Below are positions 1-64,000 of a DNA stretch of 64,000 nucleotides, in pieces. The position numbers were made by a program, and so were the translations under genes. Positions within the stretch are counted from its first letter, which is position 1. Every line of letters begins with the position of its first letter. The DNA is taken from contig OZ249436.1 in NCBI GenBank assembly GCA_965235115.1, positions 28,708,001 to 28,772,000 on the forward strand, read 5' to 3'. Under the pieces are notes generated by a model that had not been told where the DNA came from, ran no database searches, and was given only the letters and a program-made list of their open reading frames with translations. The stretch comes from Laetmonice hystrix (Eukaryota).

Positions 1-96
1 CTAGTGTTAAAGGTCCAGGTTAACACTTTTTCCTGAGATAACACCTGGATAATCCAGGCATATAGTTAACTCTCATATTTGACCTCACCCACTGTA
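1..96. mobile_element. Possible right end of a Tc1/mariner-type MITE (truncated by window edge)
   Basis: Ends ...CCCACTG|TA (88-96), the reverse complement of TA|CAGTGGG typical of Tc1-like TIRs. The partner end is not visible. Confidence 0.3.
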
Positions 97-244
97 TTAG
101 CTTGTGACCAGTGGAAAACATCTTTTGTGTCTTTGACATGTGTTTCTATTAGATATATTGTAAATGCCTGTTGGTTTACGCATGAGTGTCGGGATAAATG
201 CAAATATACATTTATATGTATGTACATACCACCGCTGCTCAACT

Positions 245-633
245 ATGAACTCACATGATATCGGGTGTACTTTCCCATATGCATCACTCGAGGACGATGA
301 CCTCAGAGAACTCATGACTGTTAATTCTACTATTAACAACATATCACCGGAGACTGAACTAGCTGAACTAGCCACAGGTGATCTGAATGACCTTTTTCAA
401 GATGTCGATCCTGAGATTATTTCCCAAAGAATACCCCCACTAAAGAAGCCCAGTATGTTACTGAAACCATATTTAGATCTAAAATGCAAAATTTCTCCAA
501 ACAGAGCAATACACCATCCATTATATACATGTACATGAATACGCGAAGTCTCACAAAACATATAGATAAAATTGAACTTTTATTTCTTAATGAAGACTTC
601 AAACCTATGTTCTTATGCTTTTGCATTAGGTAA
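245..633 (+). pseudogene. Decayed N-terminus of LINE ORF2 (CR1/L2/Crack-like apurinic endonuclease start)
   Basis: FPYASLEDDDL...DVDPE leader, then after a frameshift (ATG at 535) MNTRSLTKHIDKIELLFLNEDFKP, resembling the endonuclease motif I 'xNxRSL..K...L.......PD'. Truncated afterwards. Confidence 0.6.
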
Positions 634-759
634 ATGATCAGAATTAGCAGCTTGTTCGCGGAATTTTTTTGCACGGGAAGTGGTTTGTCTTTCACTCGTA
701 ACCAATCAGAAGACGTAATTTGATCACGTGCGTTTGTTTACCGGCCAAGCATGTGTTTT

Positions 760-1210
760 TGCCTCACTAAATCAAATGTTTCATCAATTCTTTGGATGGG
801 TACAAACTGCGGTGACTTAACTGCATTTAAACCTCGGTAGTCTATGTCTAATCCTGTGACTTGCCATCCGCCTTTGCTATCAGAAAGGATGGCGAGGCCC
901 ATGCACCTGATGTACATGGCTCTAATACACCAAGATCAATTTGTTCCTGGGCCGGTTTGTCTAATTTATCCCTCATTTTGGGAGACAAGCAATATGGAAG
1001 TTTATGGTTTGTGGGAACCACTGGAACTGTCTCAATTTCATGTTCAACCAAATCAGTGCATCCCAGTCTCCCATCTGGTCTCAAAAAGGCGTCCGAATTT
1101 TGTGCTGAAATATCTTGTAAAGCTTTCGTTTGTTCTGGTGTTAGGTTAGCTTTTGATAGATCAACCTGAGGTATATGTGAGGAATGCTCTGTCTGATGTA
1201 TGCTAAATAT
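760..1210 (-). pseudogene. Gypsy/Ty3 LTR retrotransposon pol fragment (N-terminal reverse transcriptase)
   Basis: LTPEQ...LGCTDLVEHEIET...PYCLSP...GVLEPCTSGAWASPSFLIAKADGK, continuing after a frameshift as IDYRGLNAV...PIQRIDETFD (845 down to ~765). These are canonical Gypsy RT N-terminal motifs. Confidence 0.9.
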
Positions 1211-1965
1211 TAGTCCATGGGCCAAGGGTTGAAACCCTCCCCCCCCCCGGGGGATTTTTGCAGACTACCATTTTTAGATACCCTGTGATATGCCATTCAA
1301 GAATCTGCTTGTCTGCACGAAAACTGTTGGTGGGTGAAGGCACTAGAGCAGATCAAAGTCGAAGTGGACATGCACATTTCACACGGCCAATTACAGGGTA
1401 GGGGAATAGTCGGGTAGCCAACCCAGGTAACCCGGAAATTTTTAGACCCGCAAGAGATTATGATTGATTTGTGTCCCTATAGGCTCTGTGAAGATTTTCA
1501 GCTTTGTTGGCCGAAGTTGGCTGTTGAGGAATTTTTTTTATAAGCTAATTTGCATAAATTAGCATAATTAATAACAAATCGTCATAAGCTCAGGTAACTT
1601 GAAAACCATTTGGCCTAGAATCATATGTAATAGCACTTTTCCATACAATATCAACACGGGGAATCCATTTGTGACATTTGTTTTGTGAATTAAGGTCAAG
1701 ATCAAGGTCAAATATCAAGGTCAAGGCCAAAAATGGCAAAAAAAACTGGGGTTTCCAGGACAGTTGGCCTAAAATCACATTTAATGGAGTGTTTCCTTAC
1801 AATATAGAGGCAGGCAATCCAATTATGGCATACGTCTTGTGATTCGACATTAAAGTCAAGGTCAAATGTCAAGGTCAAGGCCACAAGTGGCACAAATAGT
1901 CGGTTCGAAGTCCTTCTTTCCTGTAGTATCAGGGACATTTCAGCAGGAAACAAGCTCAAATTACG

Positions 1966-2315
1966 GACTACATGACTGGGGGCGGGGTGTGGGTGGGACT
2001 ACATGACTGGGGGTGTGGGTTAGTGAGGTGTGGGTGGGGCTGCATGACTGGGGGTGGAGGTTAGTGGGGTGTGGGTGGGACTACATGACTGGGGGTAGGG
2101 ATTAGTGGGGTGTGGGTGGGGCTACATGACCGGGGGTGGGGGTTAGTGGGGTGTGGGTGGGACTACATGACCGGGGGTGGGGGTTAGTGGCGTGTGGGTG
2201 GGACTACATGACTGGGGGCGGGGGTTAGTGGGGTGTGGGTGGGGCTACATGACTGGGGGTGGGGGTTAGTGGGGTGTGGGTGGGACTACATGAGTGGGAG
2301 TAGGGGTTAGTGGGG
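1966..2315 (+). repeat. 41-bp G-rich minisatellite in left foldback arm
   Basis: CATGACTGGGGGTGGGGGTTAGTGGGGTGTGGGTGGGACTA; CATG at 2043, 2084, 2125. Confidence 0.9.
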
Positions 2316-2596
2316 TTGTGCTGCAAGGTGTGGGGTGTGGGGTGTGGGTGGGTGTCTTGCAGGGTGTGGGGGTGGGGTGTGGGTGGGTGTCCTGCAGGGT
2401 GTGGGGTGTGGGTGTGGTTGGGTGTCCTGCAAGGTGTGGGGTGTGGGTGTGGGTGGGTGTCCTGGAGGGTGTGGGTTGGGGTGGGGATGGGGGTCCTGCA
2501 AGGTGTGGGGTGTGGGTGTGGGGTATGGGTGGGTGTCCTGCAGGGTGTGAAGTGTGGGTGGGGGTATGGGTGGGTGTCCTGCCAGGTGTAGGGTGC
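2316..2596 (+). repeat. ~35-40-bp G/T-rich minisatellite (TCCTGCAGGGTGTGGGGTGTGGGTG...)
   Basis: About 8 degenerate units anchored on (T)CCTGCA(A/G)GG. Confidence 0.85.
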
Positions 2597-2887
2597 TAAT
2601 GTGATGCTTAACGAGTAATGTGAGGATTATTGTGAGGATGGCGATGAAGATGGTGATGTCAAATGTACTAATATTTCATGATATCTGTACTGTAGTTAAC
2701 TTTCTGTTATTCAATAAATGATCAGTACGTTGTAACCCACAAATTTGTCCTAGAAATCCCGTTTTTCGACCTTAAATTTGACCTTTGACTTTGACCGAGC
2801 CTCTCACAATATCCCAGTTTTGGGCCATTTGTGGCCTTGACCTTGACCTTGACATTTGACCTCGACTTTAATGTCGAATCACAAGAT

Positions 2888-3250
2888 TCCCACCCACACC
2901 CCACTAAACCCCACCCCCGGTCATGTAGTCCCACCCACACCCCACTAACCCCCCACCCCCAGTCATGTAGCCCCACCCACACCCTCTAACCCCCACCCCC
3001 AGTCATGTAGTCCCACCCACATCCCACTAACCCCCACCCCCCGTCATTTAGTCCCACCCACACCCCACTAACCCCCACCCCCAGTCATGTAGCCCCACCC
3101 ACACCCCACTAACCCCTACCCCCAGTCACGTAGTCCCACCCACACCCCACTAACCCCCACCCCCAGTCATGCAGCCCCACCCACACCTCACTAACCCACA
3201 CCCCCAGTCATGTAGTCCCACCCACACCCCGCCCCCCAGTCATGTAGTCC
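2888..3250 (-). repeat. 41-bp minisatellite in right foldback arm (inverse of left)
   Basis: CCCAGTCATGTAGTCCCACCCACACCCCACTAACCCCCA units. Confidence 0.9.
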
Positions 3251-3800
3251 GTAATTTGAGCTTGTTTCCTGCTGAAATGTCCCTGATACTACAGGAAGGA
3301 AGGACTTCGGACCGACTATTTGTGCCATTTGTGGCCTTGACCTTGACATTTGACCTTGACTTTAATGTCGAATCACAAGACGTATGCCACAATTGGATTG
3401 CCTGCCTCTATATTGTAAGGAAACACTCCATTAAATGTGATTTTAGGCCAACTGTCCTGGAAACCCCAGTTTTTTTGCCATTTTTGGCCTTGACCTTGAT
3501 ATTTGACCTTGATCTTGACCTTGAATCACAAAACAAATGTCACAAATGGATTCCCCGTGTTGATATTGTATGGAAAAGTGCTAATACATATGATTCTAGG
3601 CCAAATGGTTTTCAAGTTACCTGAGCTTATGACGATTTGTTATTAATTATGCTAATTTATGCAAATTAGCCTTCACCCACCAACAGTTTTCGTGCAGACA
3701 AGCAGATTCTGGAATGGCATATCACAGGGTATCTAAAAATGGTAGTCTGCAAAAATCCCCCGGGGGGGGGGGAGGGTTTCAACCCTTGGCCCATGGACTA

Positions 3801-4200
3801 TATTGTTTACCTTGTTTAGTTTTGGAATTGACTACTTTTTTATAGGCTCCAAAATATGTCCGCTCTTTAAAGTTCTTTTTCCCTGGAAATAGATAATTAG
3901 GCGAATTGGAACCTAACCATCTGTCATCATAACTGCTGCCCTGGCTATTAACACCTGACACTTAGTTAGCCTCAAAGAAAACTTCCTGACCTCCCATAGA
4001 CGTTTACCTAAGGTAATTTGGCCTGCACACAATACCTCTGACCCGGGCGGGTCTAATCGATTGGGTAATTGGATTTTTGCTAATGTAAGTGTTAAAGAAA
4101 GATGATGCTAAAGTATAACTGAGTAACATTCCATACCTGTGTAAGAAGTCCCTACTCAATATCACTTTACTGTGGATAGCAGGCAGCGTCGGCTGCATAG
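3801..4200 (-). pseudogene. Upstream part of the same Gypsy remnant (aspartic protease C-terminal region and linker)
   Basis: VILSRDFLHRYG resembles the retropepsin C-terminal ILGxDFL motif. It lies upstream of the RT fragment on the same strand once the foldback is removed. Confidence 0.55.
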
Positions 4201-4710
4201 GTCAGCAGGACACATATTGCCCGACTTCGGCCTACATCTATTATATGTGATGAAGCTAAAAAAACACATATTAAATCCAATAATTAGAGTGGGTTATTCT
4301 GAAATATTAAATATGTTCACTATACATGGAAGTTTAAAAATACACTCGACCAAATATACATACATCCTATTGAAATTTGAGTCGGTTTTCTTTCACTGAA
4401 GATACAAATGAAGGAAAATACAGATGAATTAATGATGCATGTATACTACCAGAATTCTCGAAACCTGCAAATTACAGGATGTCAACACTAATTTATCAAT
4501 GACGAAATGTGACCTCTTTCTAATTTTTTTCAGTATTTGGGCGCCAGCGCCGGCAGTAGTAGTACACTCAGACAGGACAACCAGATGCCGACCCACAACC
4601 ATCCACGGACAATGCATAGCTAAGTCAGCCTGAGTCTTATTTGCTTTCTGTGTATTATAATGCAAACCAAAGTAACTCTGGGCTGGCGGTCAATGAAAAC
4701 CGACCCATGA

Positions 4711-7410
4711 CCATTGGGTAGAGGGAGGGTGTTGGCTGAGTGGTTCGGGGTAATGTCTAAGGGCCAGTCAGCCATATCATGTGGATTGGGAAGAGGGAGG
4801 GTGTTGGCTGAGTGGTTCGGGGTAATGTCTGAGGGCCAGTCAGCCATATAATGGGGATTGGGAAGAGGGAGGGTGTTGGCTGAGTGGTTCGGGGTAATGT
4901 CTGAGGGACAGTCAGCCATATCATGGGGATTGGTAAGAGGCAGGGTGTTGGCTGAGTGGTTCGGGGTAATGTCTGAGGGACAGTCAGCCATATCATGGGG
5001 ATTGGGAAGAGGGAAGGGCCAGTCAGCCATATCATGGGGATTGGGAAGAGGGAGGGTGTTGGCTGAGTGGTTTGGGGTAATGTCTAAGGGCCAGTCAGCC
5101 ATATCATGGGGATTGGGAAGAGGGAGGGTGTTAGCTGAGTGGTTCGGGGTAATGTCTGAGGGACAGTCAGCCATATCATGGGGATTGGGAAGAGGGAAGG
5201 GCCACACAGCCATATCATGGGGATTGGGAAGAGGGAGGGTGTTGGCTGAGTGGTTAGGGGTAATATCTGAGGGCCAGTCAGCCATATCATGGGGATTGGG
5301 AAGAGGGAGGGTGTTGGCTGAGTGGTTCGGCGTAATGTCTAAGGTCCAGTCAGCCATATCATTTGGATTGGGAAGAGGGAGGGTGTTGGCTGAGTGGTTC
5401 GGTGTAATGTCTGAGGGCCAGTCAGCCATATCATGGGGATTGAGAAGAGGGAGGGTGTTGGCTGAGTGGTTCAGGGTAATGTCTCAGGGACAGTCAGCCA
5501 TATCATGGGGATTGGGAAGAGGGAGGGTGTTGGCCGAGTGGTTCGGGGTAATGTCTGAGGGACAGTCAGCCATATCATGGGGATTGGGAAGAGGGAAGGG
5601 CCAGTCAGCCATATCATGGGGATTGGGACGAGGGAGGGTGTTGGCTGAGTGGTTCGGGGTAATGTCTGAGGGACAGTCAGCCATATCATGGGGATTGGGA
5701 AGAGGGAAGGGCCAGTCAGCCATATCATGGGGATTGGGAAGAGGGAGGGTGTTGGCTGAGTGGTTCGAGGTAATGCCTAAGGGCCAGTCAGCCATATCAT
5801 GGGGATTGGGAAGGGGGAGGGTGTTGGCTGAGTGGTTCGGGGTAATGTCTGAGGGACAGTCAGCCATATCATGGGGATTGGGAAGAGGGAAGGGCCAGTC
5901 AGCCATATCATGGGGATTGGGAAGAGGGAGGGTGTTGGCTGAGTGGTTTGGGGTAATGTCTCAGGGACAGTCAGCCATATCATGGGGATTGGGAAGAGGG
6001 AGGGTGTTGGCTGAGTGGTTCGGGGTAATGTCTGAGGGCCAGTCAGCCATATAATGGGGATTGGGAAGAGGGAGGGTGTTGGCTGAGTGGTTCGGGGTAA
6101 TGTCTGAGGGACAGTCAGCCATATCATGGGGATTGGTAAGAGGCAGGGTGTTGGCTGAGTGGTTCGGGGTAATGTCTGAGGGACAGTCAGCCATATCATG
6201 GGGATTGGGAAGAGGGAAGGGCCAGTCAGCCATATCATGGGGATTGGGAAGAGGGAGGGTGTTGGCTGAGTGGTTTGGGGTAATGTCTCAGGGACAGTCA
6301 GCCATATCATGGGGATTGGGAAGAGGGAGGGTGTTGGCCGAGTGGTTCGGGGTAATGTCTGAGGGACAGTCAGCCATATCATGGGGATTGGGAAGAGGGA
6401 AGGGCCAGTCAGCCATATCATGGGGATTGGGACGAGGGAGGGTGTTGGCTGAGTGGTTCGGGGTAATGTCTGAGGGACAGTCAGCCATATCATGGGGATT
6501 GGGAAGAGGGAAGGGCCAGTCAGCCATATCAGGGGGATTGGGAAGAGGGAGGGTGTTGGCTGAGTGGTTCGAGGTAATGCCTAAGGGCCAGTCAGCCATA
6601 TCATGGGGATTGGGAAGGGGGAGGGTGTTGGCTGAGTGGTTCGGGGTAATGTCTGAGGGCCAGTCAGCCATATCATGGGGATTGGGAAGAGGGAGGCTGT
6701 TGGCTGAGTGGTTTGGGGTAATGTCTAAGGGCCAGTCAGCCATATCATGGGGATTGGGAAGAGGAAGGGTGTTGGCTGGGTGGTTCCGGGTAATGTCTAA
6801 GGGCCAGTCAGCCATATCATGGGGATTGGGAAGGGGGAGGGTGTTGGCTGAGTGGTTCGGGGTAATGTCTGAGGGCCAGTCAGCCATATCATGGGGATTG
6901 GGAAGAGGGAGGGTGTTGGTTGAGTGGTTCGGGGTAATGTCTGAGGGCCAGTCAGTCATATCATAGGGATTGGGAAGAGGGATGGTGTTCGCTGAGTGGT
7001 TCGGGGTAAAGTCTGAGGGCCAGTCAGCCATATCATGGGGATTGGGAAGAGGGAGGGATTTGGCTGAGTGGTTCGGGGTAATGTCTGAGGGCCAGTCAGC
7101 CATATCATGGGGATTGGGTAGAGGGAGGGTGTTGGCTGAGTGGTTCGGGGTAATGTCTGAGGGCCAGTCAGCCATATCATGGGGATTGGGAAGAGGGAGG
7201 GTGTTGGCTGAGTGGTTCAGGGTAATGACTAAGCGCCAGTCAGCCATATCATGGGGATGGGGAAAAGGGAGGGTGTTGGCTGAGTGGTTCGGGGTAACAT
7301 CTGAGGGCCAGTCAACCATATCATTGGGATTGGAAAGAGGGGGGAAGCTGTTGGCTGAGTGGTTAGGGATATCGTCACATGGCCAGTTAGCCATATTATA
7401 GGGGTTGGGA
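4711..7410 (+). repeat. 72-bp G-rich minisatellite with interspersed 39-bp deletion variants
   Basis: Unit GGGGATTGGGAAGAGGGAGGGTGTTGGCTGAGTGGTTCGGGGTAATGTCTGAGGGCCAGTCAGCCATATCAT; 24-aa and 13-aa periodicity in the ORF track. Confidence 0.97.
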
Positions 7411-8796
7411 ATTCGAGTCATCTTATCATCATTTATGATCATTGTCATTCCCCATGGGGCCCGGGGAACAATAGGCCCCATTCGTTTCATCACCCTGTGG
7501 GAGGGAGTGTGGGGAAGGTGTTGGTTGTGTGGTTAGATGTAATGTCTGATGGCCAGACAGCCACAGCATGTGGATTGGGAAGGGGATGAGATGTCGGCTA
7601 ACTTTTTGGAGGGAATGTCTGAAGACCAATTAGTCATGTCAGGGATTGGGAAGGGGGATATAGGATTGGTTGGAGGTGGTAGTATAGAAGAAAAACGAAA
7701 AATAGCCCAAAAAATAAAAAGAGAAAAAAAATGAAACAAAAGTTTGTGGGTAATGGATGTCGCAGTACTGAGATATGTCTGCTGGGTGTTTATATCAAGG
7801 TTAATTTGATTTCGCTGTACTGGAGTGTCACTCTGGGTGGTTGGAGGTGGTAGTATAGGAGAAAAGGGGAAAAATACCCAAAAAATCACAAAAGAAAACA
7901 ATGAAAAAAAGTTTGTGGGTGTTGACACTTCAGATGAAATATCTGCACTGTGTTACGACGCCACCCCAGCAGACATGTAATTCTTGTCTTGTTGTAACTG
8001 AATGACTATAGTAAAAATCAACAATGATGAATTTGGTTGAGTGGTTAGAGGTAATGTCTTAGGGCCAGACAGCCGTATCATGGGGATTAGGAAGAGGGAA
8101 GGTGTTGGCTGAGACGTTCGGGATAATGTCTTAAGGCCAGTCGGCCATATCATGGGGATTGTGAAGGGATGAAGTTGTTGGCTGAGTGGTTCGGTGTAAT
8201 GTCTGAGGGCCAGTCAGCCATATCATGGGGATTGGGAAGAGGGAGGGTGTTGGCTGAGTGGTTCGGGGTAATGTCTGAGGGGCAGTCAGCCATATCATGG
8301 GGATTGGGAAGGGGGAGGGTGTTGGCTGAGTGGTTCGGGGTAATGTCTAAGGGCCAGTCAGCCATATCATGGGGATTGGGTAGAGGGAGGGTGTTGGCTG
8401 AGTGGTTCGGGGTACTGTCTAAGGGCCAGTCAGCCATATCATGGGGATTGGAAAGAGGGAGGGTGTTGGCTGAGTGGTTCAGGGTAATGTCTGAGGGACA
8501 GTCAGCCATATCATGGGGATTGGGAAGAGGGAGGGTGTTGGCTGAGTGGTTCGGGGTAATGTCTGAGGGCCAGTCAGCCATATCATGGGGATTGGGAAGA
8601 GGGAGGGTGTTGGCTGAGTGGTTCGGGTAAAGTCTGAGGGCCAGTCAGCTATATCATGGGGATTGGGAAGAGGGAGGGTGTTGGCTGAGTGGTTCGGGGC
8701 AATGCTGAGGGCCAGTCAGCCATATCATGGGGATAGGGAAGAGGGAGGGTGTTGGCTGAGTGGTTCGGGGTAATGTCTAAGGGCCAGTCAGCCATA
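7321..8796 (+). repeat. 1476-bp higher-order unit (degenerate monomers + ~0.7-kb spacer + 72-bp monomers), intact copy
   Basis: 7321-8012 recurs at 8797-9486 (ORF pairs 7359/8835 and 7549/9025 are offset by 1476); 8013 onward recurs at 61771 onward. Confidence 0.92.
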
Positions 8797-9486
8797 TCAT
8801 TGGGATTGGAAAGAGGGGGGAAGGTGTTGGCTGAGTGGTTAGGGATATCGTCACATGGCCAGTTAGCCATATTATAGGGGTTGGGAATTCGAGTCATCTT
8901 ATCATCATTTATGATCATTGTCATTCCCCGTGGGGCTCGGGGAACAATAGGCCCCATTCGTTTCATCACCCTGTGGGAGTGAGTGTGGGGAAGGTGTTGG
9001 TTGTGTGGTTAGATGTAATGTCTGATGGCCAGACAGCCACAGCATGTGGATTGGGAAGGGGATGAGATGTCGGCTAAGTGTTTGGAGGGAATGTCTGAAG
9101 ACCAATCAGTCATGTCAGGGATTGGGAAGGGGGATATAGGATTGGTTGGAGGTGGTAGTATAGAAGAAAAACGAAAAATAGCCCAAAAAATCAAAAGAGA
9201 AAAAAATGAAACAAAAGTTTGTGGGTAATGGATGTCGCAGTACTGAGGTATGTCTGCTGGGTGTTTATATCAAGGTTAATTTGATTTCGCTGTACTGGAG
9301 CGTCACTCTGGGTGGTTGGAGGTGGTAGTATAGAAGAAAAGGGGAAAAATACCAAAAAATACCAAAAGAAAACAATGAAAAAAAGTTTGTGGGTGTTGAC
9401 CCTTCAGATGAAATATCTGCACTGTGTTACGACGCCACCCCTGCACACATGTAATTCTTGTCTTGTTGTAACTGAATAACTATAGT
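8797..9486 (+). repeat. Second higher-order unit, left part (interrupted at 9486)
   Basis: Near-identical to 7321-8012; ends ...ACTATAGT immediately before element A. Confidence 0.92.
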
Positions 9487-9926
9487 AACTAGACATGCAG
9501 ATTGCAGGCAATCAGGTATCCCGTTCCTCTATGGATGTATCTAGAAAGGTTCTGTATAGCATGAAAGCAAGTGAGTCATACCAATAATGAGCATAGGGTT
9601 ACAAGAGAAAGACTGTGGGGAAGGTATATTCCAAATCTGGAGAAGATTCTCCAAAAAATGAGGGAGTAGATGCATTTTGACCAGTAATGAGCATAGGGTA
9701 CCGACAGACCACTTAGACACCTGTGTACACAAAAATTTCTTCCAAATAAAAAATATAAAAATGAATACCAAAAAAAAGGGTTGACATAGGTGGGATTTTT
9801 AGGCAATACCCTTGTCATAAAATTACCACACATCTGTTCACACACATATTTTGTAGAGTGTTTCTGTAAATTCATGACCACAGTAATTAAGAACTAAGTA
9901 GAAAATATTCAAAAAAAATAAAAATC

Positions 9927-9999
9927 ATGCCATGGGTAGGATTCGAATCCATGACCCTTGGCAAGAAAGTCCTACACTCTACCACAGCACCATCCGTAC
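9927..9999 (-). ncRNA. tRNA-derived Pol III module (degenerate), copy 1
   Basis: Minus strand GTACGGATGGTGCTGTGGTAGAG...GGATTCGAATCC with A-box/B-box-like motifs followed by T-runs. Stems are imperfect, so not a functional tRNA. Confidence 0.6.
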
Positions 10000-10186
10000 A
10001 CGCAGACAATTAGTAGAGTCCTGCAATAAATGAATGACCATTGCCATTGGCATAGAAGTAAACAACGATGAATTACATCATACCGGGGAGACGCCATACC
10101 AGGCTAAAAAAGGTCCCCTATTGTAAGAGAGCTATTTACCAAGATTACCGGAGGTAGAACATATATAAAAAAATTGAAAAAATCTT

Positions 10187-10259
10187 TTGTCACAGGTGGG
10201 ATTCGAACCCGAGACCTCTGGCATGAAGATCATAGACTCTACCACTAAGCCATCCGGGC
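10187..10259 (-). ncRNA. tRNA-derived (tRNA-Lys-like 5' end) Pol III module, copy 2
   Basis: Minus strand GCCCGGATGGCTTAGTGGTAGAG...GGGTTCGAATCCC then TTTTTT. Consensus A and B boxes; the acceptor stem does not close. Confidence 0.7.
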
Positions 10260-10907
10260 ACACACTCAATTTGTTGAGTGTTGCTGTAAATGAATCACCA
10301 TAGTGGTAGAGAACTGTGTGTTACGTCATACCATCGTTACGTCATAGCAGGCTTATAAAGGACGCCTAGTGGAAGAGAATTATGCCATTATCATTAGATA
10401 TCAACGAAATTCCACGAACTTCCTCATTACATGCAAAATAGACAAAATTCAAAGTCACGTGACTCAGCGATATGACGTCATATTTTAAAAAAAACTGCCA
10501 TCAATCGATCCGCCCCACTATGACGAAGCTATAAATCAAATTTGGAGAAGATTCTGTAAAAAATGAAGGAGTAGATAGATTTTGACTGTTTTCTATGGCT
10601 TGACCTGTATGTCAGAAAGGTCAAAGGTCAAAGGTCAAATGTATGTGGTAAATGATAAAGGTACAAGTCCTAAGTGAGATGACATGAATAACTTTTGTCT
10701 ATCTCTGACTGGAAGTGTACCACATGATCTCAAAGTTGCCGCACATAATACGTCATAACATGACGTCATGACGTCATATGACATATTCCATCATATGTTG
10801 AGGTCTCCATGTCATGATGTATCTAGCCTGAAAGTTTCATCCAGATATCTTGAAAACTGAGGGAGATATTGACCCGACCTTAACTACAACAATAATAATA
10901 ATAATAA

Positions 10908-12741
10908 CTAGAGCGATGGGTTGCTGGGCAACACCAAATCCCATTTCCTGTATCATGGGAGGGCAAGGACAAAAGCAGGTGACATTTAAGAAAAAACATC
11001 TAAACTTAATTCCTATGCATGTTTAATAGTACCTATGTGCTTATCATCCATCGTTTCCAAGATACAAAATCTATATATTGGCGGGACATAGATTTGACCT
11101 TTCAAGGTCACTGTATTGAAATAAAGATGGCGCCGAATGAAAGGCCATATATGACTTCCTATCCATGATTAATAGTAATCATGGACCTAGCTTGCACGGT
11201 TTCCAAGATACAGAGCTCTGAATATTGGCAGGTCACCAATTTGACCTTTCAAGGTCACTCCAGAGAAAAAAAGATGGCGCCAACTGAAAGCCCATATATG
11301 ACTTCCTATATATGATTAACAGTAACCACGGGCCTAACATGCACGGTTTCCAAGATACAGAGCTCTGAATATTGGCAGGTCACCAATTTGACCTTTCAAG
11401 GTCACTCCAGAGAAAAAAAGATGGCGCTAACTGAAAGCCCATATATGACTTCCTATATATGATTAACAGTAACCACGGGCCTAACATGCACGGTTTCCAA
11501 GATACAGAGCTCTGAATATTGGCAGGTCACCAATTTGACCTTTCAAGGTCACTCCAGAGAAATAAAAATGGCGCCAAATGAAAGGCCATATATGACTTCC
11601 TATCCATGTTTAATAGTAACTATTGGCCTATTGTGCATGGTTTCCAAGATACAGAGCTTTGAATATTGGCAGGTCACGGATTTGACCTTTCAAGGTCACT
11701 CCAGAGAAATAAAAATGGCGCCAAATGAATTGCCATATATATCTTCCTATCTATGTTTATTAGTAACTATGGGCCTATTATGCACGGTTTCAAAGATACG
11801 GAGCATTGAATATATGTAGGTCATGGATTTGATCTTTCAAGGTCACTGTAGCGAAGTACAAATGGCGCCAAATGAAATGCCATATATGACTTCCTATCTA
11901 TGTTTAATAGTAACTATGGGCCTATTGTGCACGGTTTCAAAGATACAGAGCATTGAATATATGTAGGTCATGGATTTGACCTTTCAAGGTCACTGTAGCG
12001 AAGTACAAATGGCGCCAAATGAAAGGCCAAATATGACTTCCTATCCTTGATTAATAGCAACTATTGGCTTATTTTGCATTGTTTTCAAGTTACAGGCGAT
12101 TTCCATATATTGCAACTAATTTTGCCAAAGGTCAAAGGTCACAGGGTCAATTCTGAAAAAAAAAATCATTGAAACATGTTTTATGTATGACAGGCTAACA
12201 AACCTGTCTAAAATATGCTTAGATATTGCTTAGATATTGCATAGATGCAAAATTTTATATTCTCTATGCAAACATACCATATTCACATGTTTAAAGTCAC
12301 GTGACAGGATGAAACTAGGTCAAATCGAAAAATCCAGCCAAACTGTTAAGCACCCTCCTATCAGGAGCCTCTGTGCCCAATTTGGTGAAATTTTATTGAA
12401 AATTGAGGGAGAAGATACGTTTTAACCGTTTTCCTAACTCTGACCTAATTTCGACTAAGGGCAAAGGTCACAGGTCAACTTTACCTAGAAAATTATTAGT
12501 GGACTTAATGTTCATTAGATGGCATTAACGCTTCTTGAGTATCTTCTCAGAGCACTATGAAAAACGACTTCAAAATTTAGCTGAAAAACGCCAATATTAC
12601 GTCATAAAACGTCCAAATTACGTCCTATGACGTAATGCATCTGGGTGCCAGTTGTCCTTGCCTAGGTGAACCTTCTGTCCAAGTTTCATTCAGATACCTT
12701 AAAAACTGAGCGAACGGCAAGCCTTGTCTTACTACAGGAAG
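10908..12741 (-). mobile_element. Family B HINE-like body 1 (CTAG end present, no adjacent hairpin module)
   Basis: CTAGAGCGATGGGTTGCTGGGCAACACCAAATCCCATTTCC start; seven 147-bp monomer palindromes (11094-11976); ends ACTACAGGAAG(AAT)n. Confidence 0.85.
11050..12100. repeat. Internal 147-bp tandem repeat of family B (example array)
   Basis: TTGACCTTTCAAGGTCA recurs at 11094, 11241, 11388, 11535...; 49-aa periodicity in ORFs. Every B body has such an array. Confidence 0.97.
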
Positions 12742-12752
12742 AATAATAATAA

Positions 12753-14581
12753 CTAGAGCGATGGGTTGCTGGGCAACACCAAATCCCATTTCCTGTATCA
12801 TGGGAGGGCAAGGACAAAAGCAGGTGACATTTAAGAAAAAACATCTAAACTTAATTCCTATGCATGTTTAATAGTACCTATGTGCTTATCATCCATCGTT
12901 TCCAAGATACAAAATCTATATATTGGCGGGACATAGATTTGACCTTTCAAGGTCACTGTATTGAAATAAAGATGGCGCCGAATGAAAGGCCATATATGAC
13001 TTCCTATCCATGATTAATAGTAATCATGGACCTAGCTTGCACGGTTTCCAAGATACAGAGCTCTGAATATTGGCAGGTCACCAATTTGACCTTTCAAGGT
13101 CACTCCAGAGAAAAAAAGATGGCGCCAACTGAAAGCCCATGTATGACTTCCTATATATGATTAACAGTAACCACGGGCCTAACATGCACGGTTTCCAAGA
13201 TACAGAGCTCTGAATATTGGCAGGTCACCAATTTGACCTTTCAAGGTCACTCCAGAGAAAAAAAGATGGCGCTAACTGAAAGCCCATATATGACTTCCTA
13301 TATATGATTAACAGTAACCACGGGCCTAACATGCACGGTTTCCAAGATACAGAGCTCTGAATATTGGCAGGTCACCAATTTGACCTTTCAAGGTCACTCC
13401 AGAGAAATAAAAATGGCGCCAAATGAAAGGCCATATATGACTTCCTATCCATGTTTAATAGTAACTATTGGCCTATTGTGCATGGTTTCCAAGATACAGA
13501 GCTTTGAATATTGGCAGGTCACGGATTTGACCTTTCAAGGTCACTCCAGAGAAATAAAAATGGCGCCAAATGAATTGCCATATATATCTTCCTATCTATG
13601 TTTATTAGTAACTATGGGCCTATTATGCACGGTTTCAAAGATACGGAGCATTGAATATATGTAGGTCATGGATTTGACCTTTCAAGGTCACTGTAGCGAA
13701 GTACAAATGGCGCCAAATGAAAGGCCATATATGACTTCCTATCTATGTTTAATAGTAACTATGGGCCTATTGTGCACGGTTTCCAAGATACAGAGCATTG
13801 AATATATGTAGGTCATGGATTTGACCTTTCAAGGTCACTGTAGCGAAGTACAAATGGCGCCAAATGAAAGGCCATATATGACTTCCTATCCTTGATTAAT
13901 AGCAACTATTGGCCTATTATGCATTGTTTTCATGTTACAGGTGATCATATATTGGAACTAATTTTGCCAAAGGTCAAAGGTCACAGGGTCAATTATGAAA
14001 AAAATCATTGAAACATGTTTTATGTATGACAGGCTAACACACCTGTCTAAAATAAGCTTAGATATTGCTTAGATATTGCATAGATGCAAAATGTTATATT
14101 CTCTATGCAAACATACCATATTCGCATGTTTAAAGTCACGTGACAGGGTGAAACTAGGTCAAATCGAAAAAATCCAGCCATACTTTTAAGCACCCTCGTA
14201 TCAGGAGCCTCTCTACCCAATTTGGTGAAATTTTATTGAAAAATGAGGGAGAAGATACGTTTTAAGCGTTTTCCTACCTCTGACCTAATTTCGACTAAGG
14301 TCAAAGGTCACAGGTCAACTTCACCTAGAAAATTATTAGTCGACTTAATGTTCATCAGATGGCAGTAACGCTTTTTGCATATCTTCTCAGAGCACCATGA
14401 AAATGGACTTCAAAATTTAGCTGAAAAACGCCAATATTACGTCATAAAACGTCCAAATTACGTCCTATGACGTAATGCATCTGGGTGCCAGGTGTCCTTG
14501 CCTAGGTGAACCTTCTGTCCAAGTTTCATTCAGATACCTTAAAAACTGAGCGAACGGCCAGCCTTGTCTTACTACAGGAAG
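12753..14581 (-). mobile_element. Family B body 2
   Basis: Same termini and internal array as body 1. Confidence 0.85.
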
Positions 14582-14589
14582 AATAATAA

Positions 14590-16126
14590 CTAGAGCGATG
14601 GGTTGCTGGGCAACACCAAATCCCATTTCCTGTATCCTGGGAGGGCAAGGACAAAGGCAGGTGACATTTAAGAAAAAACATCTAAACTTAATTCCTATGC
14701 ATGTTTAATAGTACCTATGTGCTTAACATCCATCGTTTCCAAGATACAAAACTCTGAATATTGGCGGGACATAGATTTGACCTTTCAAGGTCACTGTATT
14801 GAAATAAAGATGGCGCCGAATGAAAGGCCATATATGACTTCCTATCCATGATTAACAGTAACCATGGGCCTAACATGCACGGTTTCCAAGATACAGAGCT
14901 CTGAATATTGGCAGGTGACCAATTTGACCTTTCAAGGCCACTCCAGAGAAATAAAAATGGCGCCAAATGAAAGGCCCTATATGACTTCCTATCCATGTTT
15001 AATAGTAACTATTGGCCTATTGTGCATGGTTTCCAAGATACAGAGCTTTGAATATTGGCAGGTCACGGATTTGACCTTTCAAGGTCACTCCAGAGAAATA
15101 AAAATGGCGCCAAATGAAATGCCATATATGACTTCCTATCTATGTTTATTAGTAACTATGGGCCTATTGTGCACGGTTTCAAAGATACAGAGCATTGAAT
15201 ATATGTAGGTCATGGATTTGACCTTTCAAGGTCACTGTAGTGAAGTACAAATGGCGCCAAATGAAAGGCCATATATGACTTCCTATCCTTGATTAATAGT
15301 AACTGTGGGCCTATTGTGCATGGTTTCCAAGATACAGAGCATTGAATATATGTAGGTCATGGATTTGACCTTTCAAGGTCACTGTAGCGAAGTACAAATG
15401 GCGCCAAATGAAAGGCCATATATGACTTCCTATCCTTGATTAATAGCAACTATTGGCCTATTATGCATTGTTTTCATGTTACAGGCGATTCCATATATTG
15501 CAACTAATTTTGCCAAAGGTCAAAGGTCACAGGGTCAATTATGAAAAAAATCATTGAAACATGTTTTATGTATGACAGGCTAACACACCTGTCTTAAATA
15601 AGCTTAGATATTGCTTAGATATTGCATAGATGCAAAATGTTATATTCTCTATGCAAACATACCATATTCGCATGTTTAAAGTCACGTGACAGGGTGAAAC
15701 TAGGTCAAATCGAAAAATCCAGCCAAACTTTTAAGCAGCCTCCTATCAGGACCCTCTGTGCCCAATTTGGTGAAATTTTATTGAAAATTGAGGGAGAAGA
15801 TACGTTTTAAGCGTTTTCCTACCTCTGACCTAATTTCGACTAAGGGCAAAGGTCACAGGTCAACTTCACCTAGAAAATTATTAGTGGACTTAATGTTCAT
15901 CAGATGGCATTAACGCTTCTTGAGTATCTTCTCAGAGCACTATGAAAAACGACTTCAAAATTTAGCTGAAAAACGCCAATATTACGTCATAAAACGTCCA
16001 AATTACGTCCTATGACGTAATGCATCTGGGTGCCAGGTGTCCTTGCCTAGGTGAACCTTCTGTCCAAGTTTCATTCAGATACCTTAAAAACTGAGCGAAT
16101 GGCCAGCCTTGTCTTACTACAGGAAG
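14590..16126 (-). mobile_element. Family B body 3
   Basis: Same termini and internal array. Confidence 0.85.
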
Positions 16127-16143
16127 AATAATAATAATAATAA

Positions 16144-17522
16144 CTAGAGCGATGGGTTGCTGGGCAACACCAAATCCCATTTCCTGTATCCTGGGAGGGC
16201 AAGGACAAAGGCAGGTGACATTTAAGAAAAAACATCTAAACTTAATTCCTATGCATGTTTAATAGTACCTACGTGCTTAACATCCATCGTTTCCAAGATA
16301 CAAAATCTGAATATTGGCGGGTCATAGATTTGACCTGTATTGAAATAAAGATGGCGCCGAATGAAAGGCCATATATGACTTCCTATACATGATTAATAGT
16401 AATCATGGACCTAGCATGCACGGTTTCCAAGACACACAGCTCTGGATATTGGCAGGTCACCAATTTGACCTTTCAAGGTCACTCCAGAGAAAAAAAGATG
16501 GCGCTAATTGAAAGCCCATATATGACTTCCTATCCATGATTAACAGTAATCATGGACCTAGCATGCACGGTTTCCAAGATACAGAGCTCTGAATATTGGC
16601 AGGTGACCAATTTGACCTTTCAAGGTCACTCCAGAGAAATAAAAATGGCGCCAAATGAAAGGCCATATATGACTTCCTATCCATGTTTAATAGTAACTAT
16701 GGGCCTATTGTGCACGGTTTCAAAGATACAGAGCATTGAATATATGTAGGTCATGGATTTGACCTTTCAAGGTCACTGTAGCGAAGTACAAATGGCGCCA
16801 AATGAAAGGCAATATATGACTTCCTATACTTGATTAATAGCAACTATTGGCTTATTTTGCCTTGTTTTCAAGTTACAGGCGATTCCATATATTGCAACTA
16901 ATTTTGCCAAAGGTCAAAGGTCACAGGGTCAATTCTGAAAAAAAAATAATTGAAACATGTTTTATGTATGACAGGCTAACAAACCTGTCTAAAATATGCT
17001 TAGATATTGCTTAGATATTGCATAGATACAAAATTGTATATTCTCTATGCAAACATAACATATGCACATGTTTAAAGTCACGTGACAGGGTGAAACTAGG
17101 TCAAATCAAAAAATCCAGCCAAACTTTTAAGCACCCTCCTATCAGGAGCCTCTCTGCCCAATTTGGTGAAATTTTATTGAAAATTGAGGGAGAAGATACG
17201 TTTTAAGCGTTTTCCGACCTCTGACCTAATTTCGACTAAGGGCAAAGGTCACAGGTCAACTTCACCTAGAAAATTATTAGTGGACTTAATGTTCATCAGA
17301 TGGCATTAACGCTTCTTGAGTATCTTCTCAGAGCACTATGAAAAACGACTTCAAAATTTAGCTAAAAAACGCCAATATTACGTCATAAAACGTCCAAATT
17401 ACGTCCTATGACGTAATGCATCTGGGTGCCAGGTGTCCTTGCCTAGGTGAACCTTCTGTCCAAGTTTCATTCAGATACCTTAAAAACTGAGCGAATGGCC
17501 AGCCTTGTCTTACTACAGGAAG
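16144..17522 (-). mobile_element. Family B body 4
   Basis: Same termini; small deletion in the first monomer palindrome (~16335). Confidence 0.85.
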
Positions 17523-17530
17523 AATAATAA

Positions 17531-19063
17531 CAAGACACAGAGATCTGAATAGTGGCAGGTCACCAATTTGACCTTTCAATGTCACTCCAGAGAAAAAAAG
17601 ATGGCGCTAATTGAAAGCCCATATATGACTTCCTATCCATGTTTAATAGTAACCATGGGCCTAACATGCGCGGTTTCCAAGATACAGAGCTCTGAATATT
17701 GGCAGGTGACCAATTTGACCTTTCAAGGTCACTCCAGAGAAATAAAAATGGCGCCAAATGAAAGGCCATATATGACTTCCTATCCATGTTTAATAGTAAC
17801 TATTGGCCTATTGTGCATGGTTTCCAAGATACAGAGCTTTGAATATTGGCAGGTCACGGATTTGACCTTTCAAGGTCACTCCAGAGAAATAAAAATGGCG
17901 CCAAATGAAATGCCATATATGACTTCCTATCTATGTTTATTAGTAACTATGGGCCTATTGTGCACGGTTTCAAAGATACAGAGCATTGAATATATGTAGG
18001 TCATGGATTTGACCTTTCAAGGTCACTGTAGCGAAGTACTAATGGCGCCAAATGAAAGGCCATATATGACTTCCTATCTATGTTTAATAGTAACTATGGG
18101 CCTATTGTGCACGGTTTCCAAGATACAGAGCATTGAATATATGTAGGTCATGGATTTGACCTTTCAAGGTCACTGTAGCGAAGTACAAATGGCGCCAAAT
18201 GAAAGGCCATATATGACTTCCTATCCTTGATTAATAGTAACTATGGGCCTATTGTGCATGGTTTCCAAGATACAGAGCATTGAATATATGTAGGTCATGG
18301 ATTTGACCTTTCAAGGTCACTGTAGCGAAGTACAAATGGCGCCAAATGAAAGGCCATATATGACTTCCTATCCTTGATTAATAGCAACTATTGGCCTATT
18401 ATGCATTGTTTTCATGTTACAGGCGATTCCATATATTGCAACTAATTTTGCCAAAGGTCAAAGGTCACAGGGTCAATTATGAAAAAAATCATTGAAACAT
18501 GTTTTATGTATGACAGGCTAACACACCTGTCTTAAAATAGCTTAGATATTGCTTAGATATTGCATAGATGCAAAATGTTATATTCTCTATGCAAACATAC
18601 CATATTCGCATGTTTAAAGTCACGTGACAGGGTGAAACTAGGTCAAGTCGAAAAATCCAGCCAAACTTTTAAGCACCCTCCTATCAGGACCCTCTGTGCC
18701 CAATTTGGTGAAATTTTATTGAAAATTGAGGGAGAAGATACGTTTTAAGCGTTTTCCTACCTCTGACCTAATTTCGACTAAGGGCAAAGGTCACAGGTCA
18801 ACTTCACCTAGAAAATTATTAGTGAACTTAATGTTCATCAGATGGCATTAACGCTTCTTGAGTATCTTTTCAGAGCACTATGAAAAACGACTTCAAAATT
18901 TAGCTGAAAAACGCCAATATTACGTCATAAAACGTCCAAATTACGTCCTATGACGTAATGCATCTGGGTGCCAGGTGTGCTTGCCTAGGTGAAGCTTCTG
19001 TCCAAGTTTCATTCAGATACCTTAAAAACTGAGCGAACGGCCAGCCTTGTCTTACTACAGGAA

Positions 19064-19064
<1 letters not shown>
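17531..19064 (-). mobile_element. Family B body 5, truncated on the CTAG side
   Basis: (AAT)nAA joins directly to internal CAAGACACAGAG. Confidence 0.85.
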
Positions 19065-19102
<38 letters not shown>

Positions 19103-19103
<1 letters not shown>

Positions 19104-20561
19104 TAGAGCGATGGGTTGCTGGGCAACACCAAATCCCATTTCCTGTATCCTGGGAGGGCAAGGACAAAGGCAGGTGACATTTAAGAAAAAACATCTAAAC
19201 TTAATTCCTATGCATGTTTAATAGTACCTATGTGCTTAACATCCATCGTTTCCAAGATACAAAACTCTGAATATTGGCGGGACATAGATTTGACCTTTCA
19301 AGGTCACTGTATTGAAATAAAGATGGCGCCGAATGAAAGGCCATATATGACTTCCTATCCATGATTAACAGTAACCATGGGCCTAACATGCACGGTTTCC
19401 AAGATACAGAGCTCTGAATATTGGCAGGTGACCAATTTGACCTTTCAAGGTCACTCCAGAGAAATAAAAATGGCGCCAAATGAAATGCCATATATGACTT
19501 ACTATCTATGTTTATTAGTAACTATGGGCCTATTGTGCACGGTTTCAAAGATACAGAGCATTGAATATATGTAGGTCATGGATTTGACCTTTCAAGGTCA
19601 CTGTAGCGAAGTACAAATGGCGCCAAATGAAAGGCCATATATGACTTCCTATCTATGTTTAATAGTAACTATGGGCCTATTGTGCACGGTTTCAAAGATA
19701 CAGAGCATTGAATATATGTAGGTCATGGATTTGACCTTTCAAGGTCACTGTAGCGAAGTACAAATGGCGCCAAATGAAAGGCCATATATGACTTCCTATC
19801 CTTGATTAATAGCAACTATTGGCCTATTATGCATTGTTTTCATGTTACAGGCGATTCCATATATTGCAACTAATTTTGCCAAAGGTCAAAGGTCACAGGG
19901 TCAATTATGAAAAAAATCATTGAAACATGTTTTATGTATGACAGGCTAACACACCTGTCTTAAATAAGCTTAGATATTGCTTAGATATTGCATAGATGCA
20001 AAATGTTATATTCTCTATGCAAACATACCATATTCGCATGTTTAAAGTCACGTGACAGGGTGAAACTAGGTCAAATCGAAAAATCCAGCCAAACTTTTAA
20101 GCACCCTCCTATCAGGACCCTCTGTGCCCAATTTGGTGAAATTTTATTGAAAATTGAGGGAGAAGATACGTTTTAAGCGTTTTCCTACCTCTGACCTAAT
20201 TTCGACTAAGGGCAAAGGTCACAGGTCAACTTCACCTAGAAAATTATTAGTGAACTTAATGTTCATCAGATGGCATTAACGCTTCTTGAGTATCTTTTCA
20301 GAGCACTATGAAAAACGACTTCAAAATTTAGCTGAAAAACGCCAATATTACGTCATAAAACGTCCAAATTACGTCCTATGACGTAATGCATCTGGGTGCC
20401 AGGTGTCCTTGCCTAGGTGAACCTTCTGTCCAAGTTTCATTCAGATACCTTAAAAACTGAGCGAATGGCCAGCCTTGTCTTACTACAGGAAGAATAATAA
20501 TAATAGTGTACACGAAACCATACAACAACAAGATCCCATTTCCACAGAGTGGAAATGGGAT
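19103..20561 (-). mobile_element. Family B complete element (body 6 + hairpin module)
   Basis: CTAG end, 4 monomer palindromes, (AAT)n, then GTGTACACGAAACC...ATCCCATTTCCAC-AGA-GTGGAAATGGGAT. Confidence 0.88.
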
Positions 20562-20628
20562 AATAATAATAATAGTGTACACGAAACCATACAACAACAA
20601 AATCCCATTTCCACAGAGTGGAAATGGG

Positions 20629-20661
<33 letters not shown>

Positions 20662-20717
20662 GTGTACACGAAACCATACAACAACAAAATCCCATTTCCA
20701 CAGAGTGGAAATGGGAT
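20506..20717 (-). repeat. Stack of three 56-bp B terminal hairpin modules separated by (AAT)n
   Basis: Modules at 20506, 20575, 20662. Confidence 0.92.
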
Positions 20718-20722
20718 AATAA

Positions 20723-22549
20723 CTAGAGCGATGGGTTGCTGGGCAACACCAAATCCCATTTCCTGTATCATGGGAGGGCAAGGACAAAAGCAGGTGACAT
20801 TTAAGAAAAAACATCTAAACTTAATTCCTATGCATGTTTAATAGTACCTATGTGCTTATCATCCATCGTTTCCAAGATACAAAATCTATATATTGGCCGG
20901 ACATAGATTTGACCTTTCAAGGTCACTGTATTGAAATAAAGATGGCGCCGAATGAAAGGCCATATATGACTTCCTATCCATGATTAATAGTAATCATGGA
21001 CCTAGCTTGCACGGTTTCCAAGATACAGAGCTCTGAATATTGGCAGGTCACCAATTTGACCTTTCAAGGTCACTCCAGAGAAAAAAAGATGGCGCCAACT
21101 GAAAGCCCATATATGACTTCCTATATATGATTAACAGTAACCACGGGCCTAACATGCACGGTTTCCAAGATACAGAGCTCTGAATATTGGCAGGTCACCA
21201 ATTTGACCTTTCAAGGTCACTCCAGAGAAAAAAAGATGGCGCTAACTGAAAGCCCATATATGACTTCCTATATATGATTAACAGTAACCACGGGCCTAAC
21301 ATGCACGGTTTCCAAGATACAGAGCTCTGAATATTGGCAGGTCACCAATTTGACCTTTCAAGGTCACTCCAGAGAAATAAAAATGGCGCCAAATGAAAGG
21401 CCATATATGACTTCCTATCCATGTTTAATAGTAACTATTGGCCTATTGTGCATGGTTTCCAAGATACAGAGCTTTGAATATTGGCAGGTCACGGATTTGA
21501 CCTTTCAAGGTCACTCCAGAGAAATAAAAATGGCGCCAAATGAATTGCCATATATATCTTCCTATCTATGTTTATTAGTAACTATGGGCCTATTATGCAC
21601 GGTTTCAAAGATACAGAGCATTGAATATATGTAGGTCATGGATTTGACCTTTCAAGGTCACTAGCGAAGTACAAATGGCGCCAAATGAAAGGCCATATAT
21701 GACTTCCTATCTATGTTTAATAGTAACTATGGGCCTATTGTGCACGGTTTCCAAGATACAGAGCATTGAATATATGTAGGTCATGGATTTGACCTTTCAA
21801 GGTCACTGTAGCGAAGTACAAATGGCGCCAAATGAAAGGCCATATATGACTTCCTATCCTTGATTAATAGCAACTATTGGCCTATTATGCATTGTTTTCA
21901 TGTTACAGGTGATCATATATTGGAACTAATTTTGCCAAAGGTCAAAGGTCACAGGGTCAATTATGAAAAAAATAATTGAAACATGTTTTATGTATGACAG
22001 GCTAACACACCTGTCTAAAATAAGCTTAGATATTGCTTAGATATTGCATAGATGCAAAATGTTATATTCTCTATGCAAACATACCATATTCGCATGTTTA
22101 AAGTCACGTGACAGGGTGAAACTAGGTCAAATCGAAAAAATCCAGCCATACTTTTAAGCACCCTCGTATCAGGAGCCTCTCTACCCAATTTGGTGAAATT
22201 TTATTGAAAAATGAGGGAGAAGATACGTTTTAAGCGTTTTCCTACCTCTGACCTAATTTCGACTAAGGTCAAAGGTCACAGGTCAACTTCACCTAGAAAA
22301 TTATTAGTCGACTTAATGTTCATCAGATGGCAGTAACGCTTTTTGCATATCTTCTAAGAGCACAATGAAAATGGACTTCAAAATTTAGCTGAAAAACGCC
22401 AATATTACGTCATAAAACGTCCAAATTACGTCCTATGACGTAATGCATCTGGGTGCCAGGTGTCCTTGCCTAGGTGAACCTTCTGTCCAAGTTTCATTCA
22501 GATACCTTAAAAACTGAGCGAACGGCCAGCCTTGTCTTACTACAGGAAG
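20723..22549 (-). mobile_element. Family B body 7
   Basis: Same termini and internal array. Confidence 0.85.
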
Positions 22550-22563
22550 AATAATAATAATAA

Positions 22564-24247
22564 CTAGAGCGATGGGTTGCTGGGCAACACCAAATCCCAT
22601 TTCCTGTATCCTGGGAGGGCAAGGACAAAGGCAGGTGACATTTAAGAAAAAACATCTAAACTTAATTCCTATGCATGTTTAATAGTACCTATGTGCTTAA
22701 CATCCATCGTTTCCAAGATACAAAACTCTGAATATTGGCGGGACATAGATTTGACCTTTCAAGGTCACTGTATTGAAATAAAGATGGCGCCGAATGAAAG
22801 GCCATATATGACTTCCTATCCATGATTAACAGTAACCATGGGCCTAACATGCACGGTTTCCAAGATACAGAGCTCTGAATATTGGCAGGTGACCAATTTG
22901 ACCTTTCAAGGTCACTCCAGAGAAATAAAAATGGCGCCAAATGAAAGGCCATATATGACTTCCTATCCATGTTTAATAGTAACTATTGGCCTATTGTGCA
23001 TGGTTTCCAAGATACAGAGCTTTGAATATTGGCAGGTCACGGATTTGACCTTTAAAGGTCACTCCAGAGAAATAAAAATGGCGCCAAATGAAATGCCATA
23101 TATGACTTCCTATCTATGTTTATTAGTAACTATGGGCCTATTGTGCACGGTTTCAAAGATACAGAGCATTGAATATATGTAGGTCATGGATTTGACCTTT
23201 CAAGGTCACTGTAGCGAAGTACAAATGGCGCCAAATGAAAGGCCATATATGACTTCCTATCTATGTTTAATAGTAACTATGGGCCTATTGTGCACGGTTT
23301 CCAAGATACAGAGCATTGAATATATGTAGGTCATGGATTCGACCTTTCAAGGTCACTGTAGCGAAGTACAAATGGCGCCAAATGAAAGGCCATATATGAC
23401 TTCCTATCCTTGATTAATAGTAACTATGGGCCTATTGTGCATGGTTTCCAAGATACAGAGCATTGAATATATGTAGGTCATGGATTTGACCTTTCAAGGT
23501 CACTGTAGCGAAGTACAAATGGCGCCAAATGAAAGGCCATATATGACTTCCTATCCTTGATTAATAGCAACTATTGGCCTATGATGCATTGTTTTCATGT
23601 TACAGGCGATTCCATATATTGCAACTAATTTTGCCAAAGGTCAAAGGTCACAGGGTCAATTATGAAAAAAATCATTGAAACATGTTTTATGTATGGCAGG
23701 CTAACACACCTGTCTTAAATAAGCTTAGATATTGCTTAGATATTGCATAGATGCAAAATGTTATATTCTCTATGCAAACATACCATATTCGCATGTTTAA
23801 AGTCACGTGACAGGGTGAAACTAGGTCAAATCGAAAAATCCAGCCAAATTTTTAAGCACCCTCCTATCAGGAGCCTCTGTGCCCAATTTGGTGAAATTTT
23901 ATTGAAAATTGGGGGAGAAGATACGTTTTAAGCGTTTTCCTACCTCTGACCTAATTTCGACTAAGGGCAAAGGTCACAGGTCAACTTCACCTAGAAAATT
24001 ATTAGTGGACTTAATGTTCATCAGATGGCATTAACGCTTTTTGAGTATCTTCTCAGAGCACTATAAAAAACGACTTCAAACTTTAGCTGAAAAACGCCAA
24101 TATTACGTCATAAAACGTCCAAATTACGTCCTATGACGTAATGCATCTGGGTGCCAGGTGTCCTTGCCTAGGTGAACCTTCTGTCCAAGTTTCATTCAGA
24201 TATCTTAAAAACTGAGCGAACGGCCAGCCTTGTCTTACTACAGGAAG
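22564..24247 (-). mobile_element. Family B body 8
   Basis: Same termini and internal array. Confidence 0.85.
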
Positions 24248-24258
24248 AATAATAATAA

Positions 24259-25733
24259 AAATAAAGATGGCGCCGAATGAAAGCCCATATATGACTTCCT
24301 ATCCATGATTAACAGTAACCATGGGCCTAACATGCACGGTTTCCAAGATACAGAGCTCTGAATATTGGCAGGTGACCAATTTGACCTTTCAAGGTCACTC
24401 CAGAGAAATAAAAATGGCGCCAAATGAAAGGCCATATATGACTTCCTATCCATGTTTAATAGTAACTATTGGCCTATTGTGCATGGTTTCCAAGATACAG
24501 AGCTATGAATATTGGCAGGTCATGAATTTGACCTTCCAAGGTCACTACAGAGAAATAAGAATGGCGCCAAATGAAATGCCATATATGACTTCCTATCTAT
24601 GTTTAATAGTAACTATGGGCCTATTGTGCACGGTTTCCAAGATACAGAGCATTGAATATATGTAGGTCATGGATTTGACCTTTCAAGGTCACTGTAGCGA
24701 AGTACAAATGGCGCCAAATGAAAGGCCATATATGACTTCCTATCTATGTTTAATAGTAACTATGGGCCTATTGTGCACGGTTTCCAAGATACAGAGCATT
24801 GAATATATGTAGGTCATGGATTTGACCTTTCAAGGTCAACTGTAGCAAAGTACAAATGGCGCCAAATGAAAGGCCATATATGACTTCCTATCCTTGATTA
24901 ATAGTAACTATGGGCCTATTGTGCATGGTTTCCAAGATACAGAGCATTGAATATATATGTAGGTCATGGATTTGACCTTTCAAGGTCACTGTAGCGAAGT
25001 ACAAATGGCGCCAAATGAAAGGCCATATATGACTTCCTATCCTTGATTAATAGCAACTATTGGCCTATTATGCATTGTTTTCATGTTACAGGCGATTCCA
25101 TATATTGCAACTAATTTTGCCAAAGGTCAAAGGTCACAGGGTGAATTATGAAAAAAATCATTGAAACATGTTTTATGTATGACAGGCTAACACACCTGTC
25201 TAAAATAAGCTTAGATATTGCTTAGATATTGCATAGATGCAAAATGTTATATTCTCTATGCAAACATACCATATTCGCATGTTTAAAGTCACGTGACAGG
25301 GTGAAACTAGGTCAAATCGAAAAATCCAGCCAAACTTTTAAGCACCCTCCTATCAGGAGCCTCTGTGCCCAATTTGGTGAAATTTTATTGAAAATTGAGG
25401 GAGAAGATACGTTTTAAGCGTTTTCCTACCTCTGACCTAATTTCGACTAAGGGCAAAGGTCACAGGTCAACTTCACCTAGAAAATTATTAGTGGACGTAA
25501 TGTTCATCAGATGGCCTTAACACTTCTTGAGTATCTTCTCAGAGCACTATGAAAAACGACTTCAAAATTTAGCTGAAAAACGCCAATATTACGTCATAAA
25601 ACGTCCAAATTACGTCCTATGACGTAATGACTCTGGGTGCCAGGTGTCCTTGCCTAGGTGAACCTTCTGTCCAAGTTTCATTCAGATACCTTAAAAACTG
25701 AGCGAATGGGCGGCCTTGTCTTACTACAGGAAG
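24259..25733 (-). mobile_element. Family B body 9, truncated on the CTAG side
   Basis: (AAT)n joins internal AAATAAAGATGGCGCCG. Confidence 0.85.
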
Positions 25734-25747
25734 AATAATAATAATAA

Positions 25748-28311
25748 CTAGAGCGATGGGTTGCTGGGCAACACCAAATCCCATTTCCTGTATCATGGGA
25801 GGGCAAGGACAAAGGCAGGTGACATTTAAGAAAAAAACATCTAAACTTAATTCCTATGCATGTTTAATAGTACCTATGTGCTTATCATTCATCGTTTCCA
25901 AGATACAAAATCTGAATATTGGCGGGACATAGATTTGACCTTTCAAGGTCACTGTATTGAAATAAAGATGGCGCCGAATGAAAGGCCATATATGACTTCC
26001 TATCCATGACTAACAGTAATCATGGACCTAGCTTTCACGGTTTCCAAGATACAGAGCTCTGAAAGTTGGCAGGTCACCAATTTGACCTTTCAAGGTCACT
26101 CCAGAGAAAAAAAGATGGCGCTAACTGAAAGCCCATATATGACTTCCTATATATGATTAACAGTAACAACGGGCCTAACATGCACGGTTTCCAAGATACA
26201 GAGCTCTGAATATTGGCAGGTCACCAATTTGACCTTTCAAGGTCACTCCAGAGAAAAAAAGATGGCGCTAACTGAAAGCCCATGTATGACTTCCTATATA
26301 TGATTAACAGTAACCACGGGCCTAACATGCACGGTTTCCAAGATACAGAGCTCTGAATATTGGCAGGTCACCAATTTGACCTTTCAAGGTCACTCCAGAG
26401 AAAAAAAAATGGCGCCAAATGAAAGGCCATATATGACTTCCTATCCATGTTTAATAGTAACTATTGGCCTATTGTGCATGGTTTCCAAGATACAGAGCAT
26501 TGAATATATGTAGGTCATGGATTTGACCTTTCAAGGTCACTGTAGCGAAGTACAAATGGCGCCAAATGAAAGGCCATACATGACTTCCTATCTATGTTTA
26601 ATAGTAACTATGGGCCTATTGTGCACGGTTTCCAAGATACAGAGCATTGAATATATGTAGGTCATGGATTTGACCTTTCAAGGTCACTGTAGCGAAGTAC
26701 AAATGGCGCCAAATGAAAGGCCATATATGACTTCCTATCTATGTTTAATAGTAACTATGGGCCTATTGTGCACGGTTTCCAAGATACAGAGCATTGAATA
26801 TATGTAGGTCATGGATTTGACCTTTCAAGGTCACTCCAGAGAAAAAAAAATGGCGCCAAATGAAAGGCCATATATGACTTCCTATCCATGTTTAATAGTA
26901 ACTATTGGCCTATTGTGCATGGTTTCCAAGATACAGAGCATTGAATATATGTAGGTCATGGATTTGACCTTTCAAGGTCACTGTAGCGAAGTACAAATGG
27001 CGCCAAATGAAAGGCCATACATGACTTCCTATCTATGTTTAATAGTAACTATGGGCCTATTGTGCACGGTTTCCAAGATACAGAGCATTGAATATATGTA
27101 GGTCATGGATTTGACCTTTCAAGGTCACTGTAGCGAAGTACAAATGGCGCCAAATGAAAGGCCATATATGACTTCCTATCTATGTTTAATAGTAACTATG
27201 GGCCTATTGTGCACGGTTTCCAAGATACAGAGCATTGAATATATGTAGGTCATGGATTTGACCTTTCAAGGTCACTGTAGCGAAGTACAAATGGCGCCAA
27301 ATGAAAGGCCATACATGACTTCCTATCTATGTTTAATAGTAACTATGGGCCTATTGTGCACGGTTTCCAAGATACAGAGCATTGAATATATGTAGGTCAT
27401 GGATTTGACCTTTCAAGGTCACTGTAGCGAAGTACAAATGGCGCCAAATGAAAGGCCATATATGACTTCCTATCTATGTTTAATAGTAACTATGGGCCTA
27501 TTGTGCACGGTTTCCAAGATACAGAGCATTGAATATATGTAGGTCATGGATTTGAACTTTCAAGGTCACTGTAGCGAAGTACAAATGGCGCCAAATGAAA
27601 GGCCATATATGACTTCCTATCCTGGATTAATAGCAACTATTGGCCTATTATGCATTGTTTTCATGTTACAGGTGATCATATATTGGAACTAATTTTGCCA
27701 AAGGTCAAAGGTCACAGGGTCAATTATGAAAAAAATCATTGAAACATGTTTTATGTATGACAGGCTAACACACCTGTCTAAAATAAGCTTAGATATTGCT
27801 TAGATATTGCATAGATGCAAAATGTTATATTCTCTATGCAAACATACCATATTCGCATGTTTAAAGTCACGTGACAGGGTGAAACTAGGTCAAATCGAAA
27901 AAATCCAGCCATACTTTTAAGCACCCTCGTATCAGGAGCCTCTCTACCCAATTTGGTGAAATTTTATTGAAAAATGAGGGAGAAGATACGTTTTAAGCGT
28001 TTTCCTACCTCTGACCTAATTTCGACTAAGGTCAAAGGTCACAGGTCAACTTCACCTAGAAAATTATTAGTCAACTTAATGTTCATCACATGGCAGTAAC
28101 GCTTTTTGCATATCTTCTCAGAGCACCATGAAAATGGACTTCAAAATTTAGCTGAAAAACGCCAATATTACGTCATAAAACGTCCAAATTACGTCCTATG
28201 ACGTAATGCATCTGGGTGCCAGGTGTCCTTGCCTAGGTGAACCTTCTGTCCAAGTTTCATTCAGATACCTTAAAAACTGAGCGAACGGCCAGCCTTGTCT
28301 TACTACAGGAA

Positions 28312-28349
<38 letters not shown>

Positions 28350-28405
28350 GTGTACACGAAACCATACAACAACAAAATCCCATTTCCACAGAGTGGAAAT
28401 GGGAT
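25748..28405 (-). mobile_element. Family B complete element (body 10, expanded array of ~12 monomers, + hairpin module at 28350)
   Basis: Both ends present; longest internal array. Confidence 0.88.
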
Positions 28406-28413
28406 AATAATAA

Positions 28414-30755
28414 CTAGCGCCGATGTGGCCAAGGCCAACATCTTATATCCCATCCCCCATAAATGAACAATGAGAGGCCCATTATGATGTTAGATGTGTC
28501 TTTACATTATCGATATTGGTGTTAATCGAAAATCGCTGTCACCTAATATAAGGTTTCAATAGTAACCATAGCTCTATCTGGCCACGTTTCAGAGTTATAG
28601 CTGTTTAAATAATATTGGTGATCTATCAATGACGTCATTATGACGTAATACGTCTACCTACGTCATCAGTATTACTGTCAATCGAAGGAGCATCTATGAC
28701 TTTCTATATGACCTCAATTATAGTAACCATAGCTCTATCTCGCTTAGTTTCAGAGTTACAGCAATGTGTATCTGCAATAGTCAATTTTAACAATTTCAAG
28801 GTCATGTAGTTCTGCTAAAATAGGTCAAATTTCTTATTGGTGAAGTTTTCCAGTAAAGATTCCTACAGAAGATCTGTTAACCAAAAATTCTCAGATTTTC
28901 TCTGAAAATGGCGGAGCAGTAGCGACTTCACCACTTTAGAGCATGTGACCTATGACGTAATACGTCTACCTACGTCATCAGTATTACTGTCAATCGAAGG
29001 AGCATCTATGACTTTCTATATGACCTCAATAGTAACCATAGCTCTATCTCACTTAGTTTCAGAGTTACAGCAATGTGTATCTGCAATAGTCAATTTAAAC
29101 AACTTCAAGGTCACGTAGTTCTGCTAAAATAGGTCAAATTGCTTATTACTGAAGTTTTCCAGACCTCCAGCTGCCCACAGGAAGCCTGTCATCTAAATAT
29201 TTTCTGATTTTCTCCAAAACTGGTGGAGCAGTACCGATTTCACCACTTTAGAGCATGTGACCTACTTTTACATGACGTCAGAGGATATAGGTCAAAATAA
29301 TGGACATAAGTAAGCAGGGTCTATGCAGGATTATTATTCTATGAAAAGTTTGAGAAAACTATGGAATATGGTTTGAAGAAATGCCTCTAAGTTTAAAATA
29401 CAAATTACGTCATGACGTCATGATGTGACGTCATATGACGTGATAATTATATGGGTCGATTTTCTCTACCATGGTGAATGTCCCTGCCAAGTTTCATTTG
29501 GATATCTCTATAAATGACTGAGATAGCATATCTATGACGTCATTATGACGTAATACGTCAGCCTACGTCATCGGTATATGTGTCAATTGAAAGAGCATCT
29601 ATGACTTCCTATATGACCTCAATAGTAGCCATGGCTCTATCTGGCTTTATTTTAGAGTTACAGCAATGTGCATCTGCAATAGTGAATTTTAACAAATTCA
29701 AGGTCACGTGGTTCTGCCAAATTAGGTCAGATCGCTTATTGGTGAAGTTTTCCAGTAAAGCTGGCTAGAGAGAGCCTGTCAACCCAAAATTGTCAGATTT
29801 TATCTAAAAATGGCGGAGCAGTAGCGGTTTGGCCACTTTCGGACGTGTGACCTACTTTTTCATGACATCAAAGGTCAAAGGTCAAAATCATGAGGATTAC
29901 TAAAAAAGGCCTATCTCGATTATTAAGCTATGAAACGTTTTGGGAAACTATGGATTATGGCTTCAAGAAATGACTATAAGTCTAAAATGCAAAATACGTC
30001 ATGACGTCATGACGTAACGTCATATGACGTAATAATTATATAGGTCGATTCTCTCTACCATGGTGAATGTCCCTGCCAAGTTTCATATGAATATCTCTAT
30101 AAATGACTGAGATAGTATATCTATGACGTCATTATGACGTAATACGTCACCCTACGTCATCGGTATCTGTGTCAATTGAAAGAGCATCTATGACTTCCTA
30201 TACGACTTCAATAGTAACCATGGCTCTATCTCGCTTTATTTTAGAGTTACAGCAATGTGCATCTGCAATAGTGAATTTTAACAACTTCAAGGTCACGTGG
30301 TTCTGCCAAATTAGGTCAGATTACTTATTGGTGAAGTTTTCCAGTAAAGCTGGCTAGAGAGAGCCTGTCAGCCCAAAATTGTCAGATTTTATCTAAAAAT
30401 GGCGGAGCAGTAGCGGTTTGGCCACTTTCCGACGTGTGACCTACTTTTTCATGACATCAAAGGTCAAAGGTCAAAATCACGAGGATTACTAAAAAGGGTC
30501 AATGCCCGATTATTAGGCTATGAAAGGTTTTGGGAAACTATGGATTATAGCTTCAAGAAATGCCTATAAGTCTAAAATGCAAAATACGTCATGACGTCAT
30601 GACGTGACGTCATATGACGTAATAATTATATGGGTCGATTCTCTCTATCATGGTGAATGTCCCTGCCAATTTCATTTGGATATCTTTAAAAATGACTGAG
30701 ATGGACGCACAAATGCAACTACTACAACTACTACTACTACTACTACTACGGGAAT
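28414..30755 (-). mobile_element. Family C HINE-like body 1
   Basis: CTAG end, palindrome GATGTGGCC-AA-GGCCAACATC, subterminal ATCCCATCCCCC, ~589-bp internal repeats (ORFs at 29580/30169), ends (ACT)n-GGGAAT. Confidence 0.8.
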
Positions 30756-32662
30756 TATATCCCATCCCCCATAAATGAACAAAGAGAGGCCCATTATGAT
30801 GTTAGATGTGTCTTTACATTATCGATATTGGTGTTAATCGAAAATCACTGTCACCTAATATAAGGTTTCAATAGTAACCATAGCTCTATCTGGCCACGTT
30901 TCAGAGTTATAGCTGTTTAAATAATATTGGTGACCTATCAATGACGTCATTATGACGTAATACGTCTACCTACGTCATCAGTATTACTGTCAATCGAAGG
31001 AGCATCTATGACTTTCTATATGACCTCAATAGTAACCATAGCTCTATCTCACTTAGTTTCAGAGTTACAGCAATGTGTATCTGCAATAGTCAATTTTAAC
31101 AACTTCAAGGTCACGTAGTTCTGCTAAAATAGGTCAAATTGCTTATTATTGAAGTTTTCCAGTAAAGCTGCCCACAGGAAGCCTGTCATCTAAAAATTGT
31201 CTGATTTTCTCCAAAAATGGTGGAGCAGTAGCGATTTCACCACTTTGGAGCATGTGACCTACTTTTACATGACGTCAGAGGATATAGGTCAAAATAATGG
31301 ACATAAGTAAGCAGGGTCTATGCAGGATTATTATTCTATGAAAAGTTTTAGGAAACTATGGAATATGCTTTGAAGAAATGCCTCTAAGTTTAAAATACAA
31401 ATTACGTCATGACGTCATGAGGTGACGTCATATGACGTAATAATTATATCGGTCGATTCTCTCTACCATGGTGAATGTCCCTGCCAAGTTTCATATGGAT
31501 ATCTCTCTAAATGACTGAGATAGTATATCTATGACGTCATTATGACGTAATACGTCAGCCTACGTCATCGGTATATGTGTCAATCGCTTATTGGTGAAGT
31601 TTTCCAGTAAAGCTGCCTACAGAGATCCTGTCAACCCAAAATTGTCAGATTTTATCTAAAAATGGCGGAGCAGTAGCGGTTTAACCACTTTTAGATGTGT
31701 GACCTACTTTTCCATGATATCAAAGGTCAAAGGTCAAAATCATGAGGATTACTAAAAAGGGTCTATGCCCGATTATTAGGCTATGAAAAGTTTAGGGAAA
31801 CTATGGATTATGGCTTCAAGAAATGACTATTAGTCTAAAATGCAAAATACGTCATGACGTCATGACGTGACGTCATATGACGTAATAATTATATAGGTCA
31901 ATTTTCTCTACCATGTTGAATGTCCCTGCCAAGTTTCATATGGATATCTCTATAAATGACTGAGATAGTATATCTATGACGTCATTATGACGTAATACGT
32001 CACCCTACGTCATCGGTATATGTGTCAATTGAAAGAGCATCTATGACTTCCTATACGACTTCAATAGTAACCATGGCTCTATCTCGCTTTATTTTAGAGT
32101 TACAGCAATGTGCATCTGCAATAGTGAATTTTAACAACTTCAAGGTCACGTGATTCTGCCAAAATAGGTCAGATCGCTTATTGGTGAAGTTTTCCAGTAA
32201 AGCTGCCTACAGAGATCCTGTCAACCCAAAATTGTCAGATTTTATCTAAAAATGGCGGAGCAGTAGCGGTTTGGCCACTTTCGGACGTGTGACCTACTTT
32301 TTCATGACATCAAAGGTCAAAGGTCAAAATCATGAGGATTACTAAAAATGGTCAATGCCCGATTATTAGGCTATGAAAGGTTTTGGAAAACTATGGATCA
32401 TAGCTTCAAGAAATGCCTATAAGGCTAAAATGCAAAATACGTCATGACGTCATGACGTGACGTCACATGACGTAATAATTATATGGGTCGATTCTCTCTA
32501 CCATGGTGAATGTCCCTGCCAAGTTTCATTTAGATATCTTTAAAAATGACTGAGATGGACGCACAAATGCAACTACTACAACTACTACTACGGGAATAAT
32601 AATAATACGGAAGACGAAACCATACAACTATAAAATCCCATCCCCCATGGGGGGGATGGGAT
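30756..32662 (-). mobile_element. Family C body 2 (lacks outer ~30 bp) + terminal hairpin module
   Basis: Starts at TATATCCCATCCCCC; ends (ACT)n, (AAT)n, GACGAAACCATACAA, hairpin ATCCCATCCCCC-ATGG-GGGGGATGGGAT (32635-32662). Confidence 0.8.
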
Positions 32663-32673
32663 AATAATAATAA

Positions 32674-34285
32674 CTAGAGCGATGGGTTGCTGGGCAACAC
32701 CAAATCCCATTTCCTGTATCCTGGGAGGGCAAGGACAAAGGCAGGTGACATTTAAGAAAAAACATCTAAACTTAATTCCTATGCATGTTTAATAGTACAT
32801 ATGTGCTTAACATCCATCGTTTCCAAGATACAAAACTCTGAATATTGGCGGGACATAGATTTGACCTTTCAAGGTCACTGTATTGAAATAAAGATGGCGC
32901 CGAATGAAAGGCCATATATGACTTCCTATCCATGATTAACAGTAACCATGGGCCTAACATGCACGGTTTCCAAGATACAGAGCTCTGAATATTGGCAGGT
33001 GACGAATTTGACCTTTCAAGGCCACTCCAGAGAAATAAAAATGGCGCCAAATGAAAGGCCATATATGACTTCCTATCCATGTTTAATAGTAACTATTGGC
33101 CTATTGTGCATGGTTTCCAAGATACAGAGCTTTGAATATTGGCAGGTCACGGATTTGACCTTTCAAGGTCACTCCAGAGAAATAAAAATGGCGCCAAATG
33201 AAATGCCATATATGACTTCCTATCTATGTTTATTAGTAACTATGGGCCTATTGTGCACGGTTTCAAAGATACAGAGCATTGAATATATGTAGGTCATGGA
33301 TTTGACCTTTCAAGGTCACTGTAGCGAAGTACAAATGGCGCCAAATGAAAGGCCATATATGACTTCCTATCCTTGATTAATAGTAACTATGGGCCTATTG
33401 TGCATGGTTTCCAAGATACAGAGCATTGAATATATGTAGGTCATGGATTTGACCTTTCAAGGTCACTGTAGCGAAGTACAAATGGCGCCAAATAAAAGGC
33501 CATATATGACTTCCTATCCTTGATTAATAGCAACTATTGGCCTATTATGCATTGTTTTCATGTTACAGGCGATTCCATATATTGCAACTAATTTTGCCAA
33601 AGGTCAAAGGTCACAGGGTCACTTATGAAAAAAATCATTGAAACATGTTTTATGTATGACAGGCTAACACACCTGTCTTAAATAAGCTTAGATATTGCTT
33701 AGATATTGCATAGATGCAAAATGTTATATTCTCTATGCAAACATACCATATTCGCATGTTTAAAGTCACGTGACAGGGTGAAACTAGGTCAAATCGAAAA
33801 ATCCAGCCAAACTTTTAAGCACCCTCCTATCAGGACCCTCTGTGCCCAATTTGGTGAAATTTTATTGAAAATTGAGGGAGAAGATACGTTTTAAGCGTTT
33901 TCCTACCTCTGACCTAATTTCGACTAAGGGCAAAGGTCACAGGTCAACTTCACCTAGAAAATTATTAGTGGACTTAATGTTCATCAGATGGCATTAACGC
34001 TTCTTGAGTATCTTCTCAGAGCACTATGAAAAACGACTTCAAAATATAGCTGAAAAACGCCAATATTACGTCATAAAACGTCCAAATTACGTCTTATGAC
34101 GTAATGCATCTGGGTGCCAGGTGTCCTTGCCTAGGTGAACCTTCTGTCCAAGTTTCATTCAGATACCTTAAAAACTGAGCGAACGGCAAGCCTTGTCTTA
34201 CTACAGGAAGAATAATAATAATAATAATAGTGTACACGAAACCATACAACAACAAAATCCCATTTCCACAGAGTGGAAATGGGAT
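32674..34285 (-). mobile_element. Family B complete element (body 11 + module); extra module at 34299-34354
   Basis: Both ends present. Confidence 0.88.
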
Positions 34286-34362
34286 AATAATAATAATAGT
34301 GTACACGAAACCATACAACAACAAAATCCCATTTCCACAGAGTGGAAATGGGATAATAATAA

Positions 34363-35399
34363 CCAGAGAAATAAAAATGGCGTCAAATGAAAGGCCATAT
34401 ATGACTTCCTATCCATGTTTAATAGTAACTATTGGCCTATTGTGCATGGTTTCCAAGATACAGAGCTTTGAATATTGGCAGGTCACGGATTTGACCTTTC
34501 AAGGTCACTGTAGCGAAGTACAAATTGCGCCAAATGAAAGGCCATATATGACTTCCTATCTATGTTTAATAGTAACTATGGGGCTATTGTGCACGGTTTC
34601 CAAGATACAGAGCATTGAAAATATGTAGGTCATGGATTTGACCTTTCAAGGTCACTGTAGCGAAGTACAAATGGCGCCAAATGAAAGGCCATATATGACT
34701 TCCTATCCTTCATTAATAGCAAATATTGGCCTATTATGCATTGTTTTCATGTTACAGGCGATTCCATATATTGCAACTAATTTTGCCAAAGGTCAAAGGT
34801 CACAGGGTCAATTATGAAAAAAATCATTGAAACATGTTTTATGTATGACAGGCTAACACACCTGTCTAAAATAAGCTTAGATATTGCTTAGATATTGCAT
34901 AGATGCAAAATGTTATATTCTCTATGCAAACATACTATATTCGCATGTTTAAAGTCACGTGACAGGGTGAAACTAGGTCAAATCGAAAAATCCAGCCAAA
35001 CTTTTAAGCACCCTCCTATCAGGACCCTCTGTGCCCAATTTGGTGAAATTTTATTGAAAATTGAGGGAGAAGATACGTTTTAAGCGTTTTCCTACCTCTG
35101 ACCTAATTTCGACTAAGGGCAAAGGTCACAGGTCAACTTCACCTAGAAAATTATTAGTGGACTTAATGTTCATCAGATGGCATTAACGCTTCTTGAGTAT
35201 CTTCTCAGAGCACTATGAAAAACGACTTCAAAATTTAGCTGAAAAACGCCAATATTACGTCATAAAACGTCCAAATTACGTCCTATGACGTAATGCATCT
35301 GGGTGCCAGGTGTCCTTGCCTAGGTGAATCTTCTGTCCAAGTTTCATTCAGATACCTTAAAAACTGAGCGAATGGGCAGCCTTGTTTTACTACAGGAAG
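34363..35399 (-). mobile_element. Family B body 12, truncated on the CTAG side
   Basis: (AAT)nAA joins CCAGAGAAATAAAAATGG. Confidence 0.85.
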
Positions 35400-35425
35400 A
35401 ATAATAATAATAATAATAATAATAA

Positions 35426-36965
35426 CTAGAGCGATGGGTTGCTGGGCAACACCAAATCCCATTTCCTGTATCATGGGAGGGCAAGGACAAAGGCATGTGA
35501 CATTTAAGAAAAAACATCTAAACTTAATTCCTATGCATGTTTAATAGTACCTATGTGCTTATCATCCATCGTTTCCAAGATACAAAATCTGAATATTGGC
35601 GGGACATAGATTTGACCTTTCAAGGTCACTGTATTGAAATAAAGATGGCGCCGAATGAAAGGCCATATATGACTTCCTATCCATGATTAACAGTAATCAT
35701 GGACCTAGCTTGCACGGTTTCCAAGATACAGAGCTCTGAATGTTGGCAGGTCACCAATTTGACCTTTCAAGGTCACTCCAGAGAAAAAAAGATGGCGCTA
35801 ACTGAAAGCCCATATATGACTTCCTATATATGATTAACAGTAGCCACGGGCCTAACATGCACGGTTTCCAAGATACAGAGCTCTGAATATTGGCAGGTCA
35901 CCAATTTGACCTTTCAAGGTCACTCCAGAGAAATAAAAATGGCGCCAAATGAAAGGCCATATATGACTTCCTATCCATGTTTAATAGTAACTATTGGCCT
36001 ATTGTGCATGGTTTCCAAGATACAGAGCTTTGAATATTGGCAGGTCACGGATTTGACCTTTCAAGGTCACTCCAGAGAAATAAAAATGGCGCCAAATGAA
36101 ATGCCATATATGACTTCCTATCTATGTTTAATAGTAACTATGGGCCTATTGTGCACGGTTTCAAAGATACAGAGCATTGAATATATGTAGGTCATGGATT
36201 TGACCTTTCAAGGTCACTGTAGCGAAGTACAAATGGCGCCAAATGAAAGGCCATATATGACTTCCTATCCTTGATTAATAGCAACTATTGGCTTATTTTG
36301 CATTGTTTTCAAGTTACAGGCGATTTCCATATATTGCAACTAATTTTGCCAAAGGTCAAAGGTCACAGGGTCAATTCTGAAAAAAAAAATCATTGAAACA
36401 TGTTTTATGTATGACAGGCTAACAAACCTGTCTAAAATATGCTTAGATATTGCTTAGATATTGCATAGATGCAAAATTTTATATTCTCTATGCAAACATA
36501 CCATATTCACATGTTTAAAGTCACGTGACAGGATGAAACTAGGTCAAATCGAAAAATCCAGCCAAACTTTTAAGCACCCTCCTATCAGGAGCCTCTGTGC
36601 CCAATTTGGTGAAATTTTATTGAAAATTGAGGGAGAAGATACGTTTTAACCGTTTTCCTAACTCTGACCTAATTTCGACTAAGGGCAAAGGTCACAGGTC
36701 AACTTTACCTAGAAAATTATTAGTGGACTTAATGTTCATTAGATGGCATTAACGCTTCTTGAGTATCTTCTCAGAGCACTATGAAAAACGACTTCAAAAT
36801 TTAGCTGAAAAACGCCAATATTACGTCATAAAACGTCCAAATTACGTCCTATGACGTAATGCATCTGGGTGCCAGGTGTCCTTGCCTAGGTGAACCTTCT
36901 GTCCAAGTTTCATTCAGATACCTTAAAAACTGAGCGAACGGCAAGCCTTGTCTTACTACAGGAAG
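35426..36965 (-). mobile_element. Family B body 13
   Basis: Same termini and internal array. Confidence 0.85.
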
Positions 36966-36976
36966 AATAATAATAA

Positions 36977-38369
36977 CTAGAGCGATGGGTTGCTGGGCAA
37001 CACCAAATCCCATTTCCTGTATCCTGGGAGGGCAGGGACAAAGGCAGGTGACATTTAAGAAAAAACATCTAAACTTAATTCCTATGCATGTTTAATAATA
37101 CCTATGTGCTTAACATCCATCGTTTCCAAGATACAAAACTCTGAATATTGGCGGGACATAGATTTGACCTTTCAAGGTCACTGTATTGAAATAAAGATGG
37201 CGCCGAATGAAAGGCCATATATGACTTCCTATCCATGATTAACAGTAACCATGGGCCTAACATGCACGGTTTCCAAGATACAGAGCTCTGAATATTGGCA
37301 GGTGACCAATGTGACCTTTCAAGGTCACTCCAGAGAAATAAAAATGGCGCCAAATGAAAGGCCATATATGACTTCCTATCCATGTTTAATAGTAACTATT
37401 GGCCTATTGTGCATGGTTTCCAAGATACAGAGCTTTGAATATTGGCAGGTCACGGATTTGACCTTTCAAGGTCACTCCAGAGAAATAAAAATGGCGCCAA
37501 ATGAAATGCCATATATGACTTCCTATCCTTGATTAATAGTAACTATGGGCCTATTGTGCATGGTTTCCAAGATACAGAGCATTGAATATATGTAGGTCAT
37601 GGATTTGACCTTTCAAGGTCACTGTAGCGAAGTACAAATGGCGCCAAATGAAAGGCCATATATGACTTCCTATCCTTGATTAATAGCAACTATTGGCCTA
37701 TTATGCATTGTTTTCATGTTACAGGCGATTCCATATTATATTGCAACTAATTTTGCCAAAGGTCAAAGGTCACAGGGTCAATTCTGAAAAAAATCATTGA
37801 AACATGTTTTATGTATGACAGGCTAACACACCTGTCTTAAATAAGCTTAGATATTGCTTAGATATTGCATAGATGCAAAATGTTATATTCTCTATGCAAA
37901 CATACCATATTCGCATGTTTAAAGTCACGTGACAGGGTGAAACTAGGTCAAATCGAAAAATCCAGCCAAACTTTTAAGCACCCTCCTATCAGGACCCTCT
38001 GTGCCCAATTTGGTGAAATTTTATTGAAAATTGAGGGAGAAGATACGTTTTAAGCGTTTTCCTACCTCTGACCTAATTTCGACTAAGGGCAAAGGTCACA
38101 GGTCAACTTCACCTAGAAAATTATTAGTGGACTTAATGTTCATCAGATGGCATTAACGCTTCTTGAGTATCTTCTCAGAGCACTATGAAAAACGACTTCA
38201 AAATTTAGCTGAAAAACGCCAATATTACGTCATAAAACGTCCAAATTACGTCCTATGACGTAATGCATCTGGGTGCCAGGTGTCCTTGCCTAGGTGAACC
38301 TTCTGTCCAAGTTTCATTCAGATACCTTAAAAACTGAGCGAACGGCAAGCCTTGTCTTACTACAGGAAG
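36977..38369 (-). mobile_element. Family B body 14
   Basis: Same termini and internal array. Confidence 0.85.
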
Positions 38370-38377
38370 AATAATAA

Positions 38378-39585
38378 GCAGGTCACCAATTTGACCTTTC
38401 AAGGTCACTCCAGAGAAATAAAAATGGCGCCAAATGAAAGGCCATATATGACTTCCTATCCATGTTTAATAGTAACTATTGGCCTATTGTGCATGGTTTC
38501 CAAGATACAGAGCTTTGAATATTGGCAGGTCACGGATTTGACCTTTCAAGGTCACTCCAGAGAAATAAAAATGGCGCCAAATGAAATGCCATATATGACT
38601 TCCTATCTATGTTTAATAGTAACTATGGGCCTATTGTGCACGGTTTCAAAGATACAGAGCATTGAATATATGTAGGTCATGGATTTGACCTTTCAAGGTC
38701 ACTGTAGCGAAGTACAAATGGCGCCAAATGAAAGGCCAAATATGACTTCCTATCCTTGATTAATAGCAACTATTGGCTTATTTTGCATTGTTTTCAAGTT
38801 ACAGGCGATTTCCATATATTGCAACTAATTTTGCCAAAGGTCAAAGGTCACAGGGTCAATTCTGAAAAAAAAAATCATTGAAACATGTTTTATGTATGAC
38901 AGGCTAACAAACCTGTCTAAAATATGCTTAGATATTGCTTAGATATTGCATAGATGCAAAATTTTATATTCTCTATGCAAACATACCATATTCACATGTT
39001 TAAAGTCACGTGACAGGATGAAACTAGGTCAAATCGAAAAATCCAGCCAAACTTTTAAGCACCCTCCTATCAGGAGCCTCTGTGCCCAATTTGGTGAAAT
39101 TTTATTGAAAATTGAGGGAGAAGATACGTTTTAACCGTTTTCCTAACTCTGACCTAATTTCGACTAAGGGCAAAGGTCAGAGGTCAACTTTACCTAGAAA
39201 ATTATTAGTGGACTTAATGTTCATTAGATGGCATTAACGCTTCTTGAGTATCTTCTCAGAGCACTATGAAAAACGACTTCAAAATTTAGCTGAAAAACGC
39301 CAATATTACGTCATAAAACGTCCAAATTACGTCCTATGACGTAATGCATCTGGGTGCCAGGTGTCCTTGCCTAGGTGAACCTTCTGTCCAAGTTTCATTC
39401 AGATACCTTAAAAACTGAGCGAACGGCAAGCCTTGTCTTACTACAGGAAGAATAATAATAATAATAGTGTACACGAAACCATACAACAACAAAATCCCAT
39501 TTCCACAGAGTGGAAATGGGATAATAATAGTGTACACGAAACCATACAACAACAAAATCCCATTTCCACAGAGTGGAAATGGGAT
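38378..39585 (-). mobile_element. Family B body 15 (truncated on the CTAG side) + two hairpin modules (39467, 39530)
   Basis: (AAT)nAA joins GCAGGTCACC. Confidence 0.85.
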
Positions 39586-39590
39586 AATAA

Positions 39591-40981
39591 CTAGAGCGAT
39601 GGGTTGCTGGGCAACACCAAATCCCATTTCCTGTATCCTGGGAGGGCAAGGACAAAGGCAGGTGACATTTAAGAAAAAAACATCTAAACTTAATTCCTAT
39701 GCATGTTTAATAGTACCTATGTGCTTAACATCCATCGTTTCCAAGATACATAACTCTGAATATTGGCGGGACATAGATTTGACCTTTCAAGGTCACTGTA
39801 TTGAAATAAAGATGGCGCTGAATGAAAGGCCATATATGACTTCCTATCCATGATTAACAGTAACCATGGGCCTAACATGCACGGTTTCCAAGATACAGAG
39901 CTCTGAATATTGGCAGGTGACCAATTTGACCTTTCAAGGTCACTCCAGAGAAATAAAAATGGCGCCAAATGAAAGGCCATATATGACTTCCTATCCATGT
40001 TTAATAGTAACTATTGGCCTATTGTGCATGGTTTCCAAGATACAGAGCTTTGAATATTGGCAGGTCACGGATTTGACCTTTAAAGGTCACTCCAGAGAAA
40101 TAAAAATGGCGCCAAATGAAATGCCATATATGACTTCCTATCTATGTTTATTAGTAACTATGGGCCTATTGTGCACGGTTTCAAAGATACAGAGCATTGA
40201 ATATATGTAGGTCATGGATTTGACCTTTCAAGGTCACTGTAGCGAAGTACAAATGGCGCCAAATGAAAGGCCATATATGACTTCCTATCCTTGATTAATA
40301 GCAACTATTGGCCTATTATGCATTGTTTTCATGTTACAGACGATTCCATATATTGCAACTAATTTTGCCAAAGGTCAAAGGTCACAGGGTCAATTATGAA
40401 AAAAATCATTGAAACATGTTTTATGTATGACAAGCTAACACACCTGTCTAAAATAAGCTTAGATATTGCTTAGATATTGCATAGATGCAAAATGTTATAT
40501 TCTCTATGCAAACATACCATATTCGCATGTTTAAAGTCACGTGACAGGGTGAAACTAGGTCAAATCGAAAAATCCAGCCAAACTTTTAAGCACCCTCCTA
40601 TCAGGACCCTCTGTGCCCAATTTGGTGAAATTTTATTGAAAATTGAGGGAGAAGATACGTTTTAAGCGTTTTCCTACCTCTGACCTAATTTCGACTAAGG
40701 GCAAAGGTCACAGGTCAACTTCACCTAGAAAATTATTAGTGGACTTAATGTTCATCAGATGGCATTAACGGTTCTTGAGTATCTTCTCAGAGCACTATGA
40801 AAAACGACTTCAAAATTTAGCTGAAAAACGCCAATATTACGTCATAAAACGTCCAAATTACGTCCTATGACGTAATGCATCTGGGTGCCAGGTGTCCTTG
40901 CCTAGGTGAACCTTCTGTCCAAGTTTCATTCAGATACCTTAAAAACTGAGCGAACGGGCAGCCTTGTCTTACTACAGGAAG
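39591..40981 (-). mobile_element. Family B body 16
   Basis: Same termini and internal array. Confidence 0.85.
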
Positions 40982-40998
40982 AATAATAATAATAATAA

Positions 40999-42672
40999 CT
41001 AGAGCGATGGGTTGCTGGGCAACACCAAATCCCATTTCCTGTATCCTGGGAGGGCAAGGACAAAGGCAGGTGACATTTAAGAAAAAACATCTAAACTTAA
41101 TTCCTATGCATGTTTAATAGTACCTATGTGCTTAACATCCATCGTTTCCAAGATACAAAACTCTGAATATTGGCGGGACATAGATTTGACCTTTCAAGGT
41201 CACTGTATTGAAATAAAGATGGCGCCAAATGAAAGGCCATATATGACTTCCTATCCATGATTAACAGTAACCATGGGCCTAACATGAACGGTTTCCAAGA
41301 TACAGAGCTCTGAATATTGGCAGGTGACCAATTTGACCTTTCAAGGTCACTCCAGAGAAATAAAAATGGCGCCAAATGAAAGGCCATATATGACTTCCTA
41401 TCCATGTTTAATAGTAACTATTGGCCTATTGTGCATGGTTTCCAAGATACAGAGCTTTGAATATTGGCAGGTCACGGATTTGACCTTTCAAGGTCACTCC
41501 AGGGAAATAAAAATGGTGCCAAATGAAATGCCATATATGACTTCCTATCTATGTTTAATAGTAACTATGGGCCTATTGTGCACGGTTTCAAAGATACAGA
41601 GCATTGAATATATGTAGGTCATGGATTTGACCTTTCAAGGTCACTGTAGCGAAGTACAAATGGCGCCAAATGAAAGGCCATATATGACTTCCTATCCTTG
41701 ATTAATAGTAACCATGGGCCTAACATGCATGGTTTCCAAGATACAGAGCATTGAATATATGTAGGTTATGGATTTGACCTTTCAAGGTCACTGTAGCGAA
41801 GTACAAATGGCGCCAAATGAAAGGCCATATATGACTTCCTATCCTTGATTAATAGTAACTATGGGCCTATTGTGCATGGTTTCCAAGATACAGAGCATTG
41901 AATATATGTAGGTCATGGATTTGACCTTTCAAGGTCACTGTAGCGAAGTACAAATGGCGCCAAACGAAAGGCCATATATAACTTCCTATCCTTGATTAAT
42001 AGCAACTATTGGCCTATTATGCATTGTTTTCATGTTACAGGCGATTCCATATATTGCAACTAATTTTGCCAAAGGTCAAAGGTCACAGGGTCAATTATGA
42101 AAACAATCATTGAAACATGTTTTATGTATGACAGGCTAACACACCTGTCTAAAATCAGCTTAGATATTGCATAGATGCAAAATGTTATATTCTCGATGCA
42201 AACATACCATATTCGCATGTTTAAAGTCACGTGACAGGGTGAAACTAGGTCAAATCGAAAAAATCCAGCCATACTTTTAAGCACCCTCGTATCAGGAGCC
42301 TCTCTACCCAATTTGGTGAAATTTTATTGAAAAATGAGGGAGAAGATACGTTTTAAGCGTTTTCCTACCTCTGACCTAATTTCGACTAAGGTCAAAGGTC
42401 ACAGGTCAACTTCACCTAGAAAATTATTAGTCGACTTAATGTTCATCAGATGGCAGTAACGCTTTTTGCATATCTTCTCAGAGCACCATGAAAATGGACT
42501 TCAAAATTTAGCTGAAAAACGCCAATATTACGTCATAAAACGTCCAAATTACGTCCTATGACGTAATGCATCTGGGTGCCAGGTGTCCTTGCCTAGGTGA
42601 ACCTTCTGTCCAAGTTTCATTCAGATACCTTAAAAACTGAGCGAACGGCCAGCCTTGTTTTACTACAGGAAG
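40999..42672 (-). mobile_element. Family B body 17
   Basis: Same termini; has one copy instead of two of GCTTAGATATT. Confidence 0.85.
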
Positions 42673-42689
42673 AATAATAATAATAATAA

Positions 42690-44811
42690 CTAGAGCGATG
42701 GGTTGCTGGGCAACACCAAATCCCATTTCCTGTATCATGGGAGGGCAAGGACAAAAGCAGGTGACATTTAAGAAAAAACATCTAAACTTAATTCCTATGC
42801 ATGTTTAATAGTACCTATGTGCTTATCATCCATCGTTTCCAAGATACAAAATCTATATATTGGCGGGACATAGATTTGACCTTTCAAGGTCACTGTATTG
42901 AAATAAAGATGGCGCCGAATGAAAGGCCATATATGACTTCCTATCCATGATTAATAGTAATCATGGACCTAGCTTGCACGGTTTCCAAGATACAGAGCTC
43001 TGAATATTGGCAGGTCACCAATTTGACCTTTCAAGGTCACTCCAGAGAAAAAAAGATGGCGCCAACTGAAAGCCCATATATGACTTCCTATATATGATTA
43101 ACAGTAACCACGGGCCTAACATGCACGGTTTCCAAGATACAAAGCTCTGAATATTGGCAGGTCACCAATTTGACCTTTCAAGGTCACTCCAGAGAAAAAA
43201 AGATGGCGCTAACTGAAAGCCCATATATGACTTCCTATATATGATTAACAGTAACCACGGGCCTAACATGCACGGTTACCAAGATACAGAGCTCTGAATA
43301 TTGGCAGGTCACCAATTTGACCTTTCAAGGTCACTCCAGAGAAATAAAAATGGCGCCAAATGAAAGGCCATATATGACTTCCTATCCATGTTTAATAGTA
43401 ACTATTGGCCTATTGTGCATGGTTTCCAAGATACAGAGCTTTGAATATTGGCAGGTCACGGATTTGACCTTTCAAGGTTTACAGAGAAATAAAAATGGCG
43501 CCAAATGAATTGCCATATATATCTTCATATCTATGTTTATTAGTAACTATGGGCCTATTATGCACGGTTTCAAAGATACGGAGCATTGAATATATGTAGG
43601 TCATGGATTTGACCTTTCAAGGTCACTGTAGCTAAGTACAAATGGCGCCAAATGAAAGGCCATATATGACTTCCTATCTATGTTTAATAGTAACTATGGG
43701 CCTATTGTGCACGGTTTCCAAGATACAGAGCATTGAATATATGTAGGTCATGGATTTGACCTTTCAAGGTCACTGTAGCGAAGTACAAATGGCGCCAAAT
43801 GAAAGGCCATATATGACTTCCTATCTATGTTTAATAGTAACTATGGGCCTATTGTGCACGGTTTCCAAGATACAGAGCATTGAATATATGTAGGTCATGG
43901 ATTTGACCTTTCAAGGTCACTGTAGCGAAGTACAAATGGCGCCAAATGAAAGGCCATATATGACTTCCTATCCTTGATTAATAGTAACTATGGGCCTATT
44001 GTGCATGGTTTCCAAGATACAGAGCATTGAATATATGTAGGTCATGGATTTGACCTTTCAAGGTCACTGTAGCGAAGTACAAATGGCGCCAAATGAAAGG
44101 CCATATATGACTTCCTATCCTTGATTAATAGCAACTATTGGCCTATGATGCATTGTTTTCATGTTACAGGCGATTCCATATATTGCAACTAATTTTGCCA
44201 AAGGTCAAAGGTCACAGGGTCAATTATGAAAAAAATCATTGAAACATGTTTTATGTATGGCAGGCTAACACACCTGTCTTAAATAAGCTTAGATATTGCT
44301 TAGATATTGCATAGATGCAAAATGTTATATTCTCTATGCAAACATACCATATTCGCATGTTTAAAGTCACGTGACAGGGTGAAACTAGGTCAAATCGAAA
44401 AATCCAGCCAAACTTTTAAGCACCCTCCTATCAGGACCCTCTGTGCCCAATTTGGTGAAATTTTATTGAAAATTGAGGGAGAAGATACGTTTTAAGCGTT
44501 TTCCTACCTCTGACCTAATTTCGACTAAGGGCAAAGGTCACAGGTCAACTTCACCTAGAAAATTATTAGTGGACTTAATGTTCATCAGATGGCATTAACG
44601 CTTTTTGAGTATCTTCTCAGAGCACTATAAAAAACGACTTCAAACTTTAGCTGAAAAACGCCAATATTACGTCATAAAACGTCCAAATTACGTCCTATGA
44701 CGTAATGCATCTGCGTGCCAGGTGTCCTTGCCTAGGTGAACCTTCTGTCCAAGTTTCATTCAGATACCTTAAAAACTGAGCGAACGGCCAGCCTTGTCTT
44801 ACTACAGGAAG
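42690..44811 (-). mobile_element. Family B body 18
   Basis: Same termini; long internal array. Confidence 0.85.
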
Positions 44812-44828
44812 AATAATAATAATAATAA

Positions 44829-46218
44829 CTAGAGCGATGGGTTGCTGGGCAACACCAAATCCCATTTCCTGTATCCTGGGAGGGCAAGGACAAAGGCAGG
44901 TGACATTTAAGAAAAAACATCTAAACTTAATTCCTATGCATGTTTAATAGTACCTATGTGCTTAACATCCATCGTTTCCAAGATACAAAACTCTGAATAT
45001 TGGCGGGACATAGATTTGACCTTTCAAGGTCACTGTATTGAAATAAAGATGGCGCCGAATGAAAGGCCATATATGACTTCCTATCCATGATTAACAGTAA
45101 CCATGGGCCTAACATGCACGGTTTCCAAGATACAGAGCTCTGAATATTGGCAGGTGACCAATTTGACCTTTCAAGGTCACTCCAGAGAAATAAAAATGGC
45201 GCCAAATGAAAGGCCATATATGACTTCCTATCTATGTTTAATAGTAACTATGGGCCTATTGTGCACGGTTTCCAAGATACAGAGCATTGAATATATGTAG
45301 GTCATGGATTTGACCTTTCAAGGTCACTGTAGCGAAGTACAAATGGCGCCAAATGAAAGGCCATATATGACTTCCTATCCTTGATTAATAGTAACTATGG
45401 GCCTATTGTGCATGGTTTCCAAGATACAGAGCATTGAATATATGTAGGTCATGGATATGACCTTTCAAGGTCACTGTAGCGAAGTACAAATGGCGCCAAA
45501 TGAAAGGCCATATATGACTTCCTATCCTTGATTAATAGCAACTATTGGCCTATTATGCATTGTTTTCATGTTACAGGCGATTCCATATATTGCAACTAAT
45601 TTTGCCAAAGGTCAAAGGTCACAGGGTCAATTATGAAAAAAATCATTGAAACATGTTTTATGTATGACAGGCTAACACACCTGTCTAAAATAAGCTTAGA
45701 TATTGCTTAGATATTGCATAGATGCAAAATGTTATATTCTCTATGCAAACATACCATATTCGCATGTTTAAAGTCACGTGACAGGGTGAAACTAGGTCAA
45801 ATCGAAAAATCCAGCCAAACTTTTAAGCACCCTCCTATCAGGACCCTCTGTGCCCAATTTGGTGAAATTTTATTGAAAATTGAGGGAGAAGATACGTTTT
45901 AAGCGTTTTCCTACCTCTGACCTAATTTCGACTAAGGGCAAAGGTCACAGGTCAACTTCACCTAGAAAATTATTAGTGAACTTAATGTTCATCAGATGGC
46001 ATTAACGCTTCTTGAGTATCTTTTCAGAGCACTCTGAAAAACGACTTCAAAATTTAGCTGAAAAACGCCAATATTACGTCATAAAACGTCCAAATTACGT
46101 CCTATGACGTAATGCATCTGGGTGCCAGGTGTCCTTGCCTAGGTGAACCTTCTGTCCAAGTTTCATTCAGATACCTTAAAAACTGAGCGAATGGCCAGCC
46201 TTGTCTTACTACAGGAAG
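44829..46218 (-). mobile_element. Family B body 19
   Basis: Same termini and internal array. Confidence 0.85.
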
Positions 46219-46226
46219 AATAATAA

Positions 46227-48111
46227 CTAGAGCGATGGGTTGCTGGGCAACACCAAATCCCATTTCCTGTATCCTGGGAGGGCAAGGACAAAGGCAGGTG
46301 ACATTTAAGAAAAAACATCTAAACTTAATTCCTATGCATGTTTAATAGTACCTATGTGCTTAACATCCATCGTTTCCAAGATACAAAACTCTGAATATTG
46401 GCGGGACATAGATTTGACCTTTCAAGGTCACTGTATTGAAATAAAGATGGCGCCGAATGAAAGGCCATATATGACTTCCTATCCATGATTAACAGTAACC
46501 ATGGGCGTAACATGCACGGTTTCCAAGATACAGAGCTCTGAATATTGGCAGGTGACCAATTTGACCTTTCAAGGTCACTCCAGAGAAATAAAAATGGCGC
46601 CAAATGAAAGGCCATATATGACTTCCTATCCATGTTTAATAGTAACTATTGGCCTATTGTGCATGGTTTCCAAGATACAGAGCTTTGAATATTGGCAGGT
46701 CACGGATTTGACCTTTAAAGGTCACTCCAGAGAAATAAAAATGGCGCCAAATGAAATGCCATATATGACTTCCTATCTATGTTTATTAGTAACTATGGGC
46801 CTATTGTGCACGGTTTCAAAGATACAGAGCATTGAATATATGTAGGTCATGGATTTGACCTTTCAAGGTCACTGTAGCGAAGTACAAATGGCGCCAAATG
46901 AAAGGCAATATATGACTTCCTATCTATGTTTAATAGTAACTATGGGCCTATTGTGCACGGTTTCCAAGATACAGAGCATTGAATATATGTAGGTCATGGA
47001 TTCGACCTTTCAAGGTCACAGTAGCGAAGTACAAATGGCGCCAAATGAAAGGCCATATATGACTTCCTATCCTTGATTAATAGTAACTATGGGCCTATTG
47101 TGCATGGTTTCCAAGATACAGAGCATTGAATATATGTAGGTCATGGATTTGACCTTTCAAGGTCACTGTAGCGAAGTACAAATGGCGCCAAATGAAAGGC
47201 CATATATGACTTTCTATCCTTGATTAATAGCAACTATTGGCCTATGATGCATTGTTTTCATGTTACAGGCGATTCCATATATTGCAACTAATTTTGCCAA
47301 AGGTCAAAGGTCACAGGGTCAATTATGAAAAAAATCATTGAAACATGTTTTATGTATGGCAGGCTAACACACCTGTCTTAAATAAGCTTAGATATTGCTT
47401 AGATATTGCATAGATGCAAAATGTTATATTCTCTATGCAAACATACCATATTCGCATGTTTAAAGTCACGTGACAGGGTGAAACTAGGTCAAATCGAAAA
47501 ATCCAGCCAAACTTTTAAGCACCCTCCTATCAGGACCCTCTGTGCCCAATTTGGTGAAATTTTATTGAAAATTGAGGGAGAAGATACGTTTTAAGCGTTT
47601 TCCTACCTCTGACCTAATTTCGACTAAGGGCAAAGGTCACAGGTCAACTTCACCTAGAAAATTATTAGTGGACTTAATGTTCATCAGATGGCATTAACGC
47701 TTTTTGAGTATCTTCTCAGAGCACTATAAAAAACGACTTCAAACTTTAGCTGAAAAACGCCAATATTACGTCATAAAACGTCCAAATTACGTCCTATGAC
47801 GTAATGCATCTGGGTGCCAGGTGTCCTTGCCTAGGTGAACCTTCTGTCCAAGTTTCATTCAGATATCTTAAAAACTGAGCGAACGGCCAGCCTTGTCTTA
47901 CTACAGGAAGAATAATAATAATAATAATAGTGTACACGAAACCATACAACAACAAGATCCCATTTCCACAGAGTGGAAATGGGATAATAATAGTGTACAC
48001 GAAACCATACAACAACAAGATCCCATTTCCACAGAGTGGAAATGGGATAATAATAGTGTACACGAAACCATACAACAACAAGATCCCATTTCCACAGAGT
48101 GGAAATGGGAT
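46227..48111 (-). mobile_element. Family B complete element (body 20) with three stacked hairpin modules (47930, 47993, 48056)
   Basis: Both ends present plus two extra modules. Confidence 0.88.
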
Positions 48112-48122
48112 AATAATAATAA

Positions 48123-49806
48123 CTAGAGCGATGGGTTGCTGGGCAACACCAAATCCCATTTCCTGTATCCTGGGAGGGCAAGGACAAAGGCAGGTAACAT
48201 TTAAGAAAAAACATCTAAACGTAATTCCTATGCATGTTTAATAGTACCTATGTGCTTAACATCCATCGTTTCCAAGATACAAAACTCTGAATATTGGCGG
48301 GTCATAGATTTGACCTTTCAAGGTCACTGTATCTAAATAAAGATGGCGCCGAATGAAAGGCCATATATGACTTCCTATCCATGATTAATAGTAATCATGG
48401 ACCTAGCATGCACGGTTTCCAAGACACAGAGATCTGAATAGTGGCAGGTCACCAATTTGACCTTTCAAGGTCACTCCAGAGAAAAAAAGATGGCGCTAAT
48501 TAAAAGCCCATATATGACTTCCTATCCATGTTTAATAGTAACCATGGGCCTAACATGCACGGTTTCCAAGATACAGAGCTATGAATATTGGCAGGTCATG
48601 AATTTGACCTTCCAAGGTCACTACAGAGAAATAAAAATGGCGCCAAATGAAAGGCCATATATGACTTCCTATCTATGTTTAATAGTAACTATGGGCCTAT
48701 TGTGCACGGTTTCCAAGATACAGAGCATTGAATATATGTAGGTCATGGATTTGACCTTTCAAGGTCACTGTAGCGAAGTACAAATGGCGCCAAATGAAAG
48801 GCCATATATGACTTCCTATCTATGTTTAATAGTAACTATGGGCCTATTGTGCACGGTTTCCAAGATACAGAGCATTGAATATATGTAGGTCATGGATTTG
48901 ACCTTTCAAGGTCACTGTAGCGAAGTACAAATGGCGCCAAATGAAAGGCCATATATGACTTCCTATCCTTGATTAATAGTAACTATGGGCCTATTGTGCA
49001 TGGTTTCCAAGATACAGAGCATTGAATATATGTAGGTCATGGATTTGACCTTTCAAGGTCACTGTAGCGAAGTACAAATGGCGCCAAATGACAGGCCATA
49101 TATGACTTCCTATCCTTGATTAATAGCAACTATTGGCCTATTATGCATTGTTTTCATGTTACAGGCGATTCCATATATTGCAACTAATTTTGCCAAAGGT
49201 CAAATGTCACAGGGTCAATTATGAAAAAAATCATTAAAACATGTTTTATGTATGACAGGCTAACACACCTGTCTTAAATAAGCTTAGATATTGCTTAGAT
49301 ATTGCATAGATGCAAAATTTTATATTCTCTATGCAAACATACCATATTCGCATGTTTAAAGTCACGTGACAGGGTGAAACTAGGTCAAATCGAAAAATCC
49401 AGCCAAACTTTTAAGCACCCTCCTATCAGGAGCCTCTGTGCCCAATTTGGTGAAATTTTATTGAAAATTGAGGGAGAAGATACGTTTTAAGCATTTTCCT
49501 ACCTCTGACCTAATTTCGACTAAGGGCAAAGGTCACAGGTCAACTTCACCTAGAAAATTATTAGTGGACTTAATCTTCATCAGATGGCATTAACGCTTTT
49601 TGAGTATCTTCTCAGAGCACTATGAAAAACGACTTCAAAATTTAGCTGAAAAACGCCAATATTACGTCATAAAACGTCCAAATTACGTCCTATGACGTAA
49701 TGCATCTGGGTGCCAGGTGTCCTTGCCTAGGTGAACCTTCTGTCCAAGTTTCATTCAGATACCTTAAAAACTGAGCGAACGGGCGGGCTTGTTTTACTAC
49801 AGGAAG
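48123..49806 (-). mobile_element. Family B body 21
   Basis: Same termini and internal array. Confidence 0.85.
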
Positions 49807-49823
49807 AATAATAATAATAATAA

Positions 49824-51630
49824 ATATATTGGCGGGACATAGATTTGCCCTTTCAAGGTCACTGTATTGAAATAAAGATGGCGCCGAATGAAAGGCCATA
49901 TATGACTTCCTATCCATGATTAATAGTAATCATGGACCTAGCTTGCACGGTTTCCAAGATACAGAGTTCTGAATATTGGCAGGTCACCAATTTGACCTTT
50001 CAAGGTCACTCCAGAGAAAAAAAGATGGCGCCAACTGAAAGCCCATATATGACTTCCTATATATGATTAACAGTAACCACGGGCCTAACATGCACGGTTT
50101 CCAAGATACAGAGCTCTGAATATTGGCAGGTCACCAATTTGACCTTTCAAGGTCACTCCAGAGAAATAAAAATGGCGCCAAATGAAAGGCCATATATGAC
50201 TTCCTATCCATGTTTAATAGTAACTATTGGCCTATCGTGCATGGTTTCCAAGATACAGAGCTCTGAATATTGGCAGGTCACCAATTTGACCTTTCAAGGT
50301 CACTCCAGAGAAAAAAAGATGGCGCTAACTGAAAGCCCATATATGACTTCCTATATATGATTAACAGTAGCCACGGGCCTAACATGCACGGTTTCCAAGA
50401 TACAGAGCTCTGAATATTGGCAGGTCACCAATTTGACCTTTCAAGGTCACTCCAGAGAAATAAAAATGGCGCCAAATGAAAGGCCATATATGACTTCCTA
50501 TCCATGTTTAATAGTAACTATTGGCCTATTGTGCATGGTTTCCAAGATACAGAGCTTTGAATATTGGCAGGTCACGGATTTGACCTTTCAAGGTCACTCC
50601 AGAGAAATAAAAATGGCGCCAAATGAAATGCCATATATGACTTCCTATCTATGTTTAATAGTAACTATGGGCCTATTGTGCATGGTTTCAAAGATACAGA
50701 GCATTGAATATATGTAGGTCATGGATTTGACCTTTCAAGGTCACTGTAGCGAAGTACAAATGGCGCCAAATGAAAGGCCAAATATGACTTCCTATCCTTG
50801 ATTAATAGCAACTATTGGCTTATTTTGCATTGTTTTCAAGTTACAGGCGATTTCCATATATTGCAACTAATTTTGCCAAAGGTCAAAGGTCACAGGGTCA
50901 ATTCTGAAAAAAAAAATCATTGAAACATGTTTTATGTATGACAGGCTAACAAACCTGTCTAAAATATGCTTAGATATTGCTTAGATATTGCATAGATGCA
51001 AAATTTTATATTCTCTATGCAAACATACCATATTCACATGTTTAAAGTCACGTGACAGGATGAAACTAGGTCAAATCGAAAAATCCAGCCAAACTTTTAA
51101 GCACCCTCCTATCAGGAGCCTCTGTGCCCAATTTGGTGAAATTTTATTGAAAATTGAGGGAGAAGATACGTTTTAACCGTTTTCCTAACTCTGACCTAAT
51201 TTCGACTAAGGGCAAAGGTCACAGGTCAACTTTACCTAGAAAATTATTAGTGGACTTAATGTTCATTAGATGGCATTAACGCTTCTTGAGTATCTTCTCA
51301 GAGCACTATGAAAAACGACTTCAAAATTTAGCTGAAAAACGCCAATATTACGTCATAAAACGTCCAAATTACGTCCTATGACGTAATGCATCTGGGTGCC
51401 AGGTGTCCTTGCCTAGGTGAACCTTCTGTCCAAGTTTCATTCAGATACCTTAAAAACTGAGCGAACGGCAAGCCTTGTCTTACTACAGGAAGAATAATAA
51501 TAATAATAGTGTACACGAAACCATACAACAACAAAATCCCATTTCCACAGAGTGGAAATGGGATAATAATAATAGTGTACACGAAACCATACAACAACAA
51601 AATCCCATTTCCACAGAGTGGAAATGGGAT
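49824..51630 (-). mobile_element. Family B body 22 (truncated on the CTAG side) + two hairpin modules (51509, 51575)
   Basis: (AAT)nAA joins ATATATTGGCGGG. Confidence 0.85.
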
Positions 51631-51635
51631 AATAA

Positions 51636-53464
51636 CTAGAGCGATGGGTTGCTGGGCAACACCAAATCCCATTTCCTGTATCCTGGGAGGGCAAGGACAA
51701 AGGCAGGTGACATTTAAGAAAAAACATCTAAACTTAATTCCTATGCATGTTTAATAGTACCTATGTGCTTAACATCCATCGTTTCCAAGATACAAAATCT
51801 GAATATTGGCGGGTCATAGATTTGACCTTTCAAGGTCACTGTAATCAAATAAAGATGGCGCCGAATGAAAGGCCATATATGACTTCCTATCCATGATTAA
51901 TAGTAATCATGGACCTAGCATGCACGGTTTCCAAGACACAGGGATCTGAATAGTGGCAGGTCACCAATTTGACCTTTCAAGGTCACTCCAGAGAAAAAAA
52001 GATGGCGCCAATTGAAAGCTCATATATGACTTCCTATCCATGATTTACAGTAACCATGGGCCTAACATGCACGGTTTCCAAGATACAGAGCTATGAATAT
52101 TGGCAGGTCATGAATTTGACCTTCCAAGGTCACTACAGAGAAAGAAAAATGGCGCCAAATGAAATACCATATATGACTTCCTATCCATGGTTAATAGCAA
52201 CTATGGGTCTATCGTGCACGGTTCCCAAGATACAGAGCTTTGAATATTGGGGAGCATGGATTTGACCTTTCAAGGTCATGGTAGGGAAGTAAAGATGGCG
52301 CCGAATGAAAGCCCATATATGACTTCCTATCCATGATTAACAGTAATCATGGACCCAGCATGCACTGTTTCCAAGATACAGAGCTCTGAATATTGGCAGG
52401 TGACCAATTTGACCTTTCAAGGTCACTCCAGAGAAATAAAAATGGCGTCAAATGAAAGGCCATATATGACTTCCTATCCATGTTTAATAGTAACTATTGG
52501 CCTATTGTGCATGGTTTCCAAGATACAGAGCTTTGAATATTGGCAGGTCACGGATTTGACCTTTCAAGGTCACTGTAGCGAAGTACAAATTGCGCCAAAT
52601 GAAAGGCCATATATGACTTCCTATCTATGTTTAATAGTAACTATGGGGCTATTGTGCACGGTTTCCAAGATACAGAGCATTGAAAATATGTAGGTCATGG
52701 ATTTAACCTTTCAAGGTCACTGTAGCGAAGTACAAATGGCGCCAAATGAAAGGCCATATATGACTTCCTATCCTTCATTAATAGCAACTATTGGCCTATT
52801 ATGCATTGTTTTCATGTTACAGGCGATTCCATATATTGCAACTAATTTTGCCAAAGGTCAAAGGTCACAGGGTCAATTATGAAAAAAATCATTGAAACAT
52901 GTTTTATGTATGACAGGCTAACACACCTGTCTAAAATAAGCTTAGATATTGCTTAGATATTGCATAGATGCAAAATGTTATATTCTCTATGCAAACATAC
53001 CATATTCGCATGTTTAAAGTCACGTGACAGGGTGAAACTAGGTCAAATCGAAAAATCCAGCCAAACTTTTAAGCACCCTCCTATCAGGACCCTCTGTGCC
53101 CAATTTGGTGAAATTTTATTGAAAATTGAGGGAGAAGATACGTTTTAAGCGTTTTCCTACCTCTGACCTAATTTCGACTAAGGGCAAAGGTCACAGGTCA
53201 ACTTCACCTAGAAAATTTTTAGGGGACTTAATGTTCATCAGATGGCATTAACGCTTCTTGAGTATCTTCTCAGAGCACTATGAAAAACGACTTCAAAATT
53301 TAGCTGAAAAACGCCAATATTACGTCATAAAACGTCCAAATTACGTCCTATGACGTAATGCATCTGGGTGCCAGGTGTCCTTGCCTAGGTGAATCTTCTG
53401 TCCAAGTTTCATTCAGATACCTTAAAAACTGAGCGAATGGGCAGCCTTGTTTTACTACAGGAAG
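51636..53464 (-). mobile_element. Family B body 23
   Basis: Same termini; includes divergent monomers at ~52130-52380. Confidence 0.85.
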
Positions 53465-53478
53465 AATAATAATAATAA

Positions 53479-54870
53479 CTAGAGCGATGGGTTGCTGGGC
53501 AACACCAAATCCCATTTCCTGTATCCTGGGAGGGCAAGGACAAAGGCAGGTGACATTTAAGAAAAAACATCTAAACTTAATTCCTATGCATGTTTAATAG
53601 TACCTATGTGCTTAACATCCATCGTTTCCAAGATACAAAACTCTGAATATTGGCGGGACATAGATTTGACCTTTCAAGGTCACTGTATTGAAATAAAAAT
53701 GGCGTCAGATGAAAGGCCATATAGGACTTCCTATGCATGATTCAAAGTAACTATGGCCCTATTGTGCACAGTGTCCAAGATACAGAGCTCTGAATATTGC
53801 CAGGTCATTGATTTGACCTTTCAAGGTCACTCTAGGGAAATAAGAATGGCGGCAAATGAAAGCCCATATATGACTTCCTATATATGATTAACAGTAACCA
53901 CGGCCTAACATGCACGGTTTCCAAGATACAGAGCTCTGAATATTGGCAGGTCACCAATTTGACCTTTCAAGGTCACTCCAGAGAAATAGAAATGGCGCCA
54001 AATGAAAGGCCATATATGACTTCCTATCCATGTTTAATAGTAACTATTGGCCTATTGTGCATGGTTTCCAAGATACAGAGCATTGAATATATGTAGGTCA
54101 TGGATTTGACCTTTCAAGGTCACTGTAGCGAAGTACAAATGGCGTCAAATGAAAGGCCATATATGACTTCCTATCCTTGATTAATGGCAACTATTGGCTT
54201 ATTTTGCATTGTTTTCAAGTTACAGGCGATTCCATATATTGCAACTAATTTTGCCAAAGGTCAAAGTTCACAGGGTCAATTCTGAAAAAAAAAATAATTG
54301 AAACATGTTTTATGTATGACAGGCTAGCAAACCTGCCTAAAATATGCTTAGATATTGCTTAGATATTGCATAGATGCAAAATTTTATATTCTCTATGCAA
54401 ACATACCATATTCGCATGTTTAAAGTCACGTGACAGAGTGAAACTAGGTCAAATCAAAAAATCCAGCCAAACTTTTAAGCACCCTCCTATCAGGAGCCTC
54501 TGTGCCCAATTTGGTGAAATTTTATTGAAAATTGAGGGAGAAGATACGTTTTAAGCGTTTTCCTACCTCTGACCTAATTTCGACTAAGGGCAAAGGTCAC
54601 AGGTCAAGTTCACCTAGAAAATTATTAGTGGACTTAATGTTCATCAGATGGCATTAACGCTTTTTGAGTATCTTCTCAGAGCACTATAAAAAACGACTTC
54701 AAAATTTAGCTGAAAAACGACAATATTACGTCATAAAACGTCCAAATTACGTCCTATGACGTAATGCATCTGGGTGCCAGGTGTCCTTGCCTAGGTGAAC
54801 CTTCTGTCCAAGTTTCATTCAGATACCTTAAAAACTGAGCGAATGGGCGGGCTTGTTTTACTACAGGAAG
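53479..54870 (-). mobile_element. Family B body 24
   Basis: Same termini; divergent monomers at ~53690-53880. Confidence 0.85.
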
Positions 54871-54896
54871 AATAATAATAATAATAATAATAATAA

Positions 54897-56560
54897 CTAG
54901 AGCGATGGGTTGCTGGGCAACACCAAATCCCATTTCCGGTATATCCTGGGAGGGCAAGGACAAAGGCAGGTGACATTTAAGAAAAAACATCTAAACTTAA
55001 TTCCTATGCATGTTTAATAGTACCTTTCCAAGATACAAAATCTGAATATTCGCGGAACATAGATTTGACCTTTCAAGGTCACTGTATTGAAATAAAGATG
55101 GCGCCGAATGAAAGGCCATATATGACTTCCTATCCATGATTAACAGTGATCATGGACCTAGCTTGCACGGTTTCCAAGATACAGAGCTCTGAATGTTGGC
55201 AGGTCACCAATTTGACCTTTCAAGGTCACTCCAGAGAAAAAAAGATGGCGCCAACTGAAAGCCCATATATGACTTCCTATATATGATTAACAGTAACCAC
55301 GGGCCTAACATGCACGGTTTCCAAGATACAGAGCTCTGAATATTGGCAGGTCACCAATTTGACCTTTCAAGGTCACTCCAGAGAAAAAAAGATGGCGCTA
55401 ACTGAAAGCCCATATATGACTTCCTATATATAATTAACAGTAACCACGGGCCTAACATGCACGGTTTCCAAGATACAGAGCTCTGAATATTGGCAGGTCA
55501 CCAATTTGACCTTTCAAGGTCACTCCAGAGAAATAAAAATGGCGCCAAATGAAAGGCCATATATGACTTCCTATCCATGTTTAATAGTAACTATTGGCCT
55601 ATTGTGCATGGTTTCCAAGATACAGAGCTTTGAATATTGGCAGGTCACGGATTTGACCTTTCAAGGTCACTCCAGAGAAATAAAAATGGCGCCAAATGAA
55701 TTGCCATATATATCTTCCTATCTATGTTTAATAGTAACTATGGGCCTATTGTGCACGGTTTCCAAGATACAGAGCATTGAATATATGTAGGTCATGGATT
55801 TGACCTTTCAAGGTCACTGTAGCGAAGTACAAATGGCGCCAAATGAAAGGCCATATATGACTTCCTATCCTTGATTAATAGCAACTATTGGCCTATTATG
55901 CATTGTTTTTATGTTACAGGTGATCATATATTGGAACTAATTTTGCCAAAGGTCAAAGGTCACAGGGTCAATTATGAAAAAAATCATTGAAACATGTTTT
56001 ATGTATGACAGGCTAACACACCTGTCTAAAATAAGCTTAGATATTGCTTAGATATTGCATAGATGCAAAATGTTATATTCTCTATGCAAACATACCATAT
56101 TCGCATGTTTAAAGTCACGTGACAGGGTGAAACTAGGTCAAATCGAAAAAATCCAGCCATACTTTTAAGCACCCTCGTATCAGGAGCCTCTCTACCCAAT
56201 TTGGTGAAATTTTATTGAAAAATGAGGGAGAAGATACGTTTTAAGCGTTTTCCTACCTCTGACCTAATTTCGACTAAGGTCAAAGGTCACAGGTCAACTT
56301 CACCTAGAAAATTATTAGTCGACTTAATGTTCATCAGATGGCAGTAACGCTTTTTGCATATCTTCTCAGAGCACCATGAAAATGGACTTCAAAATTTAGC
56401 TGAAAAACGCCAATATTACGTCATAAAACGTCCAAATTACGTCCTATGACGTAATGCATCTGGGTGCCAGGTGTCCTTGCCTAGGTGAACCTTCTGTCCA
56501 AGTTTCATTCAGATACCTTAAAAACTGAGCGAACGGCCAGCCTTGTTTTACTACAGGAAG
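54897..56560 (-). mobile_element. Family B body 25
   Basis: Same termini; ~20-bp deletion near 55025. Confidence 0.85.
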
Positions 56561-56586
56561 AATAATAATAATAATAATAATAATAA

Positions 56587-58268
56587 CTAGAGCGATGGGT
56601 TGCTGGGCAACACCAAATCCCATTTCCTGTATCATGGGAGGGCAAGGACAAAAGCAGGTGACATTTAAGAAAAAACATCTAAACTTAATTCCTATGCATG
56701 TTTAATAGTACCTATGTGCTTATCATCCATCGTTTCCAAGATACAAAATCTATATATTGGCGGGACATAGATTTGACCTTTCAAGGTCACTGTATTGAAA
56801 TAAAGATGGCGCCGAATGAAAGGCCATATATGACTTCCTATCCATGATTAATAGTAATCATGGACCTAGCTTGCACGGTTTCCAAGATACAGAGCTCTGA
56901 ATATTGGCAGGTCACCAATTTGACCTTTCAAGGTCACTCCAGAGAAAAAAAGATGGCGCCAACTGAAAGCCCATATATGACTTCCTATATATGATTAACA
57001 GTAACCACGGGCCTAACATGCACGGTTTCCAAGATACAGAGCTCTGAATATTGGCAGGTCACCAATTTGACCTTTCAAGGTCGCTCCAGAGAAATAAAAA
57101 TGGCGCCAAATGAAAGGCCATATATGACTTCCTATCCATGTTTTATAGTAACTATTGGCCTATTGTGCATGGTTTCCAAGATACAGAGCTTTGAATATTG
57201 GCAGGTCACGGATTTGACCTTTCAAGGTCACTCCAGAGAAATAAAAATGGCGCCAAATGAATTGCCATATATATCTTCCTATCTATGTTTATTAGTAACT
57301 ATAGGCCTATTATGCACGGTTTCAAAGATACGGAGCATTGAATATATGTAGGTCATGGATTTGACCTTTCAAGGTCACTGTAGCGAAGTACAAATGGCGC
57401 CAAATGAAAGGCCATATATGACTTCCTATCTATGTTTAATAGTAACTATGGGCCTATTGTGCACGGTTTCCAAGATACAGAGCATTGAATATATGTAGGT
57501 TATGGATTTGACCTTTCAAGGTCACTGTAGCGAAGTACAAATGGCGCCAAATGAAAGGCCATATATGACTTCCTATCCTTGATTAATAGCAACTATTGGC
57601 CTATTATGCATTGTTTTCATGTTACAGGTGATCATATATTGGAACTAATTTTGCCAAAGGTCAAAGGTCACAGGGTCAATTATGAAAAAAATCATTGAAA
57701 CATGTTTTATGTATGACAGGCTAACACACCTGTCTAAAATAAGCTTAGATATTGCTTAGATATTGCATAGATGCAAAATGTTATATTCTCTATGCAAACA
57801 TACCATATTCGCATGTTTAAAGTCACGTGACAGGGTGAAACTAGGTCAAATCGAAAAAATCCAGCCATACTTTTAAGCACCCTCGTATCAGGAGCCTCTC
57901 TACCCAATTTGGTGAAATTTTATTGAAAAATGAGGGAGAAGATACGTTTTAAGCGTTTTCCTACCTCTGACCTAATTTCGACTAAGGTCAAAGGTCACAG
58001 GTCAACTTCACCTAGAAAATTATTAGTCGACTTAATGTCCATCAGATGGCAGTAACGCTTTTTGCATATCTTCTCAGAGCACCATGAAAATGGACTTCAA
58101 AATTTAGCTGAAAAACGCCAATATTACGTCATAAAACGTCCAAATTACGTCCTATGACGTAATGCATCTGGGTGCCAGGTGTCCTTGCCTAGGTGAACCT
58201 TCTGTCCAAGTTTCATTCAGATACCTTAAAAACTGAGCGAACGGCCAGCCTTGTCTTACTACAGGAAG
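56587..58268 (-). mobile_element. Family B body 26
   Basis: Same termini and internal array. Confidence 0.85.
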
Positions 58269-58288
58269 AATAATAATAATAATAATAA

Positions 58289-60266
58289 CTAGAGCGATGG
58301 GTTGCTGGGCAACACCAAATCCCATTTCCTGTATCATGGGAGGGCAAGGACAAAAGCAGGTGACATTTAAGAAAAAACATCTAAACTTAATTCCTATGCA
58401 TGTTTAATAGTACCTATGTGCTTATCATCCATCGTTTCCAAGATACAAAATCTATATATTGGCGGGACATAGATTTGACCTTTCAAGGTCACTGTATTGA
58501 AATAAAGATGGCGCCGAATGAAAGGCCATATATGACTTCCTATCCATGATTAATAGTAATCATGGACCTAGCTTGCATGGTTTCCAAGATACAGAGCTCT
58601 GAATATTGGCAGGTCACCAATTTGACCTTTCAAGGTCACTCCAGAGAAAAAAAGATGGCGCCAACTGAAAGCCCATATATGACTTCCTATATATGATTAA
58701 CAGTAACCACGGGCCTAACATGCACGGTTTCCAAGATACAAAGCTCTGAATATTGGCAGGTCACCAATTTGACCTTTCAAGGTCACTCCAGAGAAAAAAA
58801 GATGGCGCTAACTGAAAGCCCATATATGACTTCCTATATATGATTAACAGTAACCACGGGCCTAACATGCACGGTTACCAAGATACAGAGCTCTGAATAT
58901 TGGCAGGTCACCAATTTGACCTTTCAAGGTCACTCCAGAGAAATAAAAATGGCGCCAAATGAAAGGCCATATATGACTTCCTATCCATGTTTAATAGTAA
59001 CTATTGGCCTATTGTGCATGGTTTCCAAGATACAGAGCTTTGAATATTGGCAGGTCACGGATTTGACCTTTCAAGGTTTACAGAGAAATAAAAATGGCGC
59101 CAAATGAATTGCCATATATATCTTCATATCTATGTTTATTAGTAACTATGGGCCTATTATGCACGGTTTCAAAGATACGGAGCATTGAATATATGTAGGT
59201 CATGGATTTGACCTTTCAAGGTCACTGTAGCGAAGTACAAATGGCGCCAAATGAAAGGCCATATATGACTTCCTATCCTTGATTAATAGTAACTATGGGC
59301 CTATTGTGCATGGTTTCCAAGATACAGAGCATTGAATATATGTAGGTCATGGATTTGACCTTTCAAGGTCACTGTAGCGAAGTACAAATGGCGCCAAATG
59401 AAAGGCCATATATGACTTCCTATCCTTGATTAATAGCAACTATTGGCCTATGATGCATTGTTTTCATGTTACAGGCGATTCCATATATTGCAACTAATTT
59501 TGCCAAAGGTCAAAGGTCACAGGGTCAATTATGAAAAAAATCATTGAAACATGTTTTATGTATGGCAGGCTAACACACCTGTCTTAAATAAGCTTAGATA
59601 TTGCTTAGATATTGCATAGATGCAAAATGTTATATTCTCTATGCAAACATACCATATTCGCATGTTTAAAGTCACGTGACAGGGTGAAACTAGGTCAAAT
59701 CGAAAAATCCAGCCAAACTTTTAAGCACCCTCCTATCAGGACCCTCTGTGCCCAATTTGGTGAAATTTTATTGAAAATTGAGGGAGAAGATACGTTTTAA
59801 GCGTTTTCCTACCTCTGACCTAATTTCGACTAAGGGCAAAGGTCACAGGTCAACTTCACCTAGAAAATTATTAGTGGACTTAATGTTCATCAGATGGCAT
59901 TAACGCTTTTTGAGTATCTTCTCAGAGCACTATAAAAAACGACTTCAAACTTTAGCTGAAAAACGCCAATATTACGTCATAAAACGTCCAAATTACGTCC
60001 TATGACGTAATGCATCTGCGTGCCAGGTGTCCTTGCCTAGGTGAACCTTCTGTCCAAGTTTCATTCAGATACCTTAAAAACTGAGCGAACGGCCAGCCTT
60101 GTCTTACTACAGGAAGAATAATAATAATAATAATAATAGTGTACACGAAACCATACAACAACAAGATCCCATTTCCACAGAGTGGAAATGGGATAATAAT
60201 AATAATAATAGTGTACACGAAACCATACAACAACAAAATCCCATTTCCACAGAGTGGAAATGGGAT
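58289..60266 (-). mobile_element. Family B complete element (body 27) with two hairpin modules (60139, 60211)
   Basis: Both ends present plus one extra module. Confidence 0.88.
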
Positions 60267-60274
60267 AATAATAA

Positions 60275-61477
60275 CCAGAGAAATAAAAATGGCGCCAAAT
60301 GAAAGGCCATATATGACTTCCTATCCATGTTTAATAGTAACTATTGGCCTATTGTGCATGGTTTCCAAGATACAGAGCTTTGAATATTGGCAGGTCACGG
60401 ATTTGACCTTTAAAGGTCACTCCAGAGAAATAAAAATGGCGCCAAATGAAATGCCATATATGACTTCCTATCTATGTTTATTAGTAACTATGGGCCTATT
60501 GTGCACGGTTTCAAAGATACAGAACATTGAATATATGTAGGTCATGGATTTGACCTTTCAAGGTCACTGTAGCGAAGTACAAATGGCGCCAAATGAAAGG
60601 CCATATATGACTTCCTATCTATGTTTAATAGTAACTATGGGCCTATTGTGCACGGTTTCCAAGATACCGAGCATTGAATATATGTAGGTCATGGATTTGA
60701 CCTTTCAAGGTCACTGTAGCGAAGTACAAATGGCGCCAAATGAAAGGCCATAATATGGCCATATAATATATTATATGACTTCCTATCCTTGATTAATAGC
60801 AACTATTGGCCTATTATGCATTGTTTTCATGTTACAGGTGATCATATATTGGAACTAATTTTGCCAAAGGTCAAAGGTCACAGGGTCAATTATGAAAAAA
60901 ATCATTGAAACATGTTTTATGTATGACAGGCTAACACACCTGTCTAAAATAAGCTTAGATATTGCTTAGATATTGCATAGATGCAAAATGTTATATTCTC
61001 TATGCAAACATACCATATTCGCATGTTTAAAGTCACGTGACAGGGTGAAACTAGGTCAAATCGAAAAAATCCAGCCATACTTTTAAGCACCCTCGTATCA
61101 GGAGCCTCTCTACCCAATTTGGTGAAATTTTATTGAAAAATGAGGGAGAAGATACGTTTTAAGCGTTTTCCTACCTCTGACCTAATTTCGACTAAGGTCA
61201 AAGGTCACAGGTCAACTTCACCTAGAAAATTATTAGTCGACTTAATGTTCATCAGATGGCAGTAACGCTTTTTGCATATCTTCTCAGAGCACCATGAAAA
61301 TGGACTTCAAAATTTAGCTGAAAAACGCCAATATTACGTCATAAAACGTCCTAATTACGTCCTACGACGTAATGCATCTGGGTGCCAGGTGTCCTTGCCT
61401 AGGTGAACCTTCTGTCCAAGTTTCATTCAGATACCTTAAAAACTGAGCGAACGGCCAGCCTTGTTTTACTACAGGAA

Positions 61478-61515
<38 letters not shown>

Positions 61516-61703
61516 GTGTACACGAAACCATACAACAACAAAATCCCATTTCCACAGAGTGGAAATGGGATAATAATAATAGTGTACACGAAACCATACA
61601 ACAACAAAATCCCATTTCCACAGAGTGGAAATGGGATAATAATAATAGTGTACACGAAACCATACAACAACAAAATCCCATTTCCACAGAGTGGAAATGG
61701 GAT
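60275..61703 (-). mobile_element. Family B body 28 (truncated on the CTAG side) + three hairpin modules (61516, 61582, 61648)
   Basis: Same truncation junction as body 12. Confidence 0.85.
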
Positions 61704-61713
61704 AATAATAATA

Positions 61714-61770
61714 GTGTACACCCAAACCGTACAATTTCAGGATCCCGTTCCTCAGTCGGAGGAACGGGAT
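61714..61770 (-). mobile_element. Displaced terminal hairpin module of element A
   Basis: GTGTACACCCAAACCGTACAATTTCAGG-ATCCCGTTCCTC-AGTCG-GAGGAACGGGAT; the stem equals the motif at 9518-9529. Confidence 0.9.
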
Positions 61771-64000
61771 AAAAATCAACAATGATGAATTTGGTTGAGT
61801 GGTTAGAGGTAATGTCTTAGGGCCAGACAGCCGTATCATGGGGATTAGGAAGAGGGAAGGTGTTGGCTGAGTCGTTCGGGATAATGTCTTAAGGCCAGTC
61901 GGCCATATCATGGGGATTGTGAAGGGATGAAGTTGTTGGCTGAGTGGTTCGGTGTAATGTCTGAGGGCCAGTCAGCCATATCATGGGGATTGGGAAGAGG
62001 GAGGGTGTTGGCTGAGTAGTTCAGGGTAATGTCTGAGGGACAGTCAGCCATATCATGGGGATTGGGAAGGGGGAGGGTGTTGGCTGAGGGGTTCGGGGTA
62101 ATGTCTAAGGGCAGTCAGCCATATCATGGGGATTGGGAAGAGGGAGGGTGTTGGCTGAGTGGTTTGGGGTAATGTCTAAGGGCCAGTCAGCCATATCATG
62201 GGGATTGGGTAGAGGGAGGGTGTTGGCTGAGTGGTTCGGGGTAATGTCTAAGGGCCAGTCAGCCATATCATTTGGATTGGAAAGAGGGAGGGTGTTGGCT
62301 GAGTGGTTCGGGGTACTGTCTAAGGGCCAGTCAGCCATATCATGGGGATTGGAAAGAGGGAGGGTGTTGGCTGAGTGGTTCAGGGTAATGTCTGAGGGAC
62401 AGTCAGCCATATCATGGGGATTGGGAAGAGGGAAGGGCCAGTCAGCCATATCATGGGGATTGGGAAGAGGGAGGGTGTTGGCTGAGTGGTTCGAGGTAAT
62501 GTCTAAGGGCCAGTCAGCCATATCATGGGGATTGGGTAGAGGGAGGGTGTTGGCTGAGTGGTTCGGGGTAATGTCTAAGGGCCAGTCAGCCATATCATTT
62601 GGATTGGAAAGAGGGAGGGTGTTGGCTGAGTGGTTCGGGGTACTGTCTAAGGGCCAGTCAGCCATATCATGGGGATTGGAAAGAGGGAGGGTGTTGGCTG
62701 AGTGGTTCAGGGTAATGTCTGAGGGACAGTCAGCCATATCATGGGGATTGGGAAGAGGGAGGGTGTTGGCTGAGTGGTTCGGGGTAATGTCTGAGGGCCA
62801 GTCAGCCATATCATGGGGATTGGGAAGAGGGAGGGTGTTGGCTGAGTGGTTCGGGTAAAGTCTGAGGGCCAGTCAGCTATATCATGGGGATTGGGAAGAG
62901 GGAGGGTGTTGGCTGAGTGGTTCGGGGCAATGCTGAGGGCCAGTCAGCCATATCATGGGGATAGGGAAGAGGGAGGGTGTTGGCTGAGTTGTTCGGGGTA
63001 ATGTCTAAGGGACAGTCAGCCATATCATGGGGATTGGGTAGAGGGAGGGTGTTGGCTGAGTGGTTCGGGGTAATGTCTAAGGGCCAGTCAGCCATATCAT
63101 GGGGATTGGAAAGAGGGAGGGTGTTGGCTGAGTGGTTCAGGGTAATGTCTGAGGGACAGTCAGCCATATCATGGGGATTGGGAAGAGGGAGGGTGTTGGC
63201 TGAGTGGTTCGAGGTAATGTCTGAGGGACAGTCAGCCATATCATGGGGATTGGGAAGAGGGAAGGGCCAGTCAGCCATATCATGGGGATTGGGAAGAGGG
63301 AGGGTGTTGGCTGAGTGGTTCGAGGTAATGGGTAAGGGCCAGTCAGCCATATCATGGGGATTGGGAAGAGGGAGGCTGTTGACTGAGTGGTTCGGGGTAA
63401 TGTCTAAGGGCCAGTCAGCCATATCATGGGGATTGGGAAGAGGGGGGGGTTGGCTGAGTGGTTCAGGGTAATGTCTAAGGGCCAGTCAGCCATATCATGG
63501 GAATTGGGAAGAGGGAGGGTGTTGGCTGAGTGGTTCGGGGCATTGTCTAAGGGCCAGTCAGCCATATCATGGGGATAGGGAAGAGGGAGGGTGTTGGCTG
63601 AGTGGTTCGGGGTAATGTCTGAGGGCGAGTCAGCCATATCATGGGGATTGGGAAGAGGGAGGGTGTTGGCTGAGTGGTTCGGGGTAATGTCTGAGGGACA
63701 GTAAGCCATATCATGGGGATTGGGAAGGGGGAAGGGTATTGGCTAAGTGGTTCGGGGTAATGTCTAAGGGCCAGTCAGCCATATCATGGGGATTGGGAAG
63801 AGGGAGGGTGTTGGCTAAGTGGTTTGGGGTAATGTCTAAGGGCCAGTCAGCCATATCATGGGGATTGGGAAGAGGGAGGGTGTTGGCTGAGTGGTTCGGG
63901 GTAATGTCTAAGGGCCAGTCAGCCATATCATTTGGATTGGGAAGAGGGAGGGTGTTGGCTGAGTGGTTCGGGGTAATGTCTGAGGGACAGTCAGCCATAT
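61771..64000 (+). repeat. Resumption of the 72-bp minisatellite higher-order unit
   Basis: 61771-61950 matches 8013-8190; diagnostic variants at ~62850-62940 match ~8620-8710. Confidence 0.95.

Follow-up and report, generated by a model that had tools for sequence, protein, structure and literature searches.

An empty twin site marks the junction, and does not date the arrival, of a probable Helentron-type element in Laetmonice hystrix

In the window (the whole 64-kb stretch of Laetmonice hystrix DNA that was analysed), one copy of a spacer is intact and its neighbour is interrupted by a 52,284-nt insert (9487-61770), and the comparison of both provides a real and clean empty-site control for the outermost element of this insert, designated A. 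The method is standard, the result is the expected one and comparisons of this kind are already in print. Considering the explanation as a whole, A is probably a 1.5-kb non-autonomous HLE2 element (Helentron/Helitron2-type, HINE) lying on the minus strand; it belongs to an already described type of rolling-circle transposon, and its landing site is ordinary for that type. The twin copy is a valid control for the junction and not a clock.

The letters at the intact and the interrupted site were as the original prediction had given them (Table 1). The empty and the filled site differed by the insert, which carried two extra A, and no flanking nucleotide was lost. When the joined flanks of the filled site were aligned to the intact site leaving out the two A, 292 matches, 5 mismatches and no gaps were obtained over 297 columns, whereas keeping the two A produced one 2-nt gap. 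No flank sequence was missing at the junction. The proposed single entry point with two extra A is supported, as is the AA/TT target. Moreover, the 14-mer opening the right flank occurred in the window only at 8013 and 61771, so that the correspondence between the empty and the filled site is not due to chance. Two parts of the same claim were overstated. The insertion point is not exact, because TAA is found at both ends of the insert and the joint may slide 1 nt to the left and 2 nt to the right, resulting in four equivalent registers. In addition, the absence of a longer TSD had been proposed, but a 3-nt TAA repeat is formally there; nothing beyond it flanks the A insert, and within this formal 2-3-nt repeat a 2-bp duplication and an element-borne TT look alike.

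Table 1. Features of the window in forward-strand order; position 1 is the first letter of the window.
Positions	Strand	Feature	Remark
4713-7380	+	Left array of the G-rich 72-bp satellite, with 39-bp deletion units	
7320-8012	+	Spacer copy 1, left of the site	17 mismatches and 2 gaps against 8796-9486
8007-8022	+	Intact (empty) site: TATAGT 8007-8012, five A 8013-8017, TCAAC 8018-8022	Read directly
8013-8761	+	Copy 1, right half, comprising degenerate edge units and the middle array	Colinear with 61771-62989 except for two unit-number gaps
8382-8761	+	380-nt exact match to 62610-62989	Switch to the left-array-end unit follows at about 8762-8800
8781-9486	+	Final satellite unit plus spacer copy 2, which together flank the insertion on the left	
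		Filled site: TATAGT 9481-9486, AA 9487-9488, CTAG from 9489; GGGAT ends at 61770, five A from 61771	
9486-9488	+	TAA, left joint; its AA, reading TT on the minus strand, most likely stems from the host target	Inferred from truncated B copies
9489-10890	-	Body of element A: 3' end CTAG 9489-9492, palindrome 9500-9513, 3' subterminal repeat 9518-9529	
10891-10907	-	Left stub of the (AAT)n tract of A, landing site of the stack	
10908-61703	-	Stack: 28 B bodies, of which 22 keep the full CTAG end and 6 are truncated, each containing 147-bp central repeats, plus 18 B heads (57 nt each); all in one orientation	
17531-19064	-	Truncated B5, new 3' end CTTG adjoining TT	
24259-25733	-	Truncated B9, adjoining TT	
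28414-32662	-	Element C: two bodies (inner junction near 30750), one head	
34363-35399	-	Truncated B12, new 3' end CTGG adjoining TT	Same breakpoint as B28
38378-39450	-	Truncated B15, adjoining TT	
49824-51492	-	Truncated B22, adjoining TT	
60275-61478	-	Truncated B28, adjoining TT	
61704-61713	-	Right stub of the (AAT)n tract of A	
61714-61770	-	Head (5' end) of element A: perfect 12-bp hairpin, arms 61742-61753 and 61759-61770	
61771-61772	-	The extra AA, which reads TT on the minus strand and most likely forms the 5' terminus of A; formally, a 2-bp duplication would do as well	Inferred
61771-64000	+	Right flank, with the remainder of the site, degenerate edge units and the 72-bp array on the right	

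Read on the minus strand, A was composed of TT, a 12-bp hairpin, an (ATT)n tract 57 nt in, the body, a subterminal repeat, a 6-bp palindrome, CTAG and TT. The 12-nt subterminal repeat at the CTAG end recurred in the hairpin at 61742-61770, and the two outer ends therefore belong together; no second copy of A was found within the 64-kb window. The elements inserted in it, B and C, followed the same plan with repeats of their own and were only about 70% identical to A, over about 120 nt. Each of the three presented a 5' hairpin with a stem of 12-13 bp (-13 to -16 kcal/mol for the folded ends), exact subterminal inverted repeats (12 nt in A, 11 nt in B and 12 nt in C) located 29-33 nt from CTAG, and a palindrome with stems of 5-6 bp between the 3' subterminal repeat and the 3' end. 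A microsatellite, (AAT)n, was found 57 nt from the 5' end, and central repeats were of 147 bp in B and, in a diverged form, of 260 bp in A. The predicted Helentron-type identity of the insert is supported by these subterminal repeats, hairpins and palindromes and by the TT flanks. In A, C and the 22 full B copies, CTAG was followed by TT, which corresponds to the joining of a CTRR-3' end to a host T in canonical Helitrons (HLE1), whereas the 5' end, with TT followed by a hairpin, departed from the HLE1 pattern of a 5'-TC start without inverted repeats. No transposase, autonomous partner or long non-repeat ORF was found in the block, in which all ORFs of at least 120 aa derived from repeats.

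Two observations concern the central repeats. The 147-bp unit of B (11010-60757) has the length of nucleosome core DNA. The diverged 260-bp repeats of A (9917-10301, minus strand) showed, by eye, motifs resembling the A and B boxes of tRNA genes; ARAGORN detected no tRNA gene in A, and Rfam returned only chance-level matches, including a 13-nt T-loop match at E=0.23. The central repeat of A is possibly SINE-derived.

The same termini were weighed against a cut-and-paste origin. PIF/Harbinger MITEs are characterized by terminal inverted repeats at both very ends and by a 3-bp TAA/TTA duplication. In fact, TAA formally flanks A and every closed B, as MITE-like transposons duplicating TAA (PIF/Harbinger-like) would leave it, and a duplication of TT, the other form that such elements might take, was the older reading of DINE-1 (PMC2374699). 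However, terminal inverted repeats were not found at both ends, since the repeat at the CTAG end is internal by 29-33 nt, and the T of the formal TAA duplication is a base paired in the hairpin stem of the head end. Moreover, copies devoid of the CTAG end kept the same register, which a two-ended DDE reaction would not give. A MITE-like nature of these elements is thus very improbable.

In the proposed mechanism, a RepHel transposase encoded elsewhere would paste A into a stretch of five T within one member of a multi-copy spacer family. The CTAG 3' end of A adjoins a TT of the host, and A would bring its own 5'-TT; the junction of host TT to CTAG, plus the 5'-TT of the element, would account for two extra A in the absence of any deletion or true duplication.

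The place of the terminal TT was best seen in the truncated members of the stack. The outer left ends of the 28 B, A and C were preceded by AA in 30/30 cases, and the heads were followed by AA in 20/20, the inner C junction, which is ambiguous in phase, being left out of the AA count. All six truncated B bodies were preceded by AATAA, at five distinct breakpoints, and in the full B copies the base upstream of the breakpoint was C, G or T, never A. As the truncated B copies abut AA that their own sequence does not supply, the left AA most likely belongs to the host and not to the element. Under random deletion, an AA phase at five independent breakpoints would have a probability of (1/3)^5 = 0.004, a figure drawn from five breakpoints and from truncations that could also be later deletions. 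New 3' ends of CTTG and CTGG were found at two of these five. The full copies fit insertion between T and T, and the five truncation breakpoints fit a cut before both T; since a T-and-T rule would give a single A and the truncated B copies show AA, the cut would fall between CTAG and TT, which assigns the extra TT to the hairpin end. The element would then be 5'-TT...CTAG-3', inserted before TT, that is, between A and TT for B and between T and TT for A. As all the targets carried TT, the junctions are explained equally well by a 2-bp duplication of TT and by a 5'-TT borne by the element. We consider it an even call that strand transfer in these HLE2 families links the 3' end, be it CTAG or a premature one, to a host TT, the extra TT being carried at the 5' hairpin end, which would correspond to the canonical chemistry between N and T instead of insertion between T and T or TT duplication, the (ATT)n behind each head giving the next targets between A and TT.

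Earlier studies placed these Ts in different ways. The same junctions could be read as insertion between T and T, WT insertion or TT duplication (PMC2374699), and HLE2 elements were said to insert between T and T (PMC11417382). The distribution of the terminal Ts was called unclear in PMC4067079, in which TT targets and ambiguous terminal Ts are stated, in agreement with what the original prediction had said of Helentrons. A published use of truncated copies to fix the register was not found in the literature searched, which comprised papers without their supplements and few subscription papers.

Several known systems resemble the present one. In DINE-1/HINE elements (Yang and Barbash 2008, PMC2374699; Thomas et al. 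2014, PMC4067079), as here, a 5' subterminal repeat with an adjacent inverted repeat, a 5' microsatellite, central repeats, a 3' subterminal repeat with a stem-loop and TT flanks were described, with boundaries set by empty sites and the same TT ambiguity. Their microsatellite is GTCY, whereas here it is (AAT)n, itself the target; unlike theirs, the ends described here carry CTAG, and the truncated copies point to a cut before both T rather than between them. Cg_HINE of Crassostrea gigas (PMC7492417) shares satellite-like central repeats, subterminal repeats of 11-12 nt, a preference for TT and the lack of a TSD, and many of its insertions into repetitive DNA were found through multi-hit empty sites. 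This likeness is one of description, and the available portion of that paper presents dispersed copies and describes no stack in their own microsatellite. The proto-Helentron of Phytophthora infestans (PMC4067079), 5'-TT...CTAG-3', inserts between A and T, which is the register proposed for B (between A and TT), unlike A, which entered between T and TT. In HLE1/Helraiser (PMC4778049), truncated ends of CTTG next to T were reported, as in B5, and end bypass was demonstrated; unlike the elements described here, Helraiser begins with TC and lacks subterminal inverted repeats. Self-insertion close to the 5' end, as well as composites in which the numbers of termini are unequal, was proposed for FoHeli (Helitron2) of Fusarium oxysporum (PMC5148889), similar to what is found here; the cases given there are few and show several 5' termini per one 3' terminus, while here bodies are in excess over heads, in about 30 events at one site.

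The (AAT)n tract of A was split into its two stubs by the stack of B and C, and all B and C insertions found lay in AAT tracts, even though B1 alone offers 36 TAA and 209 AA sites. Related B and C elements would insert by the same rule as A into the (AAT)n behind the heads of A and of each other, in one orientation, and the junction pattern would thus reflect sequential insertion. The B bodies were 0-6.3% apart and formed several groups (by eye) in scrambled order, which fits separate arrivals. Across the stack, bodies exceeded heads by 11. Pure Russian-doll nesting was rejected, as 10 B bodies remained unclosed under last-in-first-out pairing, and so was simple tandem amplification of one B, as adjacent bodies were no more alike than random pairs (P=0.62). 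B1 and B2, with one difference in the first 900 nt and 4.6% in the distal 720, appear to be a recombination mosaic. Recombination between copies, together with end bypass or head loss, would produce the excess of bodies.

A G variant was carried by 5/18 B heads (20505, 47929, 47992, 48055, 60138), which paired, last in first out, with B6, B20, B19, B18 and B27, all belonging to two of the groups recognized by eye; B5, in those two groups, has an A head. This pairing suggests real nesting, but the three adjacent heads, equally spaced at 63 nt, may be slippage copies. B18 and B27 (42690-44811, 58289-60116) were identical over the distal 720 nt, with one difference in the first 900, which seems to be the mark of very recent transposition or conversion.

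The presence of the locus in public contigs was surveyed with 8890-10900, which retrieved five runs, all as Logan contigs. Four were from one sample, possibly the source of the assembly and so not independent, and one was a marine metagenome (0.05 share); four of the five runs were examined. Taking contig depth as a rough contrast only and not as copy number, the listed spacer pieces had a depth of 417-1303, A pieces up to 8364, and the letter private to copy 2 about 37-40 (by subtraction). In three runs of one sample, the spacer and A were both seen to be repeats, and spacer contigs differed by up to about 10%. Contigs of two runs (X2 and X4) left copy 2 at 9487 into the intact-site flank with two letters changed (depth 234 and 692); the far side of that joint (9744) is probably spurious, and only the letters after 9487 were used. 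Thus, other empty paralogs exist and the empty state is the ancestral one, which supports an insertion rather than a precise loss. None of the 32 contig pieces listed, beside 3842 unlisted ones, bridged the left junction, which is uninformative given the small share, and a contig of run X1 over 9486-9709 (7 differences, depth 2.5) was left unused because it includes only three flank letters. Among 40 of 81 difference rows listed, two of the 17 differences between the spacer copies were polarised, both private to copy 2.

The two spacer copies had been described as higher-order copies and as a near-identical 1476-bp duplication. Only two copies were found, unevenly alike and in no periodic array, and the offset of 1476 holds upstream, while at the joint it is 1474. 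Near-identity applies to the 380-nt exact block on the right but not to the left of the joint, where the copies differed at 17/691 sites (2.5%) and by two one-base gaps, over 693 columns. To the right, 7 mismatches in 778 aligned columns and two unit-number gaps were observed (Fisher p=0.022 against the left, in a post hoc comparison). Dropping the columns past the crossover, the right side up to 8761 had 5/749 against 17/691 on the left (p=0.008, also post hoc). The 194-nt edge alone, with one difference, did not differ significantly from the left half (p=0.14); 8013-8381 held 5 differences and two unit-number gaps, and the exact block comprised 380 identical nucleotides where about 9 differences were expected (P ~9e-5). 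The middle array (8062-8780) first followed the right array from its start, two private 71-nt units included, before changing to the unit type of the left-array end; such a fusion of right-array start to left-array end is what unequal exchange between two chromatids is expected to yield. The empty twin would thus have come beside the insert by unequal exchange between 72-bp satellite arrays. Given the divergences on both sides and satellite homogenisation, the duplication does not appear to have a single age.

The order of events is less firmly drawn than the junction. We lean slightly to a duplication that came first, followed by entry of A into copy 2 and then by the stack, the identity on the right being due to later gene conversion between arrays. 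At 9014 and 9026, both copies have T although G accounts for 92-100% of contig depth, which makes them close relatives within the family, and conversion coming from the right flank would be expected to end where the insertion lies. The spacer divergence of 2.5% also exceeds the nearest-neighbour distance among B bodies, whose median is 0.4% and which is at most 1.25% for 23/28 and below 2.46% for 26/28; however, the distance is above 2.46% for 65% of the 378 B pairs, which is compatible only if the copies came from different sources. This order also needs a second event for the 380 identical nucleotides. The original prediction had A entering after the duplication and the whole cluster younger than it: the rare variants shared by the copies and the close neighbours of B bodies speak for this, but the order does not follow, since one of the two chromatids in the exchange could already have carried the insertion. 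It is accordingly a serious, though less probable, alternative that A, possibly together with a large part of the stack, was located on a haplotype that had only one spacer and that a recent unequal crossover with an empty haplotype placed the twin beside it, the 2.5% being allelic or paralog divergence. The middle array as a product of two-chromatid exchange, the closer right side (5/749 against 17/691) and the polymorphic, multi-copy spacer family agree with this course, which also requires a second event, recombination near the site, and is at odds with a 194-nt edge not significantly closer than the left half and with the 5 differences and two unit-number gaps still present in 8013-8381.

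There is also a slim chance that the tandem duplication is false, the assembler having crossed from an empty to a filled allele through the 72-bp satellite, with the twin being the other haplotype. The switch indeed lies inside homogeneous satellite, and the copy-2 letter at 9248 was absent from the examined contigs, but the letter of copy 2 at 8937 was present at a depth of about 37-40 in runs X3 and X4, and the duplicated part is shorter than 1.5 kb, which long reads would span. The junction stands even under such a false duplication, the twin then being a true empty allele.

Other features of the window were also recorded. The 72-bp satellite (4713-7380, 8062-8780, 61820-64000) has two open frames of up to 414 codons, and the frame is maintained through its 39-bp deletion units; a coding role is unsupported, as 71- and 73-nt units break the frame and no Pfam match above the cut-off was obtained. 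Internal satellite duplications were seen at an offset of 1203 in the left array (4833-5900 / 6036-6660) and as a 327-bp one in the right array (62107-62760), and, by eye, a diverged repeat about 180 nt long could be recognized within the spacer (7660-7920, 9135-9395). At 1219-3791 there is a foldback-like element with long inverted arms, 92-97% complementary, and G-rich repeats of 41 bp and 35 bp. Its left arm contains an extra piece of about 204 nt (about 1342-1545), with CTAG near the left end and an A/T run at the right, which the right arm does not have; the two arms thus offer another internal empty-site comparison, in which a GC overlap of 2 nt takes the place of AA. A 138-aa open frame (848-1264, minus strand), with no Pfam match, presumably recalls, by eye, the start of a Gypsy-type reverse transcriptase.

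For the study of such elements, the locus carries a caution, as a twin generated by satellite exchange fixes the junction and cannot date the insertion. The placement of the terminal Ts of Helentron-type elements was left open in what PMC2374699 and PMC4067079 offer on the matter, and the truncated members of the stack act as natural experiments that would fix the register, in a small test that is directly extendable and whose outcome so far favours a cut ahead of both T. If true, a cut before TT would align HLE2 strand transfer with that of canonical Helitrons and would correct the annotation of element boundaries.

Follow-up and report, generated by a model that had tools for sequence, protein, structure and literature searches.

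A 52-kb nest of non-coding Helentron-type elements, very probably grown by serial insertion into the (ATT)n tracts of earlier copies

Introduction

How do 28 bodies of one repeat family come to lie in a single orientation, joined by AAT tracts only, inside one element of another family? This question is raised by a 52-kb block in the genome of Laetmonice hystrix, within a stretch of 64,000 nucleotides (hereafter called the window). An initial annotation proposed that the block consists of HINE-like elements that insert into their own (AAT)n tract.

Results

Organisation of the nest

The nest lies inside a single element, A, and contains 28 B bodies (22 with a CTAG end and 6 truncated), 18 B modules and one C element. 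All of the nested elements have the same orientation, and with one reference body as the query, plus-strand matches fully covered 28 of the 28 B bodies. Of the 50,823 bases between the two halves of A, 50,813 belong to bodies, modules and tracts, and the other 10 are the last 10-nt tract. The coordinates, layout, single orientation and lack of foreign DNA in the initial annotation are thereby confirmed. Its view that the nest is bracketed by the A body and A's own module likewise stands, since the two have the 12-nt word ATCCCGTTCCTC in common. The elements run on the minus strand of the window, and the "terminal hairpin module", previously taken for a 3′ hairpin, is their 5′ end. The features are as follows.

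4713 to 9488, resuming at 61771 to 64000: host DNA, tandem units of 72-bp repeats plus a unique spacer
8006 to 8022: empty counterpart, with five A's, of the site that A entered, in the adjacent host repeat unit
9489 to 10890, minus: body of element A, the outermost host, with the 3′ end, CTAG, a short stem and the subterminal repeat at 9489 to 9540
10891 to 10907: 17 nt of A's (AAT)n tract, left on the body side
10908 to 61703, minus: nested block of B bodies (1.0–2.6 kb, each with 2–12 central 147-bp repeats), B modules, element C and AAT tracts, other DNA being absent
17531 to 19064, minus: 3′-truncated B body, one of six, directly after (AAT)nAA
Starts at 24259, 34363, 38378, 49824 and 60275, minus: the other five 3′-truncated B bodies, each directly after (AAT)nAA
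20506 to 20717, minus: three stacked B 5′ modules, alleles G, A and A
28350 to 28405, minus: lone B 5′ module
28414 to 32662, minus: element C, whole, with two fused bodies (28414 to 32594, the second from about 30753), a 13-nt tract and its own 5′ module (32608 to 32662)
34230 to 34354, minus: two stacked B modules
39467 to 39585, minus: two stacked B modules
47930 to 48111, minus: three stacked B modules, allele G throughout
51509 to 51630, minus: two stacked B modules
60139 to 60266, minus: two stacked B modules
61516 to 61703, minus: three stacked B modules before A's module, each with a 13-bp hairpin (z −5.8)
61704 to 61713: module-side remainder of A's (AAT)n tract, 10 nt
61714 to 61770, minus: 5′ module of A, which closes the nest, with a 12-bp hairpin containing the subterminal repeat (z −5.0)

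The sequence (AAT)4AA-CTAG occurs 460 times in the genome, as compared to once for the reversed control, and the junction between the AAT tract and CTAG is therefore not due to chance. The earlier statement that every B or C body starts after an AAT tract holds in general; however, three B bodies follow AATAA only. Element C, formerly described as one body after a tract, is composed of two fused bodies, the second of which lacks its first 30 bases and follows a single AAT.

If each B body is counted as +1 and each B module as −1 along the nest, the sum stays at 1 or above and finishes at 10. Modules thus never outnumber bodies in the window, as annotated, but the rule is not general: contig C6 has a block in which 5 B modules accompany 3 B bodies. 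The modules had also been likened to closing brackets. These do not balance: 10 of the 28 B bodies have no module, a deficit for which insertion alone cannot account. Bracket matching by the G/A allele of the modules was rejected as support, because the last-in-first-out test gave 11/18, 14/18 and 15/19 (p 0.42, 0.17 and 0.15), with a classifier that was correct for 12–18 of 20 in leave-one-out trials and outer matches that were not significant.

Element ends and class

The nest consists of non-coding Helentron-type elements (HINE, DINE-1-like). The HLE2 trait of an 11–15 bp subterminal repeat at both ends is present in A, B and C (shared end words of 12, 13 and 14 nt, respectively). The 5′ inverted repeat pairs with the subterminal repeat to form hairpins of 12–13 bp (z −4.8 to −5.8; 0 of 200 shuffles), while at the 3′ end short stems are visible, with z = −2.1 in B, −0.6 in C and 0.1 in A. 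An (ATT)n microsatellite follows the 5′ module in A, B and C. Central tandem repeats are present in B (147 bp) and C (312/445 bp), and none were called in A. Comparison of empty and filled sites shows insertion at TT, and at three sites the filled version equals the empty one plus two T's, which fits either one T per element end or a 2-bp TT duplication, an ambiguity already noted in PMC4067079. The proposed HINE-like anatomy is thus borne out by the subterminal repeats, 5′ hairpins, microsatellite, tandem repeats and TT target. Read on the minus strand, the plan of the clan is most probably a 5′ T, a hairpin module of 55–60 nt, an (ATT)n tract, the body and a CTAG-T 3′ end.

Two other classes were rejected. 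A canonical Helitron (HLE1) is defined by a 5′ TC start, insertion between A and T, and no terminal repeats (as given in PMC11417382), whereas these elements have the 5′ end TATCCC, a TT target and subterminal repeats. A 3-bp TAA duplication of the PIF/Harbinger-like kind does not fit, because many A ends, inspected by eye, lack the T, and the ends are Helentron-like.

The nest has only three stop-to-stop frames, of 151–182 codons, and all run across module stacks. In the tRNA-like stretches of A, ARAGORN made no call, and Rfam gave no match at E up to 1 (9400 to 12800). An ORF-bearing relative of A has Helitron_like_N (Rep), PIF1 helicase and Exo_endo_phos endonuclease domains, and is 84% identical to A over the last 124 nt when the 3′ ends are compared. 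The genome has 204 exact A 3′ ends and 106 strong Rep matches, the majority in long open frames. No autonomous partner of B or C was found in the genome. A 2,628-codon Rep-helicase frame at C4:30.505-30.513 Mb was considered as the clan partner and set aside, as it could not be linked to the clan ends. A B copy lies beside this frame, cut off by other DNA.

Insertion sites before and after

At A's own site, the five A's of the empty version are replaced by two on the left and five on the right. A twin of A with matching flanks lies 4 kb outside the window, and contains a 1.6-kb element of another family instead. Of five sequencing runs listed, four derive from a single sample, possibly the source one, and the fifth has a small share; one contig of the fifth passes straight from an A body end into an A module, and probably derives from another A copy.

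Two duplicated segments on C6 provide a before/after pair. Their seven shared bodies have 0 mismatches over 10.5 kb, and the sole differences are whole elements added at AAT tracts, one segment having two extra blocks. The tracts changed from 17 to 17+2 and from 17 to 8+11; both equal the empty tract plus 2, the same arithmetic as at A's site. The single added element is closest to the window body at 51636, with 4 mismatches in 1,830. These insertions are younger than the mismatch-free duplication.

Target choice across the genome

In the whole genome, ATAA precedes no fewer than 258 of the 261 B 3′ ends, as compared to about 10% expected for a plain TT target on the basis of base composition. 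The predicted insertion at TT within the elements' own (ATT)n tract is accordingly upheld, and the alternative, dispersed copies devoid of microsatellite preference, is refuted: the preference is near-absolute. The phenomenon is wider than the single self-inserting cluster first described; the nesting stands, but it is shared by a clan of families throughout the genome.

Directly in a B tract lie 198 of the 261 B ends (76%; 132 after the tract of a B body and 66 after a B module), a count that includes copies multiplied by segmental duplication. B contributes only 217 of the 3,978 clan modules (about 5.5%), and the tracts of the other clan families are as long as those of B (17–28 nt). Among the 26 B loci in the matches listed, 13 were examined, and in all 13 the founder had entered the tract of a relative; none began in an ordinary microsatellite. 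Ordinary AAT microsatellites number about 1,900 or above, with 1,914 dispersed-looking tracts that end out of the junction phase. By itself, the tract probably does not account for the targeting.

Tract lengths point to the position of entry. Tracts between modules are most commonly 7 nt and never 4 nt, indicating that new copies enter close beside the host module. Ahead of B ends, tract length has two peaks, at 8 and 17 nt (33 and 32, respectively, of the first 100 of the 132 cases). Hosts with B-like modules make up 9 of the 13, as compared to about 29 of the first 100 modules listed (p 0.003), according to a count made by eye in one part of C1; we take a preference for such hosts as a lead only. 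Family A makes about half of its insertions in ordinary TT sites, closes around B blocks at three other loci, and is the family that seeds nests.

Relatedness of the copies

One mis-parsed C19 body and the seven bodies of the duplicated C6 segment were left out of several of the relatedness, truncation and allele-matching counts. Neighbouring bodies differ at 17.6 sites, as compared to 17.1 for all pairs (p 0.66), and the difference within loci is 17.3, as compared to 18.1 between loci (p 0.22). Adjacent bodies thus resemble each other no more closely than bodies paired at random. Tandem duplication is rejected on this result, as is a classical satellite or macrosatellite with local homogenisation. 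No whole bodies in the window are identical. The nearest relatives of its 28 bodies lie outside the window in 11 cases and inside in 12, with 5 tied. The sources are many B sub-families from all over the genome, and the body comparisons within and between loci refute a descent of all copies from local duplication of one founder.

In all 14 near-identical pairs, the tract in front of the two copies differs, and in several the neighbours are of different kinds. Leaving the C6 duplication aside, none of 33 adjacent pairs occurs a second time, and composite moves by 3′ read-through were rejected for this reason. Five of the six truncated bodies start unambiguously in the same AA phase (p 0.004 if independent). 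One of four tests gave a weak correlation between the tail of a body and the head of its successor (rho 0.175, p 0.028), and the tails are mosaic. These two features indicate some recombination-type copying, and some recombination probably contributed to the nest.

Discussion

We consider it very likely that the nest grew by serial insertion of clan elements into the tracts of earlier copies, and the original idea of repeated nesting, with a fresh (ATT)n delivered by each insertion, is supported. An A copy evidently first entered an ordinary TT site in the host tandem repeat. Copies of B and C followed one at a time, with never a change of direction, each parting the T pair of an ATT unit in the tract of an earlier copy. 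Each insertion splits one tract and adds another, so that a bigger cluster offers more targets. By analogy with Helitron biochemistry, the Rep-helicase may start at the 5′ end and stop early, which would leave the six 3′-truncated bodies. Tandem 5′ modules may collapse or duplicate through slippage or recombination, with a hairpin between direct repeats, and such collapse could leave ten bodies module-less while the modules of other families survive.

Could the array have arisen without serial insertion? Mis-assembly of a collapsed or shuffled repeat is barely credible: although the contigs from four sequencing runs compared over 8900 to 11000 are short and none spans the junctions, every body is distinct, the flanks match both the empty site and the differently filled twin, and cross-family brackets close correctly at several loci. 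Local tandem amplification of one or two founders, by unequal crossing-over or as a rolling-circle concatemer, is very improbable. Equal tract lengths in some stacks (7,7; 10,10,10) do suggest local module duplication, segmental duplication did happen in the C6 cluster, and 22 module-AA-CTAG joints resemble circle junctions; however, the window has no such joint, three of those elsewhere join two different families, and the bodies are neither identical nor like their neighbours, many having their nearest relatives elsewhere. A stronger contender, still improbable, is that homologous recombination or gene conversion between clusters drove most of the B-in-B growth after a few founders, a break in a tract being repaired, with no transposase, from the sequence of another cluster, one or more of whose units would be copied. 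This would explain the body-only units, the mosaic tails with their weak linkage to the next head, identity across contigs and the preference for the own family. Against it, near-identical copies sit behind different tracts and beside different neighbours, adjacent pairs do not recur, B enters non-homologous hosts at 13 loci, the split of 17 into 8+11 needs an overlap of only 2 nt, and the truncated bodies share their AA phase.

Given serial insertion, how is the tract chosen? On two-layer targeting, which combines a nuclease preference with homing on modules, our confidence falls slightly short of our doubt. In the first layer, the nuclease would prefer T^TATTAT, a mimic of the joined ends CTAGT^TATCCC. 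In the second, suggested by the distribution of insertions, the complex would home on 5′ modules that are already in place, either through binding or through pairing with module and tract, with its own family preferred. More tentatively, and with clear doubt, this animal rolling-circle transposase may home in trans on resident 5′ ends of its own family, the element-borne (ATT)n mimicking the joined ends, and the clan may comprise settlers and obligate nesters; A would then be a settler, and B an obligate nester living only inside its relatives. A rival to homing, though not to nesting, is targeting by sequence only, which we consider unlikely but worth serious attention. On this view, the nuclease would require a perfect ATT repeat of about 10–11 nt, clan tracts would surpass all others in length, purity or accessibility, and rich-get-richer growth, segmental duplication and selection against insertions elsewhere would produce the excess in the own family. 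In line with this, none of the first 100 B-after-B junctions has a tract below 8 nt, the 13 of 13 founders give a p of only 0.008 if the clan share of tracts reaches 0.69, and other repeat-targeting elements are thought to use endonuclease specificity, according to the review PMC3812793. What speaks for homing instead is that equally long tracts of other families are available, yet B ends concentrate in B's small share, and that ordinary microsatellites received no B founder.

The elements resemble HINE/DINE-1 (HLE2), as described in Thomas et al. 2014 (PMC4067079) and, for the oyster Cg_HINE, in PMC7492417, in their subterminal repeats, 5′ inverted repeat, microsatellite behind the 5′ end, central tandem repeats (140–180 bp there), TT target, extra end T's and lack of a clear target duplication. 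In those accounts, however, the target is T-rich or any TT and the microsatellite (often GTCY) is a passenger, whereas in this clan the microsatellite contains TT and is a near-obligate target across families. The Helitron-like MINE-1 of moths also targets a microsatellite, (GAAA)n, but one of the host, and the review PMC3812793 mentions neither an element-borne target nor nests. The Paramecium Helitrons, as presented in bioRxiv 10.1101/2025.11.06.686955, share a simple (telomeric) repeat target that resembles the element 3′ end, an absolute orientation bias and a proposed nested insertion; they differ in forming a separate clade, in repeats that are not part of the elements and in their restriction to chromosome ends. 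In Fusarium, stacks of several short 5′ termini precede a single 3′ end in the Helitron2-type FoHeli and were attributed to self-insertion close to the 5′ end, but the account in PMC5148889 describes few cases, with no mention of a microsatellite landing pad and no blocks of 50–100 kb. Self-insertion preference is likewise reported for rice and maize MITE multimers (review PMC5172404), and the microsatellite as a safe haven for the TA-microsatellite-targeting MuTAnT and Micron (PMC4486113); these elements are cut-and-paste, with about 10% in multimers according to those sources, as compared to 76% or more here. Arrays of truncated plant Helitrons formed by rolling-circle amplification are also long, with unequal numbers of 5′ and 3′ ends, but as reviewed in PMC12628747 they have many 5′ ends per 3′ end and one template, whereas the nest drew its units from many sub-families and is short of 5′ ends. 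In the openly available papers searched, we found no description of HINEs that target their own microsatellite. Microsatellite-targeting Helitrons and self-inserting Helitrons are each known; we found no paper with the combination.

The B family, about 99% faithful to a repeat carried by its clan, opens Helentron target choice beyond "TT" to test, in comparisons of the bare tract with tract plus 5′ module, of the own family with others, and of A with B. In addition, the nest reveals how ordered insertion can build satellite-like blocks of 10–100 kb, which would pass for tandem duplication in repeat annotation. As a safe-haven strategy it is one in which the element supplies its own haven, and copies pile up inside each other instead of spreading. 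If the homing reading is true, the clan would represent a self-made safe haven, with blocks of macrosatellite size built by insertion rather than by duplication.

Organization of the nest

Families A, B and C are non-autonomous Helentron-type elements (HINE, DINE-1-like) of one clan, read here on the minus strand. Along that strand they share a common plan: a 5′ T, a module of 55–60 nt, an (ATT)n tract, a body and a CTAG-T 3′ end. The first ~29 bases of the module form a 12–13 bp hairpin (z −4.8 to −5.8 versus shuffles), and a 12–14 nt subterminal word has its second copy near the 3′ end, after the body. The short 3′ stem before CTAG-T is weak against shuffles. The B bodies carry 2–12 copies of a 147-bp repeat, and the nested elements contain no coding frame. 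In this anatomy the elements conform to DINE-1/HINE as laid out in PMC4067079 and PMC7492417, which makes the “terminal hairpin module” of the initial annotation their 5′ end. The Helitron 5′ end is the start of transposition, and was essential in the Helraiser assay, in which the 3′ end was dispensable (PMC4778049).

Features of the window
1219–3791, foldback-type element (~2.6 kb)
4713–9488 and 61771–64000, host higher-order tandem unit
9489–10890, minus strand, A body
10891–61713, minus strand, nested B and C elements and AAT tracts
61714–61770, minus strand, A module

The nest is real. The window spans C1:28,708,001–28,772,000, and its interval 10891–61713 resolves without remainder into 28 B bodies and 18 B modules, a single C stretch plus the C module, and AAT tracts. 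All B bodies match one reference body on a single strand, and foreign DNA is nil, as the initial annotation had described; its enclosure of the set by A is likewise borne out, with the A body on one side and the A module on the other. Within the nest, modules never outnumber the preceding bodies, as had also been noted: B bodies lead B modules throughout the running count, by at least 1 and at most 14, and by 10 at its end.

In the surroundings, the foldback-type element has long inverted arms (92–97% complementary over ~1 kb), and within these arms a 41-bp tandem repeat is present in each of the two orientations. The host unit consists of strongly G-skewed 72-bp repeats and a 600-bp spacer, and a duplication took in one such unit along with element A (locus L090). 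Two stretches of the A body (~9930–10000 and 10190–10260) resemble, by eye, reversed tRNA or SINE heads; ARAGORN and Rfam returned no match for them.

Insertion versus duplication

The initial annotation proposed growth by insertion rather than local duplication, and empty and filled sites agree with it. At the A insertion site, the empty copy in the adjacent host unit has five A's, and the filled site has two plus five. The flank and the start of A recur 4 kb past the window; this twin shows 0 differences in 401 compared bases, and contains a 1.6-kb element of another family with its hairpin deleted. On contig C6, two segments have seven bodies in common with 0 mismatches over 10.5 kb, and one of them is longer by two blocks. 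The first is a complete B element, module included; the second is an 8.8-kb nest that comprises an element of another family, three B bodies and five B modules. Where these blocks sit, one tract of 17 has become 17+2 and the other 8+11. The latter split would be hard to obtain by deletion, which would have only a 2-nt overlap to work with.

Local tandem duplication of bodies was rejected. Neighbouring 600-nt tails in the window differ at 17.6 sites, versus 17.1 for all pairs (p 0.66), and distances within a locus are about those between loci (p 0.22; 58 of 66 bodies kept). The nearest relatives of the 28 window bodies lie outside the window in 11 cases and inside in 12, with 5 ties; bodies 14590 and 46227 are each one mismatch from copies on contig C2, and the single B added on C6 has its nearest match in body 51636 of the window (4 mismatches in 1,830). 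The preceding tract differs in 14 of 14 near-identical body pairs. In addition, six bodies lacking the 3′ end all start directly after (AAT)nAA, five unambiguously, as expected from early termination (p 0.004 if independent; two of the six have a common breakpoint).

Target choice of family B

Enrichment of insertion in (AAT)n or other HINEs over generic TT sites, which the initial annotation proposed to test, is supported. There are 261 B 3′ ends in the 627-Mb, 35-contig genome (at most one mismatch), and the 258 exact ones follow ATAA. Among the 217 B modules, the next letters are AA and a non-T in 24; 22 of these run up against the CTAG of another element, and the remaining two against a truncated body and a tract containing an additional A. 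The B ends are preceded by a B body tract (132) or a B module (66), together 76%, an own-family figure inflated by segmental duplications; B accounts for 5.5% of the 3,978 clan modules (degenerate pattern, genome-wide; reversed control 0).

The outermost B lies in a related element's tract at all 13 loci examined, among at least 26 listed. If the clan's share is taken as 0.5 to 0.69, such an outcome has a probability of 0.0001 to 0.008. Four of the 13 have A as their host, enclosing ~8, 12, 36 and 52 kb. There is no shortage of ordinary AAT targets: genome-wide, 1,914 tracts with at least four AAT end out of junction phase, and of the first 68 listed, 4 adjoin a listed module by eye. Insertions are unevenly placed along the tract: between two modules it is most commonly 7 nt and never 4 nt, and none of the first 100 listed of the 132 body-side remainders is below 8 nt, with peaks at 8 and 17.

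Module imbalance and recombination

B modules are short by ten in the window, and by count genome-wide (217 versus 261 ends). At two small loci the outermost B lacks its module while the host of another family retains its own, as would fit a collapse of near-identical modules in tandem. The C6 module surplus would suit duplication, or composites with several 5′ ends as proposed for FoHeli (PMC5148889). Bracket matching by module allele was not significant, the 600-nt body tails in the window are mosaic, and junction linkage was weak, in one of four tests (p 0.028); therefore, recombination between copies probably contributed to the array shape.

Mechanism of nesting

Insertion has been ordered and is still recent; it took place at T^T within tracts that the elements themselves carry, and its sources lay across the genome. 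Local hopping, absent from Helraiser (PMC4778049), is not needed to explain the nests. The favoured target, TTAT or TAGT followed by TATTAT, would mimic the joined ends CTAGT^TATCCC of a circular intermediate, and joined-end circles are reported for Helraiser (PMC4778049) and FoHeli1 (PMC5148889). Targeting of the tracts by sequence only seems rather unlikely to us, since it leaves both the absence of B from ordinary microsatellites and the own-family excess unexplained. For this reason we tentatively favour, at not quite an even chance, a transposition complex that docks on, or pairs with, resident 5′ modules.

Each ingredient of the nest has a precedent. HINE anatomy and the TT target were known (PMC4067079, PMC7492417), as are MINE-1, a Helitron-like insertion in (GAAA)n (reviewed in PMC3812793), FoHeli self-insertion (PMC5148889), MITE multimers (reviewed in PMC5172404) and shuffled oyster Helitron loci (reviewed in PMC12628747). 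Paramecium Helitrons sit in telomeric repeats, which their authors do not regard as parts of the element (bioRxiv 10.1101/2025.11.06.686955). Our literature search turned up no description of HINEs that, as a clan, use the microsatellite they carry as their near-obligate, cross-family target.

The clan and its Rep-helicase relatives

At C1:23,780,660–23,781,030 (L077), L078 and L076, 5′ modules of different families are stacked in groups of five to six; such mixed stacks show that nesting is clan-wide, beyond B alone. A chooses targets differently from B: by eye, among the first 100 listed of 204 A ends, ~42 follow AT+AA, ~12 a clan body end and ~46 ordinary DNA. Some clan elements have an (ACT)n run ahead of the AAT tract (e.g., C2:38,496,388–38,496,301, L072), and A at times enters the first TT after the body end of such an element; no B entry of this kind was seen among the B junctions listed. 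The B-like modules at C1:23,780,759 (L077) and C1:24,149,196 (L078) have a hairpin loop in the opposite orientation to that of every copy in the window, which suggests template switching inside the palindrome.

The genome has 125 Helitron_like_N matches. One of them lies in an element at C2:38.48 Mb that ends 84% identical to the last 124 nt of A. Rep, PIF1 and endonuclease domains are encoded in this element, whose upstream portion is split into several frames. For B, no comparable partner turned up. Four Rep matches of equal score at C5:29.45–29.53 Mb, each in a 2,855-codon frame and spaced by ~28 kb, make up a tandem array whose repeated unit is an ORF-bearing element. The 106 matches above 120 bits are mostly in unbroken frames of 1,600–3,600 codons, many in repeat-rich parts of contigs C7, C8, C12 and C19. 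The Helentron population of this genome is unusually active.

Follow-up and report, generated by a model that had tools for sequence, protein, structure and literature searches.

Three nested families of probable Helentron-type elements with matched ends at one microsatellite in Laetmonice hystrix

Three families nested at one microsatellite

A 52.3-kb block in the Laetmonice hystrix genome is built from three homologous families, A, B and C, which are probably non-autonomous Helentron/Helitron2 elements of the HINE/DINE-1 type lying on the minus strand. The window examined comprises 64,000 nt of the forward strand of contig OZ249436.1 (GCA_965235115.1; 28,708,001-28,772,000). The same degree of confidence applies to the explanation as a whole, that is, to the classification, a Rep/helicase mechanism, the matching of ends and the growth of the array by self-targeting. 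In total, 20 heads and 31 bodies from all three families lie at one microsatellite (Table 1). On the minus strand, each element is ordered as 5'-TT, an 11-12-bp subTIR, an inverted copy of it that forms a hairpin, a conserved motif, a (TTA)n tract, a body, a 3' subTIR, a stem-loop and CTAG-3'. A HINE identity is supported by this anatomy, which agrees with the plan published for HINEs: a 5' subTIR and its IR, then a microsatellite and central repeats, and finally a 3' subTIR and a stem-loop. The subTIRs are 12, 11 and 12 bp long, 2 bp from the 5' end and 29, 30 and 33 bp from the 3' end, within the 11-15 bp, 0-4 bp and ~20-60 bp by which HINEs are recognized.

The 5' hairpins have stems of 12-13 bp (-12.8 to -14.0 kcal/mol), and a 3' stem-loop lies between the subTIR and the end in all three tails (-2.2 to -5.3 kcal/mol, that of A being weak). 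CTAG terminates 24 of 24 full tails. A short palindrome and terminal CTAG had been noticed in an earlier sequence-only reading of this DNA, whose identification of Helentrons is backed by all the structural tests that were possible. The three families it described are nested, with C inside B inside A, rather than side by side. Likewise, the stem that it saw repeated at the other end is present, and is the standard inverted subTIR, the element strand being minus. Across ~125 bp behind the head, the bodies of the three families share ~70% identity, suggesting that the differences between their stems are co-substitutions from a common ancestor.

Table 1. Positions of the elements and their parts in the window
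Feature	Positions	Strand	Remarks
Empty paralogous target site	8010..8019	.	7405-8014 97% identical to left flank 8881-9488, continuing into right-flank sequence
Whole A element	9489..61772	-	5'-TT 61772-61771, CTAG-3' 9492-9489; boundaries from empty site
A head	61714..61772	-	TT; 5' subTIR (12 bp) 61759-61770; 5-nt loop; inverted copy 61742-61753; motif 61724-61734
A body	9489..10890	-	3' subTIR 9518-9529; stem-loop 9500-9513; CTAG 9489-9492
(TTA)n of A, distal part	10891..10907	-	proximal part 61704-61713; first landing site of B
B module array	10908..61703	-	18 heads (56 bp each); 28 bodies (1.0-2.6 kb)
Example B head	61648..61703	-	11-bp subTIR, inverted copy, conserved motif
Example full B body	10908..12741	-	head-proximal core, 147-bp repeats, 3' subTIR 10938-10948, stem-loop, CTAG
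Cryptic 3' end CTTG, truncated B body	17531..17534	-	joined to TT of microsatellite
Cryptic 3' end CTGG	34363..34366	-	joined to TT; breakpoint recurs at 60275-60278
Cryptic 3' end CTGC	38378..38381	-	joined to TT
Cryptic 3' end CTGG	60275..60278	-	joined to TT
C element	28414..32664	-	head 32608-32662; 3' subTIR 28447-28458; CTAG at 28414
C internal junction	30718..30770	-	body ends 4 bp past subTIR (30759-30770), without stem-loop or CTAG

The A element has grown from ~1.5 kb to 52.3 kb through nested B and C elements. That its head and tail belong together across 52 kb, as previously claimed, is proven by the empty site in the same window, from which the block 9489-61772 is seen to be one insertion. 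Five A stand at the empty site, against 2+5 A flanking the block at the occupied one; the insertion thus contributed two T and caused no target duplication. In runs X4 and X5, both from one sample, contigs likewise pass from the left flank into right-flank letters. Contigs from runs X3-X5, again of one sample, cover the body of A in 30 of 30 bins; run X1, with 10 of 30 bins, nine pieces and a small share of words, was left out, and the share in X2 was likewise small. A 1.9-kb stretch of A had 873-1259 contig pieces per run at a summed depth of 1e4-1e5, figures that hint at many copies but do not represent a copy number.

Inside A, B modules are parted by (TTA)n alone, and all 18 B heads, all 28 B bodies and the one C element share the same orientation. 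Full CTAG tails are found in 22 B bodies, the other six being truncated, and each body carries 147-bp central repeats. Sequence conservation is concentrated at the termini: one of 56 positions varies among the 18 B heads, and none of the first 41 columns of the 22 tails varies, vs 78 of the 259 that follow (45 of 226 once two deletions are set aside). The C element, with central repeats of 312-590 bp, is itself a dimer of one head and two bodies, in which a truncated body is joined to the TT preceding the microsatellite of the second body.

Matching of the terminal words

The positions previously given for the family-specific end words all hold. The A word, ATCCCGTTCCTC, occurs on the plus strand only at 9518 and 61742, and once on the minus strand as the other hairpin arm. 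The C word, ATCCCATCCCCC, lies at 28447, 30759 and 32635, and the B word, ATCCCATTTCC, is found 40 times on the plus strand (18 heads and 22 tails) and 18 times on the minus strand (hairpin arms). Each head matches its own tail perfectly (12/12 in A, 11/11 in B, 12/12 in C), whereas the six cross-family head-tail pairs share just 5-7 contiguous bases; predicted duplex energies are -13.3 to -16.4 kcal/mol for own pairs and -7.0 to -8.9 kcal/mol across families. The earlier claim that family-specific ends stay matched is thus upheld at 11-12 bp vs 5-7 bp. From base composition, the probability that the bases beyond ATCCC would match in all three families by chance is ~4e-13.

Variation is confined to inner stem positions. 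Positions 6, 8, 9 and 11 vary among families, each being altered in all three places (5' arm, inverted arm and 3' subTIR), and ATCCC, the TTGTAYGGTTT motif, TT and CTAG are common to all. The motif, read as AAACC[AG]TACAA, is present 20 times, on the plus strand only and 7 bp from the hairpin every time. The covariation rests on three families, with a single copy each of A and C, and so has little statistical depth.

Insertion into the microsatellite and cryptic 3' ends

Insertion at TT without duplication is evident for A from the empty site and for B and C from the retained phase of the microsatellite. The 49 module junctions all fall in (TTA)n spacers, which sum to 740 bp and hold 252 TT, and none lies within the 50,422 bp of bodies, which offer 9,829 TT on both strands. 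At least 47 of the 49 retain the phase of a perfect microsatellite, and a (TTA)n tract follows the head in all three families. These observations raise the tentative idea, which we hold to be somewhat doubtful, that the HINEs carry their own landing pad, in that the (TTA)n tract behind the head repeats the element's initial TTAT and would be used by a head-bound Rep as a target and as an alternative start. If so, the landing pad alone would steer three families to one spot and one strand, would yield headless copies, and would need no rolling-circle concatemers to build arrays on a satellite scale; the interleaved families would be stopped from swapping ends by subTIR pairing.

Four B copies with three distinct breakpoints lack a subTIR in the vicinity, and yet form clean junctions with the target at CTTG, CTGG or CTGC. 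Among the distinct truncation points, three of six begin with CT, like the true CTAG (P ~0.003). A location of these cryptic ends behind hairpins of their own is unsupported, as one of the four folds well and so do many repeat positions. The four subTIR-less B ends indicate that end matching is not obligatory. Accordingly, the end-matching code of the sequence-only reading survives in that ends are kept matched, and is weakened in its strict form.

A putative transposition mechanism

The single-strand HUH chemistry of Helraiser (Grabundzija et al., 2018; PMC5876387) serves as the mechanistic model. Anatomy, boundaries, a TT target without duplication, nesting, and specificity for site and strand are shown by the sequence, and we infer the enzyme, the pairing, and the order and kind of events. 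A HUH Rep/helicase encoded elsewhere would bind the conserved head (hairpin and TTGTAYGGTTT), nick before 5'-TT, displace one strand and cut again past CTAG. The displaced strand would then be transferred to a position before a TT, without target duplication. The most likely reason for an 11-12-bp family word being kept identical at the 5' arm, inverted arm and 3' subTIR is that stopping at the right CTAG requires pairing between the 3' subTIR and the 5' arm, in line with the model of Bao and Jurka; such pairing would raise fidelity and not be obligatory. The (TTA)n behind each head, copying the TTAT start of the element, would serve as the preferred target.

Alternatively, the word in these same elements may be read by protein, each family's own Rep/helicase binding both ends with no duplex, much as TIRs are bound by DDE transposases. 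This is rather unlikely, though published families are described as sharing their subTIR with a specific autonomous partner (PMC4067079), the end-to-end duplexes are barely stabler than the hairpins, so that a switch would need help, and the cryptic ends function without a subTIR. Against it, only the inner stem varies and the rest is constant, as one would expect were the constant part read by protein and the variable part constrained by pairing; in addition, target and strand are the same in all three families. From three families, base pairing and protein recognition of one word at three places are inseparable.

Growth of the array

Under the preferred account of self-targeting transposition, growth to 52 kb would follow from the (TTA)n tract of every element acting as a preferred target. 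B would have entered A, followed by more B and one C into B, in a single orientation, and copies begun in or read through nested donors would give units with extra heads or bodies. Some block duplication, together with recombination between copies, would have contributed as well. Pure Russian-doll nesting is rejected, as the head count goes negative with 28 B bodies vs 18 heads.

It is unlikely that, after a few insertions, the array instead grew mainly by unequal crossing-over, (TTA)n slippage and gene conversion, with no transposase. Several observations would suit such growth: (TTA)n direct repeats flank heads and bodies alike, bodies exceed heads by 10 and are mosaics of left and right haplotypes, and three consecutive heads (47930-48111) share a rare variant and 7-bp spacers. 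Furthermore, a few junctions recur with identical flanks, including exact matches of 930 nt and 534 nt across a junction, indicating that duplication in place contributed; near-identical junction pairs number four vs 1.65 expected (P=0.08). However, neighbors are not similar, adjacent bodies showing 20.3 differences against 19.6 for random ones (P=0.68), and haplotype linkage within bodies (r=0.30, P=0.0007) is lost across junctions (r=0.00, P=0.50). Of the 44 exact matches of at least 400 nt, only two cross a junction and reach 100 nt into both of its sides. Recombination also leaves unexplained the new ends that start with CT in microsatellite phase and the entry of C.

It is very improbable that a single B circle gave rise to a rolling-circle concatemer whose integration took one or a few events. 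The single orientation of all modules would agree with it, and Helitron concatemers have been reported and, in the accounts drawn on here, proposed for plant centromeric Helitron arrays. It is largely refuted by the lengths of the spacers and the interleaving of haplotypes: a seamless circle junction would leave a 2-bp spacer, which is seen in none of eight head-to-tail joints (5, 5, 5, 8, 8, 8, 11 and 11), and the B bodies differ by 0-39 of ~690 bases with subfamilies interleaved. Moreover, the plant arrays are described as having many 5' ends and one 3' end, whereas here 3' ends outnumber 5' ends.

Element class and coding content

Though both ends carry inverted repeats and such elements were formerly classed as MITEs, as noted in PMC4067079, an origin as MITEs from a cut-and-paste (DDE) transposon whose inverted repeats are subterminal is the least credible reading, given repeats that are asymmetric (2 bp vs 29-33 bp from the ends), no target duplication at the empty site of A, a 3' stem-loop with CTAG, and one-ended truncated copies. 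A canonical Helitron1 does not fit either, as the elements start with TT rather than TC and possess subTIRs; the hairpin and CTRR-3' of that class are present.

No ORF above 182 aa lies between 9489 and 61772, and no coding remnant or RepHel partner was found, Pfam searches with 6 of 32 ORFs giving sub-threshold matches only. ARAGORN found no tRNAs in the window, and there were no Rfam matches in 9300-12900. The head pattern and a B-body motif were absent from viral contigs, as was a stricter head pattern from prokaryote genomes. Fifteen head-pattern matches in metagenomes are attributed to chance, having stems of 5-9 bp and a CTAG tail upstream in 0 of 15.

Comparison with known systems

The closest parallels are in the Helitron2 group, for which the account of Bao and Jurka (2013; PMC3627910) describes asymmetric inverted repeats (ATIRs) of 8-15 bp, the 5' copy in a terminal hairpin and the 3' copy 20-30 bp from the end before a hairpin, as here. 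Compensatory changes in ATIRs between related families are reported there, with the proposal that the 5'-ATIR's pairing with the 3'-ATIR undoes the 5' hairpin and defines the endpoint. The model of the sequence-only reading, in which end-to-end pairing opens the 5' hairpin with compensatory changes, was thus already published in 2013. Unlike that group as described, three families change here in three places at once, and the sequence allows 5'-TT and CTAG-3' to be assigned as the ends.

HINE/DINE-1 families, for which a subTIR of 11 bp is the defining feature (Thomas, Vadnagara and Pritham, 2014; PMC4067079), share with the present elements the order of subTIR, IR, microsatellite, central repeats, 3' subTIR and stem-loop, as well as a TT target without duplication. 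The A subTIR matches 11 of 13 positions, with one gap, of the 13-bp subTIR given there for Helentron-Dy-60.1, the partner of D. yakuba DINE-1. That work, in the parts used here, left the end to which the flanking Ts belong unassigned, whereas the empty site and truncated copies place both on the 5' end; 5'-TT/CTAG-3' is described in it for proto-Helentron, which was given Helitron-like ends. A nested 52-kb array is not among the cases in those parts.

Cg_HINE of Crassostrea gigas (Vojvoda Zeljko et al., 2020; PMC7492417), compared by description, is similar in comprising related families whose subTIR, IR, stem-loop and microsatellite each carry changes particular to the element, and in its central repeats of 140-180 bp (one cluster of 147 bp) and its T-rich target without duplication. 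It differs in its words and in its microsatellites, mostly GTCY-like and offering no TTAT, and is described as dispersed rather than stacked in its own microsatellite. In FoHeli (Chellapan et al., 2016; PMC5148889), short 5' termini are likewise tandemly repeated; in the explanation given, an element inserts into itself and transposition then runs from the outer head as far as the first tail. The cases presented are isolated, with two or few termini, in contrast to 20 heads and 31 bodies here, both in surplus. Helraiser, a Helitron1, shares CTAG-3' after a hairpin and insertion without duplication (Grabundzija et al., 2018; PMC5876387), but is described as starting with TC, lacking subTIRs and inserting between A and T, whereas A entered a T run.

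In the portions of the literature considered, no experimental test of Helentron/Helitron2 end function was met. For such work, the cut points (5'-TT, CTAG-3') are established by the empty site together with copies truncated in nature, and the three homologous families provide ready-made matched and mismatched end pairs. The array also illustrates a route from mobile element to satellite-like block, via repeated self-targeting of an internal microsatellite. Matched ends and the pairing idea are already published, and the locus clearly exemplifies a kind already known; new here are the fixing of the ends as TT...CTAG and a microsatellite that may act as a built-in landing pad.

Anatomy and matched ends of the three families

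Read on the minus strand, the non-autonomous families A, B and C share one order: TT, a subTIR, a short loop, its inverted copy, a conserved motif, (TTA)n, the body, a 3' subTIR, a small stem-loop and CTAG. This is the plan described for DINE-1/HINE elements in the relevant sections of PMC4067079 and for oyster Cg_HINE in those of PMC7492417, in agreement with the Helentron-type ends proposed from sequence alone. In addition, the listed subTIR of Helentron-Dy-60.1 agrees with the A word, the family-specific 11-12-bp sequence of the subTIR, at 11 of 13 positions. No ORF longer than 182 aa lies within the block (the A element with its nested B and C elements), and a Pfam scan of 6 of 32 ORFs gave no match above threshold. 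A, B and C are real, well-bounded, new members of an already known kind.

The three words occur where the sequence-only reading had placed them (see table), with the B word present 40 times on the plus strand and 18 times on the minus strand of the window. The motif AAACC[AG]TACAA has 20 occurrences in the window, all on the plus strand and each 7 bp from a 28-29-bp hairpin, and the window holds no opposite-strand heads (5' modules up to this motif) or tails (3' subTIR, stem-loop and CTAG). Head and tail of the same family match at 12 (A), 11 (B) and 12 (C) bases, against 5-7 in the six cross-family pairs; from base composition, the chance of a word match in all three families beyond ATCCC is ~4e-13. 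Four stem positions differ among the families, each altered in all three places. Because the bodies are ~70% alike across ~125 bp behind the head, the families share common ancestry and these differences are true co-substitutions, which upholds the earlier claim of family-specific covarying ends. Among B tails (n=22) the first 41 columns are invariant, while 78 of the 259 following columns vary, or 45 of 226 once two deletions are left out; B heads have one variable position among 56. A and C are each represented by one copy in the window.

Coordinates of features in the window
Feature	Position	Strand	Remark
Broken reading frame	160-630		
Foldback-like element	1216-3800		long inverted arms 92-97% complementary, TA-flanked; inverted 41-bp tandem arrays inside
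Short motif in foldback-like element	3286-3298		common to head-proximal end of B
72-bp satellite	4713-8887, 61791-64000		strongly G-skewed; flanks block on both sides; 39-bp subunits, higher-order periods
Paralogue of left flank	7405-8014		97% identical to left flank
Left flank	8881-9488		
Block	9489-61772		
A word	9518, 61742	+	only plus-strand occurrences
A-body internal repeats	9930-9996, 10190-10256		69% alike
Linker departure	10870		
B 147-bp central repeat	11010-60757		inverted pair of AGGTCA half-sites
C word	28447, 30759, 32635	+	
Three successive B heads	47930-48111		rare variant, 7-bp spacers

Boundaries and cut points of the A element

The paralogue of the left flank continues directly into right-flank sequence, and the same passage from left-flank to right-flank letters is seen in contigs of public runs X4 and X5, both from one sample. 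Five A bases stand at the empty site and two plus five around the block at the occupied site; thus, the block is a single insertion, with a gain of two T and no duplication, and pairing the two A words as the ends of one element was correct. In four truncated B bodies the last bases are CTTG, CTGG (in two of them) or CTGC, joined to microsatellite TT; the base following these breakpoints in a full B copy is not T. Such joints place the 3' cut after CTAG and assign both Ts to the 5' end. Thomas et al., in the sections consulted, give proto-Helentron ends as 5'-TT and CTAG-3' and left open which end carries the Ts (PMC4067079).

Growth of the nested array

The A head and A body are separated by family B modules, namely 18 heads and 28 bodies (of which 22 are full and 6 truncated), and by a single C element of one head and two bodies. 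Each of the 49 junctions is a (TTA)n tract; these tracts add up to 740 bp with 252 TT, while no comparable insertion was found in bodies across 50,422 bp with 9,829 TT. Perfect-microsatellite phase is kept at every junction except two microhomology truncations.

Bodies differ at 0-39 of ~690 bases (mean 2.8%), with subfamilies interleaved, and adjacent bodies are no more similar than random ones (P=0.68). Haplotypes are linked inside a body (r=0.30, P=0.0007, n=22) but show no linkage from one side of a junction to the other (r=0.00, P=0.50, n=21), also where the junction is headless (r=0.05, P=0.32, n=16). The absence of extra similarity between neighbours, together with linkage confined to bodies, favours repeated arrival of units. 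Counting against a history of pure insertion are the excess of bodies over heads by ten, the mosaic nature of the bodies, three successive B heads that probably arose by tandem duplication in place, and some junctions found more than once with the same sequence on either side (a junction is spanned by 2 of 44 long exact matches); near-identical junction pairs number 4 against 1.65 expected (P=0.08). Both repeated insertion and local duplication or recombination probably contributed to growth. A rolling-circle concatemer is rejected, since the 2-bp spacer expected where a circle closes is found in 0 of 8 head-to-tail joints.

Surrounding and internal sequence

Each A-body repeat carries on the minus strand what we take to be a tRNA B-box-like stretch, at which ARAGORN and Rfam found no tRNA or structured RNA. 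Direct AGGTCA pairs occur in A, B and C bodies; like the inverted pair in the 147-bp repeat of B, they presumably resemble nuclear-receptor elements. At the linker departure, public contigs pass into a different linker ahead of the microsatellite, which suggests that some A elements form a subfamily whose head-proximal segment is another sequence. The ~600-bp non-satellite unit duplicated within the satellite, as left flank and paralogue, is high-copy in public contigs. By eye, the broken frame resembles the beginning of the endonuclease region of a LINE; Pfam gave no match for ORF 164-535, the frame covered by the scan.

Proposed mechanism

By analogy with Helraiser, as described in part in PMC5876387, a Rep/helicase encoded elsewhere would nick the 5' end and displace one strand; a second cut would fall after CTAG, and the strand would be joined in front of TT. 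Protein probably reads the parts common to all families (TT, ATCCC, the motif and CTAG), and pairing probably constrains the inner stem, which varies. End-to-end pairing is marginally favoured over protein reading of the matched word. The matching of own-family ends agrees with the proposal that the ends must pair or be recognised together; however, the subTIR is missing from 4 of the 26 B ends that are joined cleanly, at three distinct breakpoints, so pairing cannot be obligatory. Three of six distinct truncation points start with CT (P ~0.003), which looks like the enzyme stopping by itself at CTAG-like sites. The microsatellite copies the first four bases of the element and would act as a target, which would explain the single orientation.

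Comparison with known elements

The pairing mechanism put forward in the sequence-only reading is already published as a proposal: the relevant sections of Bao and Jurka 2013 (PMC3627910) describe the same ends, report that two related elements differ by compensatory changes, and propose that ATIR-ATIR pairing may destroy the 5' hairpin and set the replication endpoint. Likewise, Helentron classification rests on family-specific subTIRs in the part consulted of PMC4067079, such subTIRs are described among related Cg_HINE in that of PMC7492417, and the same HLE2 hallmarks appear in that of HELIANO (PMC11417382). Pattern scans of public viral, metagenome and prokaryote collections returned no true relative.

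For the array, the consulted section of a review (PMC12628747) treats truncated-Helitron arrays and shuffled oyster loci, citing Xiong 2016 and McGurk and Barbash 2018, while those of PMC12001565 and PMC8268682 contain no description of nesting of this kind. On stacking in an internal microsatellite, literature outside subscription papers and Repbase reports yielded nothing on point beyond Fusarium, where repeated 5' termini arise by self-insertion according to the part consulted (PMC5148889). Relative to these systems, the modest added value lies in a nested, microsatellite-targeted 52-kb array and in fixed cut points.
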